Virus record (IMG/VR): IMGVR_UViG_3300006879_000004
Location: 1 to 57,749 of that record
Length of the DNA stretch: 57,749 nt
Reading direction: 5' to 3' (one strand)
Source: a virus
Lineage: Duplodnaviria > Caudoviricetes
Part shown: piece by piece, positions 1 to 57,749 of the stretch
Layout of the letters: each line of letters starts with the position of its first letter
Position numbering within the stretch: the stretch's first letter is position 1
Program-made: the position numbers and the translations under genes
Notes under the pieces: model-generated
The model's input: the letters and a program-made list of their open reading frames with translations, nothing else
Told to the model about the DNA's origin: nothing
Database searches by the model: none

Positions 1-673
1 ACTCTATACCTGTATCCTTATCCGTTACAATATCCGTATCTGCTGTATGTAGTGCCACCTGTATGTGCAAATCCCAAGCCTGCGCTATGTGGTTTAAATA
101 ATATAACAAGTCTAATATATAGTCAGCAATAGACTTCTTCCTATCCTCTTCACTCTTTCTTAACATAGTTAGTGGGTCAATTAGTAGTATATCCAACTTC
201 CAACCCAGCTCTTTACAAGCTGTGGCTAACTGTTTAAACATCTCCTGAGCAGAAAACTCAACTGCATCCTTGCCTATAACAGGGGGGTCTAAAATTAGAA
301 AATGTTCATTTAAGAAGTCCAGCGATTCCATCCACTCCTCATCTGAGGCTTTCTGAGCCCCTATTCCGTGCAACTTCTTTCCCATAACTAATTGACACAA
401 GTAGCTAACTAATGCGTCCCGTCCCCCACTTTCTGGGGAATATATTGCTATCTTAGCGTTATACTTTTTAGCTATATATATGTACGTATTTAAAATGAAA
501 CTCGACTTTCCGGAAAAAGGTTCAGAATATATATAAGAAGTGAACCCTTTCTTCAGACTAATATAATCCTCCGCACTTTTAAAACCTATTTCGAATCCTC
601 TCTCAAAAGTCTCATTCCTCTTATCTAAAACTTCCTGCCTAAATTCATTAACTCTAAAATATGCCTTACTCAT
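1..673 (-). CDS. DnaB-like (SF4) replicative helicase, truncated by window edge
   Basis: Manual translation from ATG at 673: MSKAYFRVNEFRQEVLDKRNETFERGFEIGFKSAEDYISLKKGFTSYIYSEPFSGKSS...IAIYSPE...LDILLIDP. Walker A (EPFSGKS) and Walker B (ILLID) present; ATGA overlap with the upstream ORF. Not in the ORF track because it is open at the edge. Confidence 0.85.
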   Translation of the reverse strand, partial: MSKAYFRVNEFRQEVLDKRNETFERGFEIGFKSAEDYISLKKGFTSYIYSEPFSGKSSFILNTYIYIAKKYNAKIAIYSPESGGRDALVSYLCQLVMGKKLHGIGAQKASDEEWMESLDFLNEHFLILDPPVIGKDAVEFSAQEMFKQLATACKELGWKLDILLIDPLTMLRKSEEDRKKSIADYILDLLYYLNHIAQAWDLHIQVALHTADTDIVTDKDTGIE

Positions 674-942
674 CTTAACGGATTAAATTTACCTAAACTA
701 TTCTTTAATTTTTGTAGATTAACATCTTCCTTTGTCCAGTTCTTAACCTTCTCCTTAAATACCTTGTTTCTTTTAGGGGAGAACCAAGTCCCCAACCTTC
801 TAGGTATAGAGAACTTGGGCATCTTATAAAACGGTTTTCTTTCTGTGTAGTATTTAAAGAACTTATACAGCTCACGTTCGGGGTACTTGCCTTTGTACCC
901 CATCACCTCGTTTTTAAACTTTTGTATTTTATCCTCATCCAT
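670..942 (-). CDS. Small replication-associated protein (possible helicase loader domain)
   Basis: 90 aa. FFKYYTE...RRLGTW resembles the C-terminal domain of Bacteroidota phage replication organisers; translationally coupled to the helicase. Confidence 0.5.
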   Translation of the reverse strand: MDEDKIQKFKNEVMGYKGKYPERELYKFFKYYTERKPFYKMPKFSIPRRLGTWFSPKRNKVFKEKVKNWTKEDVNLQKLKNSLGKFNPLR

Positions 943-946
943 ACTA

Positions 947-977
947 CAAACTTACTAGTTTTATTTTAAAGTTCCTA
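947..977 (-). promoter_or_regulatory. Phage-type promoter TAGGAA-N17-TAAGTTTG, ATG 4 nt downstream
   Basis: Minus strand reads TAGGAA ctttaaaataaaactag TAAGTTTG tagt ATG(942). Confidence 0.8.
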
Positions 978-978
978 A

Positions 979-1152
979 TTATTTATCACTTTCTCTCCTA
1001 ATTTTCTCTATTAACCACTCTAACTCATCTATCCTAATGTTAAGTGAGTATATCCTCATCTCGTTAAGTCGTTTAGTCAACTTTTTGGAAGTATCTTCAC
1101 TAATCTTAGATTTTAATTCGTTGAGCCTATCTTTAATTACTTTACTCTGCAT
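979..1152 (-). CDS. Hypothetical 57-aa helical protein
   Basis: MQSKVIKDRLNELKSKISEDTSKKLTKRLNEMRIYSLNIRIDELEWLIEKIRRESDK; fills the gap between neighbours; below the ORF-track cutoff. Confidence 0.65.
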   Translation of the reverse strand: MQSKVIKDRLNELKSKISEDTSKKLTKRLNEMRIYSLNIRIDELEWLIEKIRRESDK

Positions 1153-1600
1153 ATTGTTTTAACAGTTTTAAAGCCCAGTTGGCATAAGCAATAATCTTTT
1201 CAAAATCTTCCTTGTCTTGACCCTTCTCCCTCCAATTGTACTTGTCAATATTCCCTTTAGCGAAAGCTAGGCACTCTTCCGGAGTACAGTTAGCCTCCAT
1301 CCTAGCAAACGTATCAATCCCCTTAGAGTAATGGCTTGGTTTAGAGTCCACATTAAACGCCTCTTCTCTTCTTTCTTCGTAAATTCCAGATTCTTCATCA
1401 GCACTCATCATCTTCTCTAGTAACCTTTTCTGAGTCTGTTTTTCACTATCATCCCTCAAACCTAAGTGTTCAATAAACGTGCTGGGAGTCATGTAGTATG
1501 GTGAAGCATAAAGTAGTATTGGATCAAAACTCTCATAGGCTGTAAAAGATGTGTCTTGAGGATTAACCGCCTTGTTGGAGAAATAATGGACTTTTGACAT
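1142..1600 (-). CDS. DUF3310 / T7 gp1.7-like domain protein (possible nucleotide kinase)
   Basis: C-terminal KPSHYSKGIDTF...FAKGNIDKYNWR...EDFEKIIAY motif. May be N-terminally extended by a frameshift from 1638..1739. Confidence 0.75.
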   Translation of the reverse strand: MSKVHYFSNKAVNPQDTSFTAYESFDPILLYASPYYMTPSTFIEHLGLRDDSEKQTQKRLLEKMMSADEESGIYEERREEAFNVDSKPSHYSKGIDTFARMEANCTPEECLAFAKGNIDKYNWREKGQDKEDFEKIIAYANWALKLLKQYAE

Positions 1601-1637
1601 GTCTTTACGTTGACCCTCTCGCTTACCTTTGTAATTT

Positions 1638-1739
1638 TCAAAAAGTTTCTCTAGCTACTTGGGTTGCAACTTCTTTCAACTCTTCTTCTGATAGGTATTT
1701 CGATAGAACCTCCAAGTCTTTTAATTGTGTATTTTCCAT
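1638..1739 (-). CDS. 33-aa ORF ending in TTT-TGA; probable 5' part of the DUF3310 gene
   Basis: MENTQLKDLEVLSKYLSEEELKEVATQVARETF*; the +1 frame continues without a stop into 1142..1600. Confidence 0.6.
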   Translation of the reverse strand: MENTQLKDLEVLSKYLSEEELKEVATQVARETF

Positions 1740-1749
1740 AATGTCTATA

Positions 1750-1787
1750 AAAATAAAAACCGCTGAGGATTTATTTCCCCAACGGTT
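1750..1787 (-). terminator. Intrinsic terminator-like hairpin abutting a promoter
   Basis: Minus strand AACCGTTGGGGA-aataaa-TCCTCAGCGGTT (12 bp, two G-U pairs) followed by TTTATTTTT. Confidence 0.65.
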
Positions 1788-1818
1788 CAAATGTAATAAT
1801 AATATTTTAAGTTTCCTA
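1788..1818 (-). promoter_or_regulatory. Phage-type promoter TAGGAA-N17-TACATTTG
   Basis: Minus strand TAGGAA acttaaaatattattat TACATTTG. Confidence 0.8.
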
Positions 1819-1925
1819 GTGTTTCGTAAAATAAATTTTACTCACAGGCGTATGAAACATACTTGAGGAATTTTCGAATTTCTTCTCAAACCTCTCCGGT
1901 CGGTAATTCCGACCTCTAATTAATT

Positions 1926-2474
1926 TTAACTTTTAGCGTGTTTAGCTATAGTGTGTGCCAAGTCCTCCCATAGCCAAGCGTCCCACTTTGCTATCTTAGC
2001 CACATCCTCGGGGTTATTAATAAAACCTAACTCCACAATAGTAGCTGGTGATTTAGTGTTTAATATGCCTAACCTACCTCTAGCGGAATCTGACTCCCCT
2101 TTAACTCCTCTGCTACGCAACCCTGTGATAGAAACAATAGTGTCTAATATATCCTTAGCTAACTCTTTAGACTTTTGACTAGCGTTGTTAGATATAAGGG
2201 TTTCTACTCCTGTTGCTGTGTTAACCCCTGCGCTATTATAGTGAAGGTCTACAATTAAGGAATTACTACCTTCTGTTTCTTTAATCCACTTTATAACTTG
2301 AGAAAGGGTGTGTGAATCATCATCGTTAAGCACTATCATATCTGGATAATGCTTTTTTAAGAAGTAGGTAATGCCTTTCTTAGCTTCTATTGTTAGGTCT
2401 GCCTCCTTTAGACCCCCGGAAACAGCTCCGGGGTCTTTTCTATGGTGTCCTGCGATTATATATACTTGTCTCAT
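1926..2474 (-). CDS. Endolysin, N-acetylmuramoyl-L-alanine amidase (Amidase_3)
   Basis: IIAGH..DPGA, E(ADL), DLHYNS, GVET and VELGFINN zinc-amidase motifs. Confidence 0.92.
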   Translation of the reverse strand: MRQVYIIAGHHRKDPGAVSGGLKEADLTIEAKKGITYFLKKHYPDMIVLNDDDSHTLSQVIKWIKETEGSNSLIVDLHYNSAGVNTATGVETLISNNASQKSKELAKDILDTIVSITGLRSRGVKGESDSARGRLGILNTKSPATIVELGFINNPEDVAKIAKWDAWLWEDLAHTIAKHAKS

Positions 2475-2475
2475 A

Positions 2476-4764
2476 TTAAGGTGTTACTATAATACCTGCT
2501 GTTCTCATCTTAGCTAACAGTTCGTTAATTTTAGCTTTGTTGGCATTAGCAAGTGCAATTGCTGTGACTTCATCAGTTGCATCGGCTGTGGTTATATCAT
2601 TAGTTATCGCAGCTTGTTTTACAACACCAGCCTGAGAAAAGGTAGCCTCTGCTCCTATTTCAATCCATTGGGAACCTACTCCCTTCCACCCTAACCTAGT
2701 GCCCGTAGAAGAAAAAACAAAATCTCCACTAAAATCAGGACTTCCTGCTGGAGCAGACCCCCTTATTTTATGATTTAATTGCCTGTAAGGTATGTACGTA
2801 GCAGACCCATCCAAGGAGTACACTTGAAAACTCTTAATGACAGCTGGAGACTGATACCCCACTATAAAAAATTCTACCCTAGCCACACTCTCGTCCAACA
2901 TGACATACTGCATTATAGCCCCCAGATCCCTGTTAGGGTGAGTCCCGGTAGGTATGGTGAAACTTCCTCCGAAGAAAGAAGATTGTACAACCCCGTATTC
3001 GTTTATATTAGTGTCCCCGTATCTAGAGCTGATTCTTACAATACCTAAGTCAGTTAGATTGCCTCCGGTGTCGTTTTTAGCTACTACATAAAGTCGTCCC
3101 GCAAACTCCCCCTCATAATCCACAGCTACGTTAAACCGCTTTCTTTTAGAACTGTCCACCACTACCCCTACTCCAGCATTAGTAGGTATGGATACACTAT
3201 TTACATTTAAAGTAACTCCTGATAAAGAGGTGGTAGGGGAAGAGCTACTAGTATTCTGGAGCGTCAAGTCCCCGTAAGCTGTAACTCCTGAAGTGGCTGA
3301 ATACATCTTATTTCTCAAAGGCCCTGAATCGTAGACTAGCCAACCTAACTCTTCTTGAGGCCCGTGAGCACCATTACTGAAAACAGTGGTGGGGAATAGC
3401 CCCAAATCTCTAACTCTAGTTTTATATGTACCGAAAGGAGTGGTGAAGCTACAATGTACATAATTGGAAAAACTGTTATTATAAGTCTCCGCAGTTACAG
3501 TGTTATTCTCATCTCGTATATTCTTAAAAAAATTCTGTCTACCGTTTTCTATTTTAATAGGAATGGCTTCTGCTCCCCCTGTTAGTACGTCAGCCCTAAA
3601 TTCAAAAGAGGTTCCGTCAAAGGTGTTGTTGTTCTGTAAGTACCCATCTGAAGATCGGAATACGACCCCATACCTAGTTTGGGAATTTCTCCCGATATTG
3701 GTAGCTACCCATAAACGACCCCCAATAAATTTATTAGAATTACACCACCCTCCGTCCTTAGATTCTAAGGATATTTGCTCTAAACCATGTGCCACTTCCC
3801 CCAGAATAACCGTGTTGTAGGCGTTACCTCTTGCAGCGTCCCCAGTCATAATTAAGTTCTGAGTAAAGAAGGTGGCCTGAGTAACTACAATATCTGATTC
3901 GTAACAATTTATTAAAGTTATCCCTACGTATTGGTTTTCATCGCTCCAGTCTGACCTAGCATCTTCAGACGTAGTTACTCTAAGTCGGTATCTAGTTTTA
4001 AAACTTTGTACTTGTTCTCTACCTATAACAAGCATTCTTTTGTTAGTAGAACCTATAGAGATTATAGGGGAATCCATATCTACAGATATGTTGTTATCTA
4101 CATAAACCGTCATAGAGGCAGCGTACCCCGAGCTAAATGGAAACTTTAATACTGGTCTTGTATTTATAACTCTGGAACAATAATCGGAAGCCCTCTGAAT
4201 GGCATACCTATCATCTGTAACCCCATCCCCAACGGCCCCAAAATGCTTAACATCGACTTCTTGATCAAAGCTCCTAGTAAACTTAACCCCGCCTACTTCT
4301 ATCACAGACCCCCCGTCATCTTCATATACGGTGCTTGAAATATTAAAACGTACTGGGTCGTTAAATTTAAAATTTTCATAGTACCCATTTAACTTAATCC
4401 CCTTATAGTACCCCATCTGAAGTAAGAGAATCTCTGTAGAAGATATATCACGCATCTCCTGCATGGTGTCTTTTTCTAAGAACAACTCTCCCTCGTTAGG
4501 TAGGTTAAGTTTAAAGTAAGAACCTACGTACTGCGATAAACTAGAGTCCGCCCCTGATGGTAGAGCTTTGAGTTTGAAATAAATACTACCGTCCGCTTTA
4601 GAGTCATCCATAGCAGTCCCATCGTACCAAGTGTTAACTAAAGTAGCACTGTAAGATTCGTTAGCTCCGAACACAGGAATACTAACTCTCTTCTTTCGGA
4701 TATTATGTATTACAACCTGTCCGTCAGGGTATTGTATCATTGATGCACGTTGTACCGTTGCCAT
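2476..4764 (-). CDS. Tailspike / depolymerase with pectate-lyase-like beta-helix
   Basis: VDVKHFGAVGDGVTDDRYAIQRA beta-helix cap; N/G-rich rungs; C-terminal AGVVKQAA...INELLAKMRTAGII head-fibre-like motif. Confidence 0.8.
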   Translation of the reverse strand: MATVQRASMIQYPDGQVVIHNIRKKRVSIPVFGANESYSATLVNTWYDGTAMDDSKADGSIYFKLKALPSGADSSLSQYVGSYFKLNLPNEGELFLEKDTMQEMRDISSTEILLLQMGYYKGIKLNGYYENFKFNDPVRFNISSTVYEDDGGSVIEVGGVKFTRSFDQEVDVKHFGAVGDGVTDDRYAIQRASDYCSRVINTRPVLKFPFSSGYAASMTVYVDNNISVDMDSPIISIGSTNKRMLVIGREQVQSFKTRYRLRVTTSEDARSDWSDENQYVGITLINCYESDIVVTQATFFTQNLIMTGDAARGNAYNTVILGEVAHGLEQISLESKDGGWCNSNKFIGGRLWVATNIGRNSQTRYGVVFRSSDGYLQNNNTFDGTSFEFRADVLTGGAEAIPIKIENGRQNFFKNIRDENNTVTAETYNNSFSNYVHCSFTTPFGTYKTRVRDLGLFPTTVFSNGAHGPQEELGWLVYDSGPLRNKMYSATSGVTAYGDLTLQNTSSSSPTTSLSGVTLNVNSVSIPTNAGVGVVVDSSKRKRFNVAVDYEGEFAGRLYVVAKNDTGGNLTDLGIVRISSRYGDTNINEYGVVQSSFFGGSFTIPTGTHPNRDLGAIMQYVMLDESVARVEFFIVGYQSPAVIKSFQVYSLDGSATYIPYRQLNHKIRGSAPAGSPDFSGDFVFSSTGTRLGWKGVGSQWIEIGAEATFSQAGVVKQAAITNDITTADATDEVTAIALANANKAKINELLAKMRTAGIIVTP

Positions 4765-4790
4765 ATTTTAAATTCCTTTATAGTTATCCC

Positions 4791-4964
4791 TTATTCAAAT
4801 AAATCCTCATCAGTTTCGGGAGATGAGTTTCCCTCTGCTATGATAATAGTTTCTTGCTCTACAACGAACCTATTACTTACCTCGATAGGCTTCTCATCCT
4901 CGCAACCCTTACAAGGACCAGAGGCTCCTGTTGTACTTTTATTTACTTTGTTTGAACCCTTCAT
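4791..4964 (-). CDS. Hypothetical 57-aa protein with CxxC
   Basis: MKGSNKVNKSTTGASGPCKGCEDEKPIEVSNRFVVEQETIIIAEGNSSPETDEDLFE; fills the gap on the operon strand. Confidence 0.6.
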   Translation of the reverse strand: MKGSNKVNKSTTGASGPCKGCEDEKPIEVSNRFVVEQETIIIAEGNSSPETDEDLFE

Positions 4965-4975
4965 CTTTTAAAATT

Positions 4976-5290
4976 TTAGTAGCGTGTTTTTAAACTTGAC
5001 CTTATCTCAAGTGCTCTGTTATGTATCCTACCCAAATCTAATGTACTCACCGTGTGGGCGTATTGATTATTAAAATAATACTCACGAGGGGGTAAGGTAA
5101 AATCACTTAAAACTTCTAAGTAATACATTAGTTCCAATTCCTCATCCATGTCCTTATTAGACCCACCTCTTGTATTTAGTTTAGAGGTAGTTTCTGCCAC
5201 GTGTAGGAACGTTTCACACACACTATCATAAACATTTTGTATCTCGTCTTTATTTAAAGTCATGTTGTTCTCTTTTAAAGTCCTAACCAC
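4976..5290 (-). CDS. Hypothetical (probably tail-associated) protein
   Basis: ORF in the late operon, next to the spike gene; start may be the ATG at 5263. Confidence 0.6.
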   Translation of the reverse strand: MVRTLKENNMTLNKDEIQNVYDSVCETFLHVAETTSKLNTRGGSNKDMDEELELMYYLEVLSDFTLPPREYYFNNQYAHTVSTLDLGRIHNRALEIRSSLKTRY

Positions 5291-6039
5291 CCAATTATTT
5301 GAACATTCTCCACCAACAGTCTGTTACTTTCTAAATAACTTTTCTGTTCAAAAAGGATAGAAGAGGCTTGTTTGTTGGTTAGTAACTTAAGGCAAGCTCT
5401 TTGTCTTTCATCTAGTCCGGGCCTGTAGTACGACTTCTCTGTTAGTATAGTAGCTATCTTACAAATGGCTTGTTTAGTTCTGAAATCGTTGTACAATTTA
5501 AGGTTGTCTACTAAAGACACTACAGCGTTATCAATATCCCTATGTAGGGGTTTGTCTAAAAACAGTACAGTTCCTCCGTTAGTACTACGATCCTTAAGGA
5601 ATCTGTAACCGATGTTATCTACTATAAAGCCGTCATAGTTCTCTAGTATCCCTATAAAGCCCTCTCCAATTACGAAGGGCTCCCCCTCATTACCTTCAAA
5701 GGGGTTAACGAATGCTCCTATCCATGCGTTAATATCGATAACACCGTCTCTAAAGGTTAAGTATCCTTGGTCGGACTCTGTGATACCTAATTTGTAGGAA
5801 TCTAAATCAAACACTTTACCGTTACCAATTTGCCCAGCTGTTGGTGTAGTAAAATACTCTGGGTGGTCTGGGTCAACTTGATTCTTAAATACAGTCACCC
5901 CACTCTCTTTAGTAGAGAAGGGGTTGGTTACTTCAACAAGTACCGTGTCCGCCTGATTTTGAAATGGGGCGTCCTCAGGCTTCTCGTATTGAAGCGTTAT
6001 TTTTCTTGCGTTAAGGTCGCTGTTTATAAATTTTAACAT
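5275..6039 (-). CDS. Putative virion structural protein (tail hub/fibre adaptor candidate)
   Basis: 254 aa in the structural operon; beta-rich N-part and helical C-part. Function inferred from position only. Confidence 0.5.
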   Translation of the reverse strand: MLKFINSDLNARKITLQYEKPEDAPFQNQADTVLVEVTNPFSTKESGVTVFKNQVDPDHPEYFTTPTAGQIGNGKVFDLDSYKLGITESDQGYLTFRDGVIDINAWIGAFVNPFEGNEGEPFVIGEGFIGILENYDGFIVDNIGYRFLKDRSTNGGTVLFLDKPLHRDIDNAVVSLVDNLKLYNDFRTKQAICKIATILTEKSYYRPGLDERQRACLKLLTNKQASSILFEQKSYLESNRLLVENVQIIGWLGL

Positions 6040-6041
6040 GT

Positions 6042-6560
6042 TTAGTCTAATATTGTAAAGTCTATCTTCCCTGTTTTTTTAGAGTTAGCTAATACCTTCT
6101 CTAGTTGTTTAAAGTCACAGTTTATAATCCCATGTTTATCGAAAAACATCTTATATGTAGTCTTACTTCCTTTTGTTATAGGTAATCTAGGGTTCATAAA
6201 GCACATAACTAATTTTAATTCTGGGTGTTGTTCCTGTATTAAAAGGTACTTCTGCCTCTCTTGTAAATCCCTAAAACGTCCCTTAGTTTCTATAAAGTAC
6301 TCTATACCCGTCTTTTCACATTTAACAATAAAATCGGGGAGGTACTTACTGTTTTTAGCTGGGATAGTATACTCAATACGCTTACTCTTGTCCTCGTAAG
6401 AAACCTCCACCTTATGTTTTGCAAATAAATCCGCTGTCTTATCTTCGAACTTGGACCTAGTCCTTAACCCTAAATTATTAGTAGGCCTATTCTTCTTTAT
6501 ACGAGTGGTTGTGCTAACTCTTTTCTGTTTTGCTTTAATTGCCTTTTGTCTGCTTGTCAA
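6042..6560 (-). CDS. T7 endonuclease I-like Holliday junction resolvase
   Basis: RSKFE...VSYE...YLPDF...FIETKGRF...KYLLIQEQHPEL...ITKGSKTTY PD-(D/E)xK motifs; TTG start. Confidence 0.88.
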   Translation of the reverse strand: MTSRQKAIKAKQKRVSTTTRIKKNRPTNNLGLRTRSKFEDKTADLFAKHKVEVSYEDKSKRIEYTIPAKNSKYLPDFIVKCEKTGIEYFIETKGRFRDLQERQKYLLIQEQHPELKLVMCFMNPRLPITKGSKTTYKMFFDKHGIINCDFKQLEKVLANSKKTGKIDFTILD

Positions 6561-6588
6561 AATAGTTCCCCTTTAAAATTTGTCTCCT

Positions 6589-6596
6589 CAAAGATA
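6589..6596 (-). promoter_or_regulatory. -7 box TATCTTTG upstream of the endonuclease gene
   Basis: Matches TAnnTTTG in the intergenic gap just downstream of a terminator. Confidence 0.6.
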
Positions 6597-6628
6597 GTTA
6601 TTTTAAGGTAAAGTTTTGTTAAGGGGTC

Positions 6629-6652
6629 AAAAGCCCGGTTAACCGGGCTTTT
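6629..6652. terminator. Perfect 24-bp palindrome, bidirectional terminator
   Basis: AAAAGCCCGGTTAACCGGGCTTTT right after the stop of 6654..7700. Confidence 0.8.
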
Positions 6653-6653
6653 C

Positions 6654-7700
6654 TTATGAGTCTATAATATCTTGAGATCTGAACTTAGTTAGTATCTCCT
6701 GAACCTTCGTCTTTAACGCATTGGCTAAAGCAATGGCTGTAGCTTCATCTGTAGCATCTGCTGTAGTTATGTCACTAATGGCTGTGGACTTTTTCATTAA
6801 TCCTGCCGAAGTGGTTGAAGCTGGAGATGGCTGATTTATTTGCTCCCAGCTAGACCCATTCCACCTTTGTTGACTATTAGTAGTAGTTAGGTAGAATTTT
6901 TGTCCCACGTACCTATAATTTAGAGCTGGCCTGTCTGACACAGTTCCTTCTTCTTTTATAAAGTCGTTGTTAGCAACTAACTTAGGTGTCGCTGTCTCAG
7001 TAAACCTAATTCTAACTCCTGATTTAGTAATGTCCCTGTTATTGATAATAGTCACGTCTGGTGTGTCAGCTACATAAGCTAGTACAGCGTTAGTACAGCC
7101 TATTAGGTTATTGCCGTCTATAACAAGTTTTACATTAGTTAAAGAGGCTAAGGAATTTCTTATTATACCAAAAGTAGATTGCCTTGTGTAATTTTCAAAA
7201 GTATTTCCCACAAAAGACCAAGTCATTGGTGTGTTAACATCAGATTGCAAGTTATTATCAAAAGGGACTCTAGTCCCCGTATACTCAAAATTGGAGTCTA
7301 TAAATGTATTGTAATTGAAATTAATATCTACAGCATCTGTAGGTTGAACTCTGTACAAATTGTAAACCCTACATCTAGTCATTTCTCCCGGGATATGGGA
7401 AGATGTGTACGTCTTTAGGTTACCTTCTGGGTGCCTGATAACAGCACCCTCTATCTTAACAACTCCTCCCCCGTTTACATCATCAAAAGTACCTCCATTT
7501 ATATAACATCCTCTTCCTAGAGCCATGTGATCTTTTACAGTTAGCGGGTCTGGTGTGCTATTATCGGCCCTAGCTGCAACAGAATATATTGTTTCCGTAG
7601 ATGTTTTGAAAGTACAGTTGTTTAATACATGGGTAAACTCTTCACCTTCTTCAAGAAGTACTCCCCTATGGCAATAAGGACAAGTATTTGGATTTCTCAT
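6654..7700 (-). CDS. Second spike/fibre protein (beta-helix-like, head-fibre-like C-terminus)
   Basis: N/T-rich rungs (NNCTF, GNTFEN, DGNN); GTVSDRP..YVGQKFY motif; C-terminus shares DITTADATDE.TAIALANA with 2476..4764. Confidence 0.7.
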   Translation of the reverse strand: MRNPNTCPYCHRGVLLEEGEEFTHVLNNCTFKTSTETIYSVAARADNSTPDPLTVKDHMALGRGCYINGGTFDDVNGGGVVKIEGAVIRHPEGNLKTYTSSHIPGEMTRCRVYNLYRVQPTDAVDINFNYNTFIDSNFEYTGTRVPFDNNLQSDVNTPMTWSFVGNTFENYTRQSTFGIIRNSLASLTNVKLVIDGNNLIGCTNAVLAYVADTPDVTIINNRDITKSGVRIRFTETATPKLVANNDFIKEEGTVSDRPALNYRYVGQKFYLTTTNSQQRWNGSSWEQINQPSPASTTSAGLMKKSTAISDITTADATDEATAIALANALKTKVQEILTKFRSQDIIDS

Positions 7701-7717
7701 TATATCTATATTTTATC

Positions 7718-7978
7718 TTACATGAAAGATGAACCACCTGTTGCTGTTAACTTCACACTATCATCATAGGTTGTCTCACCATCTCCAACCAACACCTCTA
7801 CAGATCCGTCAAATCCTCTCATAATAAACAAAGTTCCTTCCGATAAAGGAGAAGTCTCTCCTGACATAATAGATGCATAAACGTCTGGAGCCTTGTTCTC
7901 TGAGATGTCGTAGATTGTTTTAATCTGCTGTTTGTCGATTCGAGCATCTCTTAATAGTAATTCTATACTTCTTGACAT
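7718..7978 (-). CDS. Small fibre-adaptor-like protein
   Basis: 86 aa; PLSEG...VLVGDGETTYDD resembles the N-terminal motif of Mtd/hyaluronidase-type fibres. Confidence 0.45.
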   Translation of the reverse strand: MSRSIELLLRDARIDKQQIKTIYDISENKAPDVYASIMSGETSPLSEGTLFIMRGFDGSVEVLVGDGETTYDDSVKLTATGGSSFM

Positions 7979-7995
7979 GATTTCGTTTTCTTATT

Positions 7996-8628
7996 TTATT
8001 TCTTAAATACAATTTTTCTAATTCCCCAAATTAACAATAAAACTCCTCCAGCTACTCCTATACAAAGTGCTATAATAGCTAAGAAGTTGGCCTCTGATTT
8101 AGTGTCTGTGTCTTTAGTTTCTTCTTCGTACTCTTTACGTACATTTACGGCTTTATCTTTTTCTACTTTGTCTGTTGAGTCTCTTTCCCGTTCTTTAGTT
8201 TTATCTATTGTCCTTGTCGTCTTTGTAGTATTCTCCTCTATCACCTCGGGGGTCTCGTAGATTATTTCAAGTGCTTTTCTTAAAGAATCTAATTTTAATA
8301 TTAGAGATCTTCCCTCGGAATCTTTAATTTTAGCTACACCGTACTCATCGAAATCACCTTCTTTCACAGTAACTGAGGTATTAGTACCTTTTGTAGTTTT
8401 CTTAGTAGTTTCCTCTACTACCTCAGTGTTAACGTCTTTATCAACTTCCTTCTCCTTGACGAGAACTTCTTCTCGTTCTGATTCTACGTACTCTACTTGT
8501 ACGGACTCCTGAACCTCGAACTTAGATACTGACTTGCTTTTATTCTTAAATACTCCGCAAGAAGTAAGGAATAATGTTGCTAGTACAATAGCTAGTAACC
8601 TACCCACGTTTTGTTTACTTAACTCCAT
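7996..8628 (-). CDS. Unimolecular spanin (u-spanin) candidate
   Basis: N-terminal lipoprotein signal (LLAIVLATLFLTS-C) plus a C-terminal TM helix (FLAIIALCIGVAGGVLLLIWGI) and basic tail. Confidence 0.78.
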   Translation of the reverse strand: MELSKQNVGRLLAIVLATLFLTSCGVFKNKSKSVSKFEVQESVQVEYVESEREEVLVKEKEVDKDVNTEVVEETTKKTTKGTNTSVTVKEGDFDEYGVAKIKDSEGRSLILKLDSLRKALEIIYETPEVIEENTTKTTRTIDKTKERERDSTDKVEKDKAVNVRKEYEEETKDTDTKSEANFLAIIALCIGVAGGVLLLIWGIRKIVFKK

Positions 8629-8836
8629 CTCCCCCTCGTTTTAAAATTTGAGTGTAATGGATCAAACTGTCTAAGCTAACATTTAATTCTTCTACAGTAT
8701 TCATTTCAAATAATGTTTTACTGGTCTTAGGTTGCCACTCCGAAGTACTTTTAGAGCTTATGCTAAGTGCAGATGAAGTCATTAATGCGAATAGACATAT
8801 TACCTTCTTACTTAGTGTGTTGTTACATTTGTACAT
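8615..8836 (-). CDS. Small exported/membrane protein in the lysis cluster
   Basis: 73 aa with a hydrophobic N-terminal segment (VICLFALMTSSAL). Confidence 0.55.
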   Translation of the reverse strand: MYKCNNTLSKKVICLFALMTSSALSISSKSTSEWQPKTSKTLFEMNTVEELNVSLDSLIHYTQILKRGGDGVK

Positions 8837-8839
8837 AAT

Positions 8840-9148
8840 TTATTTTACCTCCTTCTCTGGGACCTCTAACGACTCCCGGATTATGGTTACTGTACTGTCT
8901 ACTTTGTTTTTGGTGGGGGTTAGTTGTATCTCAGTCTGTCTCCTAACCTCCTCTATGATTATCTGACTGTAGTCTTTAGTGTTTTCTATTAATTGATTAC
9001 CGAGGTAGAAGTTTAGGGCTACGGAGGCTGTCAGAAGAACGGCTTTGGTGTCGGTTATGACCATCTTAACTATATTTAAGAATCCGTCTATCTTCCTATC
9101 CACCATGTCCTTCTTCCCCTCGGAGTTTGTTAACTTATTTGCATCCAT
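8840..9148 (-). CDS. Putative holin (single TM)
   Basis: One TM (AVLLTASVALNFYL); first gene after a late promoter; adjacent to the spanin. Confidence 0.45.
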   Translation of the reverse strand: MDANKLTNSEGKKDMVDRKIDGFLNIVKMVITDTKAVLLTASVALNFYLGNQLIENTKDYSQIIIEEVRRQTEIQLTPTKNKVDSTVTIIRESLEVPEKEVK

Positions 9149-9177
9149 TACATACTTTCTGGTTAAATGTGATGCTA

Positions 9178-9185
9178 CAAATTTA
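9178..9185 (-). promoter_or_regulatory. Late-type -7 box TAAATTTG
   Basis: Intergenic, upstream of the lysis cluster; same octamer at 17941, 24709, 28388 and 33420. Confidence 0.7.
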
Positions 9186-9201
9186 GTTAAAATATTATGG
9201 A

Positions 9202-9522
9202 CTATTTCTTTGTGCTTTTTCCCCCACTTCCGTTACGTGCTCTATTTCTCTTCTGAGTCTCTAGGGTAGTTTTACCGTTCTTTTTGTGGCTCACATCTTT
9301 CTTATCCCCATTGCCATAAGTACCTCTTTTCCTATTTTCTTTATTAAGTTCTGCCCGGTACTTCTTTCTTTCTGGGGTTGCATGGTATGCCTTATCGTAA
9401 GCCTTCTTCTTGCGAATACTCTCTTTACTCATACCTCTAGCTTTATATGACGGGTGCTTACCAGCATTACTGTTTCTTTTAGATTTACCAGTCTTAGTTC
9501 CCGCTAACTTATTTCTTACCAT
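9202..9522 (-). CDS. Highly basic protein with a degenerate HNH-like motif
   Basis: K/R-rich 106 aa; GNGDKKDVSH...NRARN resembles short phage HNH-like proteins. Confidence 0.55.
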   Translation of the reverse strand: MVRNKLAGTKTGKSKRNSNAGKHPSYKARGMSKESIRKKKAYDKAYHATPERKKYRAELNKENRKRGTYGNGDKKDVSHKKNGKTTLETQKRNRARNGSGGKSTKK

Positions 9523-9535
9523 GTTCTTTATATTT

Positions 9536-9563
9536 AAGAAGGGGGGTTGGTTACTCCCCCTTA
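9536..9563 (-). terminator. Terminator-like hairpin at the end of the 2069-aa gene
   Basis: Minus strand AAGGGGG-agtaaccaac-CCCCCTT followed by CTTAAAT. Confidence 0.5.
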
Positions 9564-12500
9564 TCTGATTTCATAGATTTTATTAATAACTCTCCTTCTC
9601 TCGTACTTTTACTAACTTCTTTGTAGATCTCTCTAGTTATAGTCTCTCTAACGTGAGGGTTCTTTTCGTAAAACTCTTTTATAGTCTTAAACCGAGCTGT
9701 TTTAATAATAGAATCTTCCCTTTCTGACTTTAAAGGTATTGCTCCTAATTGCCCTCTGTAGTACGCTACGTTATTTAAGTACTCGGCTTTCAACTTACCT
9801 AATTCCTCAGGAGTGGGTGTGTAGGTAGCCCCCAATTCAGTGATCTCGCTAAAGTTAGAAACCTCTCTCATGATTTTCTTGAGCTGAGTCTCTGATTTAC
9901 CCTTACCGTACACCTCATTTAATGTTCTTTTCGTAGAAGCTCTAATACCTCTTGAGAATGAGTTGAAAACTTGGTCGGATAGACCCAACATAGATACTGC
10001 TGACAACGTAAGTGCTAAGAACTCTGATTGTTCCGCAAGGAAAGGCTTACCGTATTCTAACAATCCCTCTTCTGTTAAGTCAAAGTCATTTAACACGATG
10101 TCATCCCCTTCTGCTGTTGCAAACCCTCTTCTGGCTTTAATGAAATCTTCTTGAGTTTCTAATACCGCACCTAAGTCTACCCCTACATTGGCCAAAGCCC
10201 CGAGTCCCATCCCAAAGATGCCTGTAAGTCCGGCTACTTGGTCCACAGCCCCAGCAACTCCTCCTCTTGAGAATCCAGCCATAGGTTTCCAATCTACGCT
10301 GTCTAAGTAATCTTTACCTAGAGTTTTCTCGTAAGCAACTCCTGCTAGGAATCCTCCTAATTCTGAACCAGCATCTCCAAACAATATACCCCTAGATAAC
10401 AAGTCGTTAATTAGGTAACCACCTGAGTTTAATAGACTTCTTTGAATAGCGTTATTAGCTTGAATCTGGTATTCTTCACTACCTTCCTTAAGCTTCATAA
10501 TACGCTCTTTTTTGAACTCATCTTCCTCATCATCTTCCATCCAAGCTAGAATAGCATCGTAAGCTACTTTACCGATATAGGCTTGAGCAGTTAATCCCCC
10601 AACACGTATTGCGGTAGATATAGCTTGGAAAAGTCCTGCGTTGGCGTAGTTAGCTACAACTTCTTTAGCGTAATACCTAGCCTTATCCATATCCCCCTGC
10701 TTAGCGTAATACATCATCCTATCTACTGACAGTATTAGTGAATTTACTGTGTTCATAGAGAACGACATCATCGGAGCAATTGACTTTAAGAATGTGCTCT
10801 TAGAGTAATTACCTTGCATAGCTTTATCCGAAGAGTTCATAATAATCTCATTCTGGTTCTCTGCATATGCGTAAGCTACATCGTTAACACTGTCTAAATC
10901 AAGTGGTTGACCACCTTCCGTAGCCTTGTCAATATACATTGACAGCCATCCAATAGTAGCGTAATCTAAATCGGAATTTTGTAGTTCTTTAAGGGATATG
11001 CCTGATAACTTTTCAGTTAACTTTGAAAATCCCTCTACTCCTTTTATTGTACCACTAGCTAATAATCCGTACTCTCGCTCACTCACCCCTCTGGATTCTG
11101 ATCTTAAACCCAAGTGGGTGTCTGTAATATCCCTCAACGCTAATGTTGATTCTTCCACTAAAGTTTTAACTCTCGGGTCTTTGCTTATGATCAATTTCAT
11201 TGCGGTAGTGAAAGACTTCTTGTTTTTAAGCCTAGCGAAAGTCTCTACTAAAGGTGTTGTTTGCTTAAGTCTTTGCGCTCCCATAAGTGACCCCAATGAT
11301 GCTGAAGCACCTACGTTACGGATAGACTGAACTAATTGCATACCTAACCTATGACTTAAAGGAACATCTGCGTTAAGAGTAGGTAGCCTTAAATTAAACT
11401 CGTCGTTCTGTAACTTATCTGCAACTACCACCCGGTAATGCTCCATAGCACCAATGTGACTGTCCGTACCTTGAAGAGCATCCCCTAAACCGTTCTTTCT
11501 AAAGTCTGTGGTTTCGTTAACAATCCATCTATCCAATGTGGTCTCAGTATCGTAGATCATCTGACCAGCATCCTCTAAGAACGTATCTAACATTTGAAAG
11601 TTAAATATCTGTCCTACAGGCAACCTATCACCTAATAGAGTTCTGTCATTTCCAGCACCAGAGGCCTCACCTGTAATCGATCTTCTTCCTCTGCCCGGGG
11701 CTTCTCTAAGGTCTACTGTATTTGAAGCGTTTGAGGCTGTCGCTGATCCTGCTTTATTGTTGTAAGTAGTGTAGCTTAGTGGATAATAGTTTACCCAATC
11801 TTTTTCCAACACTTTATTATCAGACGCTTCACGGATAGAGAAAAAGTCCTCTTTGTTAGCGTCAAACGTTTCTCTAGTAAAGTTGTAGTATTCTTTGTAA
11901 CTAGCAGGTAGTTGATTAAACAATTCTTCACTAGTAACTAAAGGAATAGCTTCTGTTATACGACCTGTCTCTGGGTCCCTTATTACTCTAACTAAGGCGT
12001 TAGGGTTAGTATCTGGAGACGAATCTTCCTGTATAAATCCCTTTAACCTCTCCGCCAAAGGGGCGTTCACCTTTCTGTTGTAAGAAGAGGGGTCGTTTAC
12101 TAATCTATCGTAACTCTCCGCAATTGCCTTCCAACGACCTACGTAATTCTCTTGAATTTGCTCAGGTGTCCAAGACTCTCTGTACTGTGAAGTGATGATG
12201 TGCATTGACATTTTAATTTTGTCATTTACGTCACTCCACTTTCCTTTATGCTTGGTGGCAATTTTTTCAGACCTTTTAGTAATGTCTTTTACTTTATTAA
12301 TTGCTCTCGAGGCCGACCTAGTGTAATCTAAGAAACCTGTAACAGTATTCAATCTACCAGCAGTATCCGAATCCTTAACTAAAGCCTCTATTTTAATACG
12401 ACCTTGTGCTCCAAAAACAGGCATGTTAAGATACGTCCACATAGCTTGACCAACATCTCTAAAAGATGTGGCTAGGAAGTTCGTATTCTTCTGTAGTTTA

Positions 12501-15500
12501 TTAGCGGAATCTAAGGATGCAATTAGGTCTAGTGTACCAACCATACTTCCCTCTACTGCAACGTTATGTAGTACGTAGTTGGCTGTAAGTACTTTTCTGT
12601 CCGATAAATTAGATATGTCTAAATTATTTACCAGCCTATCAAATAAACGTCTATCTGAAGCGGACCGAAGTGTTGATCTTATCTCAGAACGGTTAGCTTT
12701 TATGGTGTTGGCTAATCTTTCCGCATTATTACGTAATACTTCAATCCTAGTAGGAGTTAGTTCTCTGCGTTCTGACTCTAAATCTGCTAAGACTTCTTTA
12801 AAATCCTTATTAGGGTCTACTAAATCATTAATCTCTGTGTCGGTTAACCCCAACTCTTTTAATTGGGCTTTCTTAGCTTCTAAACGTTGTTCTTGGTACT
12901 CTGGTGAAGCTTCTCTTAACTCTGTGTTCAAACTCCTCTCAGCAACTCTCTTATCCCCCCACAATTTAGCCTCATCCACGTAAGTCTGTAGTTGCTCGTT
13001 TGAGACATCCCCAACGTCTGCAAAAGCTACACGTTGCGCATCCTGCATAATTGTTAGGTAATTATCTAATTTAGAGGCTGATAAATCTATTGGATTAATG
13101 TCAGCAAACTCTCTTACAACTTGTCTGCGGTCAGCAGGCATCTGTGAGGAAGCTCGTTTAAGTGAGCGTTGTTGACCAGCTATATTATTTAACTTAGTTC
13201 TAAACTCAGCGTCAGATATGTACTTCTCAACTACATTTAATGCTCTGTTTAGTTGAGCTTCGTTAGTAACACCGGAAACTGCGTTAGCCACTCTGTTAAC
13301 GACAGCTTGTGAAACCTTAGCCCCACGTAACCTACTTCTTTGAGATTGTATATAAGCTGATATAGTTCCTGCTAAGTCTCTTGTGTTCTTAGCCATATCA
13401 CGAGCACCTCTATTAAGGGTTCTCATTTGATTGCCTAATGCCTGACGTGTAGTTAACGATTCTCTTCCCTGTACTCCACCTTGAGTAGCTCGTCTAATGT
13501 TTTGAGCAGTAGTTGTACGCTGTGGAGTTACTGTAGCTTCTGATATAATGCTGTTGACGGACTCTGCATCCGTAAACGCCTTTTGTACATTAGGGTTATT
13601 TACATCAATGCCTAAAGTTTCTGCCAGTGCTTGAGCGGTTTTAATAGTTCCATCCGCTACCTTAAGTATAGCGTACTCGGTTACATCTGCCCAGTACTGA
13701 GCCTCCTGTTGGGGGTCTTGTGCGATACCTAAACCTTGTCCTTGCTCTCTGCGTTGTTGGAACCTTTGCTCCAATTCTTGTATTCTCGATTGCCTGATAT
13801 TTGAATCAGATAGGCTGTTTCTGATTGAATTAACGAACGTCGGTGCGTCTGTTACCCCCTGTATCTGAGATACTGTGTTCACTAATTCCGCCTGTTCAGT
13901 TTCTGTGAACGTCTCAGATTGTTGAACATCTGTTGTCTCTACCAGTCCTTCCGCTGTCTGAGTCTGCTCTTGTACAGCGTCCACTTGAGCGTCTTCCACA
14001 ACATTTTCGCTATCCACTTGAGTACTTTCATCTGCAGTTACTTCTTGATTTTGTTCAATTATTTGATTAATCTCTCCTTCTAACTGAGTCTTACGATCGG
14101 CTAGCGCTTGTCTCGCAGTGTCGCTCATAGGGGGCGCCTCTGAGACACGAACTGGTTCAGCGTTAAGGGTAGAGTCAATTGTCTCAAGTTCTGCGGAAAT
14201 TGCACGTACCCTACTTAGTTGTTCTGTAGATAATTCGCTTACCTGTGCATTAGAAGTTTCAATCTCTGCCTCAATCTCACCCACTTTAGACTCTATACTC
14301 ATTTGAATAGCGTTCTTAGCACTATCATCAATGGCTGGGTTGTCTAAATCTATCATTAACGAGTGGATGTCATTCTCTAAAGTAGATACTTTATTTTTAC
14401 TATTTGGGCTAAGTACTTTAGAAATAGCTTTGTTACCCCCGCTGAGGGTTCCGTCCGCTACAGACCCGATAAGGAAGGCATCTAATATTCCTGCTGTAGG
14501 ATCTAAATCTGAATCTGCTCCAGAGTATATAGCAACTAAGTTCTGAGAAGCTTGTGTAACAGCTTCCTCTAATCCACCCCTAACCATTACTGCTGGTATT
14601 CCGTTCGAAGCAAGAAGTTTATTTACGTAACCGCTAAGCACTCCTGCTACAGCCTGTTGATTAGCCCTGCCCGTAACAATGTCGTCTACTAATCGGAATG
14701 TACCGAAAGCCTGCGAGGGAAGTAATTCAAGCACTCCGTTAAGAGCGGATACCGCCAATTTACCGTTTTCACTCAGGTTTTCGTTATCTTGCAACTCTTG
14801 ATAAGAAGACGACATAAAGGGGATAGAGTTGGCCACTGTTTTTGTAACCTTTCCCGCTTGACTTAAATTAGTCACCCCTCCGGACACCGCCATCTGAAGC
14901 ATGGTGGGAAGTGTCTTAATAACCTCTGACGCTAATTGTTGACCGGCCTCTAAGAAGTTACCGTTAGATAACGCATCCACAACTCCTTCGGATTCAAATC
15001 TAATCTGGTCTTGGTAGTATTCCATTGACATACGAGCACTATCGGCTACGTCGCTGGTAACAGATGCCAAAGCCTCCCCTACTACAGTACCTTCTGTTAA
15101 ATCCTCATAACTTCCTGTTCTAAGTCCTTCCCACCCTGTAATATCTGCTACAAGGTTTTGTGGCATAGAAAAGAAGTTATATAAAAACTCGGGCATGCTG
15201 AAAATTGCCTCGTTGAATATGGCCGGAACTTGAGCAACAGAATTTTTAATCACCTCCCAAGTTGTGGAAGTTGGTTCTCTCTCCTCCCTTTCTTTATGAA
15301 CTGCTGGTGGAGTGATATCTACAGCTTCTAGTCGGTTAACCACATCTCCCATCTCTCCTGTGTCTACATTTACTAGATTAGGGTCGTAGTATGCGTAAAT
15401 ACCTTGCTCAGGGTTAGTAAGATCTACTGCTCCCTCTGGTAAAACGTAACCAACCCCAGTAGATTGCTCTGCTAGGGTAGCTTGGTCTGTGCTAGTACTT

Positions 15501-15760
15501 TGGGAAGTTTGTGAAGGCTCTCCAAATGTTCCCGAGGTATTCTGCGAGCCTTGTCCAGAAACCTCGTTTGACTTTGGGGACGGGAAATACTTATCTGCGA
15601 AAGGTTCAAATTCTAGGTCCGTATTGCCGTTTTCTTTTAACCATTCATAAACTGGTTGTAACTGCTCTCTGTCAGAATACTTATTAACAAAATCTTGTTC
15701 ACTCAAATCTGTCATACCCTCTGACTTGAGGTAGTCGTATATAGGATTTTTATCCGCCAT
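9551..15760 (-). CDS. Giant virion ejection/internal protein
   Basis: 2069 aa, helical, with G/A-rich amphipathic segments; last of three genes after the nozzle, as for podovirus ejection proteins. No DFDxD RNAP motif seen. Confidence 0.7.
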   Translation of the reverse strand: MADKNPIYDYLKSEGMTDLSEQDFVNKYSDREQLQPVYEWLKENGNTDLEFEPFADKYFPSPKSNEVSGQGSQNTSGTFGEPSQTSQSTSTDQATLAEQSTGVGYVLPEGAVDLTNPEQGIYAYYDPNLVNVDTGEMGDVVNRLEAVDITPPAVHKEREEREPTSTTWEVIKNSVAQVPAIFNEAIFSMPEFLYNFFSMPQNLVADITGWEGLRTGSYEDLTEGTVVGEALASVTSDVADSARMSMEYYQDQIRFESEGVVDALSNGNFLEAGQQLASEVIKTLPTMLQMAVSGGVTNLSQAGKVTKTVANSIPFMSSSYQELQDNENLSENGKLAVSALNGVLELLPSQAFGTFRLVDDIVTGRANQQAVAGVLSGYVNKLLASNGIPAVMVRGGLEEAVTQASQNLVAIYSGADSDLDPTAGILDAFLIGSVADGTLSGGNKAISKVLSPNSKNKVSTLENDIHSLMIDLDNPAIDDSAKNAIQMSIESKVGEIEAEIETSNAQVSELSTEQLSRVRAISAELETIDSTLNAEPVRVSEAPPMSDTARQALADRKTQLEGEINQIIEQNQEVTADESTQVDSENVVEDAQVDAVQEQTQTAEGLVETTDVQQSETFTETEQAELVNTVSQIQGVTDAPTFVNSIRNSLSDSNIRQSRIQELEQRFQQRREQGQGLGIAQDPQQEAQYWADVTEYAILKVADGTIKTAQALAETLGIDVNNPNVQKAFTDAESVNSIISEATVTPQRTTTAQNIRRATQGGVQGRESLTTRQALGNQMRTLNRGARDMAKNTRDLAGTISAYIQSQRSRLRGAKVSQAVVNRVANAVSGVTNEAQLNRALNVVEKYISDAEFRTKLNNIAGQQRSLKRASSQMPADRRQVVREFADINPIDLSASKLDNYLTIMQDAQRVAFADVGDVSNEQLQTYVDEAKLWGDKRVAERSLNTELREASPEYQEQRLEAKKAQLKELGLTDTEINDLVDPNKDFKEVLADLESERRELTPTRIEVLRNNAERLANTIKANRSEIRSTLRSASDRRLFDRLVNNLDISNLSDRKVLTANYVLHNVAVEGSMVGTLDLIASLDSANKLQKNTNFLATSFRDVGQAMWTYLNMPVFGAQGRIKIEALVKDSDTAGRLNTVTGFLDYTRSASRAINKVKDITKRSEKIATKHKGKWSDVNDKIKMSMHIITSQYRESWTPEQIQENYVGRWKAIAESYDRLVNDPSSYNRKVNAPLAERLKGFIQEDSSPDTNPNALVRVIRDPETGRITEAIPLVTSEELFNQLPASYKEYYNFTRETFDANKEDFFSIREASDNKVLEKDWVNYYPLSYTTYNNKAGSATASNASNTVDLREAPGRGRRSITGEASGAGNDRTLLGDRLPVGQIFNFQMLDTFLEDAGQMIYDTETTLDRWIVNETTDFRKNGLGDALQGTDSHIGAMEHYRVVVADKLQNDEFNLRLPTLNADVPLSHRLGMQLVQSIRNVGASASLGSLMGAQRLKQTTPLVETFARLKNKKSFTTAMKLIISKDPRVKTLVEESTLALRDITDTHLGLRSESRGVSEREYGLLASGTIKGVEGFSKLTEKLSGISLKELQNSDLDYATIGWLSMYIDKATEGGQPLDLDSVNDVAYAYAENQNEIIMNSSDKAMQGNYSKSTFLKSIAPMMSFSMNTVNSLILSVDRMMYYAKQGDMDKARYYAKEVVANYANAGLFQAISTAIRVGGLTAQAYIGKVAYDAILAWMEDDEEDEFKKERIMKLKEGSEEYQIQANNAIQRSLLNSGGYLINDLLSRGILFGDAGSELGGFLAGVAYEKTLGKDYLDSVDWKPMAGFSRGGVAGAVDQVAGLTGIFGMGLGALANVGVDLGAVLETQEDFIKARRGFATAEGDDIVLNDFDLTEEGLLEYGKPFLAEQSEFLALTLSAVSMLGLSDQVFNSFSRGIRASTKRTLNEVYGKGKSETQLKKIMREVSNFSEITELGATYTPTPEELGKLKAEYLNNVAYYRGQLGAIPLKSEREDSIIKTARFKTIKEFYEKNPHVRETITREIYKEVSKSTREGELLIKSMKSDKGE

Positions 15761-15766
15761 GCTATG

Positions 15767-17098
15767 TTAATTAAATTTTGGTTTGTTTGTTGTAGTTGGT
15801 GTTTGTGATGCTTGTTTTTGTAATCCTCTTAGGTCGTTCTGTCTACGTACTGACTGCCCTATCCACTGTATTTGAGAAGTAGGTACTAATATCTCTTCTC
15901 TAAGCATCTGTTGTGCAATAGGTGATAAACCACTGTACATGTTTTGAACACCTGATTGGGGAACTGTACCTGCTACAAACTCTCGGTAACCAGCAACTTG
16001 TTTTGGATTTCTAGGATTACCTGATTTATCCGTAGGTAAAGGGTCTCCGCTACTGTCTACAGGAAGTCTCATTAATGCCTGCCCTTTCAAAGTAACATCT
16101 CTAAAAGCTATGTTAGATTTCTCACCCTCTTTTGAAAACACATCCCTATTACCTATCAAAGGAATATCTTCGGAATACGTTCTGGACTCTTGAGATGTGA
16201 AGTTACCTAAGCTTATTTGATAGCTGTTGGCATCTACCGCTTCGCTAGGCTTAACTATGGTTATGTTAGTAGTCGATTTGTCTGCACTTCTATCCGTAGT
16301 CGTAATTTCTCTAAAGTTGTCTGCAAACTCCTCCTGCATGTAGTTAATGGCTCCATTGAAGTCTAACCCCTCATTATCCATTAAATCTTGAACGTAAGCC
16401 CCCACTTCTCTATCTCTTCTAGCCAAATTAGATAAGGCTTCAAAAGATTGGGTAGTCCCAACTTCTTTAGTCTGTTGCATGGTATCATACCGCTTACCCC
16501 CAGATGTGGTATAAGTTCCCGTTCGTTGAGATATGGGACTAACTGAAGATAGCATATCTTTTGCTAGCCTCTGTACTCTAGTGGATACCTTATTAGGGTC
16601 GTATGTGTATATGTAAGGAGAGCTGTCTAACATTTCTCTTCCTAGTTCTGTAGAGGGCTTAGTTGTTAAAGCCATTAAATGATCTTTATACTCTTGTGCT
16701 CTCCCCTTACCTACTAAATTCTTAACCCCGTCTAACGCTTTTCCGTAGTTTTTACTAAACTCCTTAGACTGGTTTGCAAATGCCTCTACTTGAGACAGTT
16801 GACTCTGTAATTCCATAGAAAGTTTCCGAGTCTCGTCAGGATCTGTTGATCTGCTAAGGTTGTTATAAGTATCTTTTACTGTAGTCCATAACTTATTAAA
16901 TTGGGGTAAATCCGCATTCCAAAGCCCGTTAGCATTTATCTTAGATAAATCTTTTGTAGCTTGTTGCTGTATTTGATCCCTCTGTTTCCTCTGTTCCTTT
17001 AACCTGTTTTGCTCAAACTGTGCGTTATTTGCAATAGTCTGCATTAAAGGTTGGAAGTTGAAAACTACGTCATCACCCCCTTGATAATTAGTCGCCAT
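15767..17098 (-). CDS. Putative ejection protein
   Basis: 443 aa with a Q-rich coiled-coil N-terminus; between the pilot-like and giant proteins. Confidence 0.6.
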   Translation of the reverse strand: MATNYQGGDDVVFNFQPLMQTIANNAQFEQNRLKEQRKQRDQIQQQATKDLSKINANGLWNADLPQFNKLWTTVKDTYNNLSRSTDPDETRKLSMELQSQLSQVEAFANQSKEFSKNYGKALDGVKNLVGKGRAQEYKDHLMALTTKPSTELGREMLDSSPYIYTYDPNKVSTRVQRLAKDMLSSVSPISQRTGTYTTSGGKRYDTMQQTKEVGTTQSFEALSNLARRDREVGAYVQDLMDNEGLDFNGAINYMQEEFADNFREITTTDRSADKSTTNITIVKPSEAVDANSYQISLGNFTSQESRTYSEDIPLIGNRDVFSKEGEKSNIAFRDVTLKGQALMRLPVDSSGDPLPTDKSGNPRNPKQVAGYREFVAGTVPQSGVQNMYSGLSPIAQQMLREEILVPTSQIQWIGQSVRRQNDLRGLQKQASQTPTTTNKPKFN

Positions 17099-17124
17099 AT
17101 TTAACTGTTAATTACTCTGCTTGT

Positions 17125-17919
17125 TTAAACTATATAATTTCTGTACGGTAAACTTTGCGGTATGCTCATAGGAGAAAGTCCTTGAGGTCCAGTCGGTGTC
17201 ATTTGTTGTGGGGGAAGGGTGATGTTGTTCACGTTATTCCTTCCAAACAAACCTCCCACGTTGTTAAACACTCCTGACAAAGCCCCTTGTCCCAGCATAC
17301 TCAAAGCCCCGTAAGTATTTTGGTAACCAGCTCTCCTCATATTAGCTACGTTTTGAGCATTGAATTGGTATTGATTAAGCTGGTCTTGAAATTGCATTCT
17401 ATCCTCTTGAGCGATAGCTCTGTTAGCACTCATTAAGTTCTGCTGACCCTGTAGTTGGTATTGAGCATCCCTTGCGTTTAGATCGGCAGTGGCTTGGTTG
17501 GTGCCCCTAACCATAGCGTTGACGTTGTAGGGTAGGTTTCCCCTACTCCCCAATTGTCTAAGTCCTGTAACTAGGTTTTGCTGTATCTGATTAAGTTGGT
17601 TATTATATACTTGATCAGGCAAACCCACTCTAGCCTGTTGTCTGGCCATTTCTTGATTTTCCCGCAATTCTGGACTTGGTCGGAATGAAGGTCTAACATT
17701 TTGAGCCTCTAATTCGTTAGCTTGTCTACGTTGCCTAGCTCCCTGCCCTAATCCAAACAAAGCGGAAGCTCCTGTAACAATTGCAGGTAAGAAGTTTAAG
17801 AACGAATAACTAACATCCCCTTTGGATAGATTGCCTGTGTCTACTGTGGACGCAAGTGCAAATATACAAATTATAACTCCAGTTACCAACAAATATTTTA
17901 AAATTTCTTTATTAACCAT
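17125..17919 (-). CDS. Putative ejection/pilot protein
   Basis: Hydrophobic N-terminus, G/A-rich PAIVTGASALFGLGQG, Q/N-rich coiled coil, glycine-rich C-terminal segment. Confidence 0.65.
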   Translation of the reverse strand: MVNKEILKYLLVTGVIICIFALASTVDTGNLSKGDVSYSFLNFLPAIVTGASALFGLGQGARQRRQANELEAQNVRPSFRPSPELRENQEMARQQARVGLPDQVYNNQLNQIQQNLVTGLRQLGSRGNLPYNVNAMVRGTNQATADLNARDAQYQLQGQQNLMSANRAIAQEDRMQFQDQLNQYQFNAQNVANMRRAGYQNTYGALSMLGQGALSGVFNNVGGLFGRNNVNNITLPPQQMTPTGPQGLSPMSIPQSLPYRNYIV

Positions 17920-17940
17920 TTCTTTAATGTTTTAACTCTA

Positions 17941-17948
17941 CAAATTTA
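17941..17948 (-). promoter_or_regulatory. Late-type -7 box TAAATTTG
   Basis: Intergenic, upstream of the ejection gene cluster. Confidence 0.7.
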
Positions 17949-17964
17949 ACTATTATTTCTCTAG

Positions 17965-18834
17965 TTATTCACTTAAGGTGCTAATCTCACTCTTAACAAC
18001 CACTTTAAATAACTGTAACTTCTTATCTTTAGTTTCTTGGTCCGTTAATTCTACGACAATATACCTACCTTTAAGTTTGTCATTTAGTATTTCATCTCTG
18101 AGCTTGTTAGCGTAATGTACACCCTCCCTACTTTGGAAGTCGAATGTAACTAAGTCTGCTACGTTACCCAATTGGGTTGTTATTCCGTCCTCAGTTGTTC
18201 CCAAAATTTTGTTAGAATGTACGGCTATACTGTGGTAAGTTTTCACACCAACGGAAGAAACTGGAAACTTAATACTTGAAGAGTATTGAACGTCGTAAAA
18301 TTTGTTAGGTATAGTCCCATCCACTTTGTGCTCCCAAAGATTTCCGTCCTTTAAAGTAAACATTTTGGTGAACATACTAAACCCACTCTCGGGTATAATA
18401 TCTTTGAACGTCACCCAACCTTTTCTATTCTCACTCCAAGTTATGGTGTCTGTCTTACCATCCCGATCTTCGAAATCTGTCAACTGCTCGGTCAGGTTTA
18501 TGTTAGATAACGTCAAGTCTCCGTCTGAAAAAAACGTCATAGGTTCTGTATTCTCTGTTAGTATGGTTCCTTGAACATATCCGTTAGATACGATAGGATC
18601 TTCTGTAACACCGCCCATAGATAGTACTAAACTACCGTCAGTCATCCCAGTCACGTTAAAAGAATATTCGTAGCTAACTCCTTCTCTTACTTGAAAACTG
18701 TTAATTACTAAATCCCCCGAATTAGGCCCAGAGTGACTGATTACAGTGGGGGTGGAGTATTCCCACCCCCTGTCTGTTAGATATGGTGTAACATTGAAAG
18801 TCACACTATTATTTTCTATAACCTTTACTGCCAT
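17965..18834 (-). CDS. C-terminal part of tail nozzle/stabilisation protein with an extra N-terminal beta-sandwich
   Basis: TITWSENRKGWVTF...PE...TLKDGNLWEH...KFYD...KTYHSI...REGVHYA...LKGRY resembles the C-terminus of crAss-like stabilisation (muzzle) proteins. Confidence 0.65.
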   Translation of the reverse strand: MAVKVIENNSVTFNVTPYLTDRGWEYSTPTVISHSGPNSGDLVINSFQVREGVSYEYSFNVTGMTDGSLVLSMGGVTEDPIVSNGYVQGTILTENTEPMTFFSDGDLTLSNINLTEQLTDFEDRDGKTDTITWSENRKGWVTFKDIIPESGFSMFTKMFTLKDGNLWEHKVDGTIPNKFYDVQYSSSIKFPVSSVGVKTYHSIAVHSNKILGTTEDGITTQLGNVADLVTFDFQSREGVHYANKLRDEILNDKLKGRYIVVELTDQETKDKKLQLFKVVVKSEISTLSE

Positions 18835-18843
18835 ACTGAATTT

Positions 18844-21800
18844 TTAAATTGATTTACCCATGATTTTTACTTTGTGTAGTATTCTTATTTCGTCGTCACT
18901 ACACAGCGTTGGGGTGTCGTTAACAGTTCCTATATTTAATTCCCCCTGTACACTTGAGAAGTTTGTGGGAACTACGTTCGTGTTGTGAACTACCTCAACC
19001 ATACCCCCTGCTAAATTAAAATTAACTGGTAAGTTTTGTGTAGATCCGAATAGTTCGTATTGTATATTACCGGATATACTGTAATCATCAGCCAAGGCGT
19101 AGTCTATTTTCAATGTACAGATTATCCTTTTAGAACTGTCTTCGCTAAGTTCCGCATAAAGGTTGTTTATTTCAGGAGCTGTATTTTCCTCTATTGTTGT
19201 CGAAGTAAACGTCCCCTGAACTCCCCCTATTGTTAAAGTAGTGACAACACTAGTTTCATAATCAGAAGAAGAGATGTGCCTTACTGTGACTGTATCCCCC
19301 TCTAAAACAGTACCGGGCTGATCTTCCCAATCCCCTTGATTAATTCTGTACTCCCCGTTATCTACAGAGATAGGGGATGGCATGTTTATACCAGACACTG
19401 TAATGGGGTTAGACTGTACTTCTATAGCTAACTGCCTATTGTTTTGACTCGCAAATCCAAAAGGTGAGGGTGTGTTATCCCCTTGCTCAACTTCTACATT
19501 TATCAACTTACTTCTTGTACCCCCTCCCGGTATAGGGAAGGTCAATTCTATCTGGTCTTCCCCAACATAATCTTGGTCCGGTGTATACGTCAACTGATTA
19601 CCCACCAGACTAACCTCTCCGTGTTCTGGGGTAACGGCCGTTACTGTAACTATCGGTGGAATGAAGGGATCTATGTATAAAGCTCCTTCGAAACTTACTC
19701 GAATTATCCTAAGTCCTACCTCTTCAATAGTTAAATTATATTCGTTGTTGTAATTGTCATAATAGCCTATAAACTTAGCTCCCTTATCTTTAGCTTCTTT
19801 GGCGTACTTGACAAAGTAGCTGGTCATGTTTTTATCAATGACATCTATGCCGCTCAAACTATCTCGAACTGGTAGGCAGTTGTTGTCATCAAAGAAGTAG
19901 ATTAGTCCGTCTCTGGTCGCTACAATAGACTCTTTAGCGTTCCCGCATCCGAAATTACCGTTTCTCAATTGAACAGATCCGAAAATTCTACCGCTATCCG
20001 CAACCAAGGATGTGTCTGTATTATCATAGATAATTGACTTATAGACTGGTATTACCCCAACCTTAAATTCTTGTATGCAAACTAGGGCGTTATCCCTAGA
20101 CTCTAGCTTTCTTATCCACCCATGCTTGGAAGTAGTCTCACCCCCCCGTTCCCCGTAAATCCTCTCTGCATAGAACCTACCCATTCCGTTATACTTACTT
20201 CCGTAAACAAACTCATCGGAGTATCTAATTGAAGCTTTTCTTTGAGTCCTGCCTTGCTCATCATTGTATAACCTAGCCCTACCCGCACTCCAAAAGTTAG
20301 ATGCGTAATTGTCACTGAAGTTTGGGTCTTGTACAAAAGCCAGAACTCCCTCATTAGTCTCGGGGTGCTCATACAATCTTCCTTTGTAGTAAGCATCCCC
20401 CTCCATTATAGACCCCTCAGTAACTGAATTTTGTCCGTTTATGATCGGGTAAGTTTGTCCGATTTCGTAAAAGAACTCCGCTGTAGGCTCCTCTCCCTCA
20501 ACATTCACTTTCTTCTTGGGGGTAAATAGCTCCACCTCTATGGGAAAATCTTTCCATCCGATAGAATTTAACAGCTCTGTGTTCCTAACTTTCAATAAAT
20601 ACTTAACGTCACTGGCATCGTCTGGGTTAACCCTTATTTCAAAATCAACAATATCTAATTCAATAAAAGGGTATCTGAACCAATTCAAAGTTCCCGGACC
20701 GTTGGGTAATAGTACTCTTACGAATGTAACCTTGTCCCCCTTAGTGAAATCGTACATAACTTGAGACTCACTCTCAAACTGGTTAAATCTAGCTAATGAA
20801 GTTAAGTTAATTACTAAATATTCATCACCCCCTCCTTCAGTTGAATCGTACTCTCCTACTAACGTTACGTATTTTTCGTAAGTCTGGTTCTCAGATATTA
20901 GAATGTGGTACCCGACCGCTCCTTCCGGAGCCTCTGGACTAATCCTCCAGTTTATTTGAGGTACTTTACCTAACTGGGATGCGTTAGTTTCTGTTTTAAT
21001 AACGAATCTCTCATCTGTGACAATAGGAAACAACTTGCCGTTTTCGTCAAACGGGGCGTAAGCTAATTGGTAACTGGCTCCCGATTTCAAAGTTGGTTTA
21101 GACTGCGTGTTTAAAGTACCTAAGTTATCGTTCCTTACAAATGCGGATTCAACACTCCAATTCTCCCCCGAATTTAAACTTCTAGCGTGTATGTAATCCC
21201 AACCAGTTGATGTGTTGAAAGTCATCTCCCCAGAAGTTACTGAATTTAAGTAGGTTGTTATATTGGAAAGTGTGTAACTTAGACCGTTAGATTCGTCTGT
21301 ACTCGTAACTGTGTATTCGTGGGTATCTGGTATTACTCCCCCAATAGCCTTAACCTGAACTACAACAACGTCTCCGGACTTGGGGTCCCCATCGAAATGG
21401 ATGTGCCAATTCTTGTATTGCTGTCCCGAACTCCAATAGAAAGGTATGGCGGTAACTCTAAACTTGTTAGGATTATCTATAATCTCCCCAGTAACATCGG
21501 GCTCGTAGTAAGTGGCTGTTACAGATACCTCTTCTAATTCAGGTCTATCGTACCCCTCCTCTAACCCACCTAAGGCCAACATATTTCCATTGATAACCTC
21601 AACAGTTTCTGCTGTGTGTGGAATGTAATCATACTGAGACTCTACCTCAACTTGATCTAGTACAGGATATACCCCGTCGTTATAAAATAAGAATATGTAC
21701 TCGTTTGTAACGGGGTTGTAGGCTTCCGTAGGTCCGTTAGGATCTATATTACCGTTAGTTACAGTTATGTCCGTATCTGGTAGGTCAATAACCCTATCTC

Positions 21801-22623
21801 TGTCTATAGTTCTAGCAAGTAACCAATTATCCAACCCCGTTCTCACCCCTATGTTAACTTTCTCGACACGGTCCGTACCTATGTCAACCCTAACTTTAAG
21901 GACGTTGTGTAAAGCCACATTCTGACCCTGTCCGTCTGCCGGCTCATCCTCTGGTACGTTTCTTTTGGACATAGGCCCCCAAGTAGAGGATCTATAATCT
22001 TCATACTCGTACTGTATTCTAAACTGAAACAAATTCCCCCTTAAAGAATTAGAAGTCCTACTTGTATTAGATAGGTACTCAAATTCCGGTGGAAACAGGC
22101 TAGGATTTTTATGCAGTAACAAATCTTCTTTAACCACGACCCTGTTACCCCGCTGTTCTTTTAAAGAATTTACGTTTAAACAGTACAGTGGTCCTACCCC
22201 GTTAGTCAGTATTAAAAATTGATCATGCATTAATCGAATATCCGAAAAATACACATCGGGATCAATGGGGAATACATTTTCTTCCGAACTGTCTGTTAAA
22301 TTTTCAAATATAACACTTTCAGTAACAGTATCATAGTCAAACTCCACTATCTGGTGGTACCCCATAGAGTTGTACCTAACAATGTAAGCTTTTGATACGT
22401 TTTCGAAACCCGCGGAACCTACACACCTGTTTTGCCCAAGTGGTAGGTTAATCGTTACTTTTATATTTCCTTCTAAGTTACTTAGATAATTAGCATCAGA
22501 CTCATCGTTACCTACACTTCTTATATTATGTGCTTCTATATAATCGTATAAATTAATAGTTTCGGGACTATTTTCCCTGTCCATGCTACCAACTAGTAAC
22601 TTTACTTCTTCTTGATTAGCCAA
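18844..22623 (-). CDS. Tail nozzle/stabilisation (muzzle) protein with C-terminal Ig-like domains
   Basis: 1259 aa. MDRENSP...YIEAHNIR N-terminus; FQFRIQYEYED; SIRYSD; GWIRKL; IYFFD; IGYYD...EYNLTI; then YTPDQDYVGED and DNTPSPFGF...SNPITVSGIN Ig-like repeats. Confidence 0.75.
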   Translation of the reverse strand: MANQEEVKLLVGSMDRENSPETINLYDYIEAHNIRSVGNDESDANYLSNLEGNIKVTINLPLGQNRCVGSAGFENVSKAYIVRYNSMGYHQIVEFDYDTVTESVIFENLTDSSEENVFPIDPDVYFSDIRLMHDQFLILTNGVGPLYCLNVNSLKEQRGNRVVVKEDLLLHKNPSLFPPEFEYLSNTSRTSNSLRGNLFQFRIQYEYEDYRSSTWGPMSKRNVPEDEPADGQGQNVALHNVLKVRVDIGTDRVEKVNIGVRTGLDNWLLARTIDRDRVIDLPDTDITVTNGNIDPNGPTEAYNPVTNEYIFLFYNDGVYPVLDQVEVESQYDYIPHTAETVEVINGNMLALGGLEEGYDRPELEEVSVTATYYEPDVTGEIIDNPNKFRVTAIPFYWSSGQQYKNWHIHFDGDPKSGDVVVVQVKAIGGVIPDTHEYTVTSTDESNGLSYTLSNITTYLNSVTSGEMTFNTSTGWDYIHARSLNSGENWSVESAFVRNDNLGTLNTQSKPTLKSGASYQLAYAPFDENGKLFPIVTDERFVIKTETNASQLGKVPQINWRISPEAPEGAVGYHILISENQTYEKYVTLVGEYDSTEGGGDEYLVINLTSLARFNQFESESQVMYDFTKGDKVTFVRVLLPNGPGTLNWFRYPFIELDIVDFEIRVNPDDASDVKYLLKVRNTELLNSIGWKDFPIEVELFTPKKKVNVEGEEPTAEFFYEIGQTYPIINGQNSVTEGSIMEGDAYYKGRLYEHPETNEGVLAFVQDPNFSDNYASNFWSAGRARLYNDEQGRTQRKASIRYSDEFVYGSKYNGMGRFYAERIYGERGGETTSKHGWIRKLESRDNALVCIQEFKVGVIPVYKSIIYDNTDTSLVADSGRIFGSVQLRNGNFGCGNAKESIVATRDGLIYFFDDNNCLPVRDSLSGIDVIDKNMTSYFVKYAKEAKDKGAKFIGYYDNYNNEYNLTIEEVGLRIIRVSFEGALYIDPFIPPIVTVTAVTPEHGEVSLVGNQLTYTPDQDYVGEDQIELTFPIPGGGTRSKLINVEVEQGDNTPSPFGFASQNNRQLAIEVQSNPITVSGINMPSPISVDNGEYRINQGDWEDQPGTVLEGDTVTVRHISSSDYETSVVTTLTIGGVQGTFTSTTIEENTAPEINNLYAELSEDSSKRIICTLKIDYALADDYSISGNIQYELFGSTQNLPVNFNLAGGMVEVVHNTNVVPTNFSSVQGELNIGTVNDTPTLCSDDEIRILHKVKIMGKSI

Positions 22624-22628
22624 AGTGT

Positions 22629-23369
22629 TTAAGATTTAAGTCCATACTTAACGTGTCGTCTAGCGACTTGATTTAACTCTTGCTTTGTGGGAGCTTTCAT
22701 TCTGTATCTGGCATTATCTCTCAACCTATGCCATTCTTTCTCATAATACTGCTTGTCCCACTTGTCCTGATTTTTTCTGTTTATGGCGTATATCCATCTT
22801 ACGTAAGCGATTAATGCTTCTCTAATGTAAGGGTGGACGTAAGGTTCTCCTGTATCATTCTCTTTAGGAAAGGATTTGTATTCAATAACTATATCCCCAT
22901 TGCAGTGAGCTAAATTGGGGCTTAGGTAAACCGTGTGCCCACTTATGTAGTATTTTCCGTAATCCTTCCAAGAACCTACTCCGTAAGACCCACCTCTGTA
23001 GGCTGGATTAGTTCCCCTGTAGTCTGGACGACCCGCTGGATTCTCTATTTCACATCTGCAAGCTTTAGGATTTCCGCAACCACAGGACCCTCCTAAATTA
23101 GAGATATTTTTCTCTCTGGTGAGTGCTACCAACTTACCTCCCAAACGTCTTGAAATTGATAGGACCTTTAGGCAATCTTCGGGTAATTCTCCGAGACCAT
23201 TAGGGTTAATCCAAAGCTCTGTGGTATGAGTCTCGTGTAAAGGTAAATCTATTTGTAATTCTTGCAACCCCCTCATGGCAATATGGTAGGCTCTAGTGTA
23301 TTCAGCTTCTCCAAGCCCTGCCTCAATTAGGTAGTGACTTACAACGTTATCTAATGTTTCTAGCTTCAT
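22629..23369 (-). CDS. Tail ring/tubular protein
   Basis: ELPEDCLKV...IVIEYKS...PYVH...EALIAY pattern; position between capsid and nozzle genes. Confidence 0.65.
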   Translation of the reverse strand: MKLETLDNVVSHYLIEAGLGEAEYTRAYHIAMRGLQELQIDLPLHETHTTELWINPNGLGELPEDCLKVLSISRRLGGKLVALTREKNISNLGGSCGCGNPKACRCEIENPAGRPDYRGTNPAYRGGSYGVGSWKDYGKYYISGHTVYLSPNLAHCNGDIVIEYKSFPKENDTGEPYVHPYIREALIAYVRWIYAINRKNQDKWDKQYYEKEWHRLRDNARYRMKAPTKQELNQVARRHVKYGLKS

Positions 23370-23371
23370 AA

Positions 23372-23992
23372 TTAATTTGTTTTGCGGTCTACCCCATCAT
23401 TCTCTCTATCCGTTGGCATACTAACTTCTGGATAAGCTAACATCCAAGCGTATCTTAAAGCCTCCTGTCCAACATCTGCTGGCACACTATCATCATCGTC
23501 GGAAGGTAGTAAATTAGATTGAGTCAACTGCACAATACCTAAATCTTCAGGTATCCCATTAGTAAAGTAGAGCCTATCTCCTTTTAAGTAGTATTGAATT
23601 ACACTAGGTATTCTTATTAAGCCCTTTTGAGAAAACCATTCAGATAAGGTTATAGGTACAAACCTGATAGCCCACCTGCTGTTAGATTTCTTAGAGGTTA
23701 CGCTGTAAGACCTCATACCCCCCATGTCTATAGACTCTCCTAAAGTTTCTATGTAGTAAGAATCTTCTTCCTCATCGTAAATCAGTTCCGCATCTTTAGT
23801 TGTAGTTTTACCTATGTAGTTTTCATCGGAATTGTTTTTATCCTCAAACCAACGTTTGCGTAGTTGGTAAGCAACAGCGGATTTTATATACGCTTTAGCC
23901 ACCCTGTAATTTAGTCTAGCGTCGTCTGTCGGTTGACCACCCTCAGACATATCTATTAACAGGTAGGTTAACTCTTTTATAGTGGTAGTCAT
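23372..23992 (-). CDS. Tail ring/tubular protein
   Basis: GGQPTDD...YYLKGDRLYF...DRENDG pattern; synteny with crAss-like ring genes. Confidence 0.6.
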   Translation of the reverse strand: MTTTIKELTYLLIDMSEGGQPTDDARLNYRVAKAYIKSAVAYQLRKRWFEDKNNSDENYIGKTTTKDAELIYDEEEDSYYIETLGESIDMGGMRSYSVTSKKSNSRWAIRFVPITLSEWFSQKGLIRIPSVIQYYLKGDRLYFTNGIPEDLGIVQLTQSNLLPSDDDDSVPADVGQEALRYAWMLAYPEVSMPTDRENDGVDRKTN

Positions 23993-23996
23993 AATT

Positions 23997-24680
23997 TTAC
24001 TCGTTTATTTTAGCTACTTGAACTTGTTGACTAAGAAACTGATCTCTTAAAGGAATTGACACTTTAGCTAATACCCGGTTTACAATATCTAATGTCTCCC
24101 CCTCTCCCCACTCTAAGTCTACGGAATTGTCCTCATCATAAACTTTTCTAACAACGGTTCTACTGCCTGCGGTGATTGTTTCATCTTTCTCCGCATATAG
24201 TGCAGGGGAAGGTCGTTTAAGGTATTTAACGTGTACACTATCTAGTGCGCCTAATATTTGTAACCCTTCGGTATCTTCTAAGTAGTACATCTCCTCATCG
24301 TTAGGCTCCCTTAACGGGTTTCCGTAAATCATTCCTAACCTATCCTCGTCTATACGTTTCAAAGCTACAGGCATATCCCTACTGATAAGAACGGAAGTAA
24401 TCTTACCGCAATCTGAGGGCAGTAAGGCTTCTCCCGATACTACGGGTATTGTCACGTTAGTCCTGAATGGGTTTAGTCTTCGGTCTGTGTTTTGCGATTT
24501 ACCGTACACAACGTTAGTCCTACCGTCTAGCTTCTTGTTAGTAATCCCAACTAACTCATCGAACAGCTCTTGGGAGCTTATATTAACTAGCCTAGTGACC
24601 TCCTCTCCCGTCAGGTACTTCCCGTTATTCTTATCTAGTATATCTAATACTAGGTCATTTACCGTTTTAATACTAATCAT
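23997..24680 (-). CDS. Tail ring/head-tail adaptor protein
   Basis: ILDKNNGKYLT.EE...LPSD...YLKRP...SVDLE pattern; synteny. Confidence 0.65.
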   Translation of the reverse strand: MISIKTVNDLVLDILDKNNGKYLTGEEVTRLVNISSQELFDELVGITNKKLDGRTNVVYGKSQNTDRRLNPFRTNVTIPVVSGEALLPSDCGKITSVLISRDMPVALKRIDEDRLGMIYGNPLREPNDEEMYYLEDTEGLQILGALDSVHVKYLKRPSPALYAEKDETITAGSRTVVRKVYDEDNSVDLEWGEGETLDIVNRVLAKVSIPLRDQFLSQQVQVAKINE

Positions 24681-24708
24681 CTCAAATCAATTCTATTTCA
24701 TTTGTCTA

Positions 24709-24716
24709 CAAATTTA
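24709..24716 (-). promoter_or_regulatory. Late-type -7 box TAAATTTG
   Basis: Intergenic, downstream of a terminator, upstream of the ring genes. Confidence 0.7.
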
Positions 24717-24757
24717 ATGATAATTTATTAAGGTTTTGACTTTAGGTGAGGTGCCTT

Positions 24758-24790
24758 TAAACAACAAACCCCCGGTGGTTACCGAGGGAA
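24758..24790 (-). terminator. Intrinsic terminator
   Basis: Minus strand CCCTCGGT-aacc-ACCGGGGG-TTTGTTGTTT. Confidence 0.75.
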
Positions 24791-24857
24791 TGAAACAAAC
24801 AGACATTATTAATTATTATTATGGGATTCTAATTTTTAGTCTGCTTGATTTGGTGGG

Positions 24858-25634
24858 TTATTTATCGTAAGTGGCAAATTTCTTAACGAACTCTAAGGCA
24901 TCTTCTGTACCTTTCGAGATCCAATCTACCATTTGATCTGTCAACTTATTGTCGGCTGTTAGTTTAAACACTTTAATCTCAGTGCCCGTATCTCCCCAAC
25001 TAACCTTTCCTTTGTTGTTAACAAGAGTCTTAGTCTTAAACGCTTGGATAAGTCGAGCTTTCATTCTACTATCTTCACTGTTAAAAGTTCTAATAACGTG
25101 CTCAGGGTCCTTTTCTGCGTAAGCTAATGCTTTATTCAACAACTCATCTACGGTATTAACTTTAGGTGTGAAATTGTACTCCGCTTTCAACCAATCTGAT
25201 AGCTCTTCTTTTGTGGCATTCAGCAGTTGAGATTGAGCTTTGATACGTAGCTTCTTAATATTAGCCAAGTCTTTAAACAACTTCTCTTCGTCAATTAAAC
25301 GATACTTGTAGATAGATTTAGCTTTAGCATTTTTCTTATCTACATTGTGGTCTAAAGCCATTAGATAATTGAGCTTGTAAGTTTCTCTACCTGAAACACT
25401 CAATCTACCTTTGTGGAAAATAATAGTTTGATTAGATGCTCTTGCATTCTCACGCTGCTCATCTACAAAAGGAGACGCCTCTGTTGGAGAAAGTCTTACC
25501 TCTCGGTAACCTACCTCATCGTCATAAACTGTTGCCTCCGTTGGTATAATGTAACGTCCTTTATGGTTTTTCCCAGAACCAGTAAGTTCGAATCTATACG
25601 TGCGGGATTTATCCCAATTTCTTAATTTAGCCAT
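24858..25634 (-). CDS. Conserved capsid-adjacent structural/assembly protein
   Basis: 258 aa directly after the capsid gene; REVRL...SPFVDEQ...IIFHKG.L.V pattern typical of this locus in Bacteroidota podoviruses. Confidence 0.6.
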   Translation of the reverse strand: MAKLRNWDKSRTYRFELTGSGKNHKGRYIIPTEATVYDDEVGYREVRLSPTEASPFVDEQRENARASNQTIIFHKGRLSVSGRETYKLNYLMALDHNVDKKNAKAKSIYKYRLIDEEKLFKDLANIKKLRIKAQSQLLNATKEELSDWLKAEYNFTPKVNTVDELLNKALAYAEKDPEHVIRTFNSEDSRMKARLIQAFKTKTLVNNKGKVSWGDTGTEIKVFKLTADNKLTDQMVDWISKGTEDALEFVKKFATYDK

Positions 25635-25670
25635 GTTTAACTTTTAGTAATGTCTTGTTTTGTCTGTTTT

Positions 25671-25703
25671 TAAAATAAGGGGTGTTTAGCTGGCACACCC
25701 CTC
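25671..25703 (-). terminator. Intrinsic terminator after the major capsid gene
   Basis: Minus strand GAGGGGTGT-gccagctaa-ACACCCCTT-ATTTT. Confidence 0.75.
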
Positions 25704-25727
25704 GAAGCCGATTTTATCATTTACCGA

Positions 25728-27095
25728 TTAAGGCATTTGCAATTGTGCGAAAACGAATGCTTCAACGTCAGTTGCATCAATACCTAAGTAAGAAGTGATT
25801 GAGATTTGTCCGTGACGAGTAGTGTTTTTACCAAACAATGCACCGTCAGTGTCCATCTTGTTCAACAATCCTTCATCAGTACCGATAGTGTTATTCAAGT
25901 AACGAAGAGTTAAGTAATCACGTACTTCTCCGCTTGGTGCAAGAACACCACCCTGAGGTACTAACAACATTTGGTAAGCTTTAGGAGAAGCAACTGTGTT
26001 AGCTCCAGCTAGACGAGCTGAGTTCCAGTAAGCATACTTTTTGAAGTCGTAGTTAACACCTTTGATTTTGAATGCAGTATCGTAGTCGAAGATAACACGA
26101 ATGTCATCATCAGAACCATTTTGAACTACAATCTGTACGTTAGCTCCAGCGTTAGCTAGGAAATCTTGTACTGCGTAGTAAGCCTCTGGTCCAGCAAGAC
26201 CACGATAGTTGTTTGCACGTCCTGTACCGTCAATAGCACGAGAAAGGTCAGTGAAGAAAGCGTCGTTAAGGACAGCTCCTGCACCACCACCGTCTAGGGC
26301 AGTACCGTACTCTTTAACAAGAGCAACTAGGCCAAGTGCGTTATTGTTTTCGTTACCTTCTGAAGTAACTGAATCAGCCAAGTCTCCGTCGATGAGAGCC
26401 ATCTCTTTCACATCAGTGTGTTGACGAGTGATTGAGGTAGCATCTAAATCGTAGTAAGAAACACCGCCACGACGCTCGATTTTAATCATCGAAGCTAGGT
26501 CAGTGTAAGCCTTGTTAGTACGAAGCATAGAGATCTCGTTCTGACGACCTTGCCATCCTTCATACTCTCCGTCTTGTTGGAAAGAAGCCTCTTGAACTTT
26601 AGGACGACCTAATGAAATAAATTCTGCATCGTCAGCTGAGATAGTTGCAGCCTCTACACGAGAATCTACTGGTTTAATGTCAGCAGTGTGTGCTCCAGCA
26701 GTATCTTTATCTACAGCTACAACTTCAAAAACAATGTCTGAAGAGTTTTCTCGGAACCAAAGACCAACAGCTGGTGCTGAAAGAGTTTCGTCTGCGTCAG
26801 TGTAGTTCTCTACAGTAACTGTAATTGGAGTATCTGCATCTGTTACTTCTACGTCAGCTGTTACAGTGAACATGTTACGAGGTTTGTTGAAGTCAACTAA
26901 CATTTCGTACTGACGTTGTCCGGTTTGTTTGATCTTGCCAGATGCTTCTAGTTCAGCTACAAGGGAGTCTCCAGTAATAGGAGAGAAAGCTCTGTGGAAA
27001 TCTAGGGCATTCGACGGGGTCACCAAACCAAGCGATAATAATACCTGCTCGCTTACTTGATCGATTGCGAAGCCGTGTTGTGGGGTATGTGCCAT
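25728..27095 (-). CDS. Major capsid protein
   Basis: 455 aa after portal and scaffold; EMALIDG...GLVALVKEYG HK97-like segment; visibly biased codon usage (CGT, GCT); strong terminator downstream. Confidence 0.82.
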   Translation of the reverse strand: MAHTPQHGFAIDQVSEQVLLSLGLVTPSNALDFHRAFSPITGDSLVAELEASGKIKQTGQRQYEMLVDFNKPRNMFTVTADVEVTDADTPITVTVENYTDADETLSAPAVGLWFRENSSDIVFEVVAVDKDTAGAHTADIKPVDSRVEAATISADDAEFISLGRPKVQEASFQQDGEYEGWQGRQNEISMLRTNKAYTDLASMIKIERRGGVSYYDLDATSITRQHTDVKEMALIDGDLADSVTSEGNENNNALGLVALVKEYGTALDGGGAGAVLNDAFFTDLSRAIDGTGRANNYRGLAGPEAYYAVQDFLANAGANVQIVVQNGSDDDIRVIFDYDTAFKIKGVNYDFKKYAYWNSARLAGANTVASPKAYQMLLVPQGGVLAPSGEVRDYLTLRYLNNTIGTDEGLLNKMDTDGALFGKNTTRHGQISITSYLGIDATDVEAFVFAQLQMP

Positions 27096-27141
27096 TTTTA
27101 AATCTTTTCTTTAAATTTTTAAAACTAAATTTGATATTTTT

Positions 27142-28356
27142 TTATTTATACTTACCCATCTTTTCGTCGTATCTTTGTCGGAAACTTTCAAACTGAGCTA
27201 CTGCTCTATCTTTAGGTTGTCCTTCTTTAGATACTCTTCTGGGTTCGTCAGAGTAGTTAACAACTTTTTCCTTTACGAATTTTTGCTTGAACTGCGCTGT
27301 AAGTTGCTTAACGTAACTTTTGATGATGTCTGGTGCAAATAACTCCATAGCTTTATCGCTCACTAACCTTGTGTAGTCGACTTCGCCTGTTTCAGGATTC
27401 TTTACATACTTATCATCGCTAGGGTGGCCTTGGTAGTTCTCAAGATAATTCTTAAGAGTTTCCTTTTGTTCTGGCGTAAGTTTGAAAGTTACATCTGAAA
27501 CTACCTTGTCTCCTGATTCAACTTCGTAGTCAAACTTTTGCTTGAAGCCCCCTAATTTAGATACTTCTGCGCTTATAGCTGGTGTCCAAACTTCCTCTCG
27601 GAATTTGTTGCTTTGCTCTACTAGTTCTGTTGTGTATTCTTCGATAATCTTAGAACGGTCTGCTGTTACCTCTACGTCCAATTCGACTTCCGGTAACTCT
27701 AAAGACTCTTGCTCTTGTTTTAATAGCTGTTTAGCTTTATGTACGTCAGCTTTTAGTAGTCTTTCCCCTCTCCTAATTTTATCGTCAATACGTTGGTTGT
27801 ACTCTTTTATACGCTCAATTTCATCGTCCAACGCATCCTCGGGAATATCTCTTTTCTTAAGTCCTATTCCGTAATCATCCTTCAGAGCATCTGAGATATC
27901 GTTTGAATCCCAAGCAGGGTTCTCTTGCTGTAGTTTAAATTTGAGTAATTCCTCGTTAGACATCGAGTCTACATCAAGGTTTTTGAATTTAAAGTACTTA
28001 GATACAGTGTCGTTATGCTCTTCAAGATAATCTTTTAAGTTGTACTTAACTTTATCTTTTACTGTAGTTGGTTGCGGTTCAGGTTCTTGAGGAGATTCCT
28101 CTTCTTCATAAAATGAAATAAAAACTTCTTCCTCAACTGGTTCTAAAGTGTTAGTATCCTCTACTACAGGATTATCCTCTTGTGAGGTTTCTACTTCGCT
28201 ATCAACTACTTCTTCTACATTCTCAATATTATCCTCTACTGCTGGAGTGTCTTCCACTACCTCTTCAACCACAGACTCTGTTGTAGATTCCGTATTGTCG
28301 GGACCCCACTCCTTACCAATAGCTGATAAAAATGAACTTCTATCTACTTCTGCCAT
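27142..28356 (-). CDS. Scaffolding protein
   Basis: Very acidic, low-complexity N-terminus and coiled coil; between portal and capsid. Confidence 0.7.
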   Translation of the reverse strand: MAEVDRSSFLSAIGKEWGPDNTESTTESVVEEVVEDTPAVEDNIENVEEVVDSEVETSQEDNPVVEDTNTLEPVEEEVFISFYEEEESPQEPEPQPTTVKDKVKYNLKDYLEEHNDTVSKYFKFKNLDVDSMSNEELLKFKLQQENPAWDSNDISDALKDDYGIGLKKRDIPEDALDDEIERIKEYNQRIDDKIRRGERLLKADVHKAKQLLKQEQESLELPEVELDVEVTADRSKIIEEYTTELVEQSNKFREEVWTPAISAEVSKLGGFKQKFDYEVESGDKVVSDVTFKLTPEQKETLKNYLENYQGHPSDDKYVKNPETGEVDYTRLVSDKAMELFAPDIIKSYVKQLTAQFKQKFVKEKVVNYSDEPRRVSKEGQPKDRAVAQFESFRQRYDEKMGKYK

Positions 28357-28387
28357 ATTAACTTTATTTGTCTATTTGTTTGTTTTG

Positions 28388-28395
28388 CAAATTTA
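28388..28395 (-). promoter_or_regulatory. Late-type -7 box TAAATTTG
   Basis: Intergenic, upstream of scaffold/capsid. Confidence 0.72.
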
Positions 28396-28425
28396 ATAAT
28401 AATATTTCAACTCATTTTCATGTGG

Positions 28426-30873
28426 TTACATGAGTCCTAATTGCTGAGCCATTTCGCCTGCCTCCTGTTCGCTAATTTCTCCAGAGTCCAAAGCCTGCTG
28501 TATTTGATCCGCTTGCATAGCCATCTCTTGTTCTTGTTGCTGTGCTTGCATTTGTTGCTCTGTCTCTGAAGTTGATTTGAACTGCTTGTTAAGTGCGTTA
28601 CTGTAGAAGATCTGCATCAACTGTTGCTGTTCTGGTGTCAATGTCTTACCATCTAACTCCGCCTGAATCAGCTTCTCTACAATATCCATAATCTTAACTT
28701 CAGTAGAGTTCTCTCCTTTAATCTTCCATTCTTGAGCTTGAAGGCTGGATTGGATTTGGAAAGTTTCCCGTTTAGCCTCTTCTGTACGAACCGCCATGTC
28801 CCCTTGGGCTTGAGCCTGAAGTTGTTGTCTTTCTACCTCTTGTTGCCAAACTCGTTCTTGATTTTTCTTATACAGGAATCTCATGTATTTCTCAGCTAGC
28901 TTAACATCTTTCAACCCCATTATCAATAGGGCATCAGGCATAGTTAATTCCCTTGCTGTTACACTGGCCATAACAAGAGACTGAAGCCTCTCCTCGTCCT
29001 CTTTAGTTATTTGAGGATCGTATTTAAACTCATAATTACAGGCGGTAATATCCTTCCTATTTTTAATAAACTCTACATTCTCTTCCCCTAAGTATTTAAG
29101 ATACCCCTTGTTAACGTCTCCGTAGGTAAGGACATCTAAAATTCGTATACCTAAGTGCTTAACTAGGGTTTGAGTAGCTTTAAGATAAGACCTGTAAATG
29201 TAGTAGGTAGCTGTTTGGGATATGGCAATCTGAGTCTGTATAGCCCCGTTACTCATTCTATTTACGTTTGCTGTACCTTCTCGGTTAGGATTTATCCCAA
29301 GCGTGTCTCTAATGTTATTTAAAGCATTGTTATAAATAGTTAAATACGTGTTAATGTCGTCTGATATAGACAAGTTCATAGGGATTACGGGAGGGGCGTT
29401 GTCCACCATTCCGTTTTCCTTCTTACGTTTAATATACAACTTACCCGTCTGTTGGTAAATGTCATCAATTTCTAAGGGGCTCATCGTCCCATCTCCTAAG
29501 TCGATGTCCATCAGAGCTTCATAGTCAATCATGTATCCCACGGGCGGGTGAGACGCAATTGTCATTTTCACACGAAGCATGGCAATGTCCATTTGCTGAA
29601 TCTCCGAAATGACTTTAGCCACCGCAGACTCTTCTAGCATACGTCCTCGGTTGTCAGGCATGAAGAAGATGTATGGACACAGTACTTTTTCCTTTTCTTT
29701 ACCTTCACGTGTCTGGTTAAAGCTCTCTCCCCATTCTAAGCACACTGGACAATCGGAACTTCCTGCAAACCAACCCTCGTAAGAAGTTTCAGGATGTACT
29801 ACACCAGTTCTTTTCTTATTGTTTGAACGGACTTCTTCTTTGTTAATATTAAAGTCAATATCGAATACCGCTTTTCCGTAGGAGTCTTCCCCCTCTAAAT
29901 ATCCCACATTCTTAACCGTTCTTTTCCATACGTGATAAACAGGTACTGTAAAATCATCGTAAGGTCTAGCACTGGAACTTCTCCAATCTTCGTTGAATGA
30001 CCCCCTGAGCAAGTAATAATTACCAAAGTCTGTCCTGTACTTATGAGCTAGTTTATAAAGTAGTTCTTCTTTTTCTCTAGGGAAATCGAACCTATCTCTT
30101 AACTCCCCAATGGTCATAGTACACTTACTTCCAGCATACGCAATATCTGAGAAGTCTTCTAGGGCTGATTCATCATATAAGGCGTCCTCAATAGGAATGA
30201 AATCTACTCTAATTTTACCCTTTCTGTCTACATAGTGTCTGTATCCCCCAAAGTGAACTTGAAACATGTCACTTAAGAACTGCCTCTTCATACGATCTAT
30301 ATCAGAATCATTCAGAACTTTCTCTACCATTTCAGCCATTAAAAGTTCTTCTTTTTCTTCCGAATTTAAAGAGGTGATTAAATCCAACTCTTCCTCATCT
30401 TGAGGTACTTGTTGTGTGGGGTCCTCTACAGGGAATCCGACATTAGCGGATAGGTTATCTATAAAGTCCTTATACTCCATTCTGAATTTGAGGTCGGTTT
30501 TCTTCCTCTCTTTTCTCTCTTGTATATGTTGTGACTTACCAATAGCCTTTGGAGTTTCTTTTAATTGCTGGTAATCATCTACAACAATCTTCTCGAATTT
30601 TTGAAGTACTTTAGTTGGAGTGTAGTTAATGTTAACATACTGCTTACTACCTTCTATGTTTAACTCATCCAAGTATATCTGCAAGGGTTGCTTACCTTGA
30701 GCGTACATTCTACTTTCAGAAATTAGACTGTCTCTTTTTTCTCTATATGATGATGTAGCATCTAAAATAGCTTTGAAAACTTCTATGCCGTATTTCTGAC
30801 TATCTTTAACCTCGTTAGGTACGTACATTGGAGGAAACCAAGATCGTCCCTCTGATTTAAAATCTTTTGACAT
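28426..30873 (-). CDS. Portal protein
   Basis: 815 aa after the terminase; RMYAQGKQ, YQQTG and IRDTLGINPNREG motifs; Q-rich barrel C-terminus. Confidence 0.88.
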   Translation of the reverse strand: MSKDFKSEGRSWFPPMYVPNEVKDSQKYGIEVFKAILDATSSYREKRDSLISESRMYAQGKQPLQIYLDELNIEGSKQYVNINYTPTKVLQKFEKIVVDDYQQLKETPKAIGKSQHIQERKERKKTDLKFRMEYKDFIDNLSANVGFPVEDPTQQVPQDEEELDLITSLNSEEKEELLMAEMVEKVLNDSDIDRMKRQFLSDMFQVHFGGYRHYVDRKGKIRVDFIPIEDALYDESALEDFSDIAYAGSKCTMTIGELRDRFDFPREKEELLYKLAHKYRTDFGNYYLLRGSFNEDWRSSSARPYDDFTVPVYHVWKRTVKNVGYLEGEDSYGKAVFDIDFNINKEEVRSNNKKRTGVVHPETSYEGWFAGSSDCPVCLEWGESFNQTREGKEKEKVLCPYIFFMPDNRGRMLEESAVAKVISEIQQMDIAMLRVKMTIASHPPVGYMIDYEALMDIDLGDGTMSPLEIDDIYQQTGKLYIKRKKENGMVDNAPPVIPMNLSISDDINTYLTIYNNALNNIRDTLGINPNREGTANVNRMSNGAIQTQIAISQTATYYIYRSYLKATQTLVKHLGIRILDVLTYGDVNKGYLKYLGEENVEFIKNRKDITACNYEFKYDPQITKEDEERLQSLVMASVTARELTMPDALLIMGLKDVKLAEKYMRFLYKKNQERVWQQEVERQQLQAQAQGDMAVRTEEAKRETFQIQSSLQAQEWKIKGENSTEVKIMDIVEKLIQAELDGKTLTPEQQQLMQIFYSNALNKQFKSTSETEQQMQAQQQEQEMAMQADQIQQALDSGEISEQEAGEMAQQLGLM

Positions 30874-30878
30874 ATTTC

Positions 30879-32966
30879 TCAGTAACTTAGTCTGTTAATT
30901 ATCTTCCCTCTTCTTAGGAATTTGATATTACTATTCTGTTTTTTAATTTCTTTAATTGGTGCTTTCAGGCCCATTATAGCCATGCCACTGCTCATAGCTC
31001 CGTCGTAGTCTGTACGATTGTCTATATCAAAGTGTAGCCTATCCTCTAGTATCCTCCTGAACCATATCTTATTATGATCACTGTAAGAAGATTCTACCAT
31101 TAGTGTTAAATGTTCTTCCCTGCCCTGTTTATCTTGTGGGGCTATACCAAATATCTTCTCCCCATCTGATTTTCTCTTAGTCTCTATAAGATATTCATCT
31201 AACTTGTTTTCTACAAACCAGTCAACCCAGTCTGTAGGGGCCCGCTCCCCTAAGCATTTAATACCATAGTATATTAAACCGTTAGCAACCTGCTCGTGGA
31301 ACTTAGACTTCGTATCTGGCCTACCTATAAAAAAGGCAACTGGCATACCACTATTGTCTGGGTCTAAAGAAGAATACCTTTTCCAAACAGTTACCGAAGC
31401 GTCTGAACCCCCTTCTCCCGCCTTCTTAGCGTGAGCAAATGGGTCTAATCCTGCGGCACCGTATGCAGTATTACCCGGTATCTGCTTTCCATATTTACTC
31501 TCCCACTTATTAGCTTCTTTTTCAGATAGTAGTTCCTTAACGTACCACATTCCCTTTTCATCATCTACAAACTTTACTCGGCCGTTAGGGTTTTTTACAA
31601 ACCATCCTCTTCTCCCATTCTCATCTCTTTCAGGGTCCCCTCCTTTTTCTATAATTTGCTCCTTTACTTTCTCCAATTGGTTATTAATATCTTCTACATT
31701 AAAATAACATTGGTTGTTAGCTGATTTAAATACCTCTTTCCAATCAAATGGGAATTTACGAATTTCCTCTGCTAACTGCTCTGGGTTTTTAGATAACGCC
31801 TTCCTGCGTATTGACCTGTATTCCTTAGCCCCTATGTTAGGGTTAGGGCAAGCGGGCTTACCTGTGGTAGGGTCCTTCACTGTTTTAAGGTACTCTGTCT
31901 GCTCAGGGGTAGGGCTCTCTACTACCGAGTTTCCATATTTATCTATATACCCTAATACCCCCTTATATCCGGGTATAAAAAACCTCTTCAATCTGCTAGG
32001 GGTTTGGCCCATTTCATCCGTACCTTCTATGTGATCTGAACTATCCCATATACTTTTAAAGTTAGCCCCTCCAGAATCCATGGCGTTTACTGTACTAAAC
32101 ATCAGTACTTTACCGACAACCGAGGCCCCTGTAACTAAAGTCTCTGATATTTTAGAGAATAAGATACTTATATCCGCCTCTTCTACTTTAGCGGCCTCAT
32201 CTAGTATAATAGTTCTAAGTCGTCTACCATCATAAGAGTTCTCCGCTGTAGCCAACCACCCTGCCCTGTTGTTAAGTCCCTTAGACTTCTGCATAGTTGT
32301 AGAGGTGTTATTCTTAGATACTCTTTGTGCTGGAGTATTAAAGAAAAGCTCTTTCTCCCCAATAGTTCTCATAGAGGGCATTAGGAATGGAGGTAGATTT
32401 TCTAACGAGAACCTTATCATATAGTAAAGTTCTTTAGCATCCGTAGATGTTTTAGAAACAATCCCGTGTAAGTTATTCTGTTCCAGAAGACACACTAAAA
32501 GCTGAATTGATGCTCCCATCGAGGACATACCCAATCGTCTACCTTTGATTCCACAAATGCCCAATGTAAATGGATCTTCATCTACTGCTTCAAAGAATCT
32601 AAAGAACTCTAGGGAAGTATCTCTATAGTCTGGATAAATACCTTCCTGAAGAGTGTGCCACTGGTGGAAGAAATAACAGTACTTGTTAAAGTAAGTAGGT
32701 TCTCCATTAATCATCATCCACTCCCCAAAGTTTATTCTCTCTATTTCATCTTCATACCACTCTAGTTGACCCGATTCTGGATTTTTATACCAAACATCGC
32801 CTAATTTAGGGTCTGTGTTCCAACTCCATTGTAAGTACTCCTCATGTCTCCTCCAAAGTTGATCTTTCTTAGGTAAGTCGGAAAATCTAATATTCTTCTT
32901 AGCTGGCATAGGTGGCTCTTGGTACTTAAGACCTTGAACGTCTATAACTCTTCCCTTTTTTGCCAT
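30879..32966 (-). CDS. terL: Terminase large subunit
   Basis: KGRRLGMS (Walker A), IILDEAAK (Walker B), RFFIP, GLDPF nuclease motif, YDGAMSSG. Confidence 0.93.
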   Translation of the reverse strand: MAKKGRVIDVQGLKYQEPPMPAKKNIRFSDLPKKDQLWRRHEEYLQWSWNTDPKLGDVWYKNPESGQLEWYEDEIERINFGEWMMINGEPTYFNKYCYFFHQWHTLQEGIYPDYRDTSLEFFRFFEAVDEDPFTLGICGIKGRRLGMSSMGASIQLLVCLLEQNNLHGIVSKTSTDAKELYYMIRFSLENLPPFLMPSMRTIGEKELFFNTPAQRVSKNNTSTTMQKSKGLNNRAGWLATAENSYDGRRLRTIILDEAAKVEEADISILFSKISETLVTGASVVGKVLMFSTVNAMDSGGANFKSIWDSSDHIEGTDEMGQTPSRLKRFFIPGYKGVLGYIDKYGNSVVESPTPEQTEYLKTVKDPTTGKPACPNPNIGAKEYRSIRRKALSKNPEQLAEEIRKFPFDWKEVFKSANNQCYFNVEDINNQLEKVKEQIIEKGGDPERDENGRRGWFVKNPNGRVKFVDDEKGMWYVKELLSEKEANKWESKYGKQIPGNTAYGAAGLDPFAHAKKAGEGGSDASVTVWKRYSSLDPDNSGMPVAFFIGRPDTKSKFHEQVANGLIYYGIKCLGERAPTDWVDWFVENKLDEYLIETKRKSDGEKIFGIAPQDKQGREEHLTLMVESSYSDHNKIWFRRILEDRLHFDIDNRTDYDGAMSSGMAIMGLKAPIKEIKKQNSNIKFLRRGKIINRLSY

Positions 32967-32968
32967 AA

Positions 32969-33373
32969 TTACTTCCTACTTTCTTTCTTCTCTTTAATTC
33001 TTTTCTGCATCTGTTCAAATGCGTTTTCGTCTGGGTCTAACTCTATTTTAAGGTCTTGAGCTTCATTAACTACTTCTGGTAAGAGCTCTTCTGCTGTCTT
33101 GGCTATCTCTGTGAATAATTCACTATTCTTTAACATTAAGAATATTCTTTCCACAGATTTATCTGAACCGTCTGGAGTTAAGATTACACATTCCTCCACC
33201 CTTCCAGAAGCTATCCTGTCTAAATCCTCTGCCATAACTCCAGCTACCTTATCTGCTGACCTTATAAACTTATCTATAGAAGAGGTACTTTTACGAAGTA
33301 GCTCATCCTCTAAACCAGATATATATTCGTCTATCTTAAAGTCTCCGCTTCTAAGTTTTTTATTAATAACCAT
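32969..33373 (-). CDS. Possible terminase small subunit
   Basis: 134-aa helical protein immediately upstream of terL; positional inference. Confidence 0.45.
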   Translation of the reverse strand: MVINKKLRSGDFKIDEYISGLEDELLRKSTSSIDKFIRSADKVAGVMAEDLDRIASGRVEECVILTPDGSDKSVERIFLMLKNSELFTEIAKTAEELLPEVVNEAQDLKIELDPDENAFEQMQKRIKEKKESRK

Positions 33374-33419
33374 AACATAAAAATAAAAATGCCCCGTTGT
33401 TTGTTGTAATACTACGAGG

Positions 33420-33427
33420 CAAATTTA
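33420..33427 (-). promoter_or_regulatory. Late-type -7 box TAAATTTG overlapping a terminator-like hairpin
   Basis: TAAATTTG then (G)CCTCGT...ACGGGGC-ATTTTTATTTTT, upstream of the packaging genes. Confidence 0.68.
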
Positions 33428-33449
33428 CTAAAAATTTAAATTGATATTG

Positions 33450-33764
33450 TTAAGTGGTTATAATCATCTCAATATTATTCTCATGCACTAGATAATATTC
33501 CTCACCTTTTAAGTTAACAGTATGCGGGTTCTTGAATGTAATCTTAGTGCCTTCACACAGGTTTGATTTAGCATCTTCTGATAACCCAGTCCCCATAGAT
33601 AAAATAACTCCGCTATTTTTCTTAAACGCTAAATTGTCATCTTTTTCAGCAGGAATTAAAATACCACCGACTTCAGTGAAGGCTTCCTTCTTCTCTTCCT
33701 TATACTTCTCTACTAAAACTCGTGCCCCTAACGGCTTAAATCCTAATTTAAAATCTTTTTCCAT
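33450..33764 (-). CDS. GroES-like co-chaperonin
   Basis: FKPLGARVLV...GGILIP...GVILSMGTG...GEEYYLVHENNI. Confidence 0.85.
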   Translation of the reverse strand: MEKDFKLGFKPLGARVLVEKYKEEKKEAFTEVGGILIPAEKDDNLAFKKNSGVILSMGTGLSEDAKSNLCEGTKITFKNPHTVNLKGEEYYLVHENNIEMIITT

Positions 33765-34485
33765 ATTGTTTTGATATTTTACTTGAACTTAATTCTCTAT
33801 CTACTTTAGCTTTTCTCATTACAGAGTCATACCACTCATCGGAGTCTACTACTGCGTAAGCATCTTCGTTTTGTATATCAACCCTTATAAGTTTCTCTCC
33901 GTTATGTTCAAATTCATAATCTCCCCCCAACTTTAACATTACGTACTGACCTACTTTAAATTCTTTACATCCATCCCAAACTTTCTTAACCTTGGCTATG
34001 TCTCTTCTTCTTCCCTCATAATCGGGGGATAGGTCTAAGCTAGAATGGGCGAACTTTCCGTAGACGGGTTCACATATCAACACGCCCTCTCGAGGCTCTA
34101 ATTCACCAGACCTCTCATCAATTCCAAAGACGATGTTGTAGTTATCTACCTCGAATAGTTTGTTGCCACTATCATCAACCATGAGATGCTGGGATTCCCC
34201 GTCCGAGTCTTGAAATGTAAAGTGTCTGCATATAGCCCGTTGACCAACTTTGAACTGAGCACCCTCAGATGCCCAAACGATTGTTCCTATAGTAGGTCTA
34301 GTGTCTCGGTTGTCTGGGTTGTATTTAGTTTCTATCTTAAGAACTACTCCTGTATCTCCTAACTCCAGCCACTCTCTCTGCTCTAGGTCGCAGGTCATTA
34401 GATACCTGTCTTTCAATTCGAACTTGTTTTTCTTAAAGTGGTTTTTAAAATATTTCCAATTAGAGTAAATCATCGTATTCTTCAT
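33748..34485 (-). CDS. Protein with two GroES-like domains
   Basis: Two repeats of a GroES-like pattern (FKVGQ twice; GVVLKI...GTIV; LEPREGVLICEP...FEHNGEKLIRV). Confidence 0.6.
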   Translation of the reverse strand: MKNTMIYSNWKYFKNHFKKNKFELKDRYLMTCDLEQREWLELGDTGVVLKIETKYNPDNRDTRPTIGTIVWASEGAQFKVGQRAICRHFTFQDSDGESQHLMVDDSGNKLFEVDNYNIVFGIDERSGELEPREGVLICEPVYGKFAHSSLDLSPDYEGRRRDIAKVKKVWDGCKEFKVGQYVMLKLGGDYEFEHNGEKLIRVDIQNEDAYAVVDSDEWYDSVMRKAKVDRELSSSKISKQYGKRF

Positions 34486-35248
34486 ATTTTCTCATACCTG
34501 TCGCTTTCTTAATCTGTTCTAATACTGCACTGTTACCGAAGCTATCTTTATTTCTTATGTCGTTAAGAAGGTCCTCACCCATTCCGTTTATCTTGAACTT
34601 GATCTTACCTACTCTTGTTATTAAACCCTTATCGGCTAAATAGTTTAATCCCTTACGTATCGTGTGAGGTGTTAATGTGGGTATCTCTATATTCGATACA
34701 GTAATTCCTAGTAGGGTTTCTTTGTGAAACAGTAATGTAAGAAGTAGAAGGTAATGGGTTATATTTAGGTCAGTTACGAACTCGTAATTGTACTCATCCA
34801 GATGTTGAAGTACTTTAGTGAACTTCTCAAAGTTTTCCAAATGCCTTTCCGATACGTTATTTCTAACTTCAGTCAGTGTATTTTCAAACTTCTCAACCAC
34901 TGCTGGTGGTACGTAATGTTTATATCGGGTTCTGTAGAATACTGTTCTCGGTTTCTTTCCAACCTTGTTCTGTAACTCTCGGTACCTCTTCTCCCAATTA
35001 TTAATCTTAGTCTGTAACTTCCTTAACTCCCTTCGGTTTAAGACTCCTATCTGGTGTATTTCCTTCTTATGCTCGTCTTCGATGCTTTTGAGTTGCTCCC
35101 TTAGGATCTTAATCCGGTTATCCCTTCTACTAATTTTTTGTTGTAATGCAGTACGAACATCAGTAAAAGTCTTACCCTCTTTCTCAAGGAACTCCCTATG
35201 AGAGCGGGCTAATTTACGTCTCATAGGTCTTTTGTTCTTCTGCCTCAT
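34460..35248 (-). CDS. Coiled-coil plus C-terminal winged-helix (MarR-like) DNA-binding protein
   Basis: Long basic coiled coil, then TIRKGLNYLADKGLITRVGKIKFKINGMGEDLL. Confidence 0.6.
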   Translation of the reverse strand: MRQKNKRPMRRKLARSHREFLEKEGKTFTDVRTALQQKISRRDNRIKILREQLKSIEDEHKKEIHQIGVLNRRELRKLQTKINNWEKRYRELQNKVGKKPRTVFYRTRYKHYVPPAVVEKFENTLTEVRNNVSERHLENFEKFTKVLQHLDEYNYEFVTDLNITHYLLLLTLLFHKETLLGITVSNIEIPTLTPHTIRKGLNYLADKGLITRVGKIKFKINGMGEDLLNDIRNKDSFGNSAVLEQIKKATGMRKYEEYDDLL

Positions 35249-35261
35249 ATTACTGTCCTAA

Positions 35262-35531
35262 TTAAAAAGGCAATGAATCCTCACCGCTATCTGTAATGTC
35301 TACTCTTTCTGGAGACGCTTTGGGTTGAAATGTGTTCAACACAGCGTACTTACCACCTTTACGGGATTCTAATAAGTCAATGTTTACATACCCTTTCTCG
35401 TTTTTGTGTTGATTAATGAATGCAATAAACTTGTCTGCCTGTACGCTCAACTTGTCGATCTTACCAAAAGAGGTTTCTTTTTGATCTACGAATAATCCAT
35501 CTACGTAGATTTTCTCTGATTGTTTTGCCAT
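35262..35531 (-). CDS. Small SSB-like protein
   Basis: KIYVDG...NEKGYVNID...YAVLNTFQP; acidic tail ending DSLPF as in SSBs. Confidence 0.6.
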   Translation of the reverse strand: MAKQSEKIYVDGLFVDQKETSFGKIDKLSVQADKFIAFINQHKNEKGYVNIDLLESRKGGKYAVLNTFQPKASPERVDITDSGEDSLPF

Positions 35532-35556
35532 TTTATCTGTTTTTGTTTACTTTGTT

Positions 35557-35631
35557 TGGTAGTTCCACAAGGAATCGAACCTTGATCTAAAGATTAGAAA
35601 TCTTTCGTTTTATCCGTTAAACTATAGAACT
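35557..35631 (-). tRNA. tRNA-Arg(TCT) with encoded CCA
   Basis: AGTTCTA/TGGAACT acceptor stem; GTTT/AAAC D stem; AAAGA-TTTCTAA-TCTTT anticodon arm; CAAGG-TTCGATT-CCTTG T arm; ACCA end. Confidence 0.93.
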
Positions 35632-35658
35632 AAACCTATATATGGTACTTAACTGATA

Positions 35659-35689
35659 CAAATGTACGAAACGTTTCCTTTACTTCCTA
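35659..35689 (-). promoter_or_regulatory. Phage-type promoter TAGGAA-N17-TACATTTG (tRNA/SSB/GroES operon)
   Basis: Minus strand TAGGAA gtaaaggaaacgtttcg TACATTTG. Confidence 0.8.
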
Positions 35690-35734
35690 GTCTTTTCTTA
35701 TATTATTTTGTCACATTATTATTACACTTATAAT

Positions 35735-35765
35735 TAGGAAGTTTGGTTTATTATTCGTACTTTAG
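35735..35765 (+). promoter_or_regulatory. Phage-type promoter TAGGAA-N17-TACTTTAG (divergent partner)
   Basis: TAGGAA gtttggtttattattcg TACTTTAG. Confidence 0.7.
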
Positions 35766-35863
35766 CTTTTGTAATCGGGGAGTATTCCATGAGGTTTGAG
35801 TTTAATTCCATAGTCAGCTAGAGGTGTTTTCCCGAGACTCTTTTTAGAGATAAAATAGTCGTT

Positions 35864-35953
35864 GTGGAAGACGGTTATAAAATATACTTAAGGTTAAAGG
35901 CCCTTTCGGATTCGCATCTTCCACCTCTGCGTTTCTGATTGGGCTTTTCTTTT
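35864..35953 (+). promoter_or_regulatory. Structured leader (hairpin plus potential pseudoknot) of the primase-like gene
   Basis: GTGGAAGA (35864-71) is complementary to loop TCTTCCAC (35917-24) of a long hairpin AAGGCCC/GGGCTTT followed by a T-rich tract. Confidence 0.6.
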
Positions 35954-35958
35954 AAAAG

Positions 35959-37179
35959 TTGTTTATGGGAAATATTAACATAATTAACAGTATTACTAAC
36001 AGGCAGATATCTTCTAATATTACGTTAGAGGGTTTGGTTGACTTTATTAAAAATCCAAACTCTCCCCATGTGCCTTTTATAAATTCTGCAAGAAGTTTTG
36101 GTAAGGGGTCGGTTGCTTACGATTCTATTAAGAAGAATAACATACCCTGTGCTATTCTAAACTTCAACCACTCTAAGGGCTACGTAAAGGGTAATACAGT
36201 CAGTAAACCTACTGGTTATCTGTACATAGATGTGGATAACAGTTTAGACGTTGATTTATCTAGCGATCATATATCTGCTTACTGGAAGTCTCTTAGTGGA
36301 ACAGGTTATTCTATAGTTGTTGCTGTCAAAGGTCTTACTAAGAGCAATTATAAGTCAGCTACTATAGAGGTTTCAGATTTACTAGACCTTCCCTTAGACA
36401 AGGGTGCTATATCTATTGATAGAGTTACTTGCATTAGCTACGACCCTGATGCTTATTATAACCCCAACGCTGTTGTGTACCATATACAGGCTAAAAGTAA
36501 TGAAGAAAACTATCACACAGTATTAACTAATACTAACACTCTATATGGGTTAGGACTGTACGATAGTTTTTCTAAAACAAAGGTTAGAGTTTCTACAATA
36601 GAGGATTTGTATAAGGGGATAGACTTTAACGGGGAGCCAGTTCATGATTTAGGTACAGGAGGAATGCCTTATGCAGATATTCACTTTAACATAAGAGGGG
36701 TAAGTAAGGGTAATCGTAATGTAGCTATGTACTCTACAATTCAGCAGTTGAGGGCTATGAACCCTTGGATGCACAAAGACAGGGTTGTAGCGTATATCAA
36801 CGGGATTAATAAAAAGGCTTTCAAACCAATGCTGAGTAAGGTGGAGCTAAACAGTATTATAGAGAGTGCTTTTAAGGAGAAAAACCCTAAATTGCTTATG
36901 AATAGAACTAGAAGATTCTTGTATAACCCAGATTATGATTTAACCACCAGAGATAAGAGATCCATAGCTATAAAAGAATTAAACAGAGTAAGGGTTGGTA
37001 ATACAGATATGAAAATAAGGTCAGTACTAGAATGTTGGGACTTTAGTAAGAACGGTAAGATAACCCTGAAGAAGATTGCAAACATAGCTGGAATATCAAT
37101 ACCTACAGTTAATAGGAGGGGGAAGCAACTTAAAGAAATAATAAAAGAAAAAAATTTAGGATTTAAGGGTAATATTTAG
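35959..37179 (+). CDS. Primase-like replication protein (BT4734/VirE-N-like domain + PriCT-1 + C-terminal HTH)
   Basis: PTGYLYIDVD and WKSLSGTG motifs; KGNRNVAMY...ELNSIIESA PriCT-like segment; ITLKKIANIAGISIPTVNR HTH. Likely start is ATG 35965. Confidence 0.7.
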   Translation: MFMGNINIINSITNRQISSNITLEGLVDFIKNPNSPHVPFINSARSFGKGSVAYDSIKKNNIPCAILNFNHSKGYVKGNTVSKPTGYLYIDVDNSLDVDLSSDHISAYWKSLSGTGYSIVVAVKGLTKSNYKSATIEVSDLLDLPLDKGAISIDRVTCISYDPDAYYNPNAVVYHIQAKSNEENYHTVLTNTNTLYGLGLYDSFSKTKVRVSTIEDLYKGIDFNGEPVHDLGTGGMPYADIHFNIRGVSKGNRNVAMYSTIQQLRAMNPWMHKDRVVAYINGINKKAFKPMLSKVELNSIIESAFKEKNPKLLMNRTRRFLYNPDYDLTTRDKRSIAIKELNRVRVGNTDMKIRSVLECWDFSKNGKITLKKIANIAGISIPTVNRRGKQLKEIIKEKNLGFKGNI

Positions 37180-37187
37180 TACATTTG
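37157..37187 (+). promoter_or_regulatory. Phage-type promoter TAGGAT-N17-TACATTTG, ATG 4 nt downstream
   Basis: TAGGAT ttaagggtaatatttag TACATTTG taac ATG(37192). Confidence 0.75.
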
Positions 37188-37191
37188 TAAC

Positions 37192-37458
37192 ATGGTTAAG
37201 AAAACAATTACTACCCCGATTGTCCTTTTAAAAGTTAAAGGGAATTTTAAGGAAAAGGCTTCTTTGTTAAACATCACTGCTATAACTAGTTATGAGTCCC
37301 ACATCGATCAGACTTTTATAGTGGCTAAAGTAGAGGACGAGGAGGGAGTTGCTCCAAAAGTGTCAGAGATTTACAGAGAGATGTTAGGAATTAAAGAAAA
37401 TGATTTTGTGAGCGTACAATACTCCAAGGCAGGTATAGATTTTATCACACACTCTTGA
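37192..37458 (+). CDS. Hypothetical protein
   Basis: 88-aa ORF starting at a predicted transcription start. Confidence 0.7.
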   Translation: MVKKTITTPIVLLKVKGNFKEKASLLNITAITSYESHIDQTFIVAKVEDEEGVAPKVSEIYREMLGIKENDFVSVQYSKAGIDFITHS

Positions 37459-37539
37459 GTAAATAAGTTAAAAGATTTTTAGTAACTTAGCAATCCGTTT
37501 CAAAAAGTAAAAGTTAATTTGATTTAATATATTTTCACT

Positions 37540-38277
37540 ATGAAATACATGGGAAGTAAAAATAGAATAGCGAAGTTTATAGTACCTATTCTAGAAAAAT
37601 CATTTTATGATAACAACTGTGAGATATTTATAGATGCTTGTTGTGGCGGATGTAACCTTGTAGATAAAATAAGTACCAACATTCCAAGATATGCTAATGA
37701 CGTTAATAGGTATTTAATTGAAATGTTTAAAGGTTTGCAGAAAGGTATTGATTACCCAATGGAAATTGATAAAGACTTATATGATTTAGCTAGAGATGTT
37801 TACAATGGACGAGAGACTAGGTTTGAACATTTAATGAATATGACTGATGATATGGTAGGTTGGATAGGTTGGATGGGATCTTATAATGGCAGATTCTTTG
37901 ATGGGGGGTACTCAGGGCATAATGTTAAAGGTAGAGATTATATAGGAGAACAAATTAGAAATACCTTAAAACAAATTGAAAGATTAAAAGATGTTACATT
38001 CACAAATAAAAGTCTCTTTGACATAACCCCAAAGAAAAAGGCGTTAATATATTTTGATATTCCTTATAAGGACACTAAACAATACGACACATCTAAGAGA
38101 TTCGATTACGAAAGCTTTTACGAGTTTTGTTACCATCTTAATTTTATCGGGCACAAGGTGTTCATTTCAGAATATAAAATGCCTGAATACTTCAAATGTG
38201 TTTGGGAAAAAGAGGTAACTAACTCACTTAATACTAAAAATACATATAAACCAACGGAAAGATTATACACTTTATAA
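37540..38277 (+). CDS. DNA adenine methyltransferase (D12/Dam-like class)
   Basis: MKYMGSK, FIDACCGG (SAM binding), NDVN, YFDIPY (DPPY variant), VFISEY, ERLY. Confidence 0.85.
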   Translation: MKYMGSKNRIAKFIVPILEKSFYDNNCEIFIDACCGGCNLVDKISTNIPRYANDVNRYLIEMFKGLQKGIDYPMEIDKDLYDLARDVYNGRETRFEHLMNMTDDMVGWIGWMGSYNGRFFDGGYSGHNVKGRDYIGEQIRNTLKQIERLKDVTFTNKSLFDITPKKKALIYFDIPYKDTKQYDTSKRFDYESFYEFCYHLNFIGHKVFISEYKMPEYFKCVWEKEVTNSLNTKNTYKPTERLYTL

Positions 38278-38278
38278 T

Positions 38279-38470
38279 ATGTCAAGGTCATTAAAAAGAG
38301 AAGTCTACAAAGACAAGCCTATTGCGGAGTACAACAAGAGGTTCAGGAGGATAAACAAGATTAGGCTATCAATGGGTAAAGATCCTTTAAATACCCCGGA
38401 GATAACAAATGATTACGATGTGTGTGATTGGAAATATTTAAAAGACGTAAATAACAAGATAAGTAAATGA
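38279..38470 (+). CDS. Small basic hypothetical protein
   Basis: 63 aa, MSRSLKR...NKRFRR...NDYDVCDWK; abuts the MTase stop. Confidence 0.65.
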   Translation: MSRSLKREVYKDKPIAEYNKRFRRINKIRLSMGKDPLNTPEITNDYDVCDWKYLKDVNNKISK

Positions 38471-38524
38471 GAAAATATAAAGGAGAAGTTAAATTTAATT
38501 AAATATGGAGGATAGCATTTATAT

Positions 38525-39517
38525 ATGAGCAACGCAGGAATTTTCGAAAACGTAGAGCACTTAGACCCCAGATACGATTTCTTGGATGAGTATGTACGTA
38601 CCATGTACAGGGCATTTTGGACACCAGCTATTTATGAACAGGGTATTAGAGAGACAGATGTCCCTTACTTTGAAAACAATCTACCCTATGTAGACCAAGA
38701 GGGGATTAGAAGAGGTATAACACTAATAAGCCTAGTAGAGGATAAGGTAAAAACTTATTGGCCAACTCTAGTATTAGATTTACCCCAAACAATCATTGGG
38801 GATGTGGGAGGAGTCTTTGGGCAGTCAGAAGTGACTCATCGGAGGGCGTACCACTCTTTAACTAAGGCTCTTGGGGTGGATCTACAAGAAATGATGAAAC
38901 ACCAAGAACTAGAAGGTAGGGTAAAATACTTAAACAAACACATTGAGCAAGACCCTAAGATTATTGGTAAAAAACGGGTTCTTAAAAAGTTGGTTTTATT
39001 CACAGCACTGGTTGAAAGAATTTCCCTATACACATGGTTCTATTATCTGATGAGTTATGCTCACGCTAACCGAGGTTTAAAAACCATAAGTGCTCTTCAA
39101 TCCACAACATGCGCTGAGGAGAGCTATCACTACAGTTTTGGGATTGATGTAATCAACATCATTAAGGAGCAACACCCTAGTCTGTGGGATGAGTATTTAA
39201 CAGAGCTAGTGGTTAAGAACATTAAAGATGCTCATAAGGCAGAGCTTAGGTTAATAGATTGGGTGTTCGAAAAGGGGGTACCCTCTCATATAACTAAAGA
39301 AGAATTAATAAACTTCATGAACGACAACTTCAATGTGGTATGTAAAGACCTTGGATTAGACCTTAAGTTCAAGGTAGATGCTGACCTTTTTGAAGATAAA
39401 AACTCTTGGTTTAACCGTAAGGTATTTATTACAGGAGAACCTGATTTTTTTGCAGATCCAGTTGGTGGGTATGCTAGTACAGAAGTTAAAGTAGATTTAG
39501 ACACATTTGAATTTTAA
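38525..39517 (+). CDS. nrdB: Ribonucleotide reductase class I beta subunit
   Basis: FWTP, SEVTHRRAY (E/H ligands and radical Tyr), VERISL, EESYH, DFF. Confidence 0.92.
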   Translation: MSNAGIFENVEHLDPRYDFLDEYVRTMYRAFWTPAIYEQGIRETDVPYFENNLPYVDQEGIRRGITLISLVEDKVKTYWPTLVLDLPQTIIGDVGGVFGQSEVTHRRAYHSLTKALGVDLQEMMKHQELEGRVKYLNKHIEQDPKIIGKKRVLKKLVLFTALVERISLYTWFYYLMSYAHANRGLKTISALQSTTCAEESYHYSFGIDVINIIKEQHPSLWDEYLTELVVKNIKDAHKAELRLIDWVFEKGVPSHITKEELINFMNDNFNVVCKDLGLDLKFKVDADLFEDKNSWFNRKVFITGEPDFFADPVGGYASTEVKVDLDTFEF

Positions 39518-39526
39518 ATATAGAAG

Positions 39527-41227
39527 ATGAAATTAGAATTTTTAGGAGATCCGCAATTAGAGTTTTTAAAAGAAGGAAGATACATACTAGAAGGGGAGAC
39601 AGCTCAAGATAGATATAGAGAGATAGTAGATAGGGTAAGAGATTACGAAGAGGAGTATCAAGAGCCGGGACTGGCAAAACGGATGGAGGAGTGGTTAGAT
39701 AAGAATTATATCCAAGTATCAACACCAGTTCTTTCAAACTTTGGTAGAAAAAAGAGGGGTAATATAGGTAATGTCGGATTCCCAGCTTCTTGTAATATTG
39801 TAACAGTAAATGACTCCATCCACGATATATGGGGAAGTGACCTAGAATCAGCCTTATTATCAAAACACGGAGCTGGTGTTGGAGCAGACTTCACTAGAAT
39901 TACACAGAAAGGAACATTGATTGGAGAAGGGTTTAACTCAAACTCTAAGTTGGATTATATAGAAAGGTTCGTAGACACTGCTCAAAAAGTATCTCAAGGT
40001 CATAGGAGAGGGTACTTAACCCCCTTTATCGGTATCGACGATAACGACTTTGATGAACTAATGAGACGTATCGATAAAACAAACTCTAACGAATATGACG
40101 TACTAGCAAACAATACTGTAGGAGTAATATTACCAAAAGGTTTTGACGAACGTATTAAAACCGATAAAGAATTACAGAGGCGGTACATGGTTGTCCTTAA
40201 TGAACGCATGAAAACAGGTCGTGTGTACCTAGTACATGTGGATAACATGAACAAAAACAGTTCTAACGTTTACAAAGAATTAGGAATAGATGTTGAGACA
40301 ACTAATATTTGTACCGAATTTCTACAGCCTTTATTTGATGATATGACATCAGTATGTGTGCTGTCCGCACTTAACTTGGTGCACTGGGATTATATAAAAG
40401 AGCATCCGGAAATTATACGTGATTTGTTCATATTCCTAGATATTGTTAATGAGGAATATGTCAAGTTAACTAAAGGAGTTAAAGGTTTGGAAAAAGCCCA
40501 CCGTGGTGCTAAGATGAAGAGGGACATAGGCGCAGGAACTTTAGGGTTAGCAGAGTACTTTCAAATCAAAGGGGTTGGTTTTGGAGATCCGATGAGCAGA
40601 GCGTATAATAAACAGATATATAAGTTGATGCGGGAGGTAGGAGATCAGACGACAAAAGAACTGGCTGAAAAGTTAGGACCTGCACCCTTAGCTGAGAAGG
40701 CTGGTATGATGGTTAGGAACTGCAGTTTAATGATGATTGCTCCAAACAAGTCAACTAGCTTTTTAGCTAACTCTACATCTGCTGGGGTAGAACCTTTCAT
40801 GAGTAATATATTTAGTAAAAACCTTGCAAAGATTCAGTACATATTTAAGAACAAGCATTTAGAAAAACTACTAGAGGATAAGGGTAAGAACAATAGGGAC
40901 GTTTGGAAGAGTATTGAGGATAACAACGGATCAGTTCAACAACTAGATTTCTTAACAACTGAGGAGAAGAACGTTTTCAGAACATTCAGTGAGGTCAGCC
41001 CTAAAGATATACTAGATTTAGCCTCTGATAGGCAGGTGTTTGTAGACATGGGACAAAGTCTTAATCTGGTCCACCGTAAAAACTATACCATTAAGGACAT
41101 CTATGACATTCACAAATACGCTTGGGATAAAGGTATAAAAACTTTGTACTACATGTATTCCAGCGCACATGCGGTCTTAGAAAAAGAGGGAGAGTCTTGG
41201 GACACTTGTCTAAGTTGTCAAGATTAG
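39527..41227 (+). CDS. nrdA: Ribonucleotide reductase class I alpha subunit (short, no ATP cone)
   Basis: STPVLSNFG, PASC, TNICTE, VCVLSALN, IAPNKSTS, QSLN, KTLYY, C-terminal CLSC. Confidence 0.94.
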   Translation: MKLEFLGDPQLEFLKEGRYILEGETAQDRYREIVDRVRDYEEEYQEPGLAKRMEEWLDKNYIQVSTPVLSNFGRKKRGNIGNVGFPASCNIVTVNDSIHDIWGSDLESALLSKHGAGVGADFTRITQKGTLIGEGFNSNSKLDYIERFVDTAQKVSQGHRRGYLTPFIGIDDNDFDELMRRIDKTNSNEYDVLANNTVGVILPKGFDERIKTDKELQRRYMVVLNERMKTGRVYLVHVDNMNKNSSNVYKELGIDVETTNICTEFLQPLFDDMTSVCVLSALNLVHWDYIKEHPEIIRDLFIFLDIVNEEYVKLTKGVKGLEKAHRGAKMKRDIGAGTLGLAEYFQIKGVGFGDPMSRAYNKQIYKLMREVGDQTTKELAEKLGPAPLAEKAGMMVRNCSLMMIAPNKSTSFLANSTSAGVEPFMSNIFSKNLAKIQYIFKNKHLEKLLEDKGKNNRDVWKSIEDNNGSVQQLDFLTTEEKNVFRTFSEVSPKDILDLASDRQVFVDMGQSLNLVHRKNYTIKDIYDIHKYAWDKGIKTLYYMYSSAHAVLEKEGESWDTCLSCQD

Positions 41228-41231
41228 GTTT

Positions 41232-41886
41232 ATGTATGTAATATATCGAATATTTAATATGGTTTCGGGGCACCTCTACTTAGGGTGCTCCAAAGACTAT
41301 AAAAGAAGATTTAGGGAACATAGAAGAAAATTAAATAAAAGAACTCACGCTAATAGTAGGTTACAAAATTCTTGGAATAAGTATGGTGAAAAGGCTTTTA
41401 CTTTCGAGGTAATATATCAATTTGAATCTGAAAAAAGATATGTATAATAAAGAGATATTTTTAATATCTGTAACAGATAATTTACTAAACTTAGCCGAAG
41501 GAGGGTTAGGAGGGGATTATTCCAAGTTTTGGAGTGAAGAAAGAAAAAACAAACACAGAATAGAGGTGTCTAACCGTCTTAAGAAATACTATAAGACGAA
41601 TAGTACCCATAAACTAAATGCGTTCCTTAATAAAAATGAAGAGGAACTTGCTATTTTAAGGGAGAAATGGTCAGAGTGTAAAAAAGGTTTGAAAAATTGG
41701 AACGCTAAGTACCCGCAGAAAATACTTCAAATTAAAGATGGTGTTGTTATCAGAGAGTGGGATAATGTTTATCAAGTAAGGGATGAATTAGGCTACAGAA
41801 TCCTTTACATAATAAAGTGTGCAAAAAAGTACAAAGGTTTCTACACTCATAAAGGGTATAGTTGGCAATTTAAAAACGAGCTATAG
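41232..41886 (+). pseudogene. GIY-YIG homing endonuclease split by a +1 frameshift
   Basis: VIYRI...LYLG...RRFREH...HAN..LQNSWNKYG in 41232..41447; LNLAEGG and a NUMOD1-like tail (THKGYSWQF) in 41422..41886. Removing one A at 41431-41436 fuses them (FESEKDMYNKE). Confidence 0.85.
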
Positions 41887-41921
41887 TATATTGTAGCTGC
41901 GCAGATTAACATAAACAAAAT

Positions 41922-41946
41922 AAGGGGACCTTTTGAGTCCCCTTTT
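41922..41946. terminator. Bidirectional terminator between converging genes
   Basis: AAGGGGAC-cttttga-GTCCCCTTTT. Confidence 0.78.
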
Positions 41947-41967
41947 CACATTTAACGTCTGTTTGTA

Positions 41968-42351
41968 TTATAGATTCATTCCAAAATGTTTAGCTACCTT
42001 CTTAACCAGATCATCTATCTCTTCCTTAGGAGCACCATTAATTTGAGCTAAGTAAAGTTTAGCTTCCGGTTCCGATAACACCCAATGAATGTTAAAAGTT
42101 TGAAAGTCGTCGAAGTTAACTAAGACTGGCTTTGCGTGATAAAAAGGCAAACCCCAATTCCTACCCGACTCCCGGATTAAAGCATGTTTAGCTACACTCA
42201 AACTCTCCTTTCCTAACTCTATTAAGATGGCCCTAAGGGCAGACTTATCCCCCCTATTAAATAATTCCACACTTAGTTCTAATCTCTTACTGTCTAGCAA
42301 ATCATCAACTGTGATTCCTAGTGTTCTTCCTGATCTCTTAAACTTTTTCAT
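41968..42351 (-). CDS. Hypothetical protein, lone minus-strand gene
   Basis: 127-aa ORF with its own TAGGAA promoter and terminator. Confidence 0.75.
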   Translation of the reverse strand: MKKFKRSGRTLGITVDDLLDSKRLELSVELFNRGDKSALRAILIELGKESLSVAKHALIRESGRNWGLPFYHAKPVLVNFDDFQTFNIHWVLSEPEAKLYLAQINGAPKEEIDDLVKKVAKHFGMNL

Positions 42352-42387
42352 TTAACGCTTCGGCATAAATTGTTTTTAACTTAAAGC

Positions 42388-42418
42388 CGAAGTTAAGTCT
42401 TTTATACTAAATTTCCTA
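42388..42418 (-). promoter_or_regulatory. Phage-type promoter TAGGAA-N17-TAACTTCG
   Basis: Minus strand TAGGAA atttagtataaaagact TAACTTCG. Confidence 0.68.
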
Positions 42419-42464
42419 ATTAATATTGTAACAATGTTATTACAGCGTAAAGTGAAAGTTTTCC

Positions 42465-42495
42465 TAGGAAGTGTAAAAGTTATTTATTACATTTG
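42465..42495 (+). promoter_or_regulatory. Phage-type promoter TAGGAA-N17-TACATTTG, ATG 4 nt downstream
   Basis: TAGGAA gtgtaaaagttatttat TACATTTG tgac ATG(42500). Confidence 0.82.
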
Positions 42496-42499
42496 TGAC

Positions 42500-42958
42500 A
42501 TGGAAGAACAACTGACATTAGAACAAGCCATTATTAGAGTATTGGAGTTCAACAAAGGAGGTGGTCAAGATGTAACATATACCCCCAGATGGATTAAACG
42601 AGAGGATTTTAAAAAACAACTGGCTATCTTAAGGGAAGAAGTTAACGAAATTGACGAAGCGTTTGAGAAGAAAGATATGCCAGAAGTGTTGGATGGGTTA
42701 GCTGACACACTTTACGTACTGTTAGGGCTAGTCTCCAGATTAGGTTTAGTTGGGGAAATGGTAGGTGCTTTCAAAGAGGTGTGCGATTCTAACGACACTA
42801 AGATTTGGCATAACGGTATTAACGTAGCTGTGTTTAAAGAATCTGTAGACCCTGTAACGGGGGAGAAGTTCACCAAGATAGGTAAACCTGAGACTTTTGA
42901 ACCAGCCAGATTAGACATTAAGTACCCTTACCTTAAAACACTTAAAGAAGTAGATTAA
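42500..42958 (+). CDS. MazG-like / all-alpha NTP pyrophosphohydrolase
   Basis: LREEVNE...EVLDGLADTLYV...FKEVCDSNDTK...KIGKP; start reassigned to 42500 because of the promoter. Confidence 0.85.
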   Translation: MEEQLTLEQAIIRVLEFNKGGGQDVTYTPRWIKREDFKKQLAILREEVNEIDEAFEKKDMPEVLDGLADTLYVLLGLVSRLGLVGEMVGAFKEVCDSNDTKIWHNGINVAVFKESVDPVTGEKFTKIGKPETFEPARLDIKYPYLKTLKEVD

Positions 42959-42961
42959 CAC

Positions 42962-43210
42962 ATGCGGAGACAACTAACCAGATTTGAACGTAACAAGTTA
43001 ATGTCAATTATAGACAGAGTAAATCCAGTAGCGGAATTAGAAAAGATTGATGAGGATGGAAGCTACGTTTATACAGCTAAAGTAGAAAACATAGTAGTGG
43101 GATTCCTTATACCACAAAGACACACTCGAGTAGGTAGATTGAAGGAACCCCTGTTAGACAGAGAGTTAAGTAGAAATATTTCAGCACATTTAAGATTTAA
43201 AGATGAGTAA
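42962..43210 (+). CDS. Hypothetical protein
   Basis: 82 aa in a tightly packed operon. Confidence 0.7.
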   Translation: MRRQLTRFERNKLMSIIDRVNPVAELEKIDEDGSYVYTAKVENIVVGFLIPQRHTRVGRLKEPLLDRELSRNISAHLRFKDE

Positions 43211-43421
43211 GCGAGGAAAGAGACAATCAGTGAACAGAATGCTGAAGCGTGGTAACGCAGAGGCAAGAGTTAACTACATGACACAGAATGTAGAAATTTG
43301 GAGCCGTACTAAGCGCAGTAAAGAGTTTAAACAACTGCACAGTATTATACCAGCGAAAGAAGCTATTCAAGAAGTATTATCAGAAATGGAGGTCGATGAT
43401 GTCGGAACAGCAGGTTCATAA
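43203..43421 (+). CDS. Hypothetical protein
   Basis: 72 aa, overlapping neighbours. Confidence 0.65.
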   Translation: MSKRGKRQSVNRMLKRGNAEARVNYMTQNVEIWSRTKRSKEFKQLHSIIPAKEAIQEVLSEMEVDDVGTAGS

Positions 43422-43641
43422 AAGAGATCAATTGAAGTCTTGGGGATTTAAAATAACCCAAGATGGAGGAGAGTGTTATTACCAGAAGGTACTGGATTAT
43501 GATGACTATTTTAACTCTCCGTTCCTATACACCGAAAAGGTTAAAAGAAACGGCCACATGGTGTACCTATGGGGTAAAGAGGAGCCTTTAACGGAGAGTG
43601 AGATAGTAGAGTTATTAGATCAATATAAAAAGGAGGATTAA
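43396..43641 (+). CDS. Hypothetical protein
   Basis: 81 aa in the operon. Confidence 0.65.
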   Translation: MMSEQQVHKRDQLKSWGFKITQDGGECYYQKVLDYDDYFNSPFLYTEKVKRNGHMVYLWGKEEPLTESEIVELLDQYKKED

Positions 43642-43803
43642 ATGGATATTAGTATGTGCTGGAATGAGGAATGCCCCTCTAAGAATGAGTGCTACAGATT
43701 CACAGCAACTCCGGAACCGTTGTATCAAAGTTATGCGGATTTTGAACCTCTTGAAGGGGAGGATAAGTGTGAGTATTTTTGGGACAATACGGAGTATAAA
43801 TAG
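43642..43803 (+). CDS. Small Cys-rich protein (53 aa)
   Basis: MDISMCWNEECPSKNECYRFTATPEPLYQSYADFEPLEGEDKCEYFWDNTEYK; four Cys; starts directly after the previous stop. Confidence 0.75.
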   Translation: MDISMCWNEECPSKNECYRFTATPEPLYQSYADFEPLEGEDKCEYFWDNTEYK

Positions 43804-43829
43804 AGTAACAAATTTAAACATATACAATT

Positions 43830-44009
43830 TTGGAAAAGTATCATATTACAATTTATTTTAAGGAAGGTGGTAGTGCTGAGTATGTAGGTACAGGTAGGCC
43901 ATCTGCGAACTCTGAAGAAATCATGGTTAAATCTCCTGACGGGTCTGAAATAATCATAGACAGAGAATCAGTTAAACTGTTTATAGTAAAACCCTACGCA
44001 GAGGGGTAA
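43830..44009 (+). CDS. Hypothetical 59-aa protein (TTG start)
   Basis: MEKYHITIYFKEGGSAEYVGTGRPSANSEEIMVKSPDGSEIIIDRESVKLFIVKPYAEG; ends before a terminator. Confidence 0.6.
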   Translation: MEKYHITIYFKEGGSAEYVGTGRPSANSEEIMVKSPDGSEIIIDRESVKLFIVKPYAEG

Positions 44010-44037
44010 GTGTAAATCTGCACTATAATTTAGATTT

Positions 44038-44074
44038 GAACCCGACTGTCGTAAGATACTCGGGTTTTCTTTTT
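44038..44074 (+). terminator. Intrinsic terminator
   Basis: GAACCCGA-ctgtcgtaagatac-TCGGGTTT-TCTTTTT. Confidence 0.72.
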
Positions 44075-44084
44075 CAGATTTTCT

Positions 44085-44115
44085 TAGGAAGTTAGCAGTA
44101 TAATGCTTATATTTG
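44085..44115 (+). promoter_or_regulatory. Phage-type promoter TAGGAA-N17-TATATTTG, ATG 4 nt downstream
   Basis: TAGGAA gttagcagtataatgct TATATTTG tgac ATG(44120). Confidence 0.82.
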
Positions 44116-44119
44116 TGAC

Positions 44120-46024
44120 ATGAGCACTAAGAAAAAACCAAACGCATTTGTATTTGATATTGAAACTGATGGTCTCTACGATGAGGTAACCAAGATACAC
44201 TGCTTGTCTTACATAAGACTTGGGGATTCAGAAGTTAAGTCTATAACAGACATGGAGAGAATAAAACAATTCTTCTTACAAGATGACCTAACACTTCTCG
44301 GCCACAATATAGTCGTCTACGATATACCTACAGTCAAGAAGGTATTAGATTTTGACTTCACACCCAAGAGAACTGTAGATACTTTAGGTATAAGTTGGTA
44401 TTTAAACTCCAGCAAAGATGCGTCTTTTAAACACGGTTTAGAGTATTACGGAGAAAGGTTTGGAATACCTAAGCCTAAGATTGACGATTGGGAGAATCTG
44501 ACAGTGGAAGATTATGTTTTTCGTTGTCAGGAGGATGTCAAGATAAATTATAAATTGTGGTTAGACCAACAAGCTCAGTTAAAGTACTTATACGAAGATG
44601 ATTGGAGAGAGGTTTTTAGGCTTATAGATTACATTACTCTAAAACTAGATGTTGTAGCAGAACAACAGGAGAATAGGACTCTACTAGATACTAACTTAAT
44701 AAATTATGAAATAAACAGGTTAAGTGCTATAGCGAAAGAGAGTCGTGAAGAGTTATTATCAGCAATGCCTAAACAACCTATTAAGTCTAAGAAGAGTAAG
44801 CCCAAGAATGTCTACAAACAAGATGGGGAGTTGACCACATACGGAGCGAAGTGGTTTGAGTTCCTAAAAGAGCTTGGGTTGCCTGAAAGTACGGAAGGGG
44901 ATGTTACGTACATATCGGGATACGATGACCCTAACCCAGATTCTATGGTTCAAATAAAAGACTGGTTATTTAGTCTAGGTTGGGAACCGCAGCATTTTAA
45001 ATATATTAGAGACAAGAAAACAAACGAATTTAGAACTGTTCCCCAGATTACAAACGAGAGGGATGGTACAGAGCTTTGCGAGTCTGTATTAAAACTGTCT
45101 GAAAAAGTTCCTGAAATAAACGCACTTGCTGGGTACTCAACTGTTAAACATAGGATAAAACTTTTCGAGGGGTTTCTAAGAGACATGGATTCGGAGAATA
45201 GGTTACAGTGGGATGCTGGAGGTTTCACTAACACCTTTCGACTTAAGCATAGGAAGGTAGTAAACCTACCAAACCCTAAAGCACCTTTTGCAGAAAATAT
45301 TCGAGCTGTCTTTATAGCTGACACTGGGGAATATTTGGTTGGAAGTGATTTAAGTGGTATAGAAGATGCGACTAAACAACACTACATATTCCCCTTTGAC
45401 CCAGATTATGTTAAGTCTATGCAAACAGAGGATTGGGATGCTCACCTAGACGTTTGTATTAGGGCCGGACTACTATCTGAGGAGCAGGTTGAAGACCACA
45501 AGTCAGGTAAAGTTTTATATAAGGAAGAGAGGCAAAAGGGCAAGACAGTTAATTTTTCTGCGACATATAAAGTGGGAGCTAAGACTTTAGCCAGAACTAT
45601 GAAGGTTCCTGAATCAGAGGCTAAGAAGATACTAGACGCTTACTGGGAAAGAAACTGGGCCATTAAGTCCTTCGAAAAAACTTGTACGGTAAAGTCTATA
45701 GGAGATCAGATGTGGGTTAAGCAACCTATTTCAGGATTCTGGTACACCCTAAGAACACAGAAGGATATATTCTCAACAGTTAATCAGGGAACCGCTGTGT
45801 ACGTTTTTGATATATGGTGTAAGCACTTGAGGGAGTTAGGTATCAGATTATCAGGGACATACCACGATGAAGTCGTTCTGAGGGTCCCTTTCAAAGAGCG
45901 GAGTTTTCAAGAAACCAGAGATCTGATAGGTAAGTCTATGGAGTTGGTAAACGAAGAATTAAAGCTGAATGTGGAGGTTAAATGTTCAGTAGATTTTGGA
46001 AGAACGTATTTAGATGTTCATTAA
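44120..46024 (+). CDS. polA: Family A DNA polymerase with 3'-5' exonuclease
   Basis: FDIETDG, GHNIVVYD, RCQEDV (exonuclease); GSDLSGIE (motif A), RQKGKTVNFSATY (motif B, Phe at the 762-equivalent), YHDE (motif C). Confidence 0.95.
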   Translation: MSTKKKPNAFVFDIETDGLYDEVTKIHCLSYIRLGDSEVKSITDMERIKQFFLQDDLTLLGHNIVVYDIPTVKKVLDFDFTPKRTVDTLGISWYLNSSKDASFKHGLEYYGERFGIPKPKIDDWENLTVEDYVFRCQEDVKINYKLWLDQQAQLKYLYEDDWREVFRLIDYITLKLDVVAEQQENRTLLDTNLINYEINRLSAIAKESREELLSAMPKQPIKSKKSKPKNVYKQDGELTTYGAKWFEFLKELGLPESTEGDVTYISGYDDPNPDSMVQIKDWLFSLGWEPQHFKYIRDKKTNEFRTVPQITNERDGTELCESVLKLSEKVPEINALAGYSTVKHRIKLFEGFLRDMDSENRLQWDAGGFTNTFRLKHRKVVNLPNPKAPFAENIRAVFIADTGEYLVGSDLSGIEDATKQHYIFPFDPDYVKSMQTEDWDAHLDVCIRAGLLSEEQVEDHKSGKVLYKEERQKGKTVNFSATYKVGAKTLARTMKVPESEAKKILDAYWERNWAIKSFEKTCTVKSIGDQMWVKQPISGFWYTLRTQKDIFSTVNQGTAVYVFDIWCKHLRELGIRLSGTYHDEVVLRVPFKERSFQETRDLIGKSMELVNEELKLNVEVKCSVDFGRTYLDVH

Positions 46025-46036
46025 TATAAAACAAAT

Positions 46037-46222
46037 ATGGAAACTTTTAAAATGATACTAGGAGGGATAATTACAGTAGTTATCGTCGTAGGATTAGTAG
46101 TGCCAACCGTATTACACTACATCACCACACTTAAGGAATGTAGAGAACTTCGGAGGCAGATTGATCAAGAACGTAAAAGACGAGAAAACAATTTGAGAAA
46201 AAAGTTAGGAAGTAAAGATTAA
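46037..46222 (+). CDS. Small membrane protein
   Basis: 61 aa; one TM plus a basic coiled tail. Confidence 0.65.
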   Translation: METFKMILGGIITVVIVVGLVVPTVLHYITTLKECRELRRQIDQERKRRENNLRKKLGSKD

Positions 46223-46236
46223 TTTTAGTATAATTG
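46206..46236 (+). promoter_or_regulatory. Phage-type promoter TAGGAA-N17-TATAATTG, ATG 4 nt downstream
   Basis: TAGGAA gtaaagattaattttag TATAATTG tact ATG(46241). Confidence 0.72.
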
Positions 46237-46240
46237 TACT

Positions 46241-46507
46241 ATGAGAAACAAACGAACTCCTCGGAACAAATCTGTACAAGAAGAGTGGGGCTTAGAGCCA
46301 CCAGATGGGGAATACTTGGGAACTAAAGAAGAACGTAAGAAAGCTAAAGAGGCAGACAAGCGCAAGTCATTGAAAATCACAATGATAAAAAATAGACTTA
46401 GCGAGTTACACAGAAACAACATTGTAGAGAGTCCTGAAATAGATAGTCTTTTAGATGATTTGAGTAAGGAGTTGGAGTCGTTAAATTTTGGTTGGGGTTT
46501 AGAATAA
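46241..46507 (+). CDS. Hypothetical protein
   Basis: 88-aa ORF at a predicted transcription start. Confidence 0.7.
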   Translation: MRNKRTPRNKSVQEEWGLEPPDGEYLGTKEERKKAKEADKRKSLKITMIKNRLSELHRNNIVESPEIDSLLDDLSKELESLNFGWGLE

Positions 46508-46515
46508 AATAAAAT

Positions 46516-47166
46516 ATGAGAGTAGAGTTATTAGGAGTTTTTGGGGACGATAACATGGTAGTTGATGTAGCCAGAGTGTCCTATAATAAGAGTTCAGAAA
46601 ATTACACTGAGGAGCAAAACGAAAGGTTGGTGAAATTCTTAGCTAGGGAGGGACATTGGTCTCCAGCAAGCCACCCTCAACTTCAGTTTAGGTTGACTGT
46701 ACCTATTTACGTAGAACGTCAATTGGTTAAGTCAGAATCTGGAAGGGTTTATAACAGTATTAGTGGCAGATATGTGGATTTTAGCGACACATACACTAAG
46801 ATACCTTACGGGGGGTGGAGAAAGCAATCTAAGTCGAGTAAACAAGGTAGCGATGGTCTTCTAGATAAAGAGGGTCAAAGGTTGGCTAATAACATTCAGT
46901 CTAGTATAGAGCTATTAGCAAGGGATTCTTACAAGAAGTTAATAGATTTGGGTGTCAGTAAGGAGCAAGCCAGAACCGTACTCCCTCTGAACCTAAACAC
47001 AACTATGATTTGGACAGGTTCTCTATACACCTTGATACGACTATGCAATCAAAGAATCAAAGATGATGCGCAAAGAGAAACTAGGGTTGTGGTGGAGAAG
47101 ATGTTAGAGGAAGTTAAGAAAACGGGAAGATTCAATAAAACTTTAAAAGCCTACGGTTATGAGTAA
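46516..47166 (+). CDS. thyX: Flavin-dependent thymidylate synthase
   Basis: VVDVARVSY, GHWSP, PIYVERQLVK, SGRY, GVSKEQARTVLP, AQRETR. Confidence 0.9.
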   Translation: MRVELLGVFGDDNMVVDVARVSYNKSSENYTEEQNERLVKFLAREGHWSPASHPQLQFRLTVPIYVERQLVKSESGRVYNSISGRYVDFSDTYTKIPYGGWRKQSKSSKQGSDGLLDKEGQRLANNIQSSIELLARDSYKKLIDLGVSKEQARTVLPLNLNTTMIWTGSLYTLIRLCNQRIKDDAQRETRVVVEKMLEEVKKTGRFNKTLKAYGYE

Positions 47167-47374
47167 ATATACGTTTACAATAGAGACAGATGACCTAGAT
47201 GAGTTCCAATCAATAGTCAAACATTCTGATTATCAGGCACTTGTGTTTCATTTAAAAAGCAATTTTCATAGAAATTTCTCGAATTTACCAGAGGATTTAG
47301 AGGGTAAGTCTTTTTATGAAGGAATTGAACATGTTCTTGATAAGTTATATGAAACGTTAGATCAATTTGATTAA
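47159..47374 (+). CDS. Hypothetical protein
   Basis: 71 aa, overlapping the thyX stop. Confidence 0.65.
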   Translation: MSKYTFTIETDDLDEFQSIVKHSDYQALVFHLKSNFHRNFSNLPEDLEGKSFYEGIEHVLDKLYETLDQFD

Positions 47375-47375
47375 T

Positions 47376-48292
47376 ATGTCTAGGAAGAAAACAACAGAGG
47401 AATTTATAAAAGATGCTGAAAATACTCACGGGGACAAATTCGATTACTCGAAAGTAAATTATGTGGACGCTAGAACCAAAGTATGTATCATCTGCCCTAA
47501 ACATGGGGCTTTATTACGAACCCTAATAATCATTTGATGGGGCAGGGTTGTCCTAAGTGCGCAGGCAGGGGAAAAACAACAGAGAGTATTATTAAAGAAT
47601 TTAAAATTATACATGGTGATAAATACGACTACTCTAATACAGAGTATATACCCCATGAAAGAAAATTAAGTATCATCTGTCCAGAACACGGCGAGTTCTG
47701 GCAATCATACACAAAACACGTGTCAGGTTCTGGGTGTCAAGTATGCGGAGAGATTATTAGAAAGAAAAGTGTGACTAACAACAAACTGTCTAAGAAATTT
47801 AAAGACTTAATCCAACCCGAAGAATACAAACTAATTCCTCTAACACAGGGGCAGTTTGCTAAGGTGGACAACGAAGACTTCGATAGGTTGAAAGGTATTA
47901 ATTGGTGTGCAGGCCCGCTAGGATACGTTGTTAATAAAAAATTTGGAAGGATGCATAGATATATTATGGATTGTCCAGAAGAAATGGTGGTTGATCACAT
48001 TAACCACGACACCTTAGATAACAGAAAAAATAATTTAAGAATTGCAACACATCGTCAGAATAATTTTAATAGAAGACCTAGTCATGAAAGTAGTAGTCAA
48101 TATAAAGGAGTTTCTTGGAACAACGAAGCTATTAAGTGGTCTGCTAGTATAAGGTTGAATGGGGAACAGATTCATTTAGGATTATTTAAAAATGAAAAAG
48201 AAGCCGCGGAAGCTTATGATAAAAAGGCATTGGAATTATTCGGAGAATTTGCTTACCTAAACTTTCCAGAATTTAAACGAACACCTATATGA
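47376..48292 (+). pseudogene. HNH-AP2 homing endonuclease with two N-terminal zinc repeats, frameshifted
   Basis: 47376..47537 encodes MSRKKTTEEFI...HGDKFDYS...IICPKHG. The natural continuation FITNPNNHLMGQGCPKC is in the frame of 47534..48292, which has a second repeat, VDHINHDTLDNRKNNLR (HNH) and YKGV...HLGLF...AAEAYD (AP2). Confidence 0.85.
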
Positions 48293-48558
48293 AAATTAAC
48301 ATAAAAGTAGGTAACAAAGAACTACGAACAACAGAAAGTACTAAAGGACAGCCTTACATAGAGGTAGTGCAGTGGGACACGGAAGAGGAAAGTTGTATTA
48401 CGTTGATGTACTGGCTAAATGATTATGAAGAAATAACAATGAAGACAGTTGAAAACAGGGTTTTAGATTACATGACACCGGATGAGTTCTTTTTCTTTCA
48501 CAAAATAGGTAATAAAATTATAGAAGGTTTACGAGAATGGAGACAGAATCAGCAGTAA
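48289..48558 (+). CDS. Hypothetical protein
   Basis: 89 aa, ATGA overlap. Confidence 0.7.
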   Translation: MKINIKVGNKELRTTESTKGQPYIEVVQWDTEEESCITLMYWLNDYEEITMKTVENRVLDYMTPDEFFFFHKIGNKIIEGLREWRQNQQ

Positions 48559-48890
48559 GGCCCCTCGAGTTGGAGGTTAAAACAAACGGACACAATTATA
48601 AGTTGTACATGGTGCAAGATAACGTGTACATTTACAGACAGTTAGATAAGAATGACGGATCTACAGTAGGGTTTGAGGCTTTCATTGCCCAGACCAGACC
48701 TGCTGAAACCATACAGTCGAAAGAGTACCCTCAGAGGCATGTCTATCCCACGGAAAGGGATTGGGGTCACAGAGCTTGGACCCTACGAGCCTCTAGCACC
48801 AAAGAGGAATTACTAGATAAGTTTAAGGAAATGCTTAAAATAGCTGAACTAAGGGATAAAAGTAAAATAGAAAAAGATGTTAACGTTTAA
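48537..48890 (+). CDS. Hypothetical protein
   Basis: 117 aa; YIYRQ...FEAF...YP.ERDWG.RAWT. Confidence 0.7.
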   Translation: METESAVRPLELEVKTNGHNYKLYMVQDNVYIYRQLDKNDGSTVGFEAFIAQTRPAETIQSKEYPQRHVYPTERDWGHRAWTLRASSTKEELLDKFKEMLKIAELRDKSKIEKDVNV

Positions 48891-49083
48891 TACACATACC
48901 GAAAAAGTTGTAAAAGAAGTTTTGTTCAATAAGGGGTACATCTCGTTTGAGGACTTTAAAAGAAGATTGGGAGACGGAGACACTACGGCACTATTCGAAT
49001 TAGAGTCCGTTCTTCATCAATCAATGGTTGAATATTCTAAGGGAGTGGAGAGATACTACGAAGGAGTTAACGAAACAGATTAA
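48877..49083 (+). CDS. Hypothetical protein
   Basis: 68 aa in the operon. Confidence 0.65.
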   Translation: MLTFNTHTEKVVKEVLFNKGYISFEDFKRRLGDGDTTALFELESVLHQSMVEYSKGVERYYEGVNETD

Positions 49084-49086
49084 GCT

Positions 49087-49518
49087 ATGAAAGACGAAGA
49101 AAACGAACACGAAGAGGGGCTAACCCCAGTTTACAAAATCCCTAGATTACACGCAGACTTCTGCCGAATGGTTTGCACAGACAGGGAAGATGAAGATTTA
49201 GCACACGCTGAGTTGTACTTAGATAGTATTTACAAGATAATCCACGAGAGGGTAGAAGAGTTGGCGGATAGTGAAGATGATTTTGAAGATTCGGAGATGT
49301 GTGTTTCTTTTGAGCTAACAGATGCTAAGTTAGAGATAAAGCAAATAGTCTTGGGTAGATTAATGGATAGTGGATTTGACTGTTTCACGGCAGTAGATAC
49401 TGAGGAGGAGGCGGAATACCTGAGAGACTTAGAAAGTTTGAGCGAGTATGACGATGCGGTAAGAGAAGCTATGGAAGATTATCAAGAGAGTGCTAACAAA
49501 TTTATAATTTACTGGTAA
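49087..49518 (+). CDS. Highly acidic hypothetical protein
   Basis: 143 aa, very D/E-rich. Confidence 0.7.
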   Translation: MKDEENEHEEGLTPVYKIPRLHADFCRMVCTDREDEDLAHAELYLDSIYKIIHERVEELADSEDDFEDSEMCVSFELTDAKLEIKQIVLGRLMDSGFDCFTAVDTEEEAEYLRDLESLSEYDDAVREAMEDYQESANKFIIYW

Positions 49519-49611
49519 TCCCCAGAGGTACCCATTTCAGGCACAATAATTAAAAGTGGGGTACATGGTTACAAATAAAAAGATAATTCAAAATACATAT
49601 ACACCTATATA

Positions 49612-50922
49612 GTGAAAACAACAGAAAAGAGGATGTTAACCATCTTGGTCCCTACCACCAAAGATCGTTACGACAATTTTAATCAAGCTATCCAGAAGCA
49701 ACTGTATGATCAATACGACAGCTTACCTAGAGAAGATAGAGAAAAGGTAGAAATAGTTATTTACGTAGACAACCGGGTTGTAAAGATTGGGGAGAAGCGT
49801 AATTTAGCTCTCGGGTTGTCCCACGGGGTGTACACGGCTTTTGTAGATTCTGATGATAGATTGGCACCCACTTACCTAAAGGACCTTCTATATGCAACTA
49901 AGTTTGGAGCTGACGTTATTACTTTTAGGAGTGAAGTATCTTTAGACGGTAGTGAACCTAAGTTGTGTTTGTTCTCCAACGCTTTAGATTCCGATAGGGA
50001 CTCAGAGGATTGTTATTACAGATTACCTAACCACCTATGTGCTGTAAAAACTTACTTAGCTAAAGAAGCTGGGTTTCCTAGTAACAAGCAGATGGGGGAA
50101 GATGCCGAATACTCTAAGCGGTTAAAGGGTCTTTTAAGGGACGAGCACCACATTGGTAAAGTACTTTACTACTATGACTACAGCACTATTACTACTGAGA
50201 CTCAGATGAATACAAAGGCTCCTGACTTAGATGTAGTTATCCTAAGTGACGCTACTAGAGGGGATGAATTTAAGACAATGACTCAAACCACTATTGATAC
50301 AGCTATTAAAGGGGCTAAGGGGCACCGACTAAACTTTATTGTAATTGAGACATGTCCTAACACTAAGTACTACGATGCGCAGACAATCACCCCTATTGAC
50401 GCTGAGTTCCATTACAACAAACGCATGAACTTCGGGGCAAGCTTAGGGAAGTCTCCCCGCATCTTGTTCTGTAACAACGACTTAGAATTTACTAGTAACT
50501 GGTTAAAACCTCTTTTAGATGCCAATCACAGTTTCGTAAGCCCGTGGGAACCAGACGACATTCGTCAAAAAGGAATTAAAAGGAATACAGTAGGTACAGT
50601 TACTGGAAGACACATGAGCGGATGGTGTTTTATGATGACTAGGGAGCTGTGGAAAAAGATTGGAGGTTTAGATGAGGACTTCTCTTTCTGGCACGCAGAC
50701 TGTTCTGTTATTCAGCAAACGTTAGCTGAGGGGGTTTATCCTATGATTGTGAAAGATTCTGTAGTTAGGCACTTAGGATCTCAAACGTTCAATACCCTAG
50801 ACTCTGACAAGAAGAACGACTACACGTGGGCAGAGACATACAAGTTTAACAAAAAGTATAATCAAGATAAGTTTAAAGACAACGAGTGGTTTCAATTATG
50901 GAAAGAAACGAACAACCAGTAA
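49612..50922 (+). CDS. Glycosyltransferase with two GT-A (GT2-like) domains
   Basis: Domain 1: LTILVPT, IGEKRN, FVDSDD. Domain 2: DVVILS, YNKRMNFGA, FCNNDL, GWCFMM, IGGLDEDF, VRHLGSQT. Confidence 0.88.
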   Translation: MKTTEKRMLTILVPTTKDRYDNFNQAIQKQLYDQYDSLPREDREKVEIVIYVDNRVVKIGEKRNLALGLSHGVYTAFVDSDDRLAPTYLKDLLYATKFGADVITFRSEVSLDGSEPKLCLFSNALDSDRDSEDCYYRLPNHLCAVKTYLAKEAGFPSNKQMGEDAEYSKRLKGLLRDEHHIGKVLYYYDYSTITTETQMNTKAPDLDVVILSDATRGDEFKTMTQTTIDTAIKGAKGHRLNFIVIETCPNTKYYDAQTITPIDAEFHYNKRMNFGASLGKSPRILFCNNDLEFTSNWLKPLLDANHSFVSPWEPDDIRQKGIKRNTVGTVTGRHMSGWCFMMTRELWKKIGGLDEDFSFWHADCSVIQQTLAEGVYPMIVKDSVVRHLGSQTFNTLDSDKKNDYTWAETYKFNKKYNQDKFKDNEWFQLWKETNNQ

Positions 50923-51638
50923 ATATAGGTATTGGAATCACTACTAAGAACAGACACGATATTTTAAACAAGTCTGTAGCTGGGTGGAAGAACTATTATC
51001 CTGAAGCCCAGTTAGTTATAGTAGATGACGGATCTGATGAACCTGTTAAGGACGCTAATTTTAGGTTTGACGAGTCTCAGGGAATCTCTAAAGCTAAGAA
51101 CGTTTGTATAGATTTGTTAATAGATAAGGGGTGTACAGACATATTTTTAGTAGATGACGATATTAGACCTATAGATTCAGAGGGGTTGTATAAATACGTT
51201 AACTCTCCTTACAACCATTTACAACTAACCTTTCAGAGGGGGTATAACGGTGTAAAGCTCACTGACGAGATGAACATAAACTATACTAAAGATGGATACG
51301 ACTTTAACGATTATTCATGTGGTATATTACTTTACTTTAAGAGTTTGGTCTTTGATGAAGTTAGTGGGTTTAGAGAAGAGTTTAGTAAATACAGCATGGA
51401 GCATATAGACCTATCATTACAAGTCTACCAATCTGGGCTAACCCCTCACCCGTTTATTGACATTCACAAATCTTTACAGCACTTTTTTTCTTACGACTAC
51501 TTTGGACTCACAGAGAGTTCTGTTAACGAACAAGAGAGGAGAAGATTGGCTAAATCGAATAAAGAACTATTGATAAACTTGTGGAAAGACAATACTGATG
51601 AAAAAATATCAAAATTAATTATGAAGCTTAGTAAATAA
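50886..51638 (+). CDS. GT2-like glycosyltransferase
   Basis: IGITTKNR, VIVDDGSD, GISKAKN, FLVDDD, EHIDLS; likely start is ATG 50898. Confidence 0.88.
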   Translation: MVSIMERNEQPVNIGIGITTKNRHDILNKSVAGWKNYYPEAQLVIVDDGSDEPVKDANFRFDESQGISKAKNVCIDLLIDKGCTDIFLVDDDIRPIDSEGLYKYVNSPYNHLQLTFQRGYNGVKLTDEMNINYTKDGYDFNDYSCGILLYFKSLVFDEVSGFREEFSKYSMEHIDLSLQVYQSGLTPHPFIDIHKSLQHFFSYDYFGLTESSVNEQERRRLAKSNKELLINLWKDNTDEKISKLIMKLSK

Positions 51639-51650
51639 TTTGTACTATTG
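51620..51650 (+). promoter_or_regulatory. Degenerate phage-type promoter TATGAA-N17-TACTATTG
   Basis: Same 17-nt spacing, one mismatch in each box. Confidence 0.45.
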
Positions 51651-51657
51651 TAGTGTT

Positions 51658-51819
51658 ATGAAAAAGGAAGAAAATAAGTACGGTTCAAAGATAATTTACT
51701 TAGGGTATTTTCTATTTTACGCAGTAGTGATTTTAGGAGTAGCTAAGTGTAGTAGTGATCAAACTAAGGAAAGTCACCAGCCCAGCTGGTTAGGAACAGG
51801 AGGTAACTATGCTGAGTAG
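51658..51819 (+). CDS. Small membrane/lipoprotein (53 aa)
   Basis: MKKEENKYGSKIIYLGYFLFYAVVILGVAKCSSDQ...; hydrophobic stretch followed by Cys. Confidence 0.6.
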   Translation: MKKEENKYGSKIIYLGYFLFYAVVILGVAKCSSDQTKESHQPSWLGTGGNYAE

Positions 51820-52288
51820 TCTCAAGTATAGGTTAGAGTGGCTTAAGATAGTTAACTCTCCGTTTAAATTCCCTAAGGTCAGATTTTATTTTGGGAAGAT
51901 TAGGGTAGGAACCCCTTATTTCCTGCCCCGTAGGTGGTACAATAATCATGAGAAACCGGGATACTTGAAGGCTGTACCCGCATGGTGGTTTAAGTTGGAT
52001 GTAGTACCGCTTGGGTACAAGACAAAGTGGACAGAAACCGACTACCGCCACGAGTACGACCCAAGGCTTAGCTTAGTGATTTGCGGTTTGCAAATTGCAA
52101 TAAGATTTCATTTGGACCCCCGAGTTTGGGAATCATGGTTGATATACGAGAACTGTACAGAGGGGGTTCCTTTAAACAGACTCCGGAAGTGCAGGAAAAT
52201 AAACCCTAACGTATGGGAAAGTAACGGAGTTAAAACAGATTATTTTTTAAAAGGTTTAAAGAAATGTTGGTATGAAAACTTCGAATAG
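51809..52288 (+). CDS. Hypothetical aromatic-rich protein
   Basis: 159 aa; GTPYFLPRRW...LGYKTKW...YRHEYDP. Confidence 0.7.
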   Translation: MLSSLKYRLEWLKIVNSPFKFPKVRFYFGKIRVGTPYFLPRRWYNNHEKPGYLKAVPAWWFKLDVVPLGYKTKWTETDYRHEYDPRLSLVICGLQIAIRFHLDPRVWESWLIYENCTEGVPLNRLRKCRKINPNVWESNGVKTDYFLKGLKKCWYENFE

Positions 52289-52916
52289 AGAAAAGTGCAT
52301 TAACCTCAGAATGCAGGGTTACAAGTTTAGGGAAATAGCGGATAAGTTGGGAATAGCTACCGGAACAGTTAGGTGGCACTTACGAGGCATCCATAAACCT
52401 AAACCAGAGGTTTCTATTAAAGATCAGATAGCACACCTTATTTTAGAAAAAGGTATGTCTACTAAAGAGGTGGCCAAACATTTGGGGATAAGCAGAAGAA
52501 CTGTATATACGTACACTCCCGAAATAGACTTACCAAAGCGGGAGAACCCCCTTAAACGAAAAGTTTTAGAAATGAGAAGATCTGGAATAGGTGTAATGGA
52601 TATAGCTTCTAGGTTAGGAATCAGTAAGAACTCTATTGTAAATTACTCCAAGGGCTATAAGTTTAAAAAGGTTGGGGGTTATAAGGGAGGTCGACCTAAG
52701 AGTAAAATTAAGAAGGTAGTTAAGAAAGAGGAAAGACCTCTTGTACTTAGGGAAGATAGGGATCTGGGGAAAGCACTTACTGTAATCTACCAAGGGTTTG
52801 CTTCTAAGCAGAAAGTAGTGATTAAAGTTAGAGACGAGAACTTAACCGCTGAAGAAGCCGGTAAAAGGTGGTGTAACAGAGTTAACAAACAATATTTAGA
52901 AAGCTATTATGGGTAA
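52272..52916 (+). CDS. Protein with three tandem HTH motifs
   Basis: FREIADKLGIATGTVRWHL; TKEVAKHLGISRRTVYTY; VMDIASRLGISKNSIVNY. Confidence 0.8.
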   Translation: MKTSNREKCINLRMQGYKFREIADKLGIATGTVRWHLRGIHKPKPEVSIKDQIAHLILEKGMSTKEVAKHLGISRRTVYTYTPEIDLPKRENPLKRKVLEMRRSGIGVMDIASRLGISKNSIVNYSKGYKFKKVGGYKGGRPKSKIKKVVKKEERPLVLREDRDLGKALTVIYQGFASKQKVVIKVRDENLTAEEAGKRWCNRVNKQYLESYYG

Positions 52917-53085
52917 AGGGTTTGAACAATTAAAACAAATGGCTGAGGTTCACAAAAGAGTGTTTGAACGTAGCCTAGCGGAAAGAGACTACGAATCTGC
53001 AAGAAAGTTCGTAGAACAGTACATAAACGCACTAGAGTTAATTGACGAACAAAAGAGGAGATATGCTATCAAAAATAATCAGTAG
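52909..53085 (+). CDS. Hypothetical 58-aa helical protein
   Basis: MGKGFEQLKQMAEVHKRVFERSLAERDYESARKFVEQYINALELIDEQKRRYAIKNNQ; fills the gap. Confidence 0.65.
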   Translation: MGKGFEQLKQMAEVHKRVFERSLAERDYESARKFVEQYINALELIDEQKRRYAIKNNQ

Positions 53086-53815
53086 AGTAAGACAAACCTT
53101 AACTGAACCTACTAAACAGACTTATACAGGTAAGTATAACGGGAAGCCCCATAAGTACAGGCTCACTAACTGCGTTAGGTGTAAGGAAGAGAAGATGATT
53201 CACGGATTCACAGACGTATGTTCAGACTGTAAGAAGAAGGAGAAGGCTGAGAAGTATTACAAGAAGCACGTCAACCCTATACACAGGGAGCCTGTTATAG
53301 CTAAACTACCTACAGGAATAGAAGTCAAAGCTCCTAACATGAGAACCCTTAAGAGAACTCTAAACTTAGAGTGGGGTATGAAGGTTCCTAAAGACCAACT
53401 ACAAAAAACTAACAGTCACTCCTTAGAAGACGGAACAATTTATTGGTACTATAAAAGTATTGTTATAATGTACAAAAAAGACTACTCTGAGGATAGGTTG
53501 CTAGAGATCGTAATGAAGCGGTTGAATAAGGAGAACCCGACTAAGGGGAAACCCAAACCTAGAAAAGTCACCCCAGAACTTCGGGAGAAGATACTTCAGA
53601 TAGTCAATTTGAAATTAACTGGTAAGTACACCGTAGGAGAGATAGCTGATAAGGTAGGGATGAAAAAGGCTATGGTGAACCACATTATCACAGGCAGGAG
53701 TTACGGTCACGTATCTGGGATTACTTACAAGAGGGCATATAACAAGTATGGAGAAGGGGGAGATGTTGAATTAGAAAAGGAAAGAGTAGCGTTAAACTAT
53801 AAAAACAGAATATAA
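53042..53815 (+). CDS. Zinc-finger plus C-terminal HTH DNA-binding protein
   Basis: CVRC...CSDC; TVGEIADKVGMKKAMVNHIITGRSY; likely start is ATG 53063. Confidence 0.7.
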   Translation: MTNKRGDMLSKIISRVRQTLTEPTKQTYTGKYNGKPHKYRLTNCVRCKEEKMIHGFTDVCSDCKKKEKAEKYYKKHVNPIHREPVIAKLPTGIEVKAPNMRTLKRTLNLEWGMKVPKDQLQKTNSHSLEDGTIYWYYKSIVIMYKKDYSEDRLLEIVMKRLNKENPTKGKPKPRKVTPELREKILQIVNLKLTGKYTVGEIADKVGMKKAMVNHIITGRSYGHVSGITYKRAYNKYGEGGDVELEKERVALNYKNRI

Positions 53816-54168
53816 TGAGAACTAAAGTTATCGTAGCGGGAGGACGTCACTTTGACAACTCCTCCCTTTTAGAGGAGACTCTAGATAAGTTATTAGTAAA
53901 TCTAGATAGGGTAGAGATAGTTAGTGGAGGATGTACAGGTGCAGATTACCTTGGAGAAGATTACGCCCAAAAGAGGGGGTACGACGTAACAGTGTTCCAA
54001 GCTGACTGGGAGACTTACAGAAAATCAGCAGGACCTATTAGAAATAGAGAGATGTGTCAGTACGCAGATTGTCTTGTAGCCTTTTGGGATGGTAAATCTA
54101 AGGGGACTGCAAACGTGATAGAAGAGGCCAATAATCTAGGTTTGAAAGTAAGGGTTATAAGGTACTAA
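53815..54168 (+). CDS. SLOG/YspA-like (DUF2493) protein
   Basis: VIVAGGRHF, IVSGGCTGAD, ADW...AGPIRN, AFWDGKSKGT. Confidence 0.88.
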   Translation: MRTKVIVAGGRHFDNSSLLEETLDKLLVNLDRVEIVSGGCTGADYLGEDYAQKRGYDVTVFQADWETYRKSAGPIRNREMCQYADCLVAFWDGKSKGTANVIEEANNLGLKVRVIRY

Positions 54169-54192
54169 TAGAGTTTATTTAAAATGAAAGAT

Positions 54193-54214
54193 AACCCCCT
54201 AATTCGGGGGTTTT
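54193..54214 (+). terminator. Intrinsic terminator ending the plus-strand operon
   Basis: AACCCCC-taattc-GGGGGTT-TTGTC. Confidence 0.75.
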
Positions 54215-54874
54215 GTCGTTTAAGGAAGAGGGAAGATTCTTAGAGATACAGTATAGAGAGAGGGTTAGAGAGTTGCACAATAAGAGCAAAAAGTAATAAA
54301 TTGCAGCATATAGACAACGGTAAAAATAGTAGAAGATTTAAGGGAGAGGAAGGATACTTACATATACCACATAGAGGAATACAGTAAGAGAGCATATACA
54401 CATAACATACAGTAGAGACAAAGGGGGAGATAGGGAGTACATAGGCTACTGGCATTAGGGTATAGTTTTAAGAGGGGTATACTATTACTCAGGATCATTA
54501 AGAAAATAGGAATTTTAAAAAATTTTTACGGGGCAAATTTAAAAGTGGTATATAAGAAGATGGCCGGGATAATCCCATATAATATAGCCCCCTCCCCCTA
54601 AAGGGGATATTTATCCCTGAGAGTATCCCCACCCATCTCCAATTTAAATAAATAACCTACCTATTCTATACAAAGACTTTCCAAAATAGGCTTGAGCCTT
54701 GTACAAAGGCTTTCAATATCCTAAACTGATTTTGATAAATTGGTTTGGGCTTTCCTGTTTTATACCCATTCTATTGTGGGGTAAATAGCATTAAGGTGCT
54801 ACTATCTAAGGACGTTTCTCTTGCTGACCTATATTTGTATACCTAATATGTTATCGTGGCTAATACTACAGCAC

Positions 54875-55057
54875 CTACCTAACCGTTAGCCTAATATCGT
54901 AACCTAACCTAAAAGCTAATTCTTGAACCTTATCAAACCCTGCATTTGCTGAATTGGTTAAATACTTGTTATACGTACTAACACTGATTATTCCTTTGCA
55001 TAAATCTTTTTTAGTCACTTTGTGAATCACTCGTAATTGTTCTATTTTTTGTATCAT
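54875..55057 (-). CDS. XRE/Cro-C1-type HTH regulator
   Basis: IEQLR...VTKKDLCKGIISVSTYNKYL...FDKVQELAFRLG. Confidence 0.8.
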   Translation of the reverse strand: MIQKIEQLRVIHKVTKKDLCKGIISVSTYNKYLTNSANAGFDKVQELAFRLGYDIRLTVR

Positions 55058-55061
55058 ATTA

Positions 55062-55069
55062 CAAAGGTA
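55062..55069 (-). promoter_or_regulatory. -7 box TACCTTTG 4 nt before the HTH gene ATG
   Basis: Minus strand TACCTTTG taat ATG(55057). Confidence 0.7.
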
Positions 55070-55576
55070 CGGCTAATATTTGGGCATATTGCGCACAGGT
55101 TGATTATCCACTCGGGAGAAAAGTTAAATCCGTGCGTCGTTTCTGTTGTGGAATACTCTTAATAGATATATTTTATTGTGGGATGGCTGTATATATTTGT
55201 GGGATAATAACAGCCTTAGTGTAGGTCTAAATCAATCTTTACAGCCCTTGCAATGTACTTAAACTTTCTTTGTGGCCTTGTTGCATCCTTATTGTAACTC
55301 TGATCATCCCTTGATCATCCTTTGTTGCTTTCCTTATCTATGTACTCTTATTCCTTTGTTATGTGTCCTTACCTTATACTGTGTCTGTGCCTTTGTATAG
55401 TATTATCTATCTTTCCCCAATTTTAGCTTTTGCCCCTAATCCATATTAAACCGTTAAAATATCTTATCGCTCCGCTACCTTTGCAACCTTATCTATAATA
55501 GTACATAATCCCGCAATTTTAATTTGAAATTATTCTCACTGATTTCCAGATAGTTACAAACTATTTTAAAAATATA

Positions 55577-55609
55577 TTTGCATCGTATTAGTTTTTGTCC
55601 TTATATTTG
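55577..55609 (+). promoter_or_regulatory. Host-consensus (early) promoter TTTG-N21-TATATTTG
   Basis: Matches the Bacteroidota sigma-A -33 TTTG / -7 TAnnTTTG consensus. Confidence 0.75.
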
Positions 55610-55655
55610 TATCAAGCAATCAGGGTTAAAGCCTAACAGCTACCAAAATTGCGGT

Positions 55656-55667
55656 CGTTCTTTAAAT
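55656..55667 (+). promoter_or_regulatory. boxA-like element CGTTCTTTAAAT
   Basis: About 45 nt after the early promoter; resembles the rrn boxA core TCTTT. Confidence 0.55.
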
Positions 55668-55859
55668 AGTAGGTACAAACAGATTAGTTACATTAGTGGT
55701 TAACATACGGTATATAATAGGTTACGCTTGCAGTATGATTAAATATGCTTAATCCTAAAATGTTTGAAAGTATCTTTCCGCTAAATTAGGTTAGAATGCA
55801 ATTAAAACTAATGATACAAGTAACTGAATGAGGTTTAAATAAAATATTTTCACTTTTAT

Positions 55860-55890
55860 TTTACGGTCTCAAAAATAATACCTACCTTTG
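55860..55890 (+). promoter_or_regulatory. Second early promoter TTTA-N19-TACCTTTG
   Basis: -7 consensus with a near-consensus -33. Confidence 0.7.
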
Positions 55891-55901
55891 TAACAGACCA
55901 C

Positions 55902-55938
55902 AGGGGGAAACTCCTAAAAGTTTAACGTTCTTTGACAT
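55902..55938 (+). promoter_or_regulatory. boxB-like GAAA hairpin plus boxA-like CGTTCTTTGACAT
   Basis: AGGGG-GAAA-CTCCT (55902-15) then CGTTCTTTGACAT (55926-38). Confidence 0.6.
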
Positions 55939-56111
55939 ACAGTAATGAGAAACGCATAATAAGAATATAAAAGCGCGAAGTAATTACGAAACTTTTAAAC
56001 TAGCCAATGACGGTTGCAAACCCGTATAAATAGGTGATTAAGTGCGAAGCGTCCCGACTTTATTGTCGGGGGTTCACAAATTTATTTACAAACTTTTAAA
56101 AATATATAACA

Positions 56112-56528
56112 ATGGAAACTATAAATATCAAAAAACTAACGTTTAAAAATGAAACGATACAAGAATCGTTCAATATCATGCTTAACAACGGATTTAGAGT
56201 ATTCGTATACAAGACCGAAACGGTTCAGGATTGTAAATATTCCAAGGATGGTAAATTGGCTTACTTACAGGCTGGTCGTTGGGGAGGAATCCAAATAAGT
56301 ACAGTGCACGTACCTAATAGAGATATAGGCACGGGCTTTGGGGAAATTCACGGAACCCAATTTGAACCCATATACGATCCTACATTAGAGCAATTAACCG
56401 ATGGCTTTATGATTGCTCCTAAATGGGCTAAGCAATTAGATATCGCTAAGGTAAAAAAGTACACCCTTGATAACTGGATTGAGAAGGAATCGCAAAAGAT
56501 ACTTAAATACAAGGAAGTTATTTTATAA
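56112..56528 (+). CDS. Early hypothetical protein
   Basis: 138 aa; ISTVHVPNRDIGTGF; first gene after the early leaders. Confidence 0.8.
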   Translation: METINIKKLTFKNETIQESFNIMLNNGFRVFVYKTETVQDCKYSKDGKLAYLQAGRWGGIQISTVHVPNRDIGTGFGEIHGTQFEPIYDPTLEQLTDGFMIAPKWAKQLDIAKVKKYTLDNWIEKESQKILKYKEVIL

Positions 56529-56539
56529 GCGAAACGGAT

Positions 56540-56659
56540 ATGATAACTATAATAGGAGCACTTAAAACATTGTCTTTTTTATTAGGTGTGATCTTAATGG
56601 TCAACCTATTTAAAAAGAATTCGGAGTATAACAAAAAAGATAACAACATTAAATATTAA
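56540..56659 (+). CDS. Small membrane peptide (39 aa)
   Basis: MITIIGALKTLSFLLGVILMVNLFKKNSEYNKKDNNIKY. Confidence 0.5.
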   Translation: MITIIGALKTLSFLLGVILMVNLFKKNSEYNKKDNNIKY

Positions 56660-56663
56660 AATT

Positions 56664-56729
56664 ATGGCAACAATAGTATTTATAATAATAGTAATAGCCG
56701 CACTTGTGGACAATGTAGACAGACGTTAA
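56664..56729 (+). CDS. Hydrophobic micropeptide (21 aa)
   Basis: MATIVFIIIVIAALVDNVDRR with an A-rich start context. Confidence 0.4.
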   Translation: MATIVFIIIVIAALVDNVDRR

Positions 56730-56760
56730 AATTTACACAACACTTTAAAACAACATCATC

Positions 56761-56925
56761 ATGAAAGCAAGAACATTAGTAAGATACTATTCTATTTATC
56801 GGCAACACTTATTTGATAATAATTTACCCGATGACAGCAATGAAATATCGGTAGAAGAGTTAACCGATTTTGTTGAAAACCAAATATCATTAGAGGATAG
56901 ATTTAACATAATAGACAGGTTATGA
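56761..56925 (+). CDS. Early hypothetical protein (54 aa)
   Basis: MKARTLVRYYSIYRQHLFDNN...; ATGA overlap with the next ORF. Confidence 0.65.
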   Translation: MKARTLVRYYSIYRQHLFDNNLPDDSNEISVEELTDFVENQISLEDRFNIIDRL

Positions 56926-57143
56926 AAGCTAAAGATAGAAAACAGATATTAAACGAAATAAACAGGTTGCATATGCTTTTGGAATGGACACGCAAAGCTT
57001 ATGAAACGTCAGAAAATTTAGAAATCCACTTAGAGAATTGCAACCTTGATTGGGAAAAACAGAGTGTCTTAACAGAGGAACTTGGCTATAAAGTTAGGGA
57101 TATGGAAACGGAATTAATTAAACTAAACAACAAATTAAACTAA
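56922..57143 (+). CDS. Early hypothetical coiled-coil protein
   Basis: 73-aa ORF. Confidence 0.7.
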   Translation: MKAKDRKQILNEINRLHMLLEWTRKAYETSENLEIHLENCNLDWEKQSVLTEELGYKVRDMETELIKLNNKLN

Positions 57144-57149
57144 AACATC

Positions 57150-57491
57150 ATGAATAACACTATTATAACACACGATTTAAGTAGTAGAATTAATTACCCA
57201 AACCACCATGTAAGGACGTTCAGTAAACAACCTTTAATTAATATACAAAGTAATGTTCCCATTAATGAGGGGGATGCCCTACTGATTAACGGAGAAAGGA
57301 GAATTGTAAAACGTATTATATCTAAAGCACCAACTAATGAGGAGATATTCGAGTTAAACGGTAACGAGGGTCTTTATAAAAGGGGGGTAACTGATTATTA
57401 CGTAATTAGATTAGATGCAGAATATTTATCACCACAACGGAAACTGTTCTACGACTTTATAGATGGTACCCGTAAGAACGTAAGAAAGTAA
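57150..57491 (+). CDS. Early hypothetical protein
   Basis: 113-aa ORF. Confidence 0.7.
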   Translation: MNNTIITHDLSSRINYPNHHVRTFSKQPLINIQSNVPINEGDALLINGERRIVKRIISKAPTNEEIFELNGNEGLYKRGVTDYYVIRLDAEYLSPQRKLFYDFIDGTRKNVRK

Positions 57492-57546
57492 ATACAGTAA
57501 TTATGGATAAGGACAATTTAATTAGGCTAGTATCTATTACAGAATT

Positions 57547-57749
57547 ATGAAAGATTTAGATAAAACACAGGTTTACGACCTTAGAGGTATAACCGAAGAA
57601 CAAGCGAAGGAGTTATATGAGTTGCTGTGCTGTTACAATGAAGGATGGAGTAACGGAAATTACAGGTGGATAAGAGAATCTTTTTCATTAGAATTTGCCC
57701 GTCCTTTCTGGACACTTAGTAGCAGTAAGCCAACAACACACATTTCAAC
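57547..57749 (+). CDS. Early hypothetical protein, truncated by window edge
   Basis: MKDLDKTQVYDLRGITEEQAKELYELL..., open to the end of the window. Confidence 0.6.
   Translation, partial: MKDLDKTQVYDLRGITEEQAKELYELLCCYNEGWSNGNYRWIRESFSLEFARPFWTLSSSKPTTHIS

Follow-up and report, generated by a model that had tools for sequence, protein, structure and literature searches.

A shared TAGGAA box ahead of replication-type gene promoters in an uncultured phage of Flavobacteria-like bacteria

This uncultured phage carries a shared TAGGAA box ahead of the promoters of all its replication-type genes, at the place usually taken by the weak upstream promoter signal of the host. Ten sites that combine this box with a host-type -7 element (TAnnTTTG) were identified in the window, by which we mean the whole stretch of 57,749 nt that was analysed. 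Judged from sequence and placement, they are very probably real promoters for the host sigma-A RNA polymerase and form the class that serves all non-structural operons. The evidence points to the TAGGAA box as a dedicated gene-class switch.

To our knowledge, very little is known about the timing of transcription in Bacteroidota phages, and no description of class-specific upstream elements in these phages was found in the literature searched. In the available text of a 2026 study of a Bacteroides fragilis phage, promoters were predicted solely by the host -7/-33 rule (PMC13139388). The window offers a testable case, with one polymerase, one -7 box and two or three upstream codes by which the gene classes are divided without exception. 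Were TAGGAA read by a phage factor, this would be a new takeover of the unusual Bacteroidota sigma factor and an orthogonal switch for engineering Bacteroidota; if host sigma-A reads it, an extended -33 contact unrevealed by host promoters would be defined.

The TAGGAA promoter set

Five exact copies of TAGGAA-N17-TAnnTTTG were present in the window (947-977(-), 1788-1818(-), 35659-35689(-), 42465-42495(+) and 44085-44115(+)) versus 0.01 expected, and none of 100 dinucleotide shuffles reached five. With up to one mismatch there were ten matches versus 0.78 expected, a number reached by 0 of 100 shuffles. These comprised the nine sites listed in the preliminary description, each recovered at its position and on its strand, plus 40281-40311(+) in the RNR large-subunit gene. 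The latter was rejected as a class member, scoring no more than 12 bits with a position matrix trained on the nine listed sites. By the same matrix, the degenerate copy proposed earlier at 51620-51650(+) scored 25.2 bits, above the null maximum of 19.1 (20 shuffles, maxima 6.2-19.1 bits), and nothing else in the window exceeded 12 bits beyond the nine sites themselves. Leave-one-out scores were 21.0-26.4 bits in eight of the nine. Owing to its -7 box, TAACTTCG, 42388-42418(-) reached just 8.6; it is the weakest member and is included mainly for its position. The ten sites and the genes that each would drive are as follows.

947..977 (-), exact copy; ATG at 942, 4 nt past the box, predicted leaderless; 90-aa ORF (670-942), then a DnaB-like helicase gene (2-673) that runs off the window
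1788..1818 (-), exact copy; upstream of a DUF3310 gene (1142-1600) and a 57-aa ORF
35659..35689 (-), exact copy; tRNA-Arg(TCT) (35557-35631), three unknown ORFs and a Cpn10 gene (33450-33764)
35735..35765 (+), TAGGAA with -7 box TACTTTAG; BT4734-like/winged-HTH replication gene (35959-37179)
37157..37187 (+), TAGGAT variant inside the preceding gene, at its 3' end; ATG at 37192, predicted leaderless; 88-aa ORF, Dam-type methyltransferase, RNR small and large subunits
42388..42418 (-), weakest member; upstream of a 127-aa ORF (P0002, 41968-42351)
42465..42495 (+), exact copy; ATG at 42500, predicted leaderless; MazG-like pyrophosphohydrolase gene and small ORFs
44085..44115 (+), exact copy; ATG at 44120, predicted leaderless; family-A DNA polymerase gene
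46206..46236 (+), TAGGAA with -7 box TATAATTG; ATG at 46241, predicted leaderless; 88-aa ORF, ThyX, HNH-AP2 gene and others
51620..51650 (+), degenerate tenth member, TATGAA-N17-TACTATTG; followed by small ORFs and a triple-HTH gene

The site at 1788..1818(-) lies immediately on the downstream side of the amidase gene that closes the late block. Two pairs of sites are divergent, 35659-35689(-) with 35735-35765(+) and 42388-42418(-) with 42465-42495(+), and their boxes lie 45 and 46 nt apart, respectively. Two copies (37157 and 46206) fall inside coding 3' ends.

The spacer was 17 nt in all ten sites, as previously claimed. The claim that a host-type -7 box is retained also stood: the element was exact in six sites (the five full-pattern copies and 37157) and carried one mismatch in the other four. 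The window contains 65 TAnnTTTG boxes, 25 of them within 4.5 kb of intergenic DNA. Among the nine listed sites GGA was invariant, a T lay directly 5' of the box (TTAGGAA) in six and GT directly 3' of it in five; at 35690 the preceding base, C in the window, is T in a relative from two metagenomes. The box is asymmetric, and a palindrome occurs only by chance at 42461-42470. Across the sites the TAGGAA and -7 boxes are conserved, whereas spacer and flank sequences vary, and A-rich tracts lie upstream of near-perfect -7 boxes.

In Flavobacterium johnsoniae numbering, which may not be that of the phage's host, TAGGAA occupies -35 to -30 (available text of PMC6847099). Among 160 promoter-like sites from two Flavobacteriaceae genomes, the host TTG peaked at offsets -23 to -21 from TA (10, 10 and 7, versus 1-5 elsewhere), and the peak lay at the same position in 373 sites of 46 Bacteroidota loci. 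The TAG of the phage box coincides with this -33 TTG, and TTAG is one base off the host TTTG, followed by a GAA extension. The match is one of position and not of sequence, since all nine sites have TAG (TTAG in six), with A for the central T of TTG, and GGAA had no counterpart in the 160 host-type sites. The idea of a replaced upstream element was judged an overstatement, since the hexamer, although not a normal host feature, occupies the place of the host element. In F. johnsoniae the -33 motif is described as barely visible (PMC6847099, in the part available); TAGGAA shows much stronger conservation than the host -33 element.

That source also places the transcription start 4-5 nt past the -7 box (PMC6847099). 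At five of the nine sites (947, 37157, 42465, 44085 and 46206), ATG lies exactly 4 nt past TTTG, with its A as the fifth nucleotide after the G. A start codon was thus found at the predicted +1 in five TAGGAA promoters, which implies leaderless mRNAs. Among F. johnsoniae transcripts with a probable promoter, 87% have leaders longer than 10 nt, as given in the same partial source (PMC6847099). Leaderless replication-class versus leadered late-class messages may add a translational layer.

Gene classes, late promoters and a putative early set

None of the ten TAGGAA sites faces a structural gene; they point towards genes for replication, nucleotide metabolism, tRNA or chaperonin, or towards unknown genes. 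The earlier observation that no copy directly precedes a virion gene held under the new annotation, in which the box serves non-structural operons only. Within the replication module, all promoters that can be seen belong to the TAGGAA type. Ahead of the structural operons there is a late class, TAAATTTG preceded at a distance of 28 nt by ACC (about -43 to -41), and all six of its sites face structural genes.

6589..6627 (-), late promoter ACC-N28-TATCTTTG, after a terminator-like hairpin
9178..9216 (-), late promoter TAAATTTG, with AGC instead of ACC
17941..17979 (-), late promoter ACC-N28-TAAATTTG
24709..24747 (-), late promoter ACC-N28-TAAATTTG
28388..28426 (-), late promoter ACC-N28-TAAATTTG
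33420..33458 (-), late promoter ACC-N28-TAAATTTG, followed by a 134-aa ORF and by the large terminase and portal genes

This second upstream element, on late genes, indicates that upstream elements are what the phage uses to tell its gene classes apart. The TAnnTTTG boxes of a mostly non-coding stretch near the end of the window make up a putative third, presumably early, promoter set. The small-ORF cluster and the XRE-like gene found there have -7 boxes with neither TAGGAA nor ACC.

54169..56111 (both strands), mostly non-coding 1.9-kb stretch with ten TAnnTTTG boxes and no TAGGAA
55883-55890 (+), bare -7 box ahead of a pistol ribozyme and small ORFs from 56112 onward
55062-55069 (-), bare -7 box, putative leaderless promoter of the XRE-like gene

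Rarity of the box, candidate readers and competing explanations

TAGGAA-N17-TAnnTTTG occurred 66 times in 151 Bacteroidota genomes (51 genomes with a match, at most four per genome) versus about 184 matches, by hand sum, for the reversed motif in the same genomes. The motif is depleted, not enriched, in agreement with the expectation that it is not common among host promoters. In 20.7 Mb of host-type sequence there were 12 motif matches versus 5 for the control. A 17-nt spacing was not preferred in five Flavobacteriaceae genomes (12 of 111 matches over spacings 12-22, counted from coordinates), and seven cultured related phages of Flavobacteriia, 489 kb in total, contained no TAGGAA promoter copy; the hexamer does not behave as a normal host feature. 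Its rarity in the 151 genomes and absence from the seven relatives mark it as peculiar to the lineage of this phage. Two genera of Flavobacteriaceae have three conserved TTAGGAA-N17-TAnnTTTG promoters in common, which precede housekeeping-type genes; one lies upstream of a leucyl-tRNA-synthetase-like gene in both, so uninfected cells probably use such promoters.

Similar boxes recur in other phages. In the IMG/VR phage contigs L195, L135 and L180/L175, co-oriented small ORFs are preceded by 13, 9 and 3 copies of T(T/A)GGA(A/T)-N17-TAnnTTTG with an A-rich tract upstream, a likeness that comes partly from retrieval since the contigs form a biased sample found by a TAGGAA search. A single array in L195 has nine TTTGGAAA promoters alternating with four TTAGGAAA promoters, as though one reader made no distinction between them. 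No proteins common to the window and the tested array contigs were detected.

A search of the six frames of the window, which represents 76% of the genome, gave no match at E<=1 to MotA (PF09114), AsiA (PF09010) or sigma region 2 (PF04542, Sigma70_r2); the Sigma70_r2 search was positive in 11 of 14 control genomes. This bears out the statement that the window has no recognisable sigma gene. The complete genome in relatives is about 78 kb, and about a quarter is missing from the window. Two DNA-binding candidates were found.

52272..52916 (+), P0001, candidate reader of 214 aa with three tandem LuxR/sigma-region-4-like HTH motifs
54875..55057 (-), candidate regulator, a 60-aa XRE/Cro-like HTH protein (phrog_3, E 8.6e-4)

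In Pfam scans of the ORFs, region-4-like HTH motifs were seen only in P0001, which has no region 2, and no P0001 homologues were found in other phages with similar boxes. The operon of this triple-HTH gene carries the degenerate box at 51620-51650(+).

The reading that we tentatively prefer, while regarding it as somewhat short of probable, joins host sigma-A promoters to a phage-encoded reader of TAGGAA. Its first part is very probable: the near-consensus TAnnTTTG is the host -7 box, with its G at -5 and the start 4-5 nt downstream; in five cases the A of ATG is the predicted +1 and the mRNA leaderless, and the structural operons form a separate class through TAAATTTG and ACC. The second part is the tentative one: TAGGAA would act as a class label, and its likeliest reader is a DNA-binding factor of the phage, which would take the place of sigma region 4, replacing or remodelling its contact, and would switch the class on after the first genes are expressed. 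The gene for this factor would be expected either among those with non-TAGGAA promoters at 54.2-57.7 kb or in the quarter of the genome that is missing. It is possible, if rather doubtful, that a novel non-MotA factor reads TAGGAA in place of sigma region 4, as a convergent sigma appropriation, and that a second factor reads ACC at about -42 for late genes. Together these would give a programme of three classes, with bare -7, TAGGAA plus -7, and ACC plus -7 promoters, and a mostly leaderless middle class. A phage reader is favoured by the motif enrichment, the complete class split, the placement of the box at the host -33 position, its conservation, its rarity in host-type genomes and absence from the seven related phages, the second upstream element on late genes and the DNA-binding candidates. 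The negative searches for MotA, AsiA and sigma region 2 argue against it, as do the absence of P0001 homologues elsewhere and the near-perfect -7 boxes with upstream A-rich tracts, as in strong unaided promoters. Of the interpretation first put forward, the promoter-like gene-class set with a host -7 box stands, but homologues of MotA and AsiA were not found.

Several of the points against a phage reader speak for host sigma-A acting alone, an explanation that we consider a real possibility though a questionable one. TTAGGAA would then be an extended form of the -33 element that the phage favours and that sigma region 4 recognises directly, and the class would consist of strong early promoters needing no phage factor, like those of T4 early genes and T5; the late class would need an activator acting through ACC. 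The position and spacing of the box fit the host TTG, TTAG being one base from TTTG, and the T before the box in six of nine sites, together with the C to T change in the relative at 35690, is in keeping with this. So are the interchange of TTTGGAAA and TTAGGAAA in L195, the conserved TTAGGAA host promoters and the failure to recognise a factor gene in the window. Moreover, a polymerase-less phage needs unaided promoters, and all those visible in the replication module are TAGGAA-type. However, TTG is present in none of the nine sites, GGAA is foreign to host-type promoters, and the motif is depleted in the 151 genomes and shows no spacing preference. Its absence from the seven related phages would be unexpected for an optimum of a shared polymerase, and the likeness of the other box-bearing phages stems partly from their retrieval.

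Host promoters function with little or no -33 element according to the available text of PMC6847099, so an activator is not strictly required, and TAGGAA could instead be a shut-off operator on which a phage repressor, covering the position of sigma region 4, silences unaided -7 promoters of the non-structural class at late onset. A single asymmetric hexamer that overlaps the polymerase contact, at the same fixed place in each promoter of the class, would suit such an operator, as would the HTH proteins, of which one is XRE-like and of repressor type and the other has the degenerate box on its own operon. The site is non-palindromic apart from the chance case, and we regard this explanation as unlikely. 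A divergent phage sigma factor, with a host-like region 2 and a TAGGAA-reading region 4, would replace sigma-A for the class and explain both boxes at a fixed spacing by one reader, whose gene could lie in the missing part of the genome. It is very improbable given the negative region 2 search of the six frames of the window with its positive control, the lack of region 2 in the one protein with region-4-like motifs, and the -7 box shared by the late and putative early classes. Least credible of all is that the hexamer has no specific function and is common because the promoters copy one ancestral promoter. Copy-like arrays such as that in L195 show this pattern, with spacers conserved too, but here spacers and flanks vary while TAGGAA and the -7 box are kept, and two copies lie within coding 3' ends.

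Comparison with known systems

In the available accounts, T4 middle promoters combine a MotA box with the host -10 element and depend on sigma appropriation by MotA/AsiA (PMC6755090, PMC2988021). So far as those accounts go, the two systems are similar in form, with a host-type downstream element kept and a distinct, non-host box near -30 to -35 where sigma region 4 would bind, and both serve replication and nucleotide-metabolism genes of a phage without its own polymerase. They differ in that MotA/AsiA homologues were not found in the window, that the box here, centred at -32.5, departs from the host -33 element by a single base and carries an extension, and that the host sigma is of the Bacteroidota type with a -7 box. 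The phage class has the same -7 box as promoters of Bacteroidota sigma-A itself (sigma-ABfr; -33 TTTG / -7 TAnnTTTG), and its upstream box matches theirs in position and spacing. It departs from them in having TAG for TTG in 9/9 sites, a GGA(A) extension that does not vary and a spacer of constant length, in the rarity of the TAGGAA combination in the 151 genomes, and in the leaderless mRNAs predicted for more than half of its members.

T4 early and T5 promoters have an extended phage consensus that is read by the unmodified host polymerase. They resemble the TAGGAA class in a phage-wide consensus tighter than, and slightly off, that of the host, in A-rich upstream tracts and in driving the first large gene class, but they keep the core TTG-type -35 contact, the central T of which is always changed here. 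Both promoter classes are described in partially available sources (PMC6024815, PMC7472727). The arrays of L195, L135 and L180/L175 differ from the TAGGAA class in their conserved spacers, a sign of copies by descent, and L195 has mostly the host-like TTTG.

Activators of the Mor/C type use sites with dyad symmetry whose centre lies upstream of the position of TAGGAA. According to the available part of one report, Mu Mor/C-type activators bind at or beside the -35 region (10.1101/2025.05.02.651988). The likeness, within what that report covers, lies in a good downstream element without a usable upstream one and in a small phage HTH protein as the switch; in position, it is the late ACC element at about -42 that fits Mor/C best.

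The TAGGAA motif and its promoters

The preliminary description had listed nine copies of TAGGAA set 17 nt ahead of TAnnTTTG (the -7 box), starting at 947(-), 1788(-), 35659(-), 35735(+), 37157(+), 42388(-), 42465(+), 44085(+) and 46206(+), with a degenerate tenth at 51620-51650, and pattern counts, shuffles and matrix scores all bore this out. The exact pattern occurs five times in the window (0.01 expected) and none of 100 shuffles gave five; with one mismatch allowed there were 10 matches (0.78 expected), the nine listed sites and one inside the gene for the RNR large subunit. On a position matrix built from the nine sites, with 20 shuffled controls as the null, the degenerate copy scored 25.2 bits, above the highest shuffled score of 19.1, and nothing else in the window, the match inside the RNR gene included, reached 12 bits. 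Leave-one-out scoring placed eight of the nine sites at 21-26 bits; the site at 42388-42418, whose -7 box is TAACTTCG, scored only 8.6 and is a weak member of the class. The aligned sites share the hexamer, the preceding base (T in 6, C in 3), a GT after it (5/9) and the -7 box, while the spacer is A+T-rich without conserved sequence. An unsupervised test for enriched hexamers in intergenic DNA mostly reflected A+T content, and the TAGGAA box did not stand out.

In two divergent promoter pairs (35684-35740 and 42413-42470) the TAGGAA boxes stand back to back with 45 and 46 nt between them. The second pair holds a perfect 10-nt palindrome, TTCCTAGGAA (42461-42470).

TAnnTTTG boxes gather in non-coding DNA (25 of 65 within 4.5 kb between genes), and every TAGGAA site faces a gene start or, at 35659, a tRNA gene. 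In the available text of a study of F. johnsoniae (PMC6847099), the -7 element runs from T-12 to G-5 and probable promoters start 4-5 nt after it; by that numbering TAGGAA occupies -35 to -30. At 947, 37157, 42465, 44085 and 46206 the ATG starts at the fifth base after the G of the -7 box, with 4 nt between, and judged from this spacing the A of the ATG would be +1 and the mRNA leaderless. The gene of a 60-aa XRE-like protein likewise has its ATG exactly 4 nt after the -7 box at 55062, which predicts a leaderless mRNA there too. Among F. johnsoniae transcripts with a probable promoter, 87% have leaders longer than 10 nt, according to the same available text (PMC6847099); the late promoters of the phage have 21-46 nt from box to ATG. 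We are highly confident that the TAGGAA sites are promoters of one gene class and are used by the host polymerase.

Promoter classes and the genes they serve

Genes and gene blocks of the window
35531 down to 1926, minus strand: structural and lysis block (ORF annotation)
30879-32966, minus strand: large terminase
28426-30873, minus strand: portal
structural block, minus strand: 1259-aa virion protein and tail-fibre-like proteins
9551-15760, minus strand: 2069-aa orphan ORF in the virion module
1926-2474, minus strand: amidase
below 1818, minus strand: replication genes again, DUF3310 and a DnaB-like helicase running off the window end
35959 to 54168, plus strand: non-structural block
within 35959-54168, plus strand: BT4734-like/winged-HTH replication protein, Dam-type methyltransferase, RNR small and large subunits
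within 35959-54168, plus strand: MazG-like pyrophosphohydrolase, family-A DNA polymerase, ThyX, HNH-AP2 endonuclease
within 35959-54168, plus strand: two glycosyltransferases, triple-HTH protein, SLOG/YAcAr protein
56112 to end: small ORFs without assigned function

Promoters of the late and possible early classes
6589-6627, 17941-17979, 24709-24747, 28388-28426, 33420-33458 and 9178-9216, all minus strand: late-class promoters
55883-55890, plus strand: bare -7 box facing a pistol ribozyme and the small ORFs beyond
55062-55069, minus strand: bare -7 box, predicted leaderless promoter of the 60-aa XRE-like protein

The split between classes is complete. TAGGAA sites serve non-structural genes in 10 of 10 cases, in keeping with the earlier statement that none directly precedes a virion gene, and late sites serve structural genes in 6 of 6. 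The six late promoters, which stand ahead of structural operons, carry the -7 box TAAATTTG in five cases and TATCTTTG in one, with an A+T-rich spacer and neither TTG nor TAGGAA at -33. ACC lies exactly 28 nt 5' of the box (about -43 to -41) in five of the six; AGC takes its place in the other. Across the window ACC-N28-TAnnTTTG has six matches where 1.03 are expected, a figure that flatters the motif since the pattern was picked after the alignment had been seen; besides the five late sites, it matches the promoter of the XRE-like gene, 55062-55100(-). Mor/C-type or class II activators act at the place where the late promoters have their ACC element, around -42.

Between 54169 and 56111 lie 1.9 kb nearly without ORFs, in which ten TAnnTTTG boxes on both strands have neither upstream element; these bare -7 boxes possibly form a third, early promoter class. 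No regular repeats were found in 54.1-56.2 kb. The stretch is similar to the central part of the Cellulophaga phage phi38:1, where small ORFs and tRNA genes lie. A pistol ribozyme at 56010-56077(+) (Rfam RF02679; 44.3 bits, gathering score 34.5) sits 3' of the box at 55883-55890 and directly 5' of the first small ORF (56112), and may cut the leader off the mRNA of the small-ORF cluster.

The 2069-aa orphan had no sequence match in Pfam, PHROG or PDB, and its protein-atlas matches were clusters without a name, apart from a viral one at rank 23 that carries LPD38 (large polyvalent protein domain). Its candidacy as a hidden virion RNA polymerase was dropped, as neither these databases nor the atlas gave support; it may be an ejected internal protein. 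The two glycosyltransferases and the SLOG/YAcAr protein (49612-51638 and 53815-54168) are found near ThyX and the Dam-type methyltransferase, and one glycosyltransferase of this region weakly matches the TET-associated glycosyltransferase family. This neighbourhood hints at DNA base modification.

The upstream box in host genomes and other phages

Among 160 promoter-like TAnnTTTG sites from 800 kb of two Flavobacteriaceae genomes, TTG stood at offsets -23, -22 and -21 from TA in 10, 10 and 7 sites, compared to 1-5 elsewhere, and 373 sites from 46 Bacteroidota loci gave the same peak. The TAG of TAGGAA is at offset -23, and TTAG differs from the host TTTG by one base; the box therefore lies at the host -33 position and not somewhere new. 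The host element is loose, with TTG at -23 to -21 in only about one-sixth of the 160 sites, a low frequency that agrees with the available text of PMC6847099, where the -33 motif is barely evident in F. johnsoniae. TAG at offset -23 was not enriched (5/160) and was not followed by GGAA. Compared with the host element, the phage box is thus far more strictly conserved, and A always stands where the host has the central T. Accordingly, the "replaced upstream element" proposed earlier is an overstatement: A always takes the place of the central T of TTG, and GGAA has no host counterpart, but the position is the host's own and the box is a one-base variant of the host element.

The full motif is not common in host-type genomes. 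Five Flavobacteriaceae genomes (20.7 Mb) held 12 exact matches versus 5 for a reversed control, or 0.6 per Mb compared to 87 per Mb in the window. Any TAG at the offset fell below control (251 versus 357), and TTG was slightly above it (588 versus 507). When the spacer was varied from 12 to 22, N17 made up 12 of 111 matches (a hand count from coordinates), no more than its share. Across the phylum, 151 genomes gave 66 matches in 51 genomes, at most 4 per genome, against about 184 for the reversed control (a hand sum), so that TAGGAA-N17 is not the frequent host promoter that would have undone the original proposal. Half of the 12 Flavobacteriaceae matches form three pairs that two genera share although the intergenic DNA around them has diverged; they lie ahead of leucyl-tRNA-synthetase-like, membrane-transporter-like and small conserved genes (read from translations). 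From this conservation, uninfected cells very probably use such TAGGAA-N17 promoters.

As an IMG/VR virus record, the window is linear, with 57,749 bases, 38% G+C and an estimated completeness of 76%. Relatives of its large terminase and portal among cultured phages come only from phages of Flavobacteriia (87 records, identity below 30%: 68 Flavobacterium, 15 Cellulophaga, 2 Tenacibaculum, 1 Maribacter, 1 unclassified). Megablast against cultured phages found no DNA-level match, and all near relatives at the DNA level are contigs from public metagenomes (soil, compost, poultry gut, dust and food); those from compost, poultry gut, dust and food include relatives of about 78 kb. No RNA run was listed as containing the phage. 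The host is therefore some member of Bacteroidota, probably a soil or compost strain of Flavobacteriia or Sphingobacteriia type. As a guide to the host, RNR similarity across 401 Bacteroidota genomes was uninformative (about 35% identity everywhere).

TAGGAA-N17-TAnnTTTG was absent from seven cultured or complete relatives (489 kb), which had only three TTGGAA versions, and the first 50 kb of phi38:1, whose portal protein makes it the nearest cultured relative, showed no class of this kind. PolA relatives in IMG/VR, sought for a phylogenetic footprint, had identities of at most 44%, and 0 of 80 related loci (973 kb) carried the motif. A large-terminase search found no close relatives in viral contigs or genome contigs. 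Contigs of four DNA runs aligned to 35000-52000 provided relatives at about 90-97% identity. Among the variants listed, 35690 G>A turns cTAGGAA into tTAGGAA (minus strand), the -7 box is unaffected by a 22-nt skip at 35634-35657, and one relative has 95 other letters for 43998-44106, the PolA TAGGAA included; none of these is decisive. Segment 41209-41894, probably a mobile insertion, is missing in relatives from two metagenome runs, where 4 filler letters mark the joint; it carries two small ORFs (41232-41447 and 41422-41886) that follow the gene for the RNR large subunit.

Pattern scans of IMG/VR returned mostly single chance matches, and a scan for motif plus ATG also gave three kinds of contig with promoter arrays. 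Contig L195 has 13 copies at 2773-12603 (nine TTTGGAAA and four TTAGGAAA), L135 has 9 copies of TAGGA(T/A) at 1967-8685, and L180/L175 has 3. Array promoters are near-identical, T(T/A)GGA(A/T)-N17-TAnnTTTG, and lie before small co-oriented ORFs, one for each copy in L195 and L135. The latter two contigs are estimated to be 8-15% complete and are thus probably parts of large phages. As the array contigs were retrieved by a TAGGAA query they are biased and do not show the box to be general. That TTTG and TTAG swap freely inside the L195 array is independent of that bias and argues that one reader can accept both.

Candidate readers and known systems

No similarity to sigma region 2, MotA or AsiA was detected in the window (an estimated 76% of the genome), in agreement with the initial view that it has no recognisable sigma gene. 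Pfam and PHROG scans of the ORFs provided the DNA-binding candidates.

Candidate readers of the box
52272-52916, plus strand: 214-aa protein with three tandem LuxR/GerE and sigma-70 region 4-type HTH motifs
60-aa XRE-like protein
C-terminal winged HTH of the replication protein

The HTH motifs of the 214-aa protein, about 40 aa each, are followed by a basic linker and a C-terminal domain, and its own operon bears the degenerate TAGGAA box. The 127-aa ORF at 41968-42351 (P0002) had no family and no protein-atlas match.

We lean, tentatively, toward a dedicated and probably phage-encoded reader of TAGGAA, because the box does not vary, unlike the loosely conserved host element, and always departs from TTG, because the motif is rare in the 151 genomes and absent from related phages, and because the same phage uses a second upstream code for late genes and has bare -7 promoters, from which the reader could be expressed first. 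It is also quite possible that host sigma-A alone reads the box, as would fit its position and near-identity to the host element, the TTTG/TTAG exchange in L195, the conservation of TTAGGAA-type host promoters between two genera, the strong -7 boxes with A-rich upstream tracts and the lack of a recognised factor in the window. That the box is instead an operator for a repressor that shuts the genes off appears unlikely. Recognition by a phage sigma factor is very improbable, and we give hardly any credence to mere common descent as the source of the shared box.

Our literature search, which covered sources outside subscription journals, found no description of class-specific upstream elements in Bacteroidota phage promoters; in its available text, one relevant study (PMC13139388) predicted phage promoters by the host rule only. 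We rate the finding as a clear example, in silico, of temporal promoter classes among phages that have been little studied. In form, the TAGGAA promoters are like the middle promoters of T4. However, neither MotA nor AsiA was found in the window, and the box here is a one-base variant of the host's own element, not one unrelated to it. The likeness to T4 early and T5 promoters, in which a phage-specific consensus is read by unmodified polymerase, is equal.

Follow-up and report, generated by a model that had tools for sequence, protein, structure and literature searches.

The large-subunit ribonucleotide reductase gene nrdA of this phage has most probably been invaded at its very end: a free-standing GIY-YIG homing endonuclease cassette inserted in the last nrdA codons, bringing a substitute tail for the interrupted gene and leaving the native end stranded downstream (probability roughly 0.85). 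The DNA analysed is the whole stretch of 57,749 nt (the window), a virus record that is kin of Maribacter and Cellulophaga phages, and the features of the locus are collected in Table 1. The stranded end had first been proposed from the window sequence; contigs of near-identical phages without the endonuclease gene, in which position 41208 is joined to 41895, showed that this observation is real and that its interpretation was largely right.

Table 1. Features at the nrdA 3' end of the window (positions of the window; * denotes a stop codon).
Feature	Position	Strand	Remark
nrdB, small subunit of class I ribonucleotide reductase	38525..39517	+	Pfam Ribonuc_red_sm 2.8e-30
nrdA native body (large subunit)	39527..41208	+	Pfam Ribonuc_red_lgC 5e-68
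nrdA ORF as present in the window	39527-41227	+	ends TGT CTA AGT TGT CAA GAT TAG (CLSCQD*)
Replacement tail, cassette-borne	41209..41227	+	T CTA AGT TGT CAA GAT TAG
Whole insertion, 686 nt	41209..41894	+	joint 41208->41895 in contigs of X2, X5 and X6
GIY-YIG homing endonuclease gene, 5' part	41232..41447	+	ends at premature TAA
A6 run, frame break	41431..41436	+	downstream part in +1 frame
Endonuclease gene, 3' part	41437..41886	+	rest of catalytic domain (Glu, Asn motifs) and C-terminal putative DNA-binding region
Insertion right end, TATATTGT	41887..41894	+	not in endonuclease-free alleles
Stranded native nrdA end	41895..41909	+	AGC TGC GCA GAT TAA (SCAD*), now untranslated
Terminator-like hairpin	41922..41944	.	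9-pair stem, 5 G-C pairs

The locus opens with nrdB, the first gene of an nrdB-nrdA pair whose order is also found in Molly, Colly and phi4:1. The window NrdA has the features of a class I large subunit, namely the barrel domain, an adjacent nrdB and the C-terminal Cys pair, which is described as the electron shuttle from thioredoxin or glutaredoxin (PMC4078304, PMC5704485). The native body breaks off two bases into the first Cys codon of the tail; the replacement tail finishes this codon, encodes LSCQD and supplies a new TAG stop, all in frame with the body. The endonuclease ATG lies 4 nt past the new stop. The frame-shifted continuation of the endonuclease gene stops at 41884-41886, and TATAT separates this stop from TGT AGC TGC GCA GAT TAA (41892-41909); the letters past both stops are as originally described. 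The hairpin sits between the nrdA/endonuclease unit and the ORF that converges on it (41968-42351, minus strand); it was originally 12 nt past the nrdA stop and is present in the endonuclease-free contigs too. A promoter-like match at 41215-41244 (9/12) was set aside as no better than chance (8 sites versus a shuffle mean of 11.9).

Near-identical phages lacking the endonuclease gene were found in 4/4 public runs from four studies (X2, X4, X5 and X6), the comparison being one of assembled contigs, not reads, in which rare variants are dropped and coexistence of both forms in one sample is invisible. With these contigs mapped on the window, depth was zero over 41239-41739 in every run, and in X2, X5 and X6 flank identity was 96-99.8% on both sides; the gene is thus present or absent between flanks up to 99.8% identical, being missing from the bridging contigs of all four runs. 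In X2, X5 and X6, position 41208 is joined to 41895 via four letters (CTTA, CTTA and CTTG, respectively), so that their nrdA reads TG-C TTA (or C TTG)-AGC TGC GCA GAT TAA, encoding WDTCLSCAD*, and is followed by the window's hairpin. The window therefore carries an insertion of 686 nt, which takes the place of 4 nt present in the endonuclease-free allele (CTTA or CTTG) and lies inside the coding sequence, 19 nt before the native nrdA stop. The X5 contig differs from the window by 1 letter in 452 in the left flank (40757-41208) and by 1 in 151 in the right flank. The expectation that endonuclease-free relatives end in SCAD* followed by the same terminator was thus borne out in three of the four runs, and 41895-41909 is continuous with the nrdA body there. 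The stranded end had been read as CSCAD*, however, and its leading Cys did not hold: the codon before AGC in the endonuclease-free alleles is TTA or TTG, and the TGT at 41892-41894 is, to judge from these alleles, not ancestral. The fourth contig, X4, also lacks the endonuclease gene, with its joint at 41218->41901 (10 nt further right) and just 30 nt past the joint. The four synonymous variants of the replacement tail described below may already be present in this allele, in which case part of the recoding would be standing variation or an excision scar.

The two tail copies differ strongly. Compared with the native tail (C TTA AGC TGC GCA GAT TAA), the replacement tail differs at 7/19 positions: four synonymous changes, two nucleotides that turn Ala into Gln, and TAA to TAG. 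Set against 1/452 differences in the flank, this excess (p = 4e-10, Fisher test) demonstrated that the tail copy was imported and did not evolve in place, and the 19-nt tail is thus foreign. The cassette had been predicted to supply a recoded C-terminus, and this agrees with the extent of the insertion and with the tail differences. Taken by itself, the window offers a weak repeat: the 15-nt ends match at 10/15 positions, and 173 places in the window match the last 15 nt of nrdA equally well. A protein-level search for a stop codon together with three or more of the final 4 residues, run from the nrdA stop to 120 nt past the endonuclease gene, gave one match, and at least one match was obtained in 13/1000 shuffles. 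The identity of the old end is settled by the comparison with endonuclease-free contigs, not by the repeat in the window.

The 5' part of the inserted gene matched Pfam PF01541 (GIY-YIG, 8e-8, above cut-off) and PHROG 7168 (homing endonuclease, 1e-18), and the ORF starting at 41232 is the sole GIY-YIG match in the whole record. In alignment A2 with intact relatives, a GIY..YIG-type start and R..EH are followed by the E (NKEIFLI) and N (LLNLAEGG) motifs, the last two in the +1 frame. The three-frame view placed the frame break at the A6 run, and the alignment, made with intact relatives of 208-221 aa, placed it at ...FESEK / KDMYNKEIFLI. Relatives of 208-230 aa are intact, whereas no single ORF joins the catalytic and DNA-binding parts in the window; the frameshift may reflect a real pseudogene or a sequencing error. 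Since the gene is frameshifted, present endonuclease activity cannot be assumed, and the window's copy is probably inactive at present owing to the +1 shift in the A6 run, unless the shift is a sequencing error. Nothing spoke for a programmed +1 shift at AAA AGA within the A6 run, and the intact relatives need no shift; this reading was dropped.

The 3' part is colinear with the intact relatives in the same alignment, making the gene a typical two-part GIY-YIG endonuclease. A full HMMER search retrieved 66 relatives of this part at E ≤ 1e-3, the best being P0002 (217 aa, 51% identity, aligned over P0002 residues 66-215); the closer relatives P0002-P0005 share 41-51% identity with the window's enzyme. 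No Pfam family scored above cut-off for the 3' part, a single-protein scan of IMG/VR and tblastn against 50,697 phage records gave no match, and a word-indexed protein search returned only the query itself; P0002 alone likewise had no match in genome contigs. A donor of the cassette was not found in IMG/VR, the 50,697 phage records or the protein searches, where the nearest relative is the one 51% identical. The endonuclease had been called intron-less, and so it is: its ORF starts after a stop codon, and an Rfam scan of 40900-42100 gave three matches, all far below gathering scores, with no intron and no ribozyme. It thus falls outside the class of endonucleases borne by an intron or intein.

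The conservation claimed for the C-terminal Cys pair was confirmed by C-x-x-C in the last six residues of the window NrdA and of 22/22 relatives examined. These more distant, endonuclease-free relatives end in C-x-x-C-A-D* in 17 cases out of 22. Two of the 22 (L014 and L029) end in CQD* without the endonuclease, so that the penultimate Q is not unique to the cassette. A CQD* end of this kind had been named beforehand as counter-evidence; L029 literally provides it, carrying the window's hairpin after its stop (96.8% identical over 156 nt), but its nrdA fragment is only 68% identical and represents a different allele. L029 might suggest import of the final 233 nt of nrdA or more, an idea that was dropped because the flanks in the endonuclease-free contigs are identical up to 41208. 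A metagenome scan with NrdA found relatives of 56-76% identity, none close enough to define the insertion, and an exact hairpin search in IMG/VR found none.

Similar arrangements recur in other phages. The nearest endonuclease relatives in IMG/VR lie at the 3' ends of highly diverged nrdA genes: among the best 80 IMG/VR loci with a relative of the window's endonuclease (P0002 being the first sequence of the query alignment), nrdA is directly upstream in six, and these include all four best matches. Those four are the only ones among the best 80 that are at least 34% identical to P0002 and match through residue 194 or beyond of 217. The nrdA genes at the nrdA-linked loci are only 23-34% identical to that of the window. 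L111 (= L034) carries an insert of ~825 nt that comes after the first Cys codon of the tail and supplies a new tail, AGGCDA*. The old tail, AGGGCDA* GCDV*, left stranded, is included in frame in the endonuclease ORF and matches L112 and L154, both free of the endonuclease. Comparison of L111 with L112 revealed a wobble-recoded copy on the left and a native-like copy on the right, as in the window. In L164 (= L031), a single nt between the GG and the TAG of the final codons has given way to 710 nt; the insertion supplies C TGA and a spare DCDG*, and the endonuclease uses the old TAG of nrdA (comparator: the endonuclease-free L165, 96.5% identical on the left). The endonuclease is present in 1/53 and 1/78 loci of these two groups. 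At the level of sequence, these comparisons showed the same kind of event in two unrelated phage groups, L111/L034 and L164/L031. The protein-level end test found no stranded end in the remaining three of the six nrdA-endonuclease loci (L033, L037 and L059).

Two alternative histories of the tail copies were weighed against import by the cassette. One is a target-site duplication after which the translated copy diverged in place under selection for cleavage resistance, with no donor nrdA involved. The searches found no donor with the cassette, the two copies are still 10/15 identical, and immunity selection could favour changes at many positions; nevertheless we consider this improbable, given seven changes in 19 nt against a difference of ~0.2% between the flanks and those of endonuclease-free relatives. 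Moreover, the copy that matches the native allele is the untranslated one, free to drift, and the same pattern of recoded left and native right copies is seen in L111 versus L112. The other history reverses the polarity, the endonuclease-bearing form being ancestral and the endonuclease-free alleles arising by deletion between the tail copies. We regard it as very improbable: the four joint letters of X2, X5 and X6 are absent from both sides in the window, so a simple deletion would not leave this joint; CAD* is the consensus end; and the endonuclease is absent from 4/4 runs and present once in 53 and once in 78 loci of the two other groups. These data established the endonuclease-free form as common and ancestral, even though the X4 joint has the form expected of recombination between homeologous tails, and some genomes of the L034 group that lack the endonuclease have tandem dead tails, which suggests that losses happen.

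That the arrangement is an artefact or coincidence, either an assembly chimera or a gene in plain intergenic DNA with a chance SCAD*-like string beyond it, is barely credible. The many equally good matches to the nrdA end within the window, and the finding of the endonuclease-bearing form solely in the source sample, would fit such an origin. An independent assembly of the source run, however, contained all sampled words of the stretch (1.00), the endonuclease-free contigs identify 41895-41909 as a real nrdA end in close relatives, and the same architecture exists in the two further phage groups.

We therefore favour insertion of a tail-bearing cassette, for which the following course is proposed. 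The insertion took place between the two cysteines of the NrdA C-terminal redox pair, and the cassette begins with a brief tail copy that uses different codons and ends in a stop of its own. Because of this copy and its stop, NrdA stays full length (CLSCQD* for CLSCAD*) with neither intron nor intein. The endonuclease gene 4 nt downstream would probably be co-transcribed and translationally coupled with nrdA, the old nrdA hairpin could serve as terminator of the joint unit, and the native last four codons and stop are now dead DNA behind the endonuclease gene. The 19 nt of the replacement tail presumably come from a donor phage's nrdA, the earlier site of the endonuclease gene. The endonuclease is predicted to recognise the native tail codons of endonuclease-free nrdA, and the carrier may be immune to its own enzyme through the seven tail changes together with the truncated old tail.

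The usual view is that homing endonucleases invade essential genes only under cover of an intron or intein, and otherwise stay between genes. On the preferred reading, the coding sequence proper is invaded by a phage element, and a few substitute codons and a stop, the cheapest possible repair, pay for it. The site hit, the NrdA C-terminal Cys pair, is conserved enough to make a good target. Fungal mitochondrial mobile ORFs (mORFs) with a replacement gene end have been described in Allomyces macrogynus atp6 (cited within PMC3630166) and in Glomus atp6, atp9, cox2 and nad3, Rhizopus atp9 and Mortierella cox2 (PMC3630166). As described there, those systems resemble the window in that an endonuclease ORF lies in the 3' part of an essential gene, the gene body continues into a divergent inserted C-terminus, and the displaced native C-terminus persists downstream as the copy closest to relatives, with largely synonymous differences. 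The window accordingly shares their defining traits, its inserted C-terminus being in frame and its stranded native end closer to relatives. It differs from the mORFs so described in being a phage genome, not an organelle; in the size of the replaced piece (19 nt versus tens to hundreds of nucleotides); in its target, the NrdA redox tail; in an endonuclease with its own ATG after the stop, where mORFs are often fused in phase; and in one endonuclease clade being tied to one gene end across nrdA genes 23-34% identical.

Among phage systems, the Seg and Mob genes of T4 are reported to lie between genes and to cut hundreds to thousands of bp away (PMC2988022), and T4-type free-standing endonucleases engage in intronless homing, mobE lying between nrdA and nrdB (PMC2988022, PMC2790892). 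The window shares with the systems so described a free-standing GIY-YIG gene beside nrd genes that needs transcription of the upstream gene, a tight stop-start arrangement, and presence or absence among close relatives. In contrast to their intergenic position, the insertion here interrupts the nrdA coding sequence, whose lost codons and stop are provided by the element. In Aeromonas phage Aeh1, a mobE insertion splits nrdA (PMC3045599, PMC2988022). That case, as reported, likewise involves a free-standing endonuclease in a phage nrdA with no intron or intein, and sequences born of the insertion that rescue enzyme function; but there the gene is cut mid-way and two polypeptides reassemble via new tails, whereas here the last codons alone are displaced and a single full-length NrdA is made with a substitute tail. 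The T4 mobA/gene 60 cassette pairs an endonuclease with a sequence that changes the enzyme's target; there this sequence is a translational bypass insert within a topoisomerase gene. The likeness lies in the endonuclease and the target-altering sequence moving as one cassette, the latter being here a replacement gene end instead. The literature searched, subscription journals and supplementary files being outside its scope, contained no example of a replacement gene end brought into a phage gene by an endonuclease; the principle is known from fungal mitochondrial mORFs, and its occurrence in a phage appears to be new within that literature.

The finding connects intronless homing in phages to the mobile ORFs that replace gene ends in fungal mitochondria, and means that the last residues of a phage NrdA can be foreign in origin. 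A dead copy of a gene's last codons just past an inserted ORF or stop may serve in annotation as a simple signal of earlier invasions of phage genomes. Three natural allele pairs (window/X5, L111/L112 and L164/L165) are available for the study of target recognition and immunity. More tentatively, and with greater doubt than confidence, the endonucleases may form a GIY-YIG clade specialised on NrdA redox-tail codons and moving as a self-contained "end-swap" cassette, composed of a spare nrdA tail, the endonuclease gene and the stranded tail. With the stranded tail as right arm, both homology arms would be nrdA sequence, and the cassette could then home into any phage nrdA whatever lies downstream, intron-like but without splicing. 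If so, each round may change reductant-facing tail residues, such as Ala to Gln, and repeated invasion and loss would stack dead tails behind nrdA as a readable fossil record. Tandem dead tails at most 48 nt from the stop were observed at 6/92 distinct endonuclease-free junctions, compared with 0/475 control windows.

The window is a virus record of 57,749 nt from IMG/VR. Its closest named relatives are Maribacter phages Molly and Colly and Cellulophaga phages phi4:1 and phi17:2, whose nrdA genes are 60–80% identical to that of the window at the nucleotide level (15 records matched). The letters and coordinates from which a replaced nrdA C-terminus had been predicted, with the old end stranded beyond an endonuclease gene, were right when checked against the window sequence.

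Features of the window around the nrdA end
Feature	Position	Basis
nrdB	38525-39517	Pfam
nrdA	39527-41227	Pfam
GIY-YIG ORF	41232-41447	Pfam 8e-8; PHROG homing endonuclease 1e-18
Second ORF, +1 frame	end at 41886	
String TATAT TGT AGC TGC GCA GAT TAA	3' of second ORF, 5' of hairpin	
Hairpin, 9 pairs	41922-41944	
Convergent ORF, 127 aa	beyond hairpin	

Judged from the window alone, the tail repeat is hardly beyond chance. The two 15-nt ends are identical at 10/15 positions, and an equal or better match to the last 15 nt of nrdA occurs at 173 places in the window. At the protein level (three or more of the four terminal residues plus stop, from the nrdA stop to 120 nt beyond the endonuclease gene), SCAD-stop at 41895 was the sole match, with at least one match in 13/1000 shuffles. 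The argument thus depends on how the region looks in other sequences.

Part of 40800-42400 was present in 19 public runs, and all sampled words were present in the probable source run only. Logan contigs from four runs of four studies (X2, X4, X5 and X6) were aligned to 38400-43400. Depth was zero over 41239-41739 in 4/4 runs, each of which had a contig bridging the gap. The X2, X5 and X6 contigs follow the window to 41208, then carry CTTA, CTTA and CTTG, respectively, and resume at 41895 (X2: depth 74.7, flanks ~96% identical to the window; X5: 1/452 nt differing in the left flank and 1/151 in the right). From these joints, the endonuclease-free allele reads ...GAC ACT TG/C TTA/AGC TGC GCA GAT TAA (WDTCLSCAD-stop) and is followed by the window's hairpin, matching the original prediction that endonuclease-free relatives would end in SCAD-stop before the same terminator. 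The window therefore contains a 686-nt insertion (41209-41894) replacing 4 nt. X4 also lacks the endonuclease gene; its contig joins 41218 to 41901 and extends only 30 nt past the joint, which may represent a hybrid tail or merely another placement of the joint.

Two further differences were seen in X2. For the 134 nt around window 43209-43344, close to where ORFs 42962-43210 and 43203-43421 meet, its contig has 131 other letters, which is another local replacement polymorphism. Within window 40826-41148, short X2 contigs match 41084-41148 alone, or break at 40826 or 40858 into unlike sequence; the sample seems to hold a second, divergent nrdA allele.

The start of the insertion, T CTA AGT TGT CAA GAT TAG, differs from the native C TTA AGC TGC GCA GAT TAA at 7/19 positions (four synonymous changes, two bases converting Ala to Gln, and TAA to TAG), compared with 1/452 in the flank (Fisher p = 4e-10). 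It is the translated copy of the tail that looks foreign, and the untranslated copy at 41895-41909 that is native. Of the stranded end first read as CSCAD-stop (41892-41909), the SCAD-stop portion stands, but the TGT at 41892-41894 does not belong to the ancestral end, in which this codon is TTA or TTG.

We also examined nrdA ends at 22 more distant loci (12 from IMG/VR, 10 from metagenomes; 37–76% protein identity), a set with some near-duplicates, in which L012 duplicates Molly_1 and L015 duplicates phi4:1; L019, matching only in part and at 20%, was excluded. The ends of Molly_1, Colly_1, phi4:1 and two IMG/VR contigs (L007 and L010 of the 22) were in addition inspected directly. C-x-x-C lies within the last six residues in 22/22. 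The terminal residues are C-A-D-stop in 17/22, C-Q-D-stop in two (L014, L029), C-S-D-stop in two (L020, L021) and C-E-G-stop in one (L017), and most of the 22 have a hairpin 3' of the nrdA stop. By these counts, the stranded SCAD-stop is the family consensus and the translated SCQD-stop a minority form; the endonuclease-free form is both common and of the consensus type. The Gln is nevertheless not peculiar to the cassette, since it also occurs in the endonuclease-free L014 and L029.

Two of these loci have unusual surroundings. When L029 (metagenome contig 1-1535) is compared with window 40997-42057, identity is 96.8% across the 156 nt that start at the GATTAA of the nrdA stop, and only 67.8% across the preceding 233 nt of nrdA, which ends GCSSCQD-stop. 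Its nrdA is a 79-aa 3' fragment adjoining an ORF of 367 aa on the minus strand, for which the MutS_III match is weak (2.3e-6, under the cut-off). Either the contig is chimeric or recombination has left a sharp boundary precisely at the nrdA stop. At L020 3775-4037 (64% NrdA identity; nrdA tail CVSCSD-stop), a different endonuclease (NUMOD4 9.4e-10 plus weak HNH_3) starts 2 nt 3' of the nrdA stop, and thus a second endonuclease family also lands at this gene end; the contig terminates within the endonuclease gene, beyond which any stranded tail would lie.

Relatives of the C-terminal 154-aa part of the window's endonuclease were found neither by word-indexed search, nor by tblastn against phage records, nor by a single-protein IMG/VR scan. 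A full HMMER search with this part returned 66 proteins at E <= 1e-3, the best being P0002 (217 aa, 51% identity, aligned over its residues 66-215). When aligned to five intact relatives, the two ORFs of the window together run colinear with a single protein, and the frame breaks at ...FESEK / KDMYNKEIFLI, an A6 run at 41431-41436. They therefore form one gene of ~217 codons with a +1 frameshift, which may reflect either true loss of function or an error in sequencing. The record has no other GIY-YIG match, and no intron-like RNA was found around this gene. Its ATG lies 4 nt 3' of the replacement stop of nrdA, and no convincing promoter was found for the gene itself; it is likely co-transcribed with nrdA, reusing the old hairpin.

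IMG/VR was scanned with a profile built from the intact relatives, which gave 354 relatives, and the loci of the best 80 were retained. In 6 of these best 80 of 354, the gene immediately upstream of the endonuclease encodes a homologue of the window's NrdA: L031 and L032 (identical), L033, L034, L037 and L059. L031 to L034 are the four top matches, and the only ones among the best 80 of 354 with at least 34% identity to P0002 and a match through residue 194 or beyond of 217. The window's two endonuclease parts are ~32–44% identical to the endonucleases of the nrdA-linked loci, the nrdA genes of which are merely 23–34% identical to the window's. By the same tail test, extra tail copies were found in L031 and L034 (7/1000 shuffles each) and none in L033, L037 or L059.

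In L034 (= L111), nrdA ends TGT GCG GGT GGT TGT GAC GCA TAA, and the endonuclease ORF reads directly into GCT GGT GGG GGT TGC GAT GCG TGA GGC TGT GAC GTG TAA, then a terminator. The endonuclease-free L112 and L154 (89% protein identity) have TGT GCT GGT GGT GGA TGC GAT GCG TGA GGC TGT GAA GCT TAA before a terminator. By blastn, the insertion of ~825 nt lies immediately 3' of the codon for the first Cys, and a stretch of 10 nt aligns to both copies; the endonuclease is present in 1/53 loci of this nrdA group. In L164 (= L031), compared with the endonuclease-free L165 (...TCA TGC GAC GGA TAG GTTGG...), a 710-nt insertion replaces a single A between GG and TAG. It starts C TGA T GAC TGT GAT GGA TAA, a new stop plus a spare wobble-recoded DCDG-stop, and its end lets the endonuclease use the old TAG of nrdA. 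Here the endonuclease is present in 1/78 loci with a readable nrdA end (L229 and L231, with the nrdA end beyond the contig, lie outside this count). Around L164 3633-4338, the sequence left of the insertion is 96.5% identical to L165 at the nucleotide level and 84.6% to L167, and that to the right is 84% identical to L165 and 88% to L167. Such a mosaic with the endonuclease gene at its centre resembles a conversion tract and is what co-conversion of the flanks would produce.

Thus, in three phage groups, one endonuclease clade is inserted within the last 1–7 nrdA codons. In all three, the left side of the insertion provides substitute codons and a stop, and native codons are stranded to its right. 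No translation of the old tail takes place in the window, and in L034 and L031 the endonuclease ORF reads it. GACTGTGATG is common to the cassettes of L031 (2444-2458) and L034 (2442-2456), immediately 3' of the functional nrdA stop and 5' of endonucleases 34% identical to each other; in L034 it folds into a small hairpin with Ts after it. This string may mark a conserved left cassette end, or it may be what remains of a tail (DCD..).

Endonuclease-free genomes were searched for a second tail up to 48 nt 3' of the nrdA stop, on distinct junctions, by a relaxed test (Cys, a match at one or both of the two residues that follow, and a stop) and a strict one (the exact three residues plus stop). 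The L034 group gave 5/28 relaxed and 2/28 strict, the L031 group 1/43 and 0/43, the window's group 0/21 in both, and control windows 150–900 nt downstream 0/475 in both (Fisher p = 1.6e-5 relaxed, 0.026 strict; with shared history, independent events are fewer than the counts). Such tandem dead tails would fit earlier invasions from which the endonuclease gene was later lost.

The original interpretation is supported by the endonuclease-free contigs as to an insertion in the last nrdA codons bringing a new C-terminus, but with SCAD-stop rather than CSCAD-stop stranded, a Gln that is not unique, and a frameshifted gene. By analogy with what PMC2988022 describes for homing endonucleases, the enzyme would cut the nrdA of endonuclease-free phages in or close to its tail codons, and the cassette would be copied from the carrier during repair; the carrier would be immune, with its translated tail changed at 7/19 positions and its stranded tail minus its left half. 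Insertion alone would remove the second Cys of the pair, hence the need for a replacement tail; the NrdA pair passes electrons from thioredoxin/glutaredoxin to the active site (PMC4078304, PMC5704485). Because the differences sit on the selected copy and not on the free one, we favour a reading in which the 19-nt tail would be the end of a donor nrdA, from a phage where the gene sat earlier; no donor was found.

The closest described systems are fungal mitochondrial mobile endonuclease ORFs, which introduce a C-terminus of foreign origin into atp6, atp9, cox2 or nad3, with the native C-terminus remaining downstream (PMC3630166, which cites Allomyces atp6 among them). Phage neighbours include the intergenic Seg and Mob genes, among them mobE between nrdA and nrdB (PMC2988022), Aeh1 nrdA, split by mobE insertion with new tails rescuing function (PMC2988022, PMC3045599), and endonucleases at exchange boundaries in ICP1 (PMC10448857). 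In openly accessible articles, no example was found of a phage gene end replaced by one carried with an endonuclease. The T4 mobA/gene 60 cassette is a further parallel. The main interest is the same arrangement in three very divergent phage groups, each with a natural allele pair with and without the gene for testing.

In many of the nrdA relatives of L031 (L175-L243), the next gene starts ~10 nt or less 3' of the nrdA stop and encodes a sequence that by eye resembles a thioredoxin motif (..SAPWCGPC..). The likely reductant for the Cys-pair tail thus has its gene next to nrdA.
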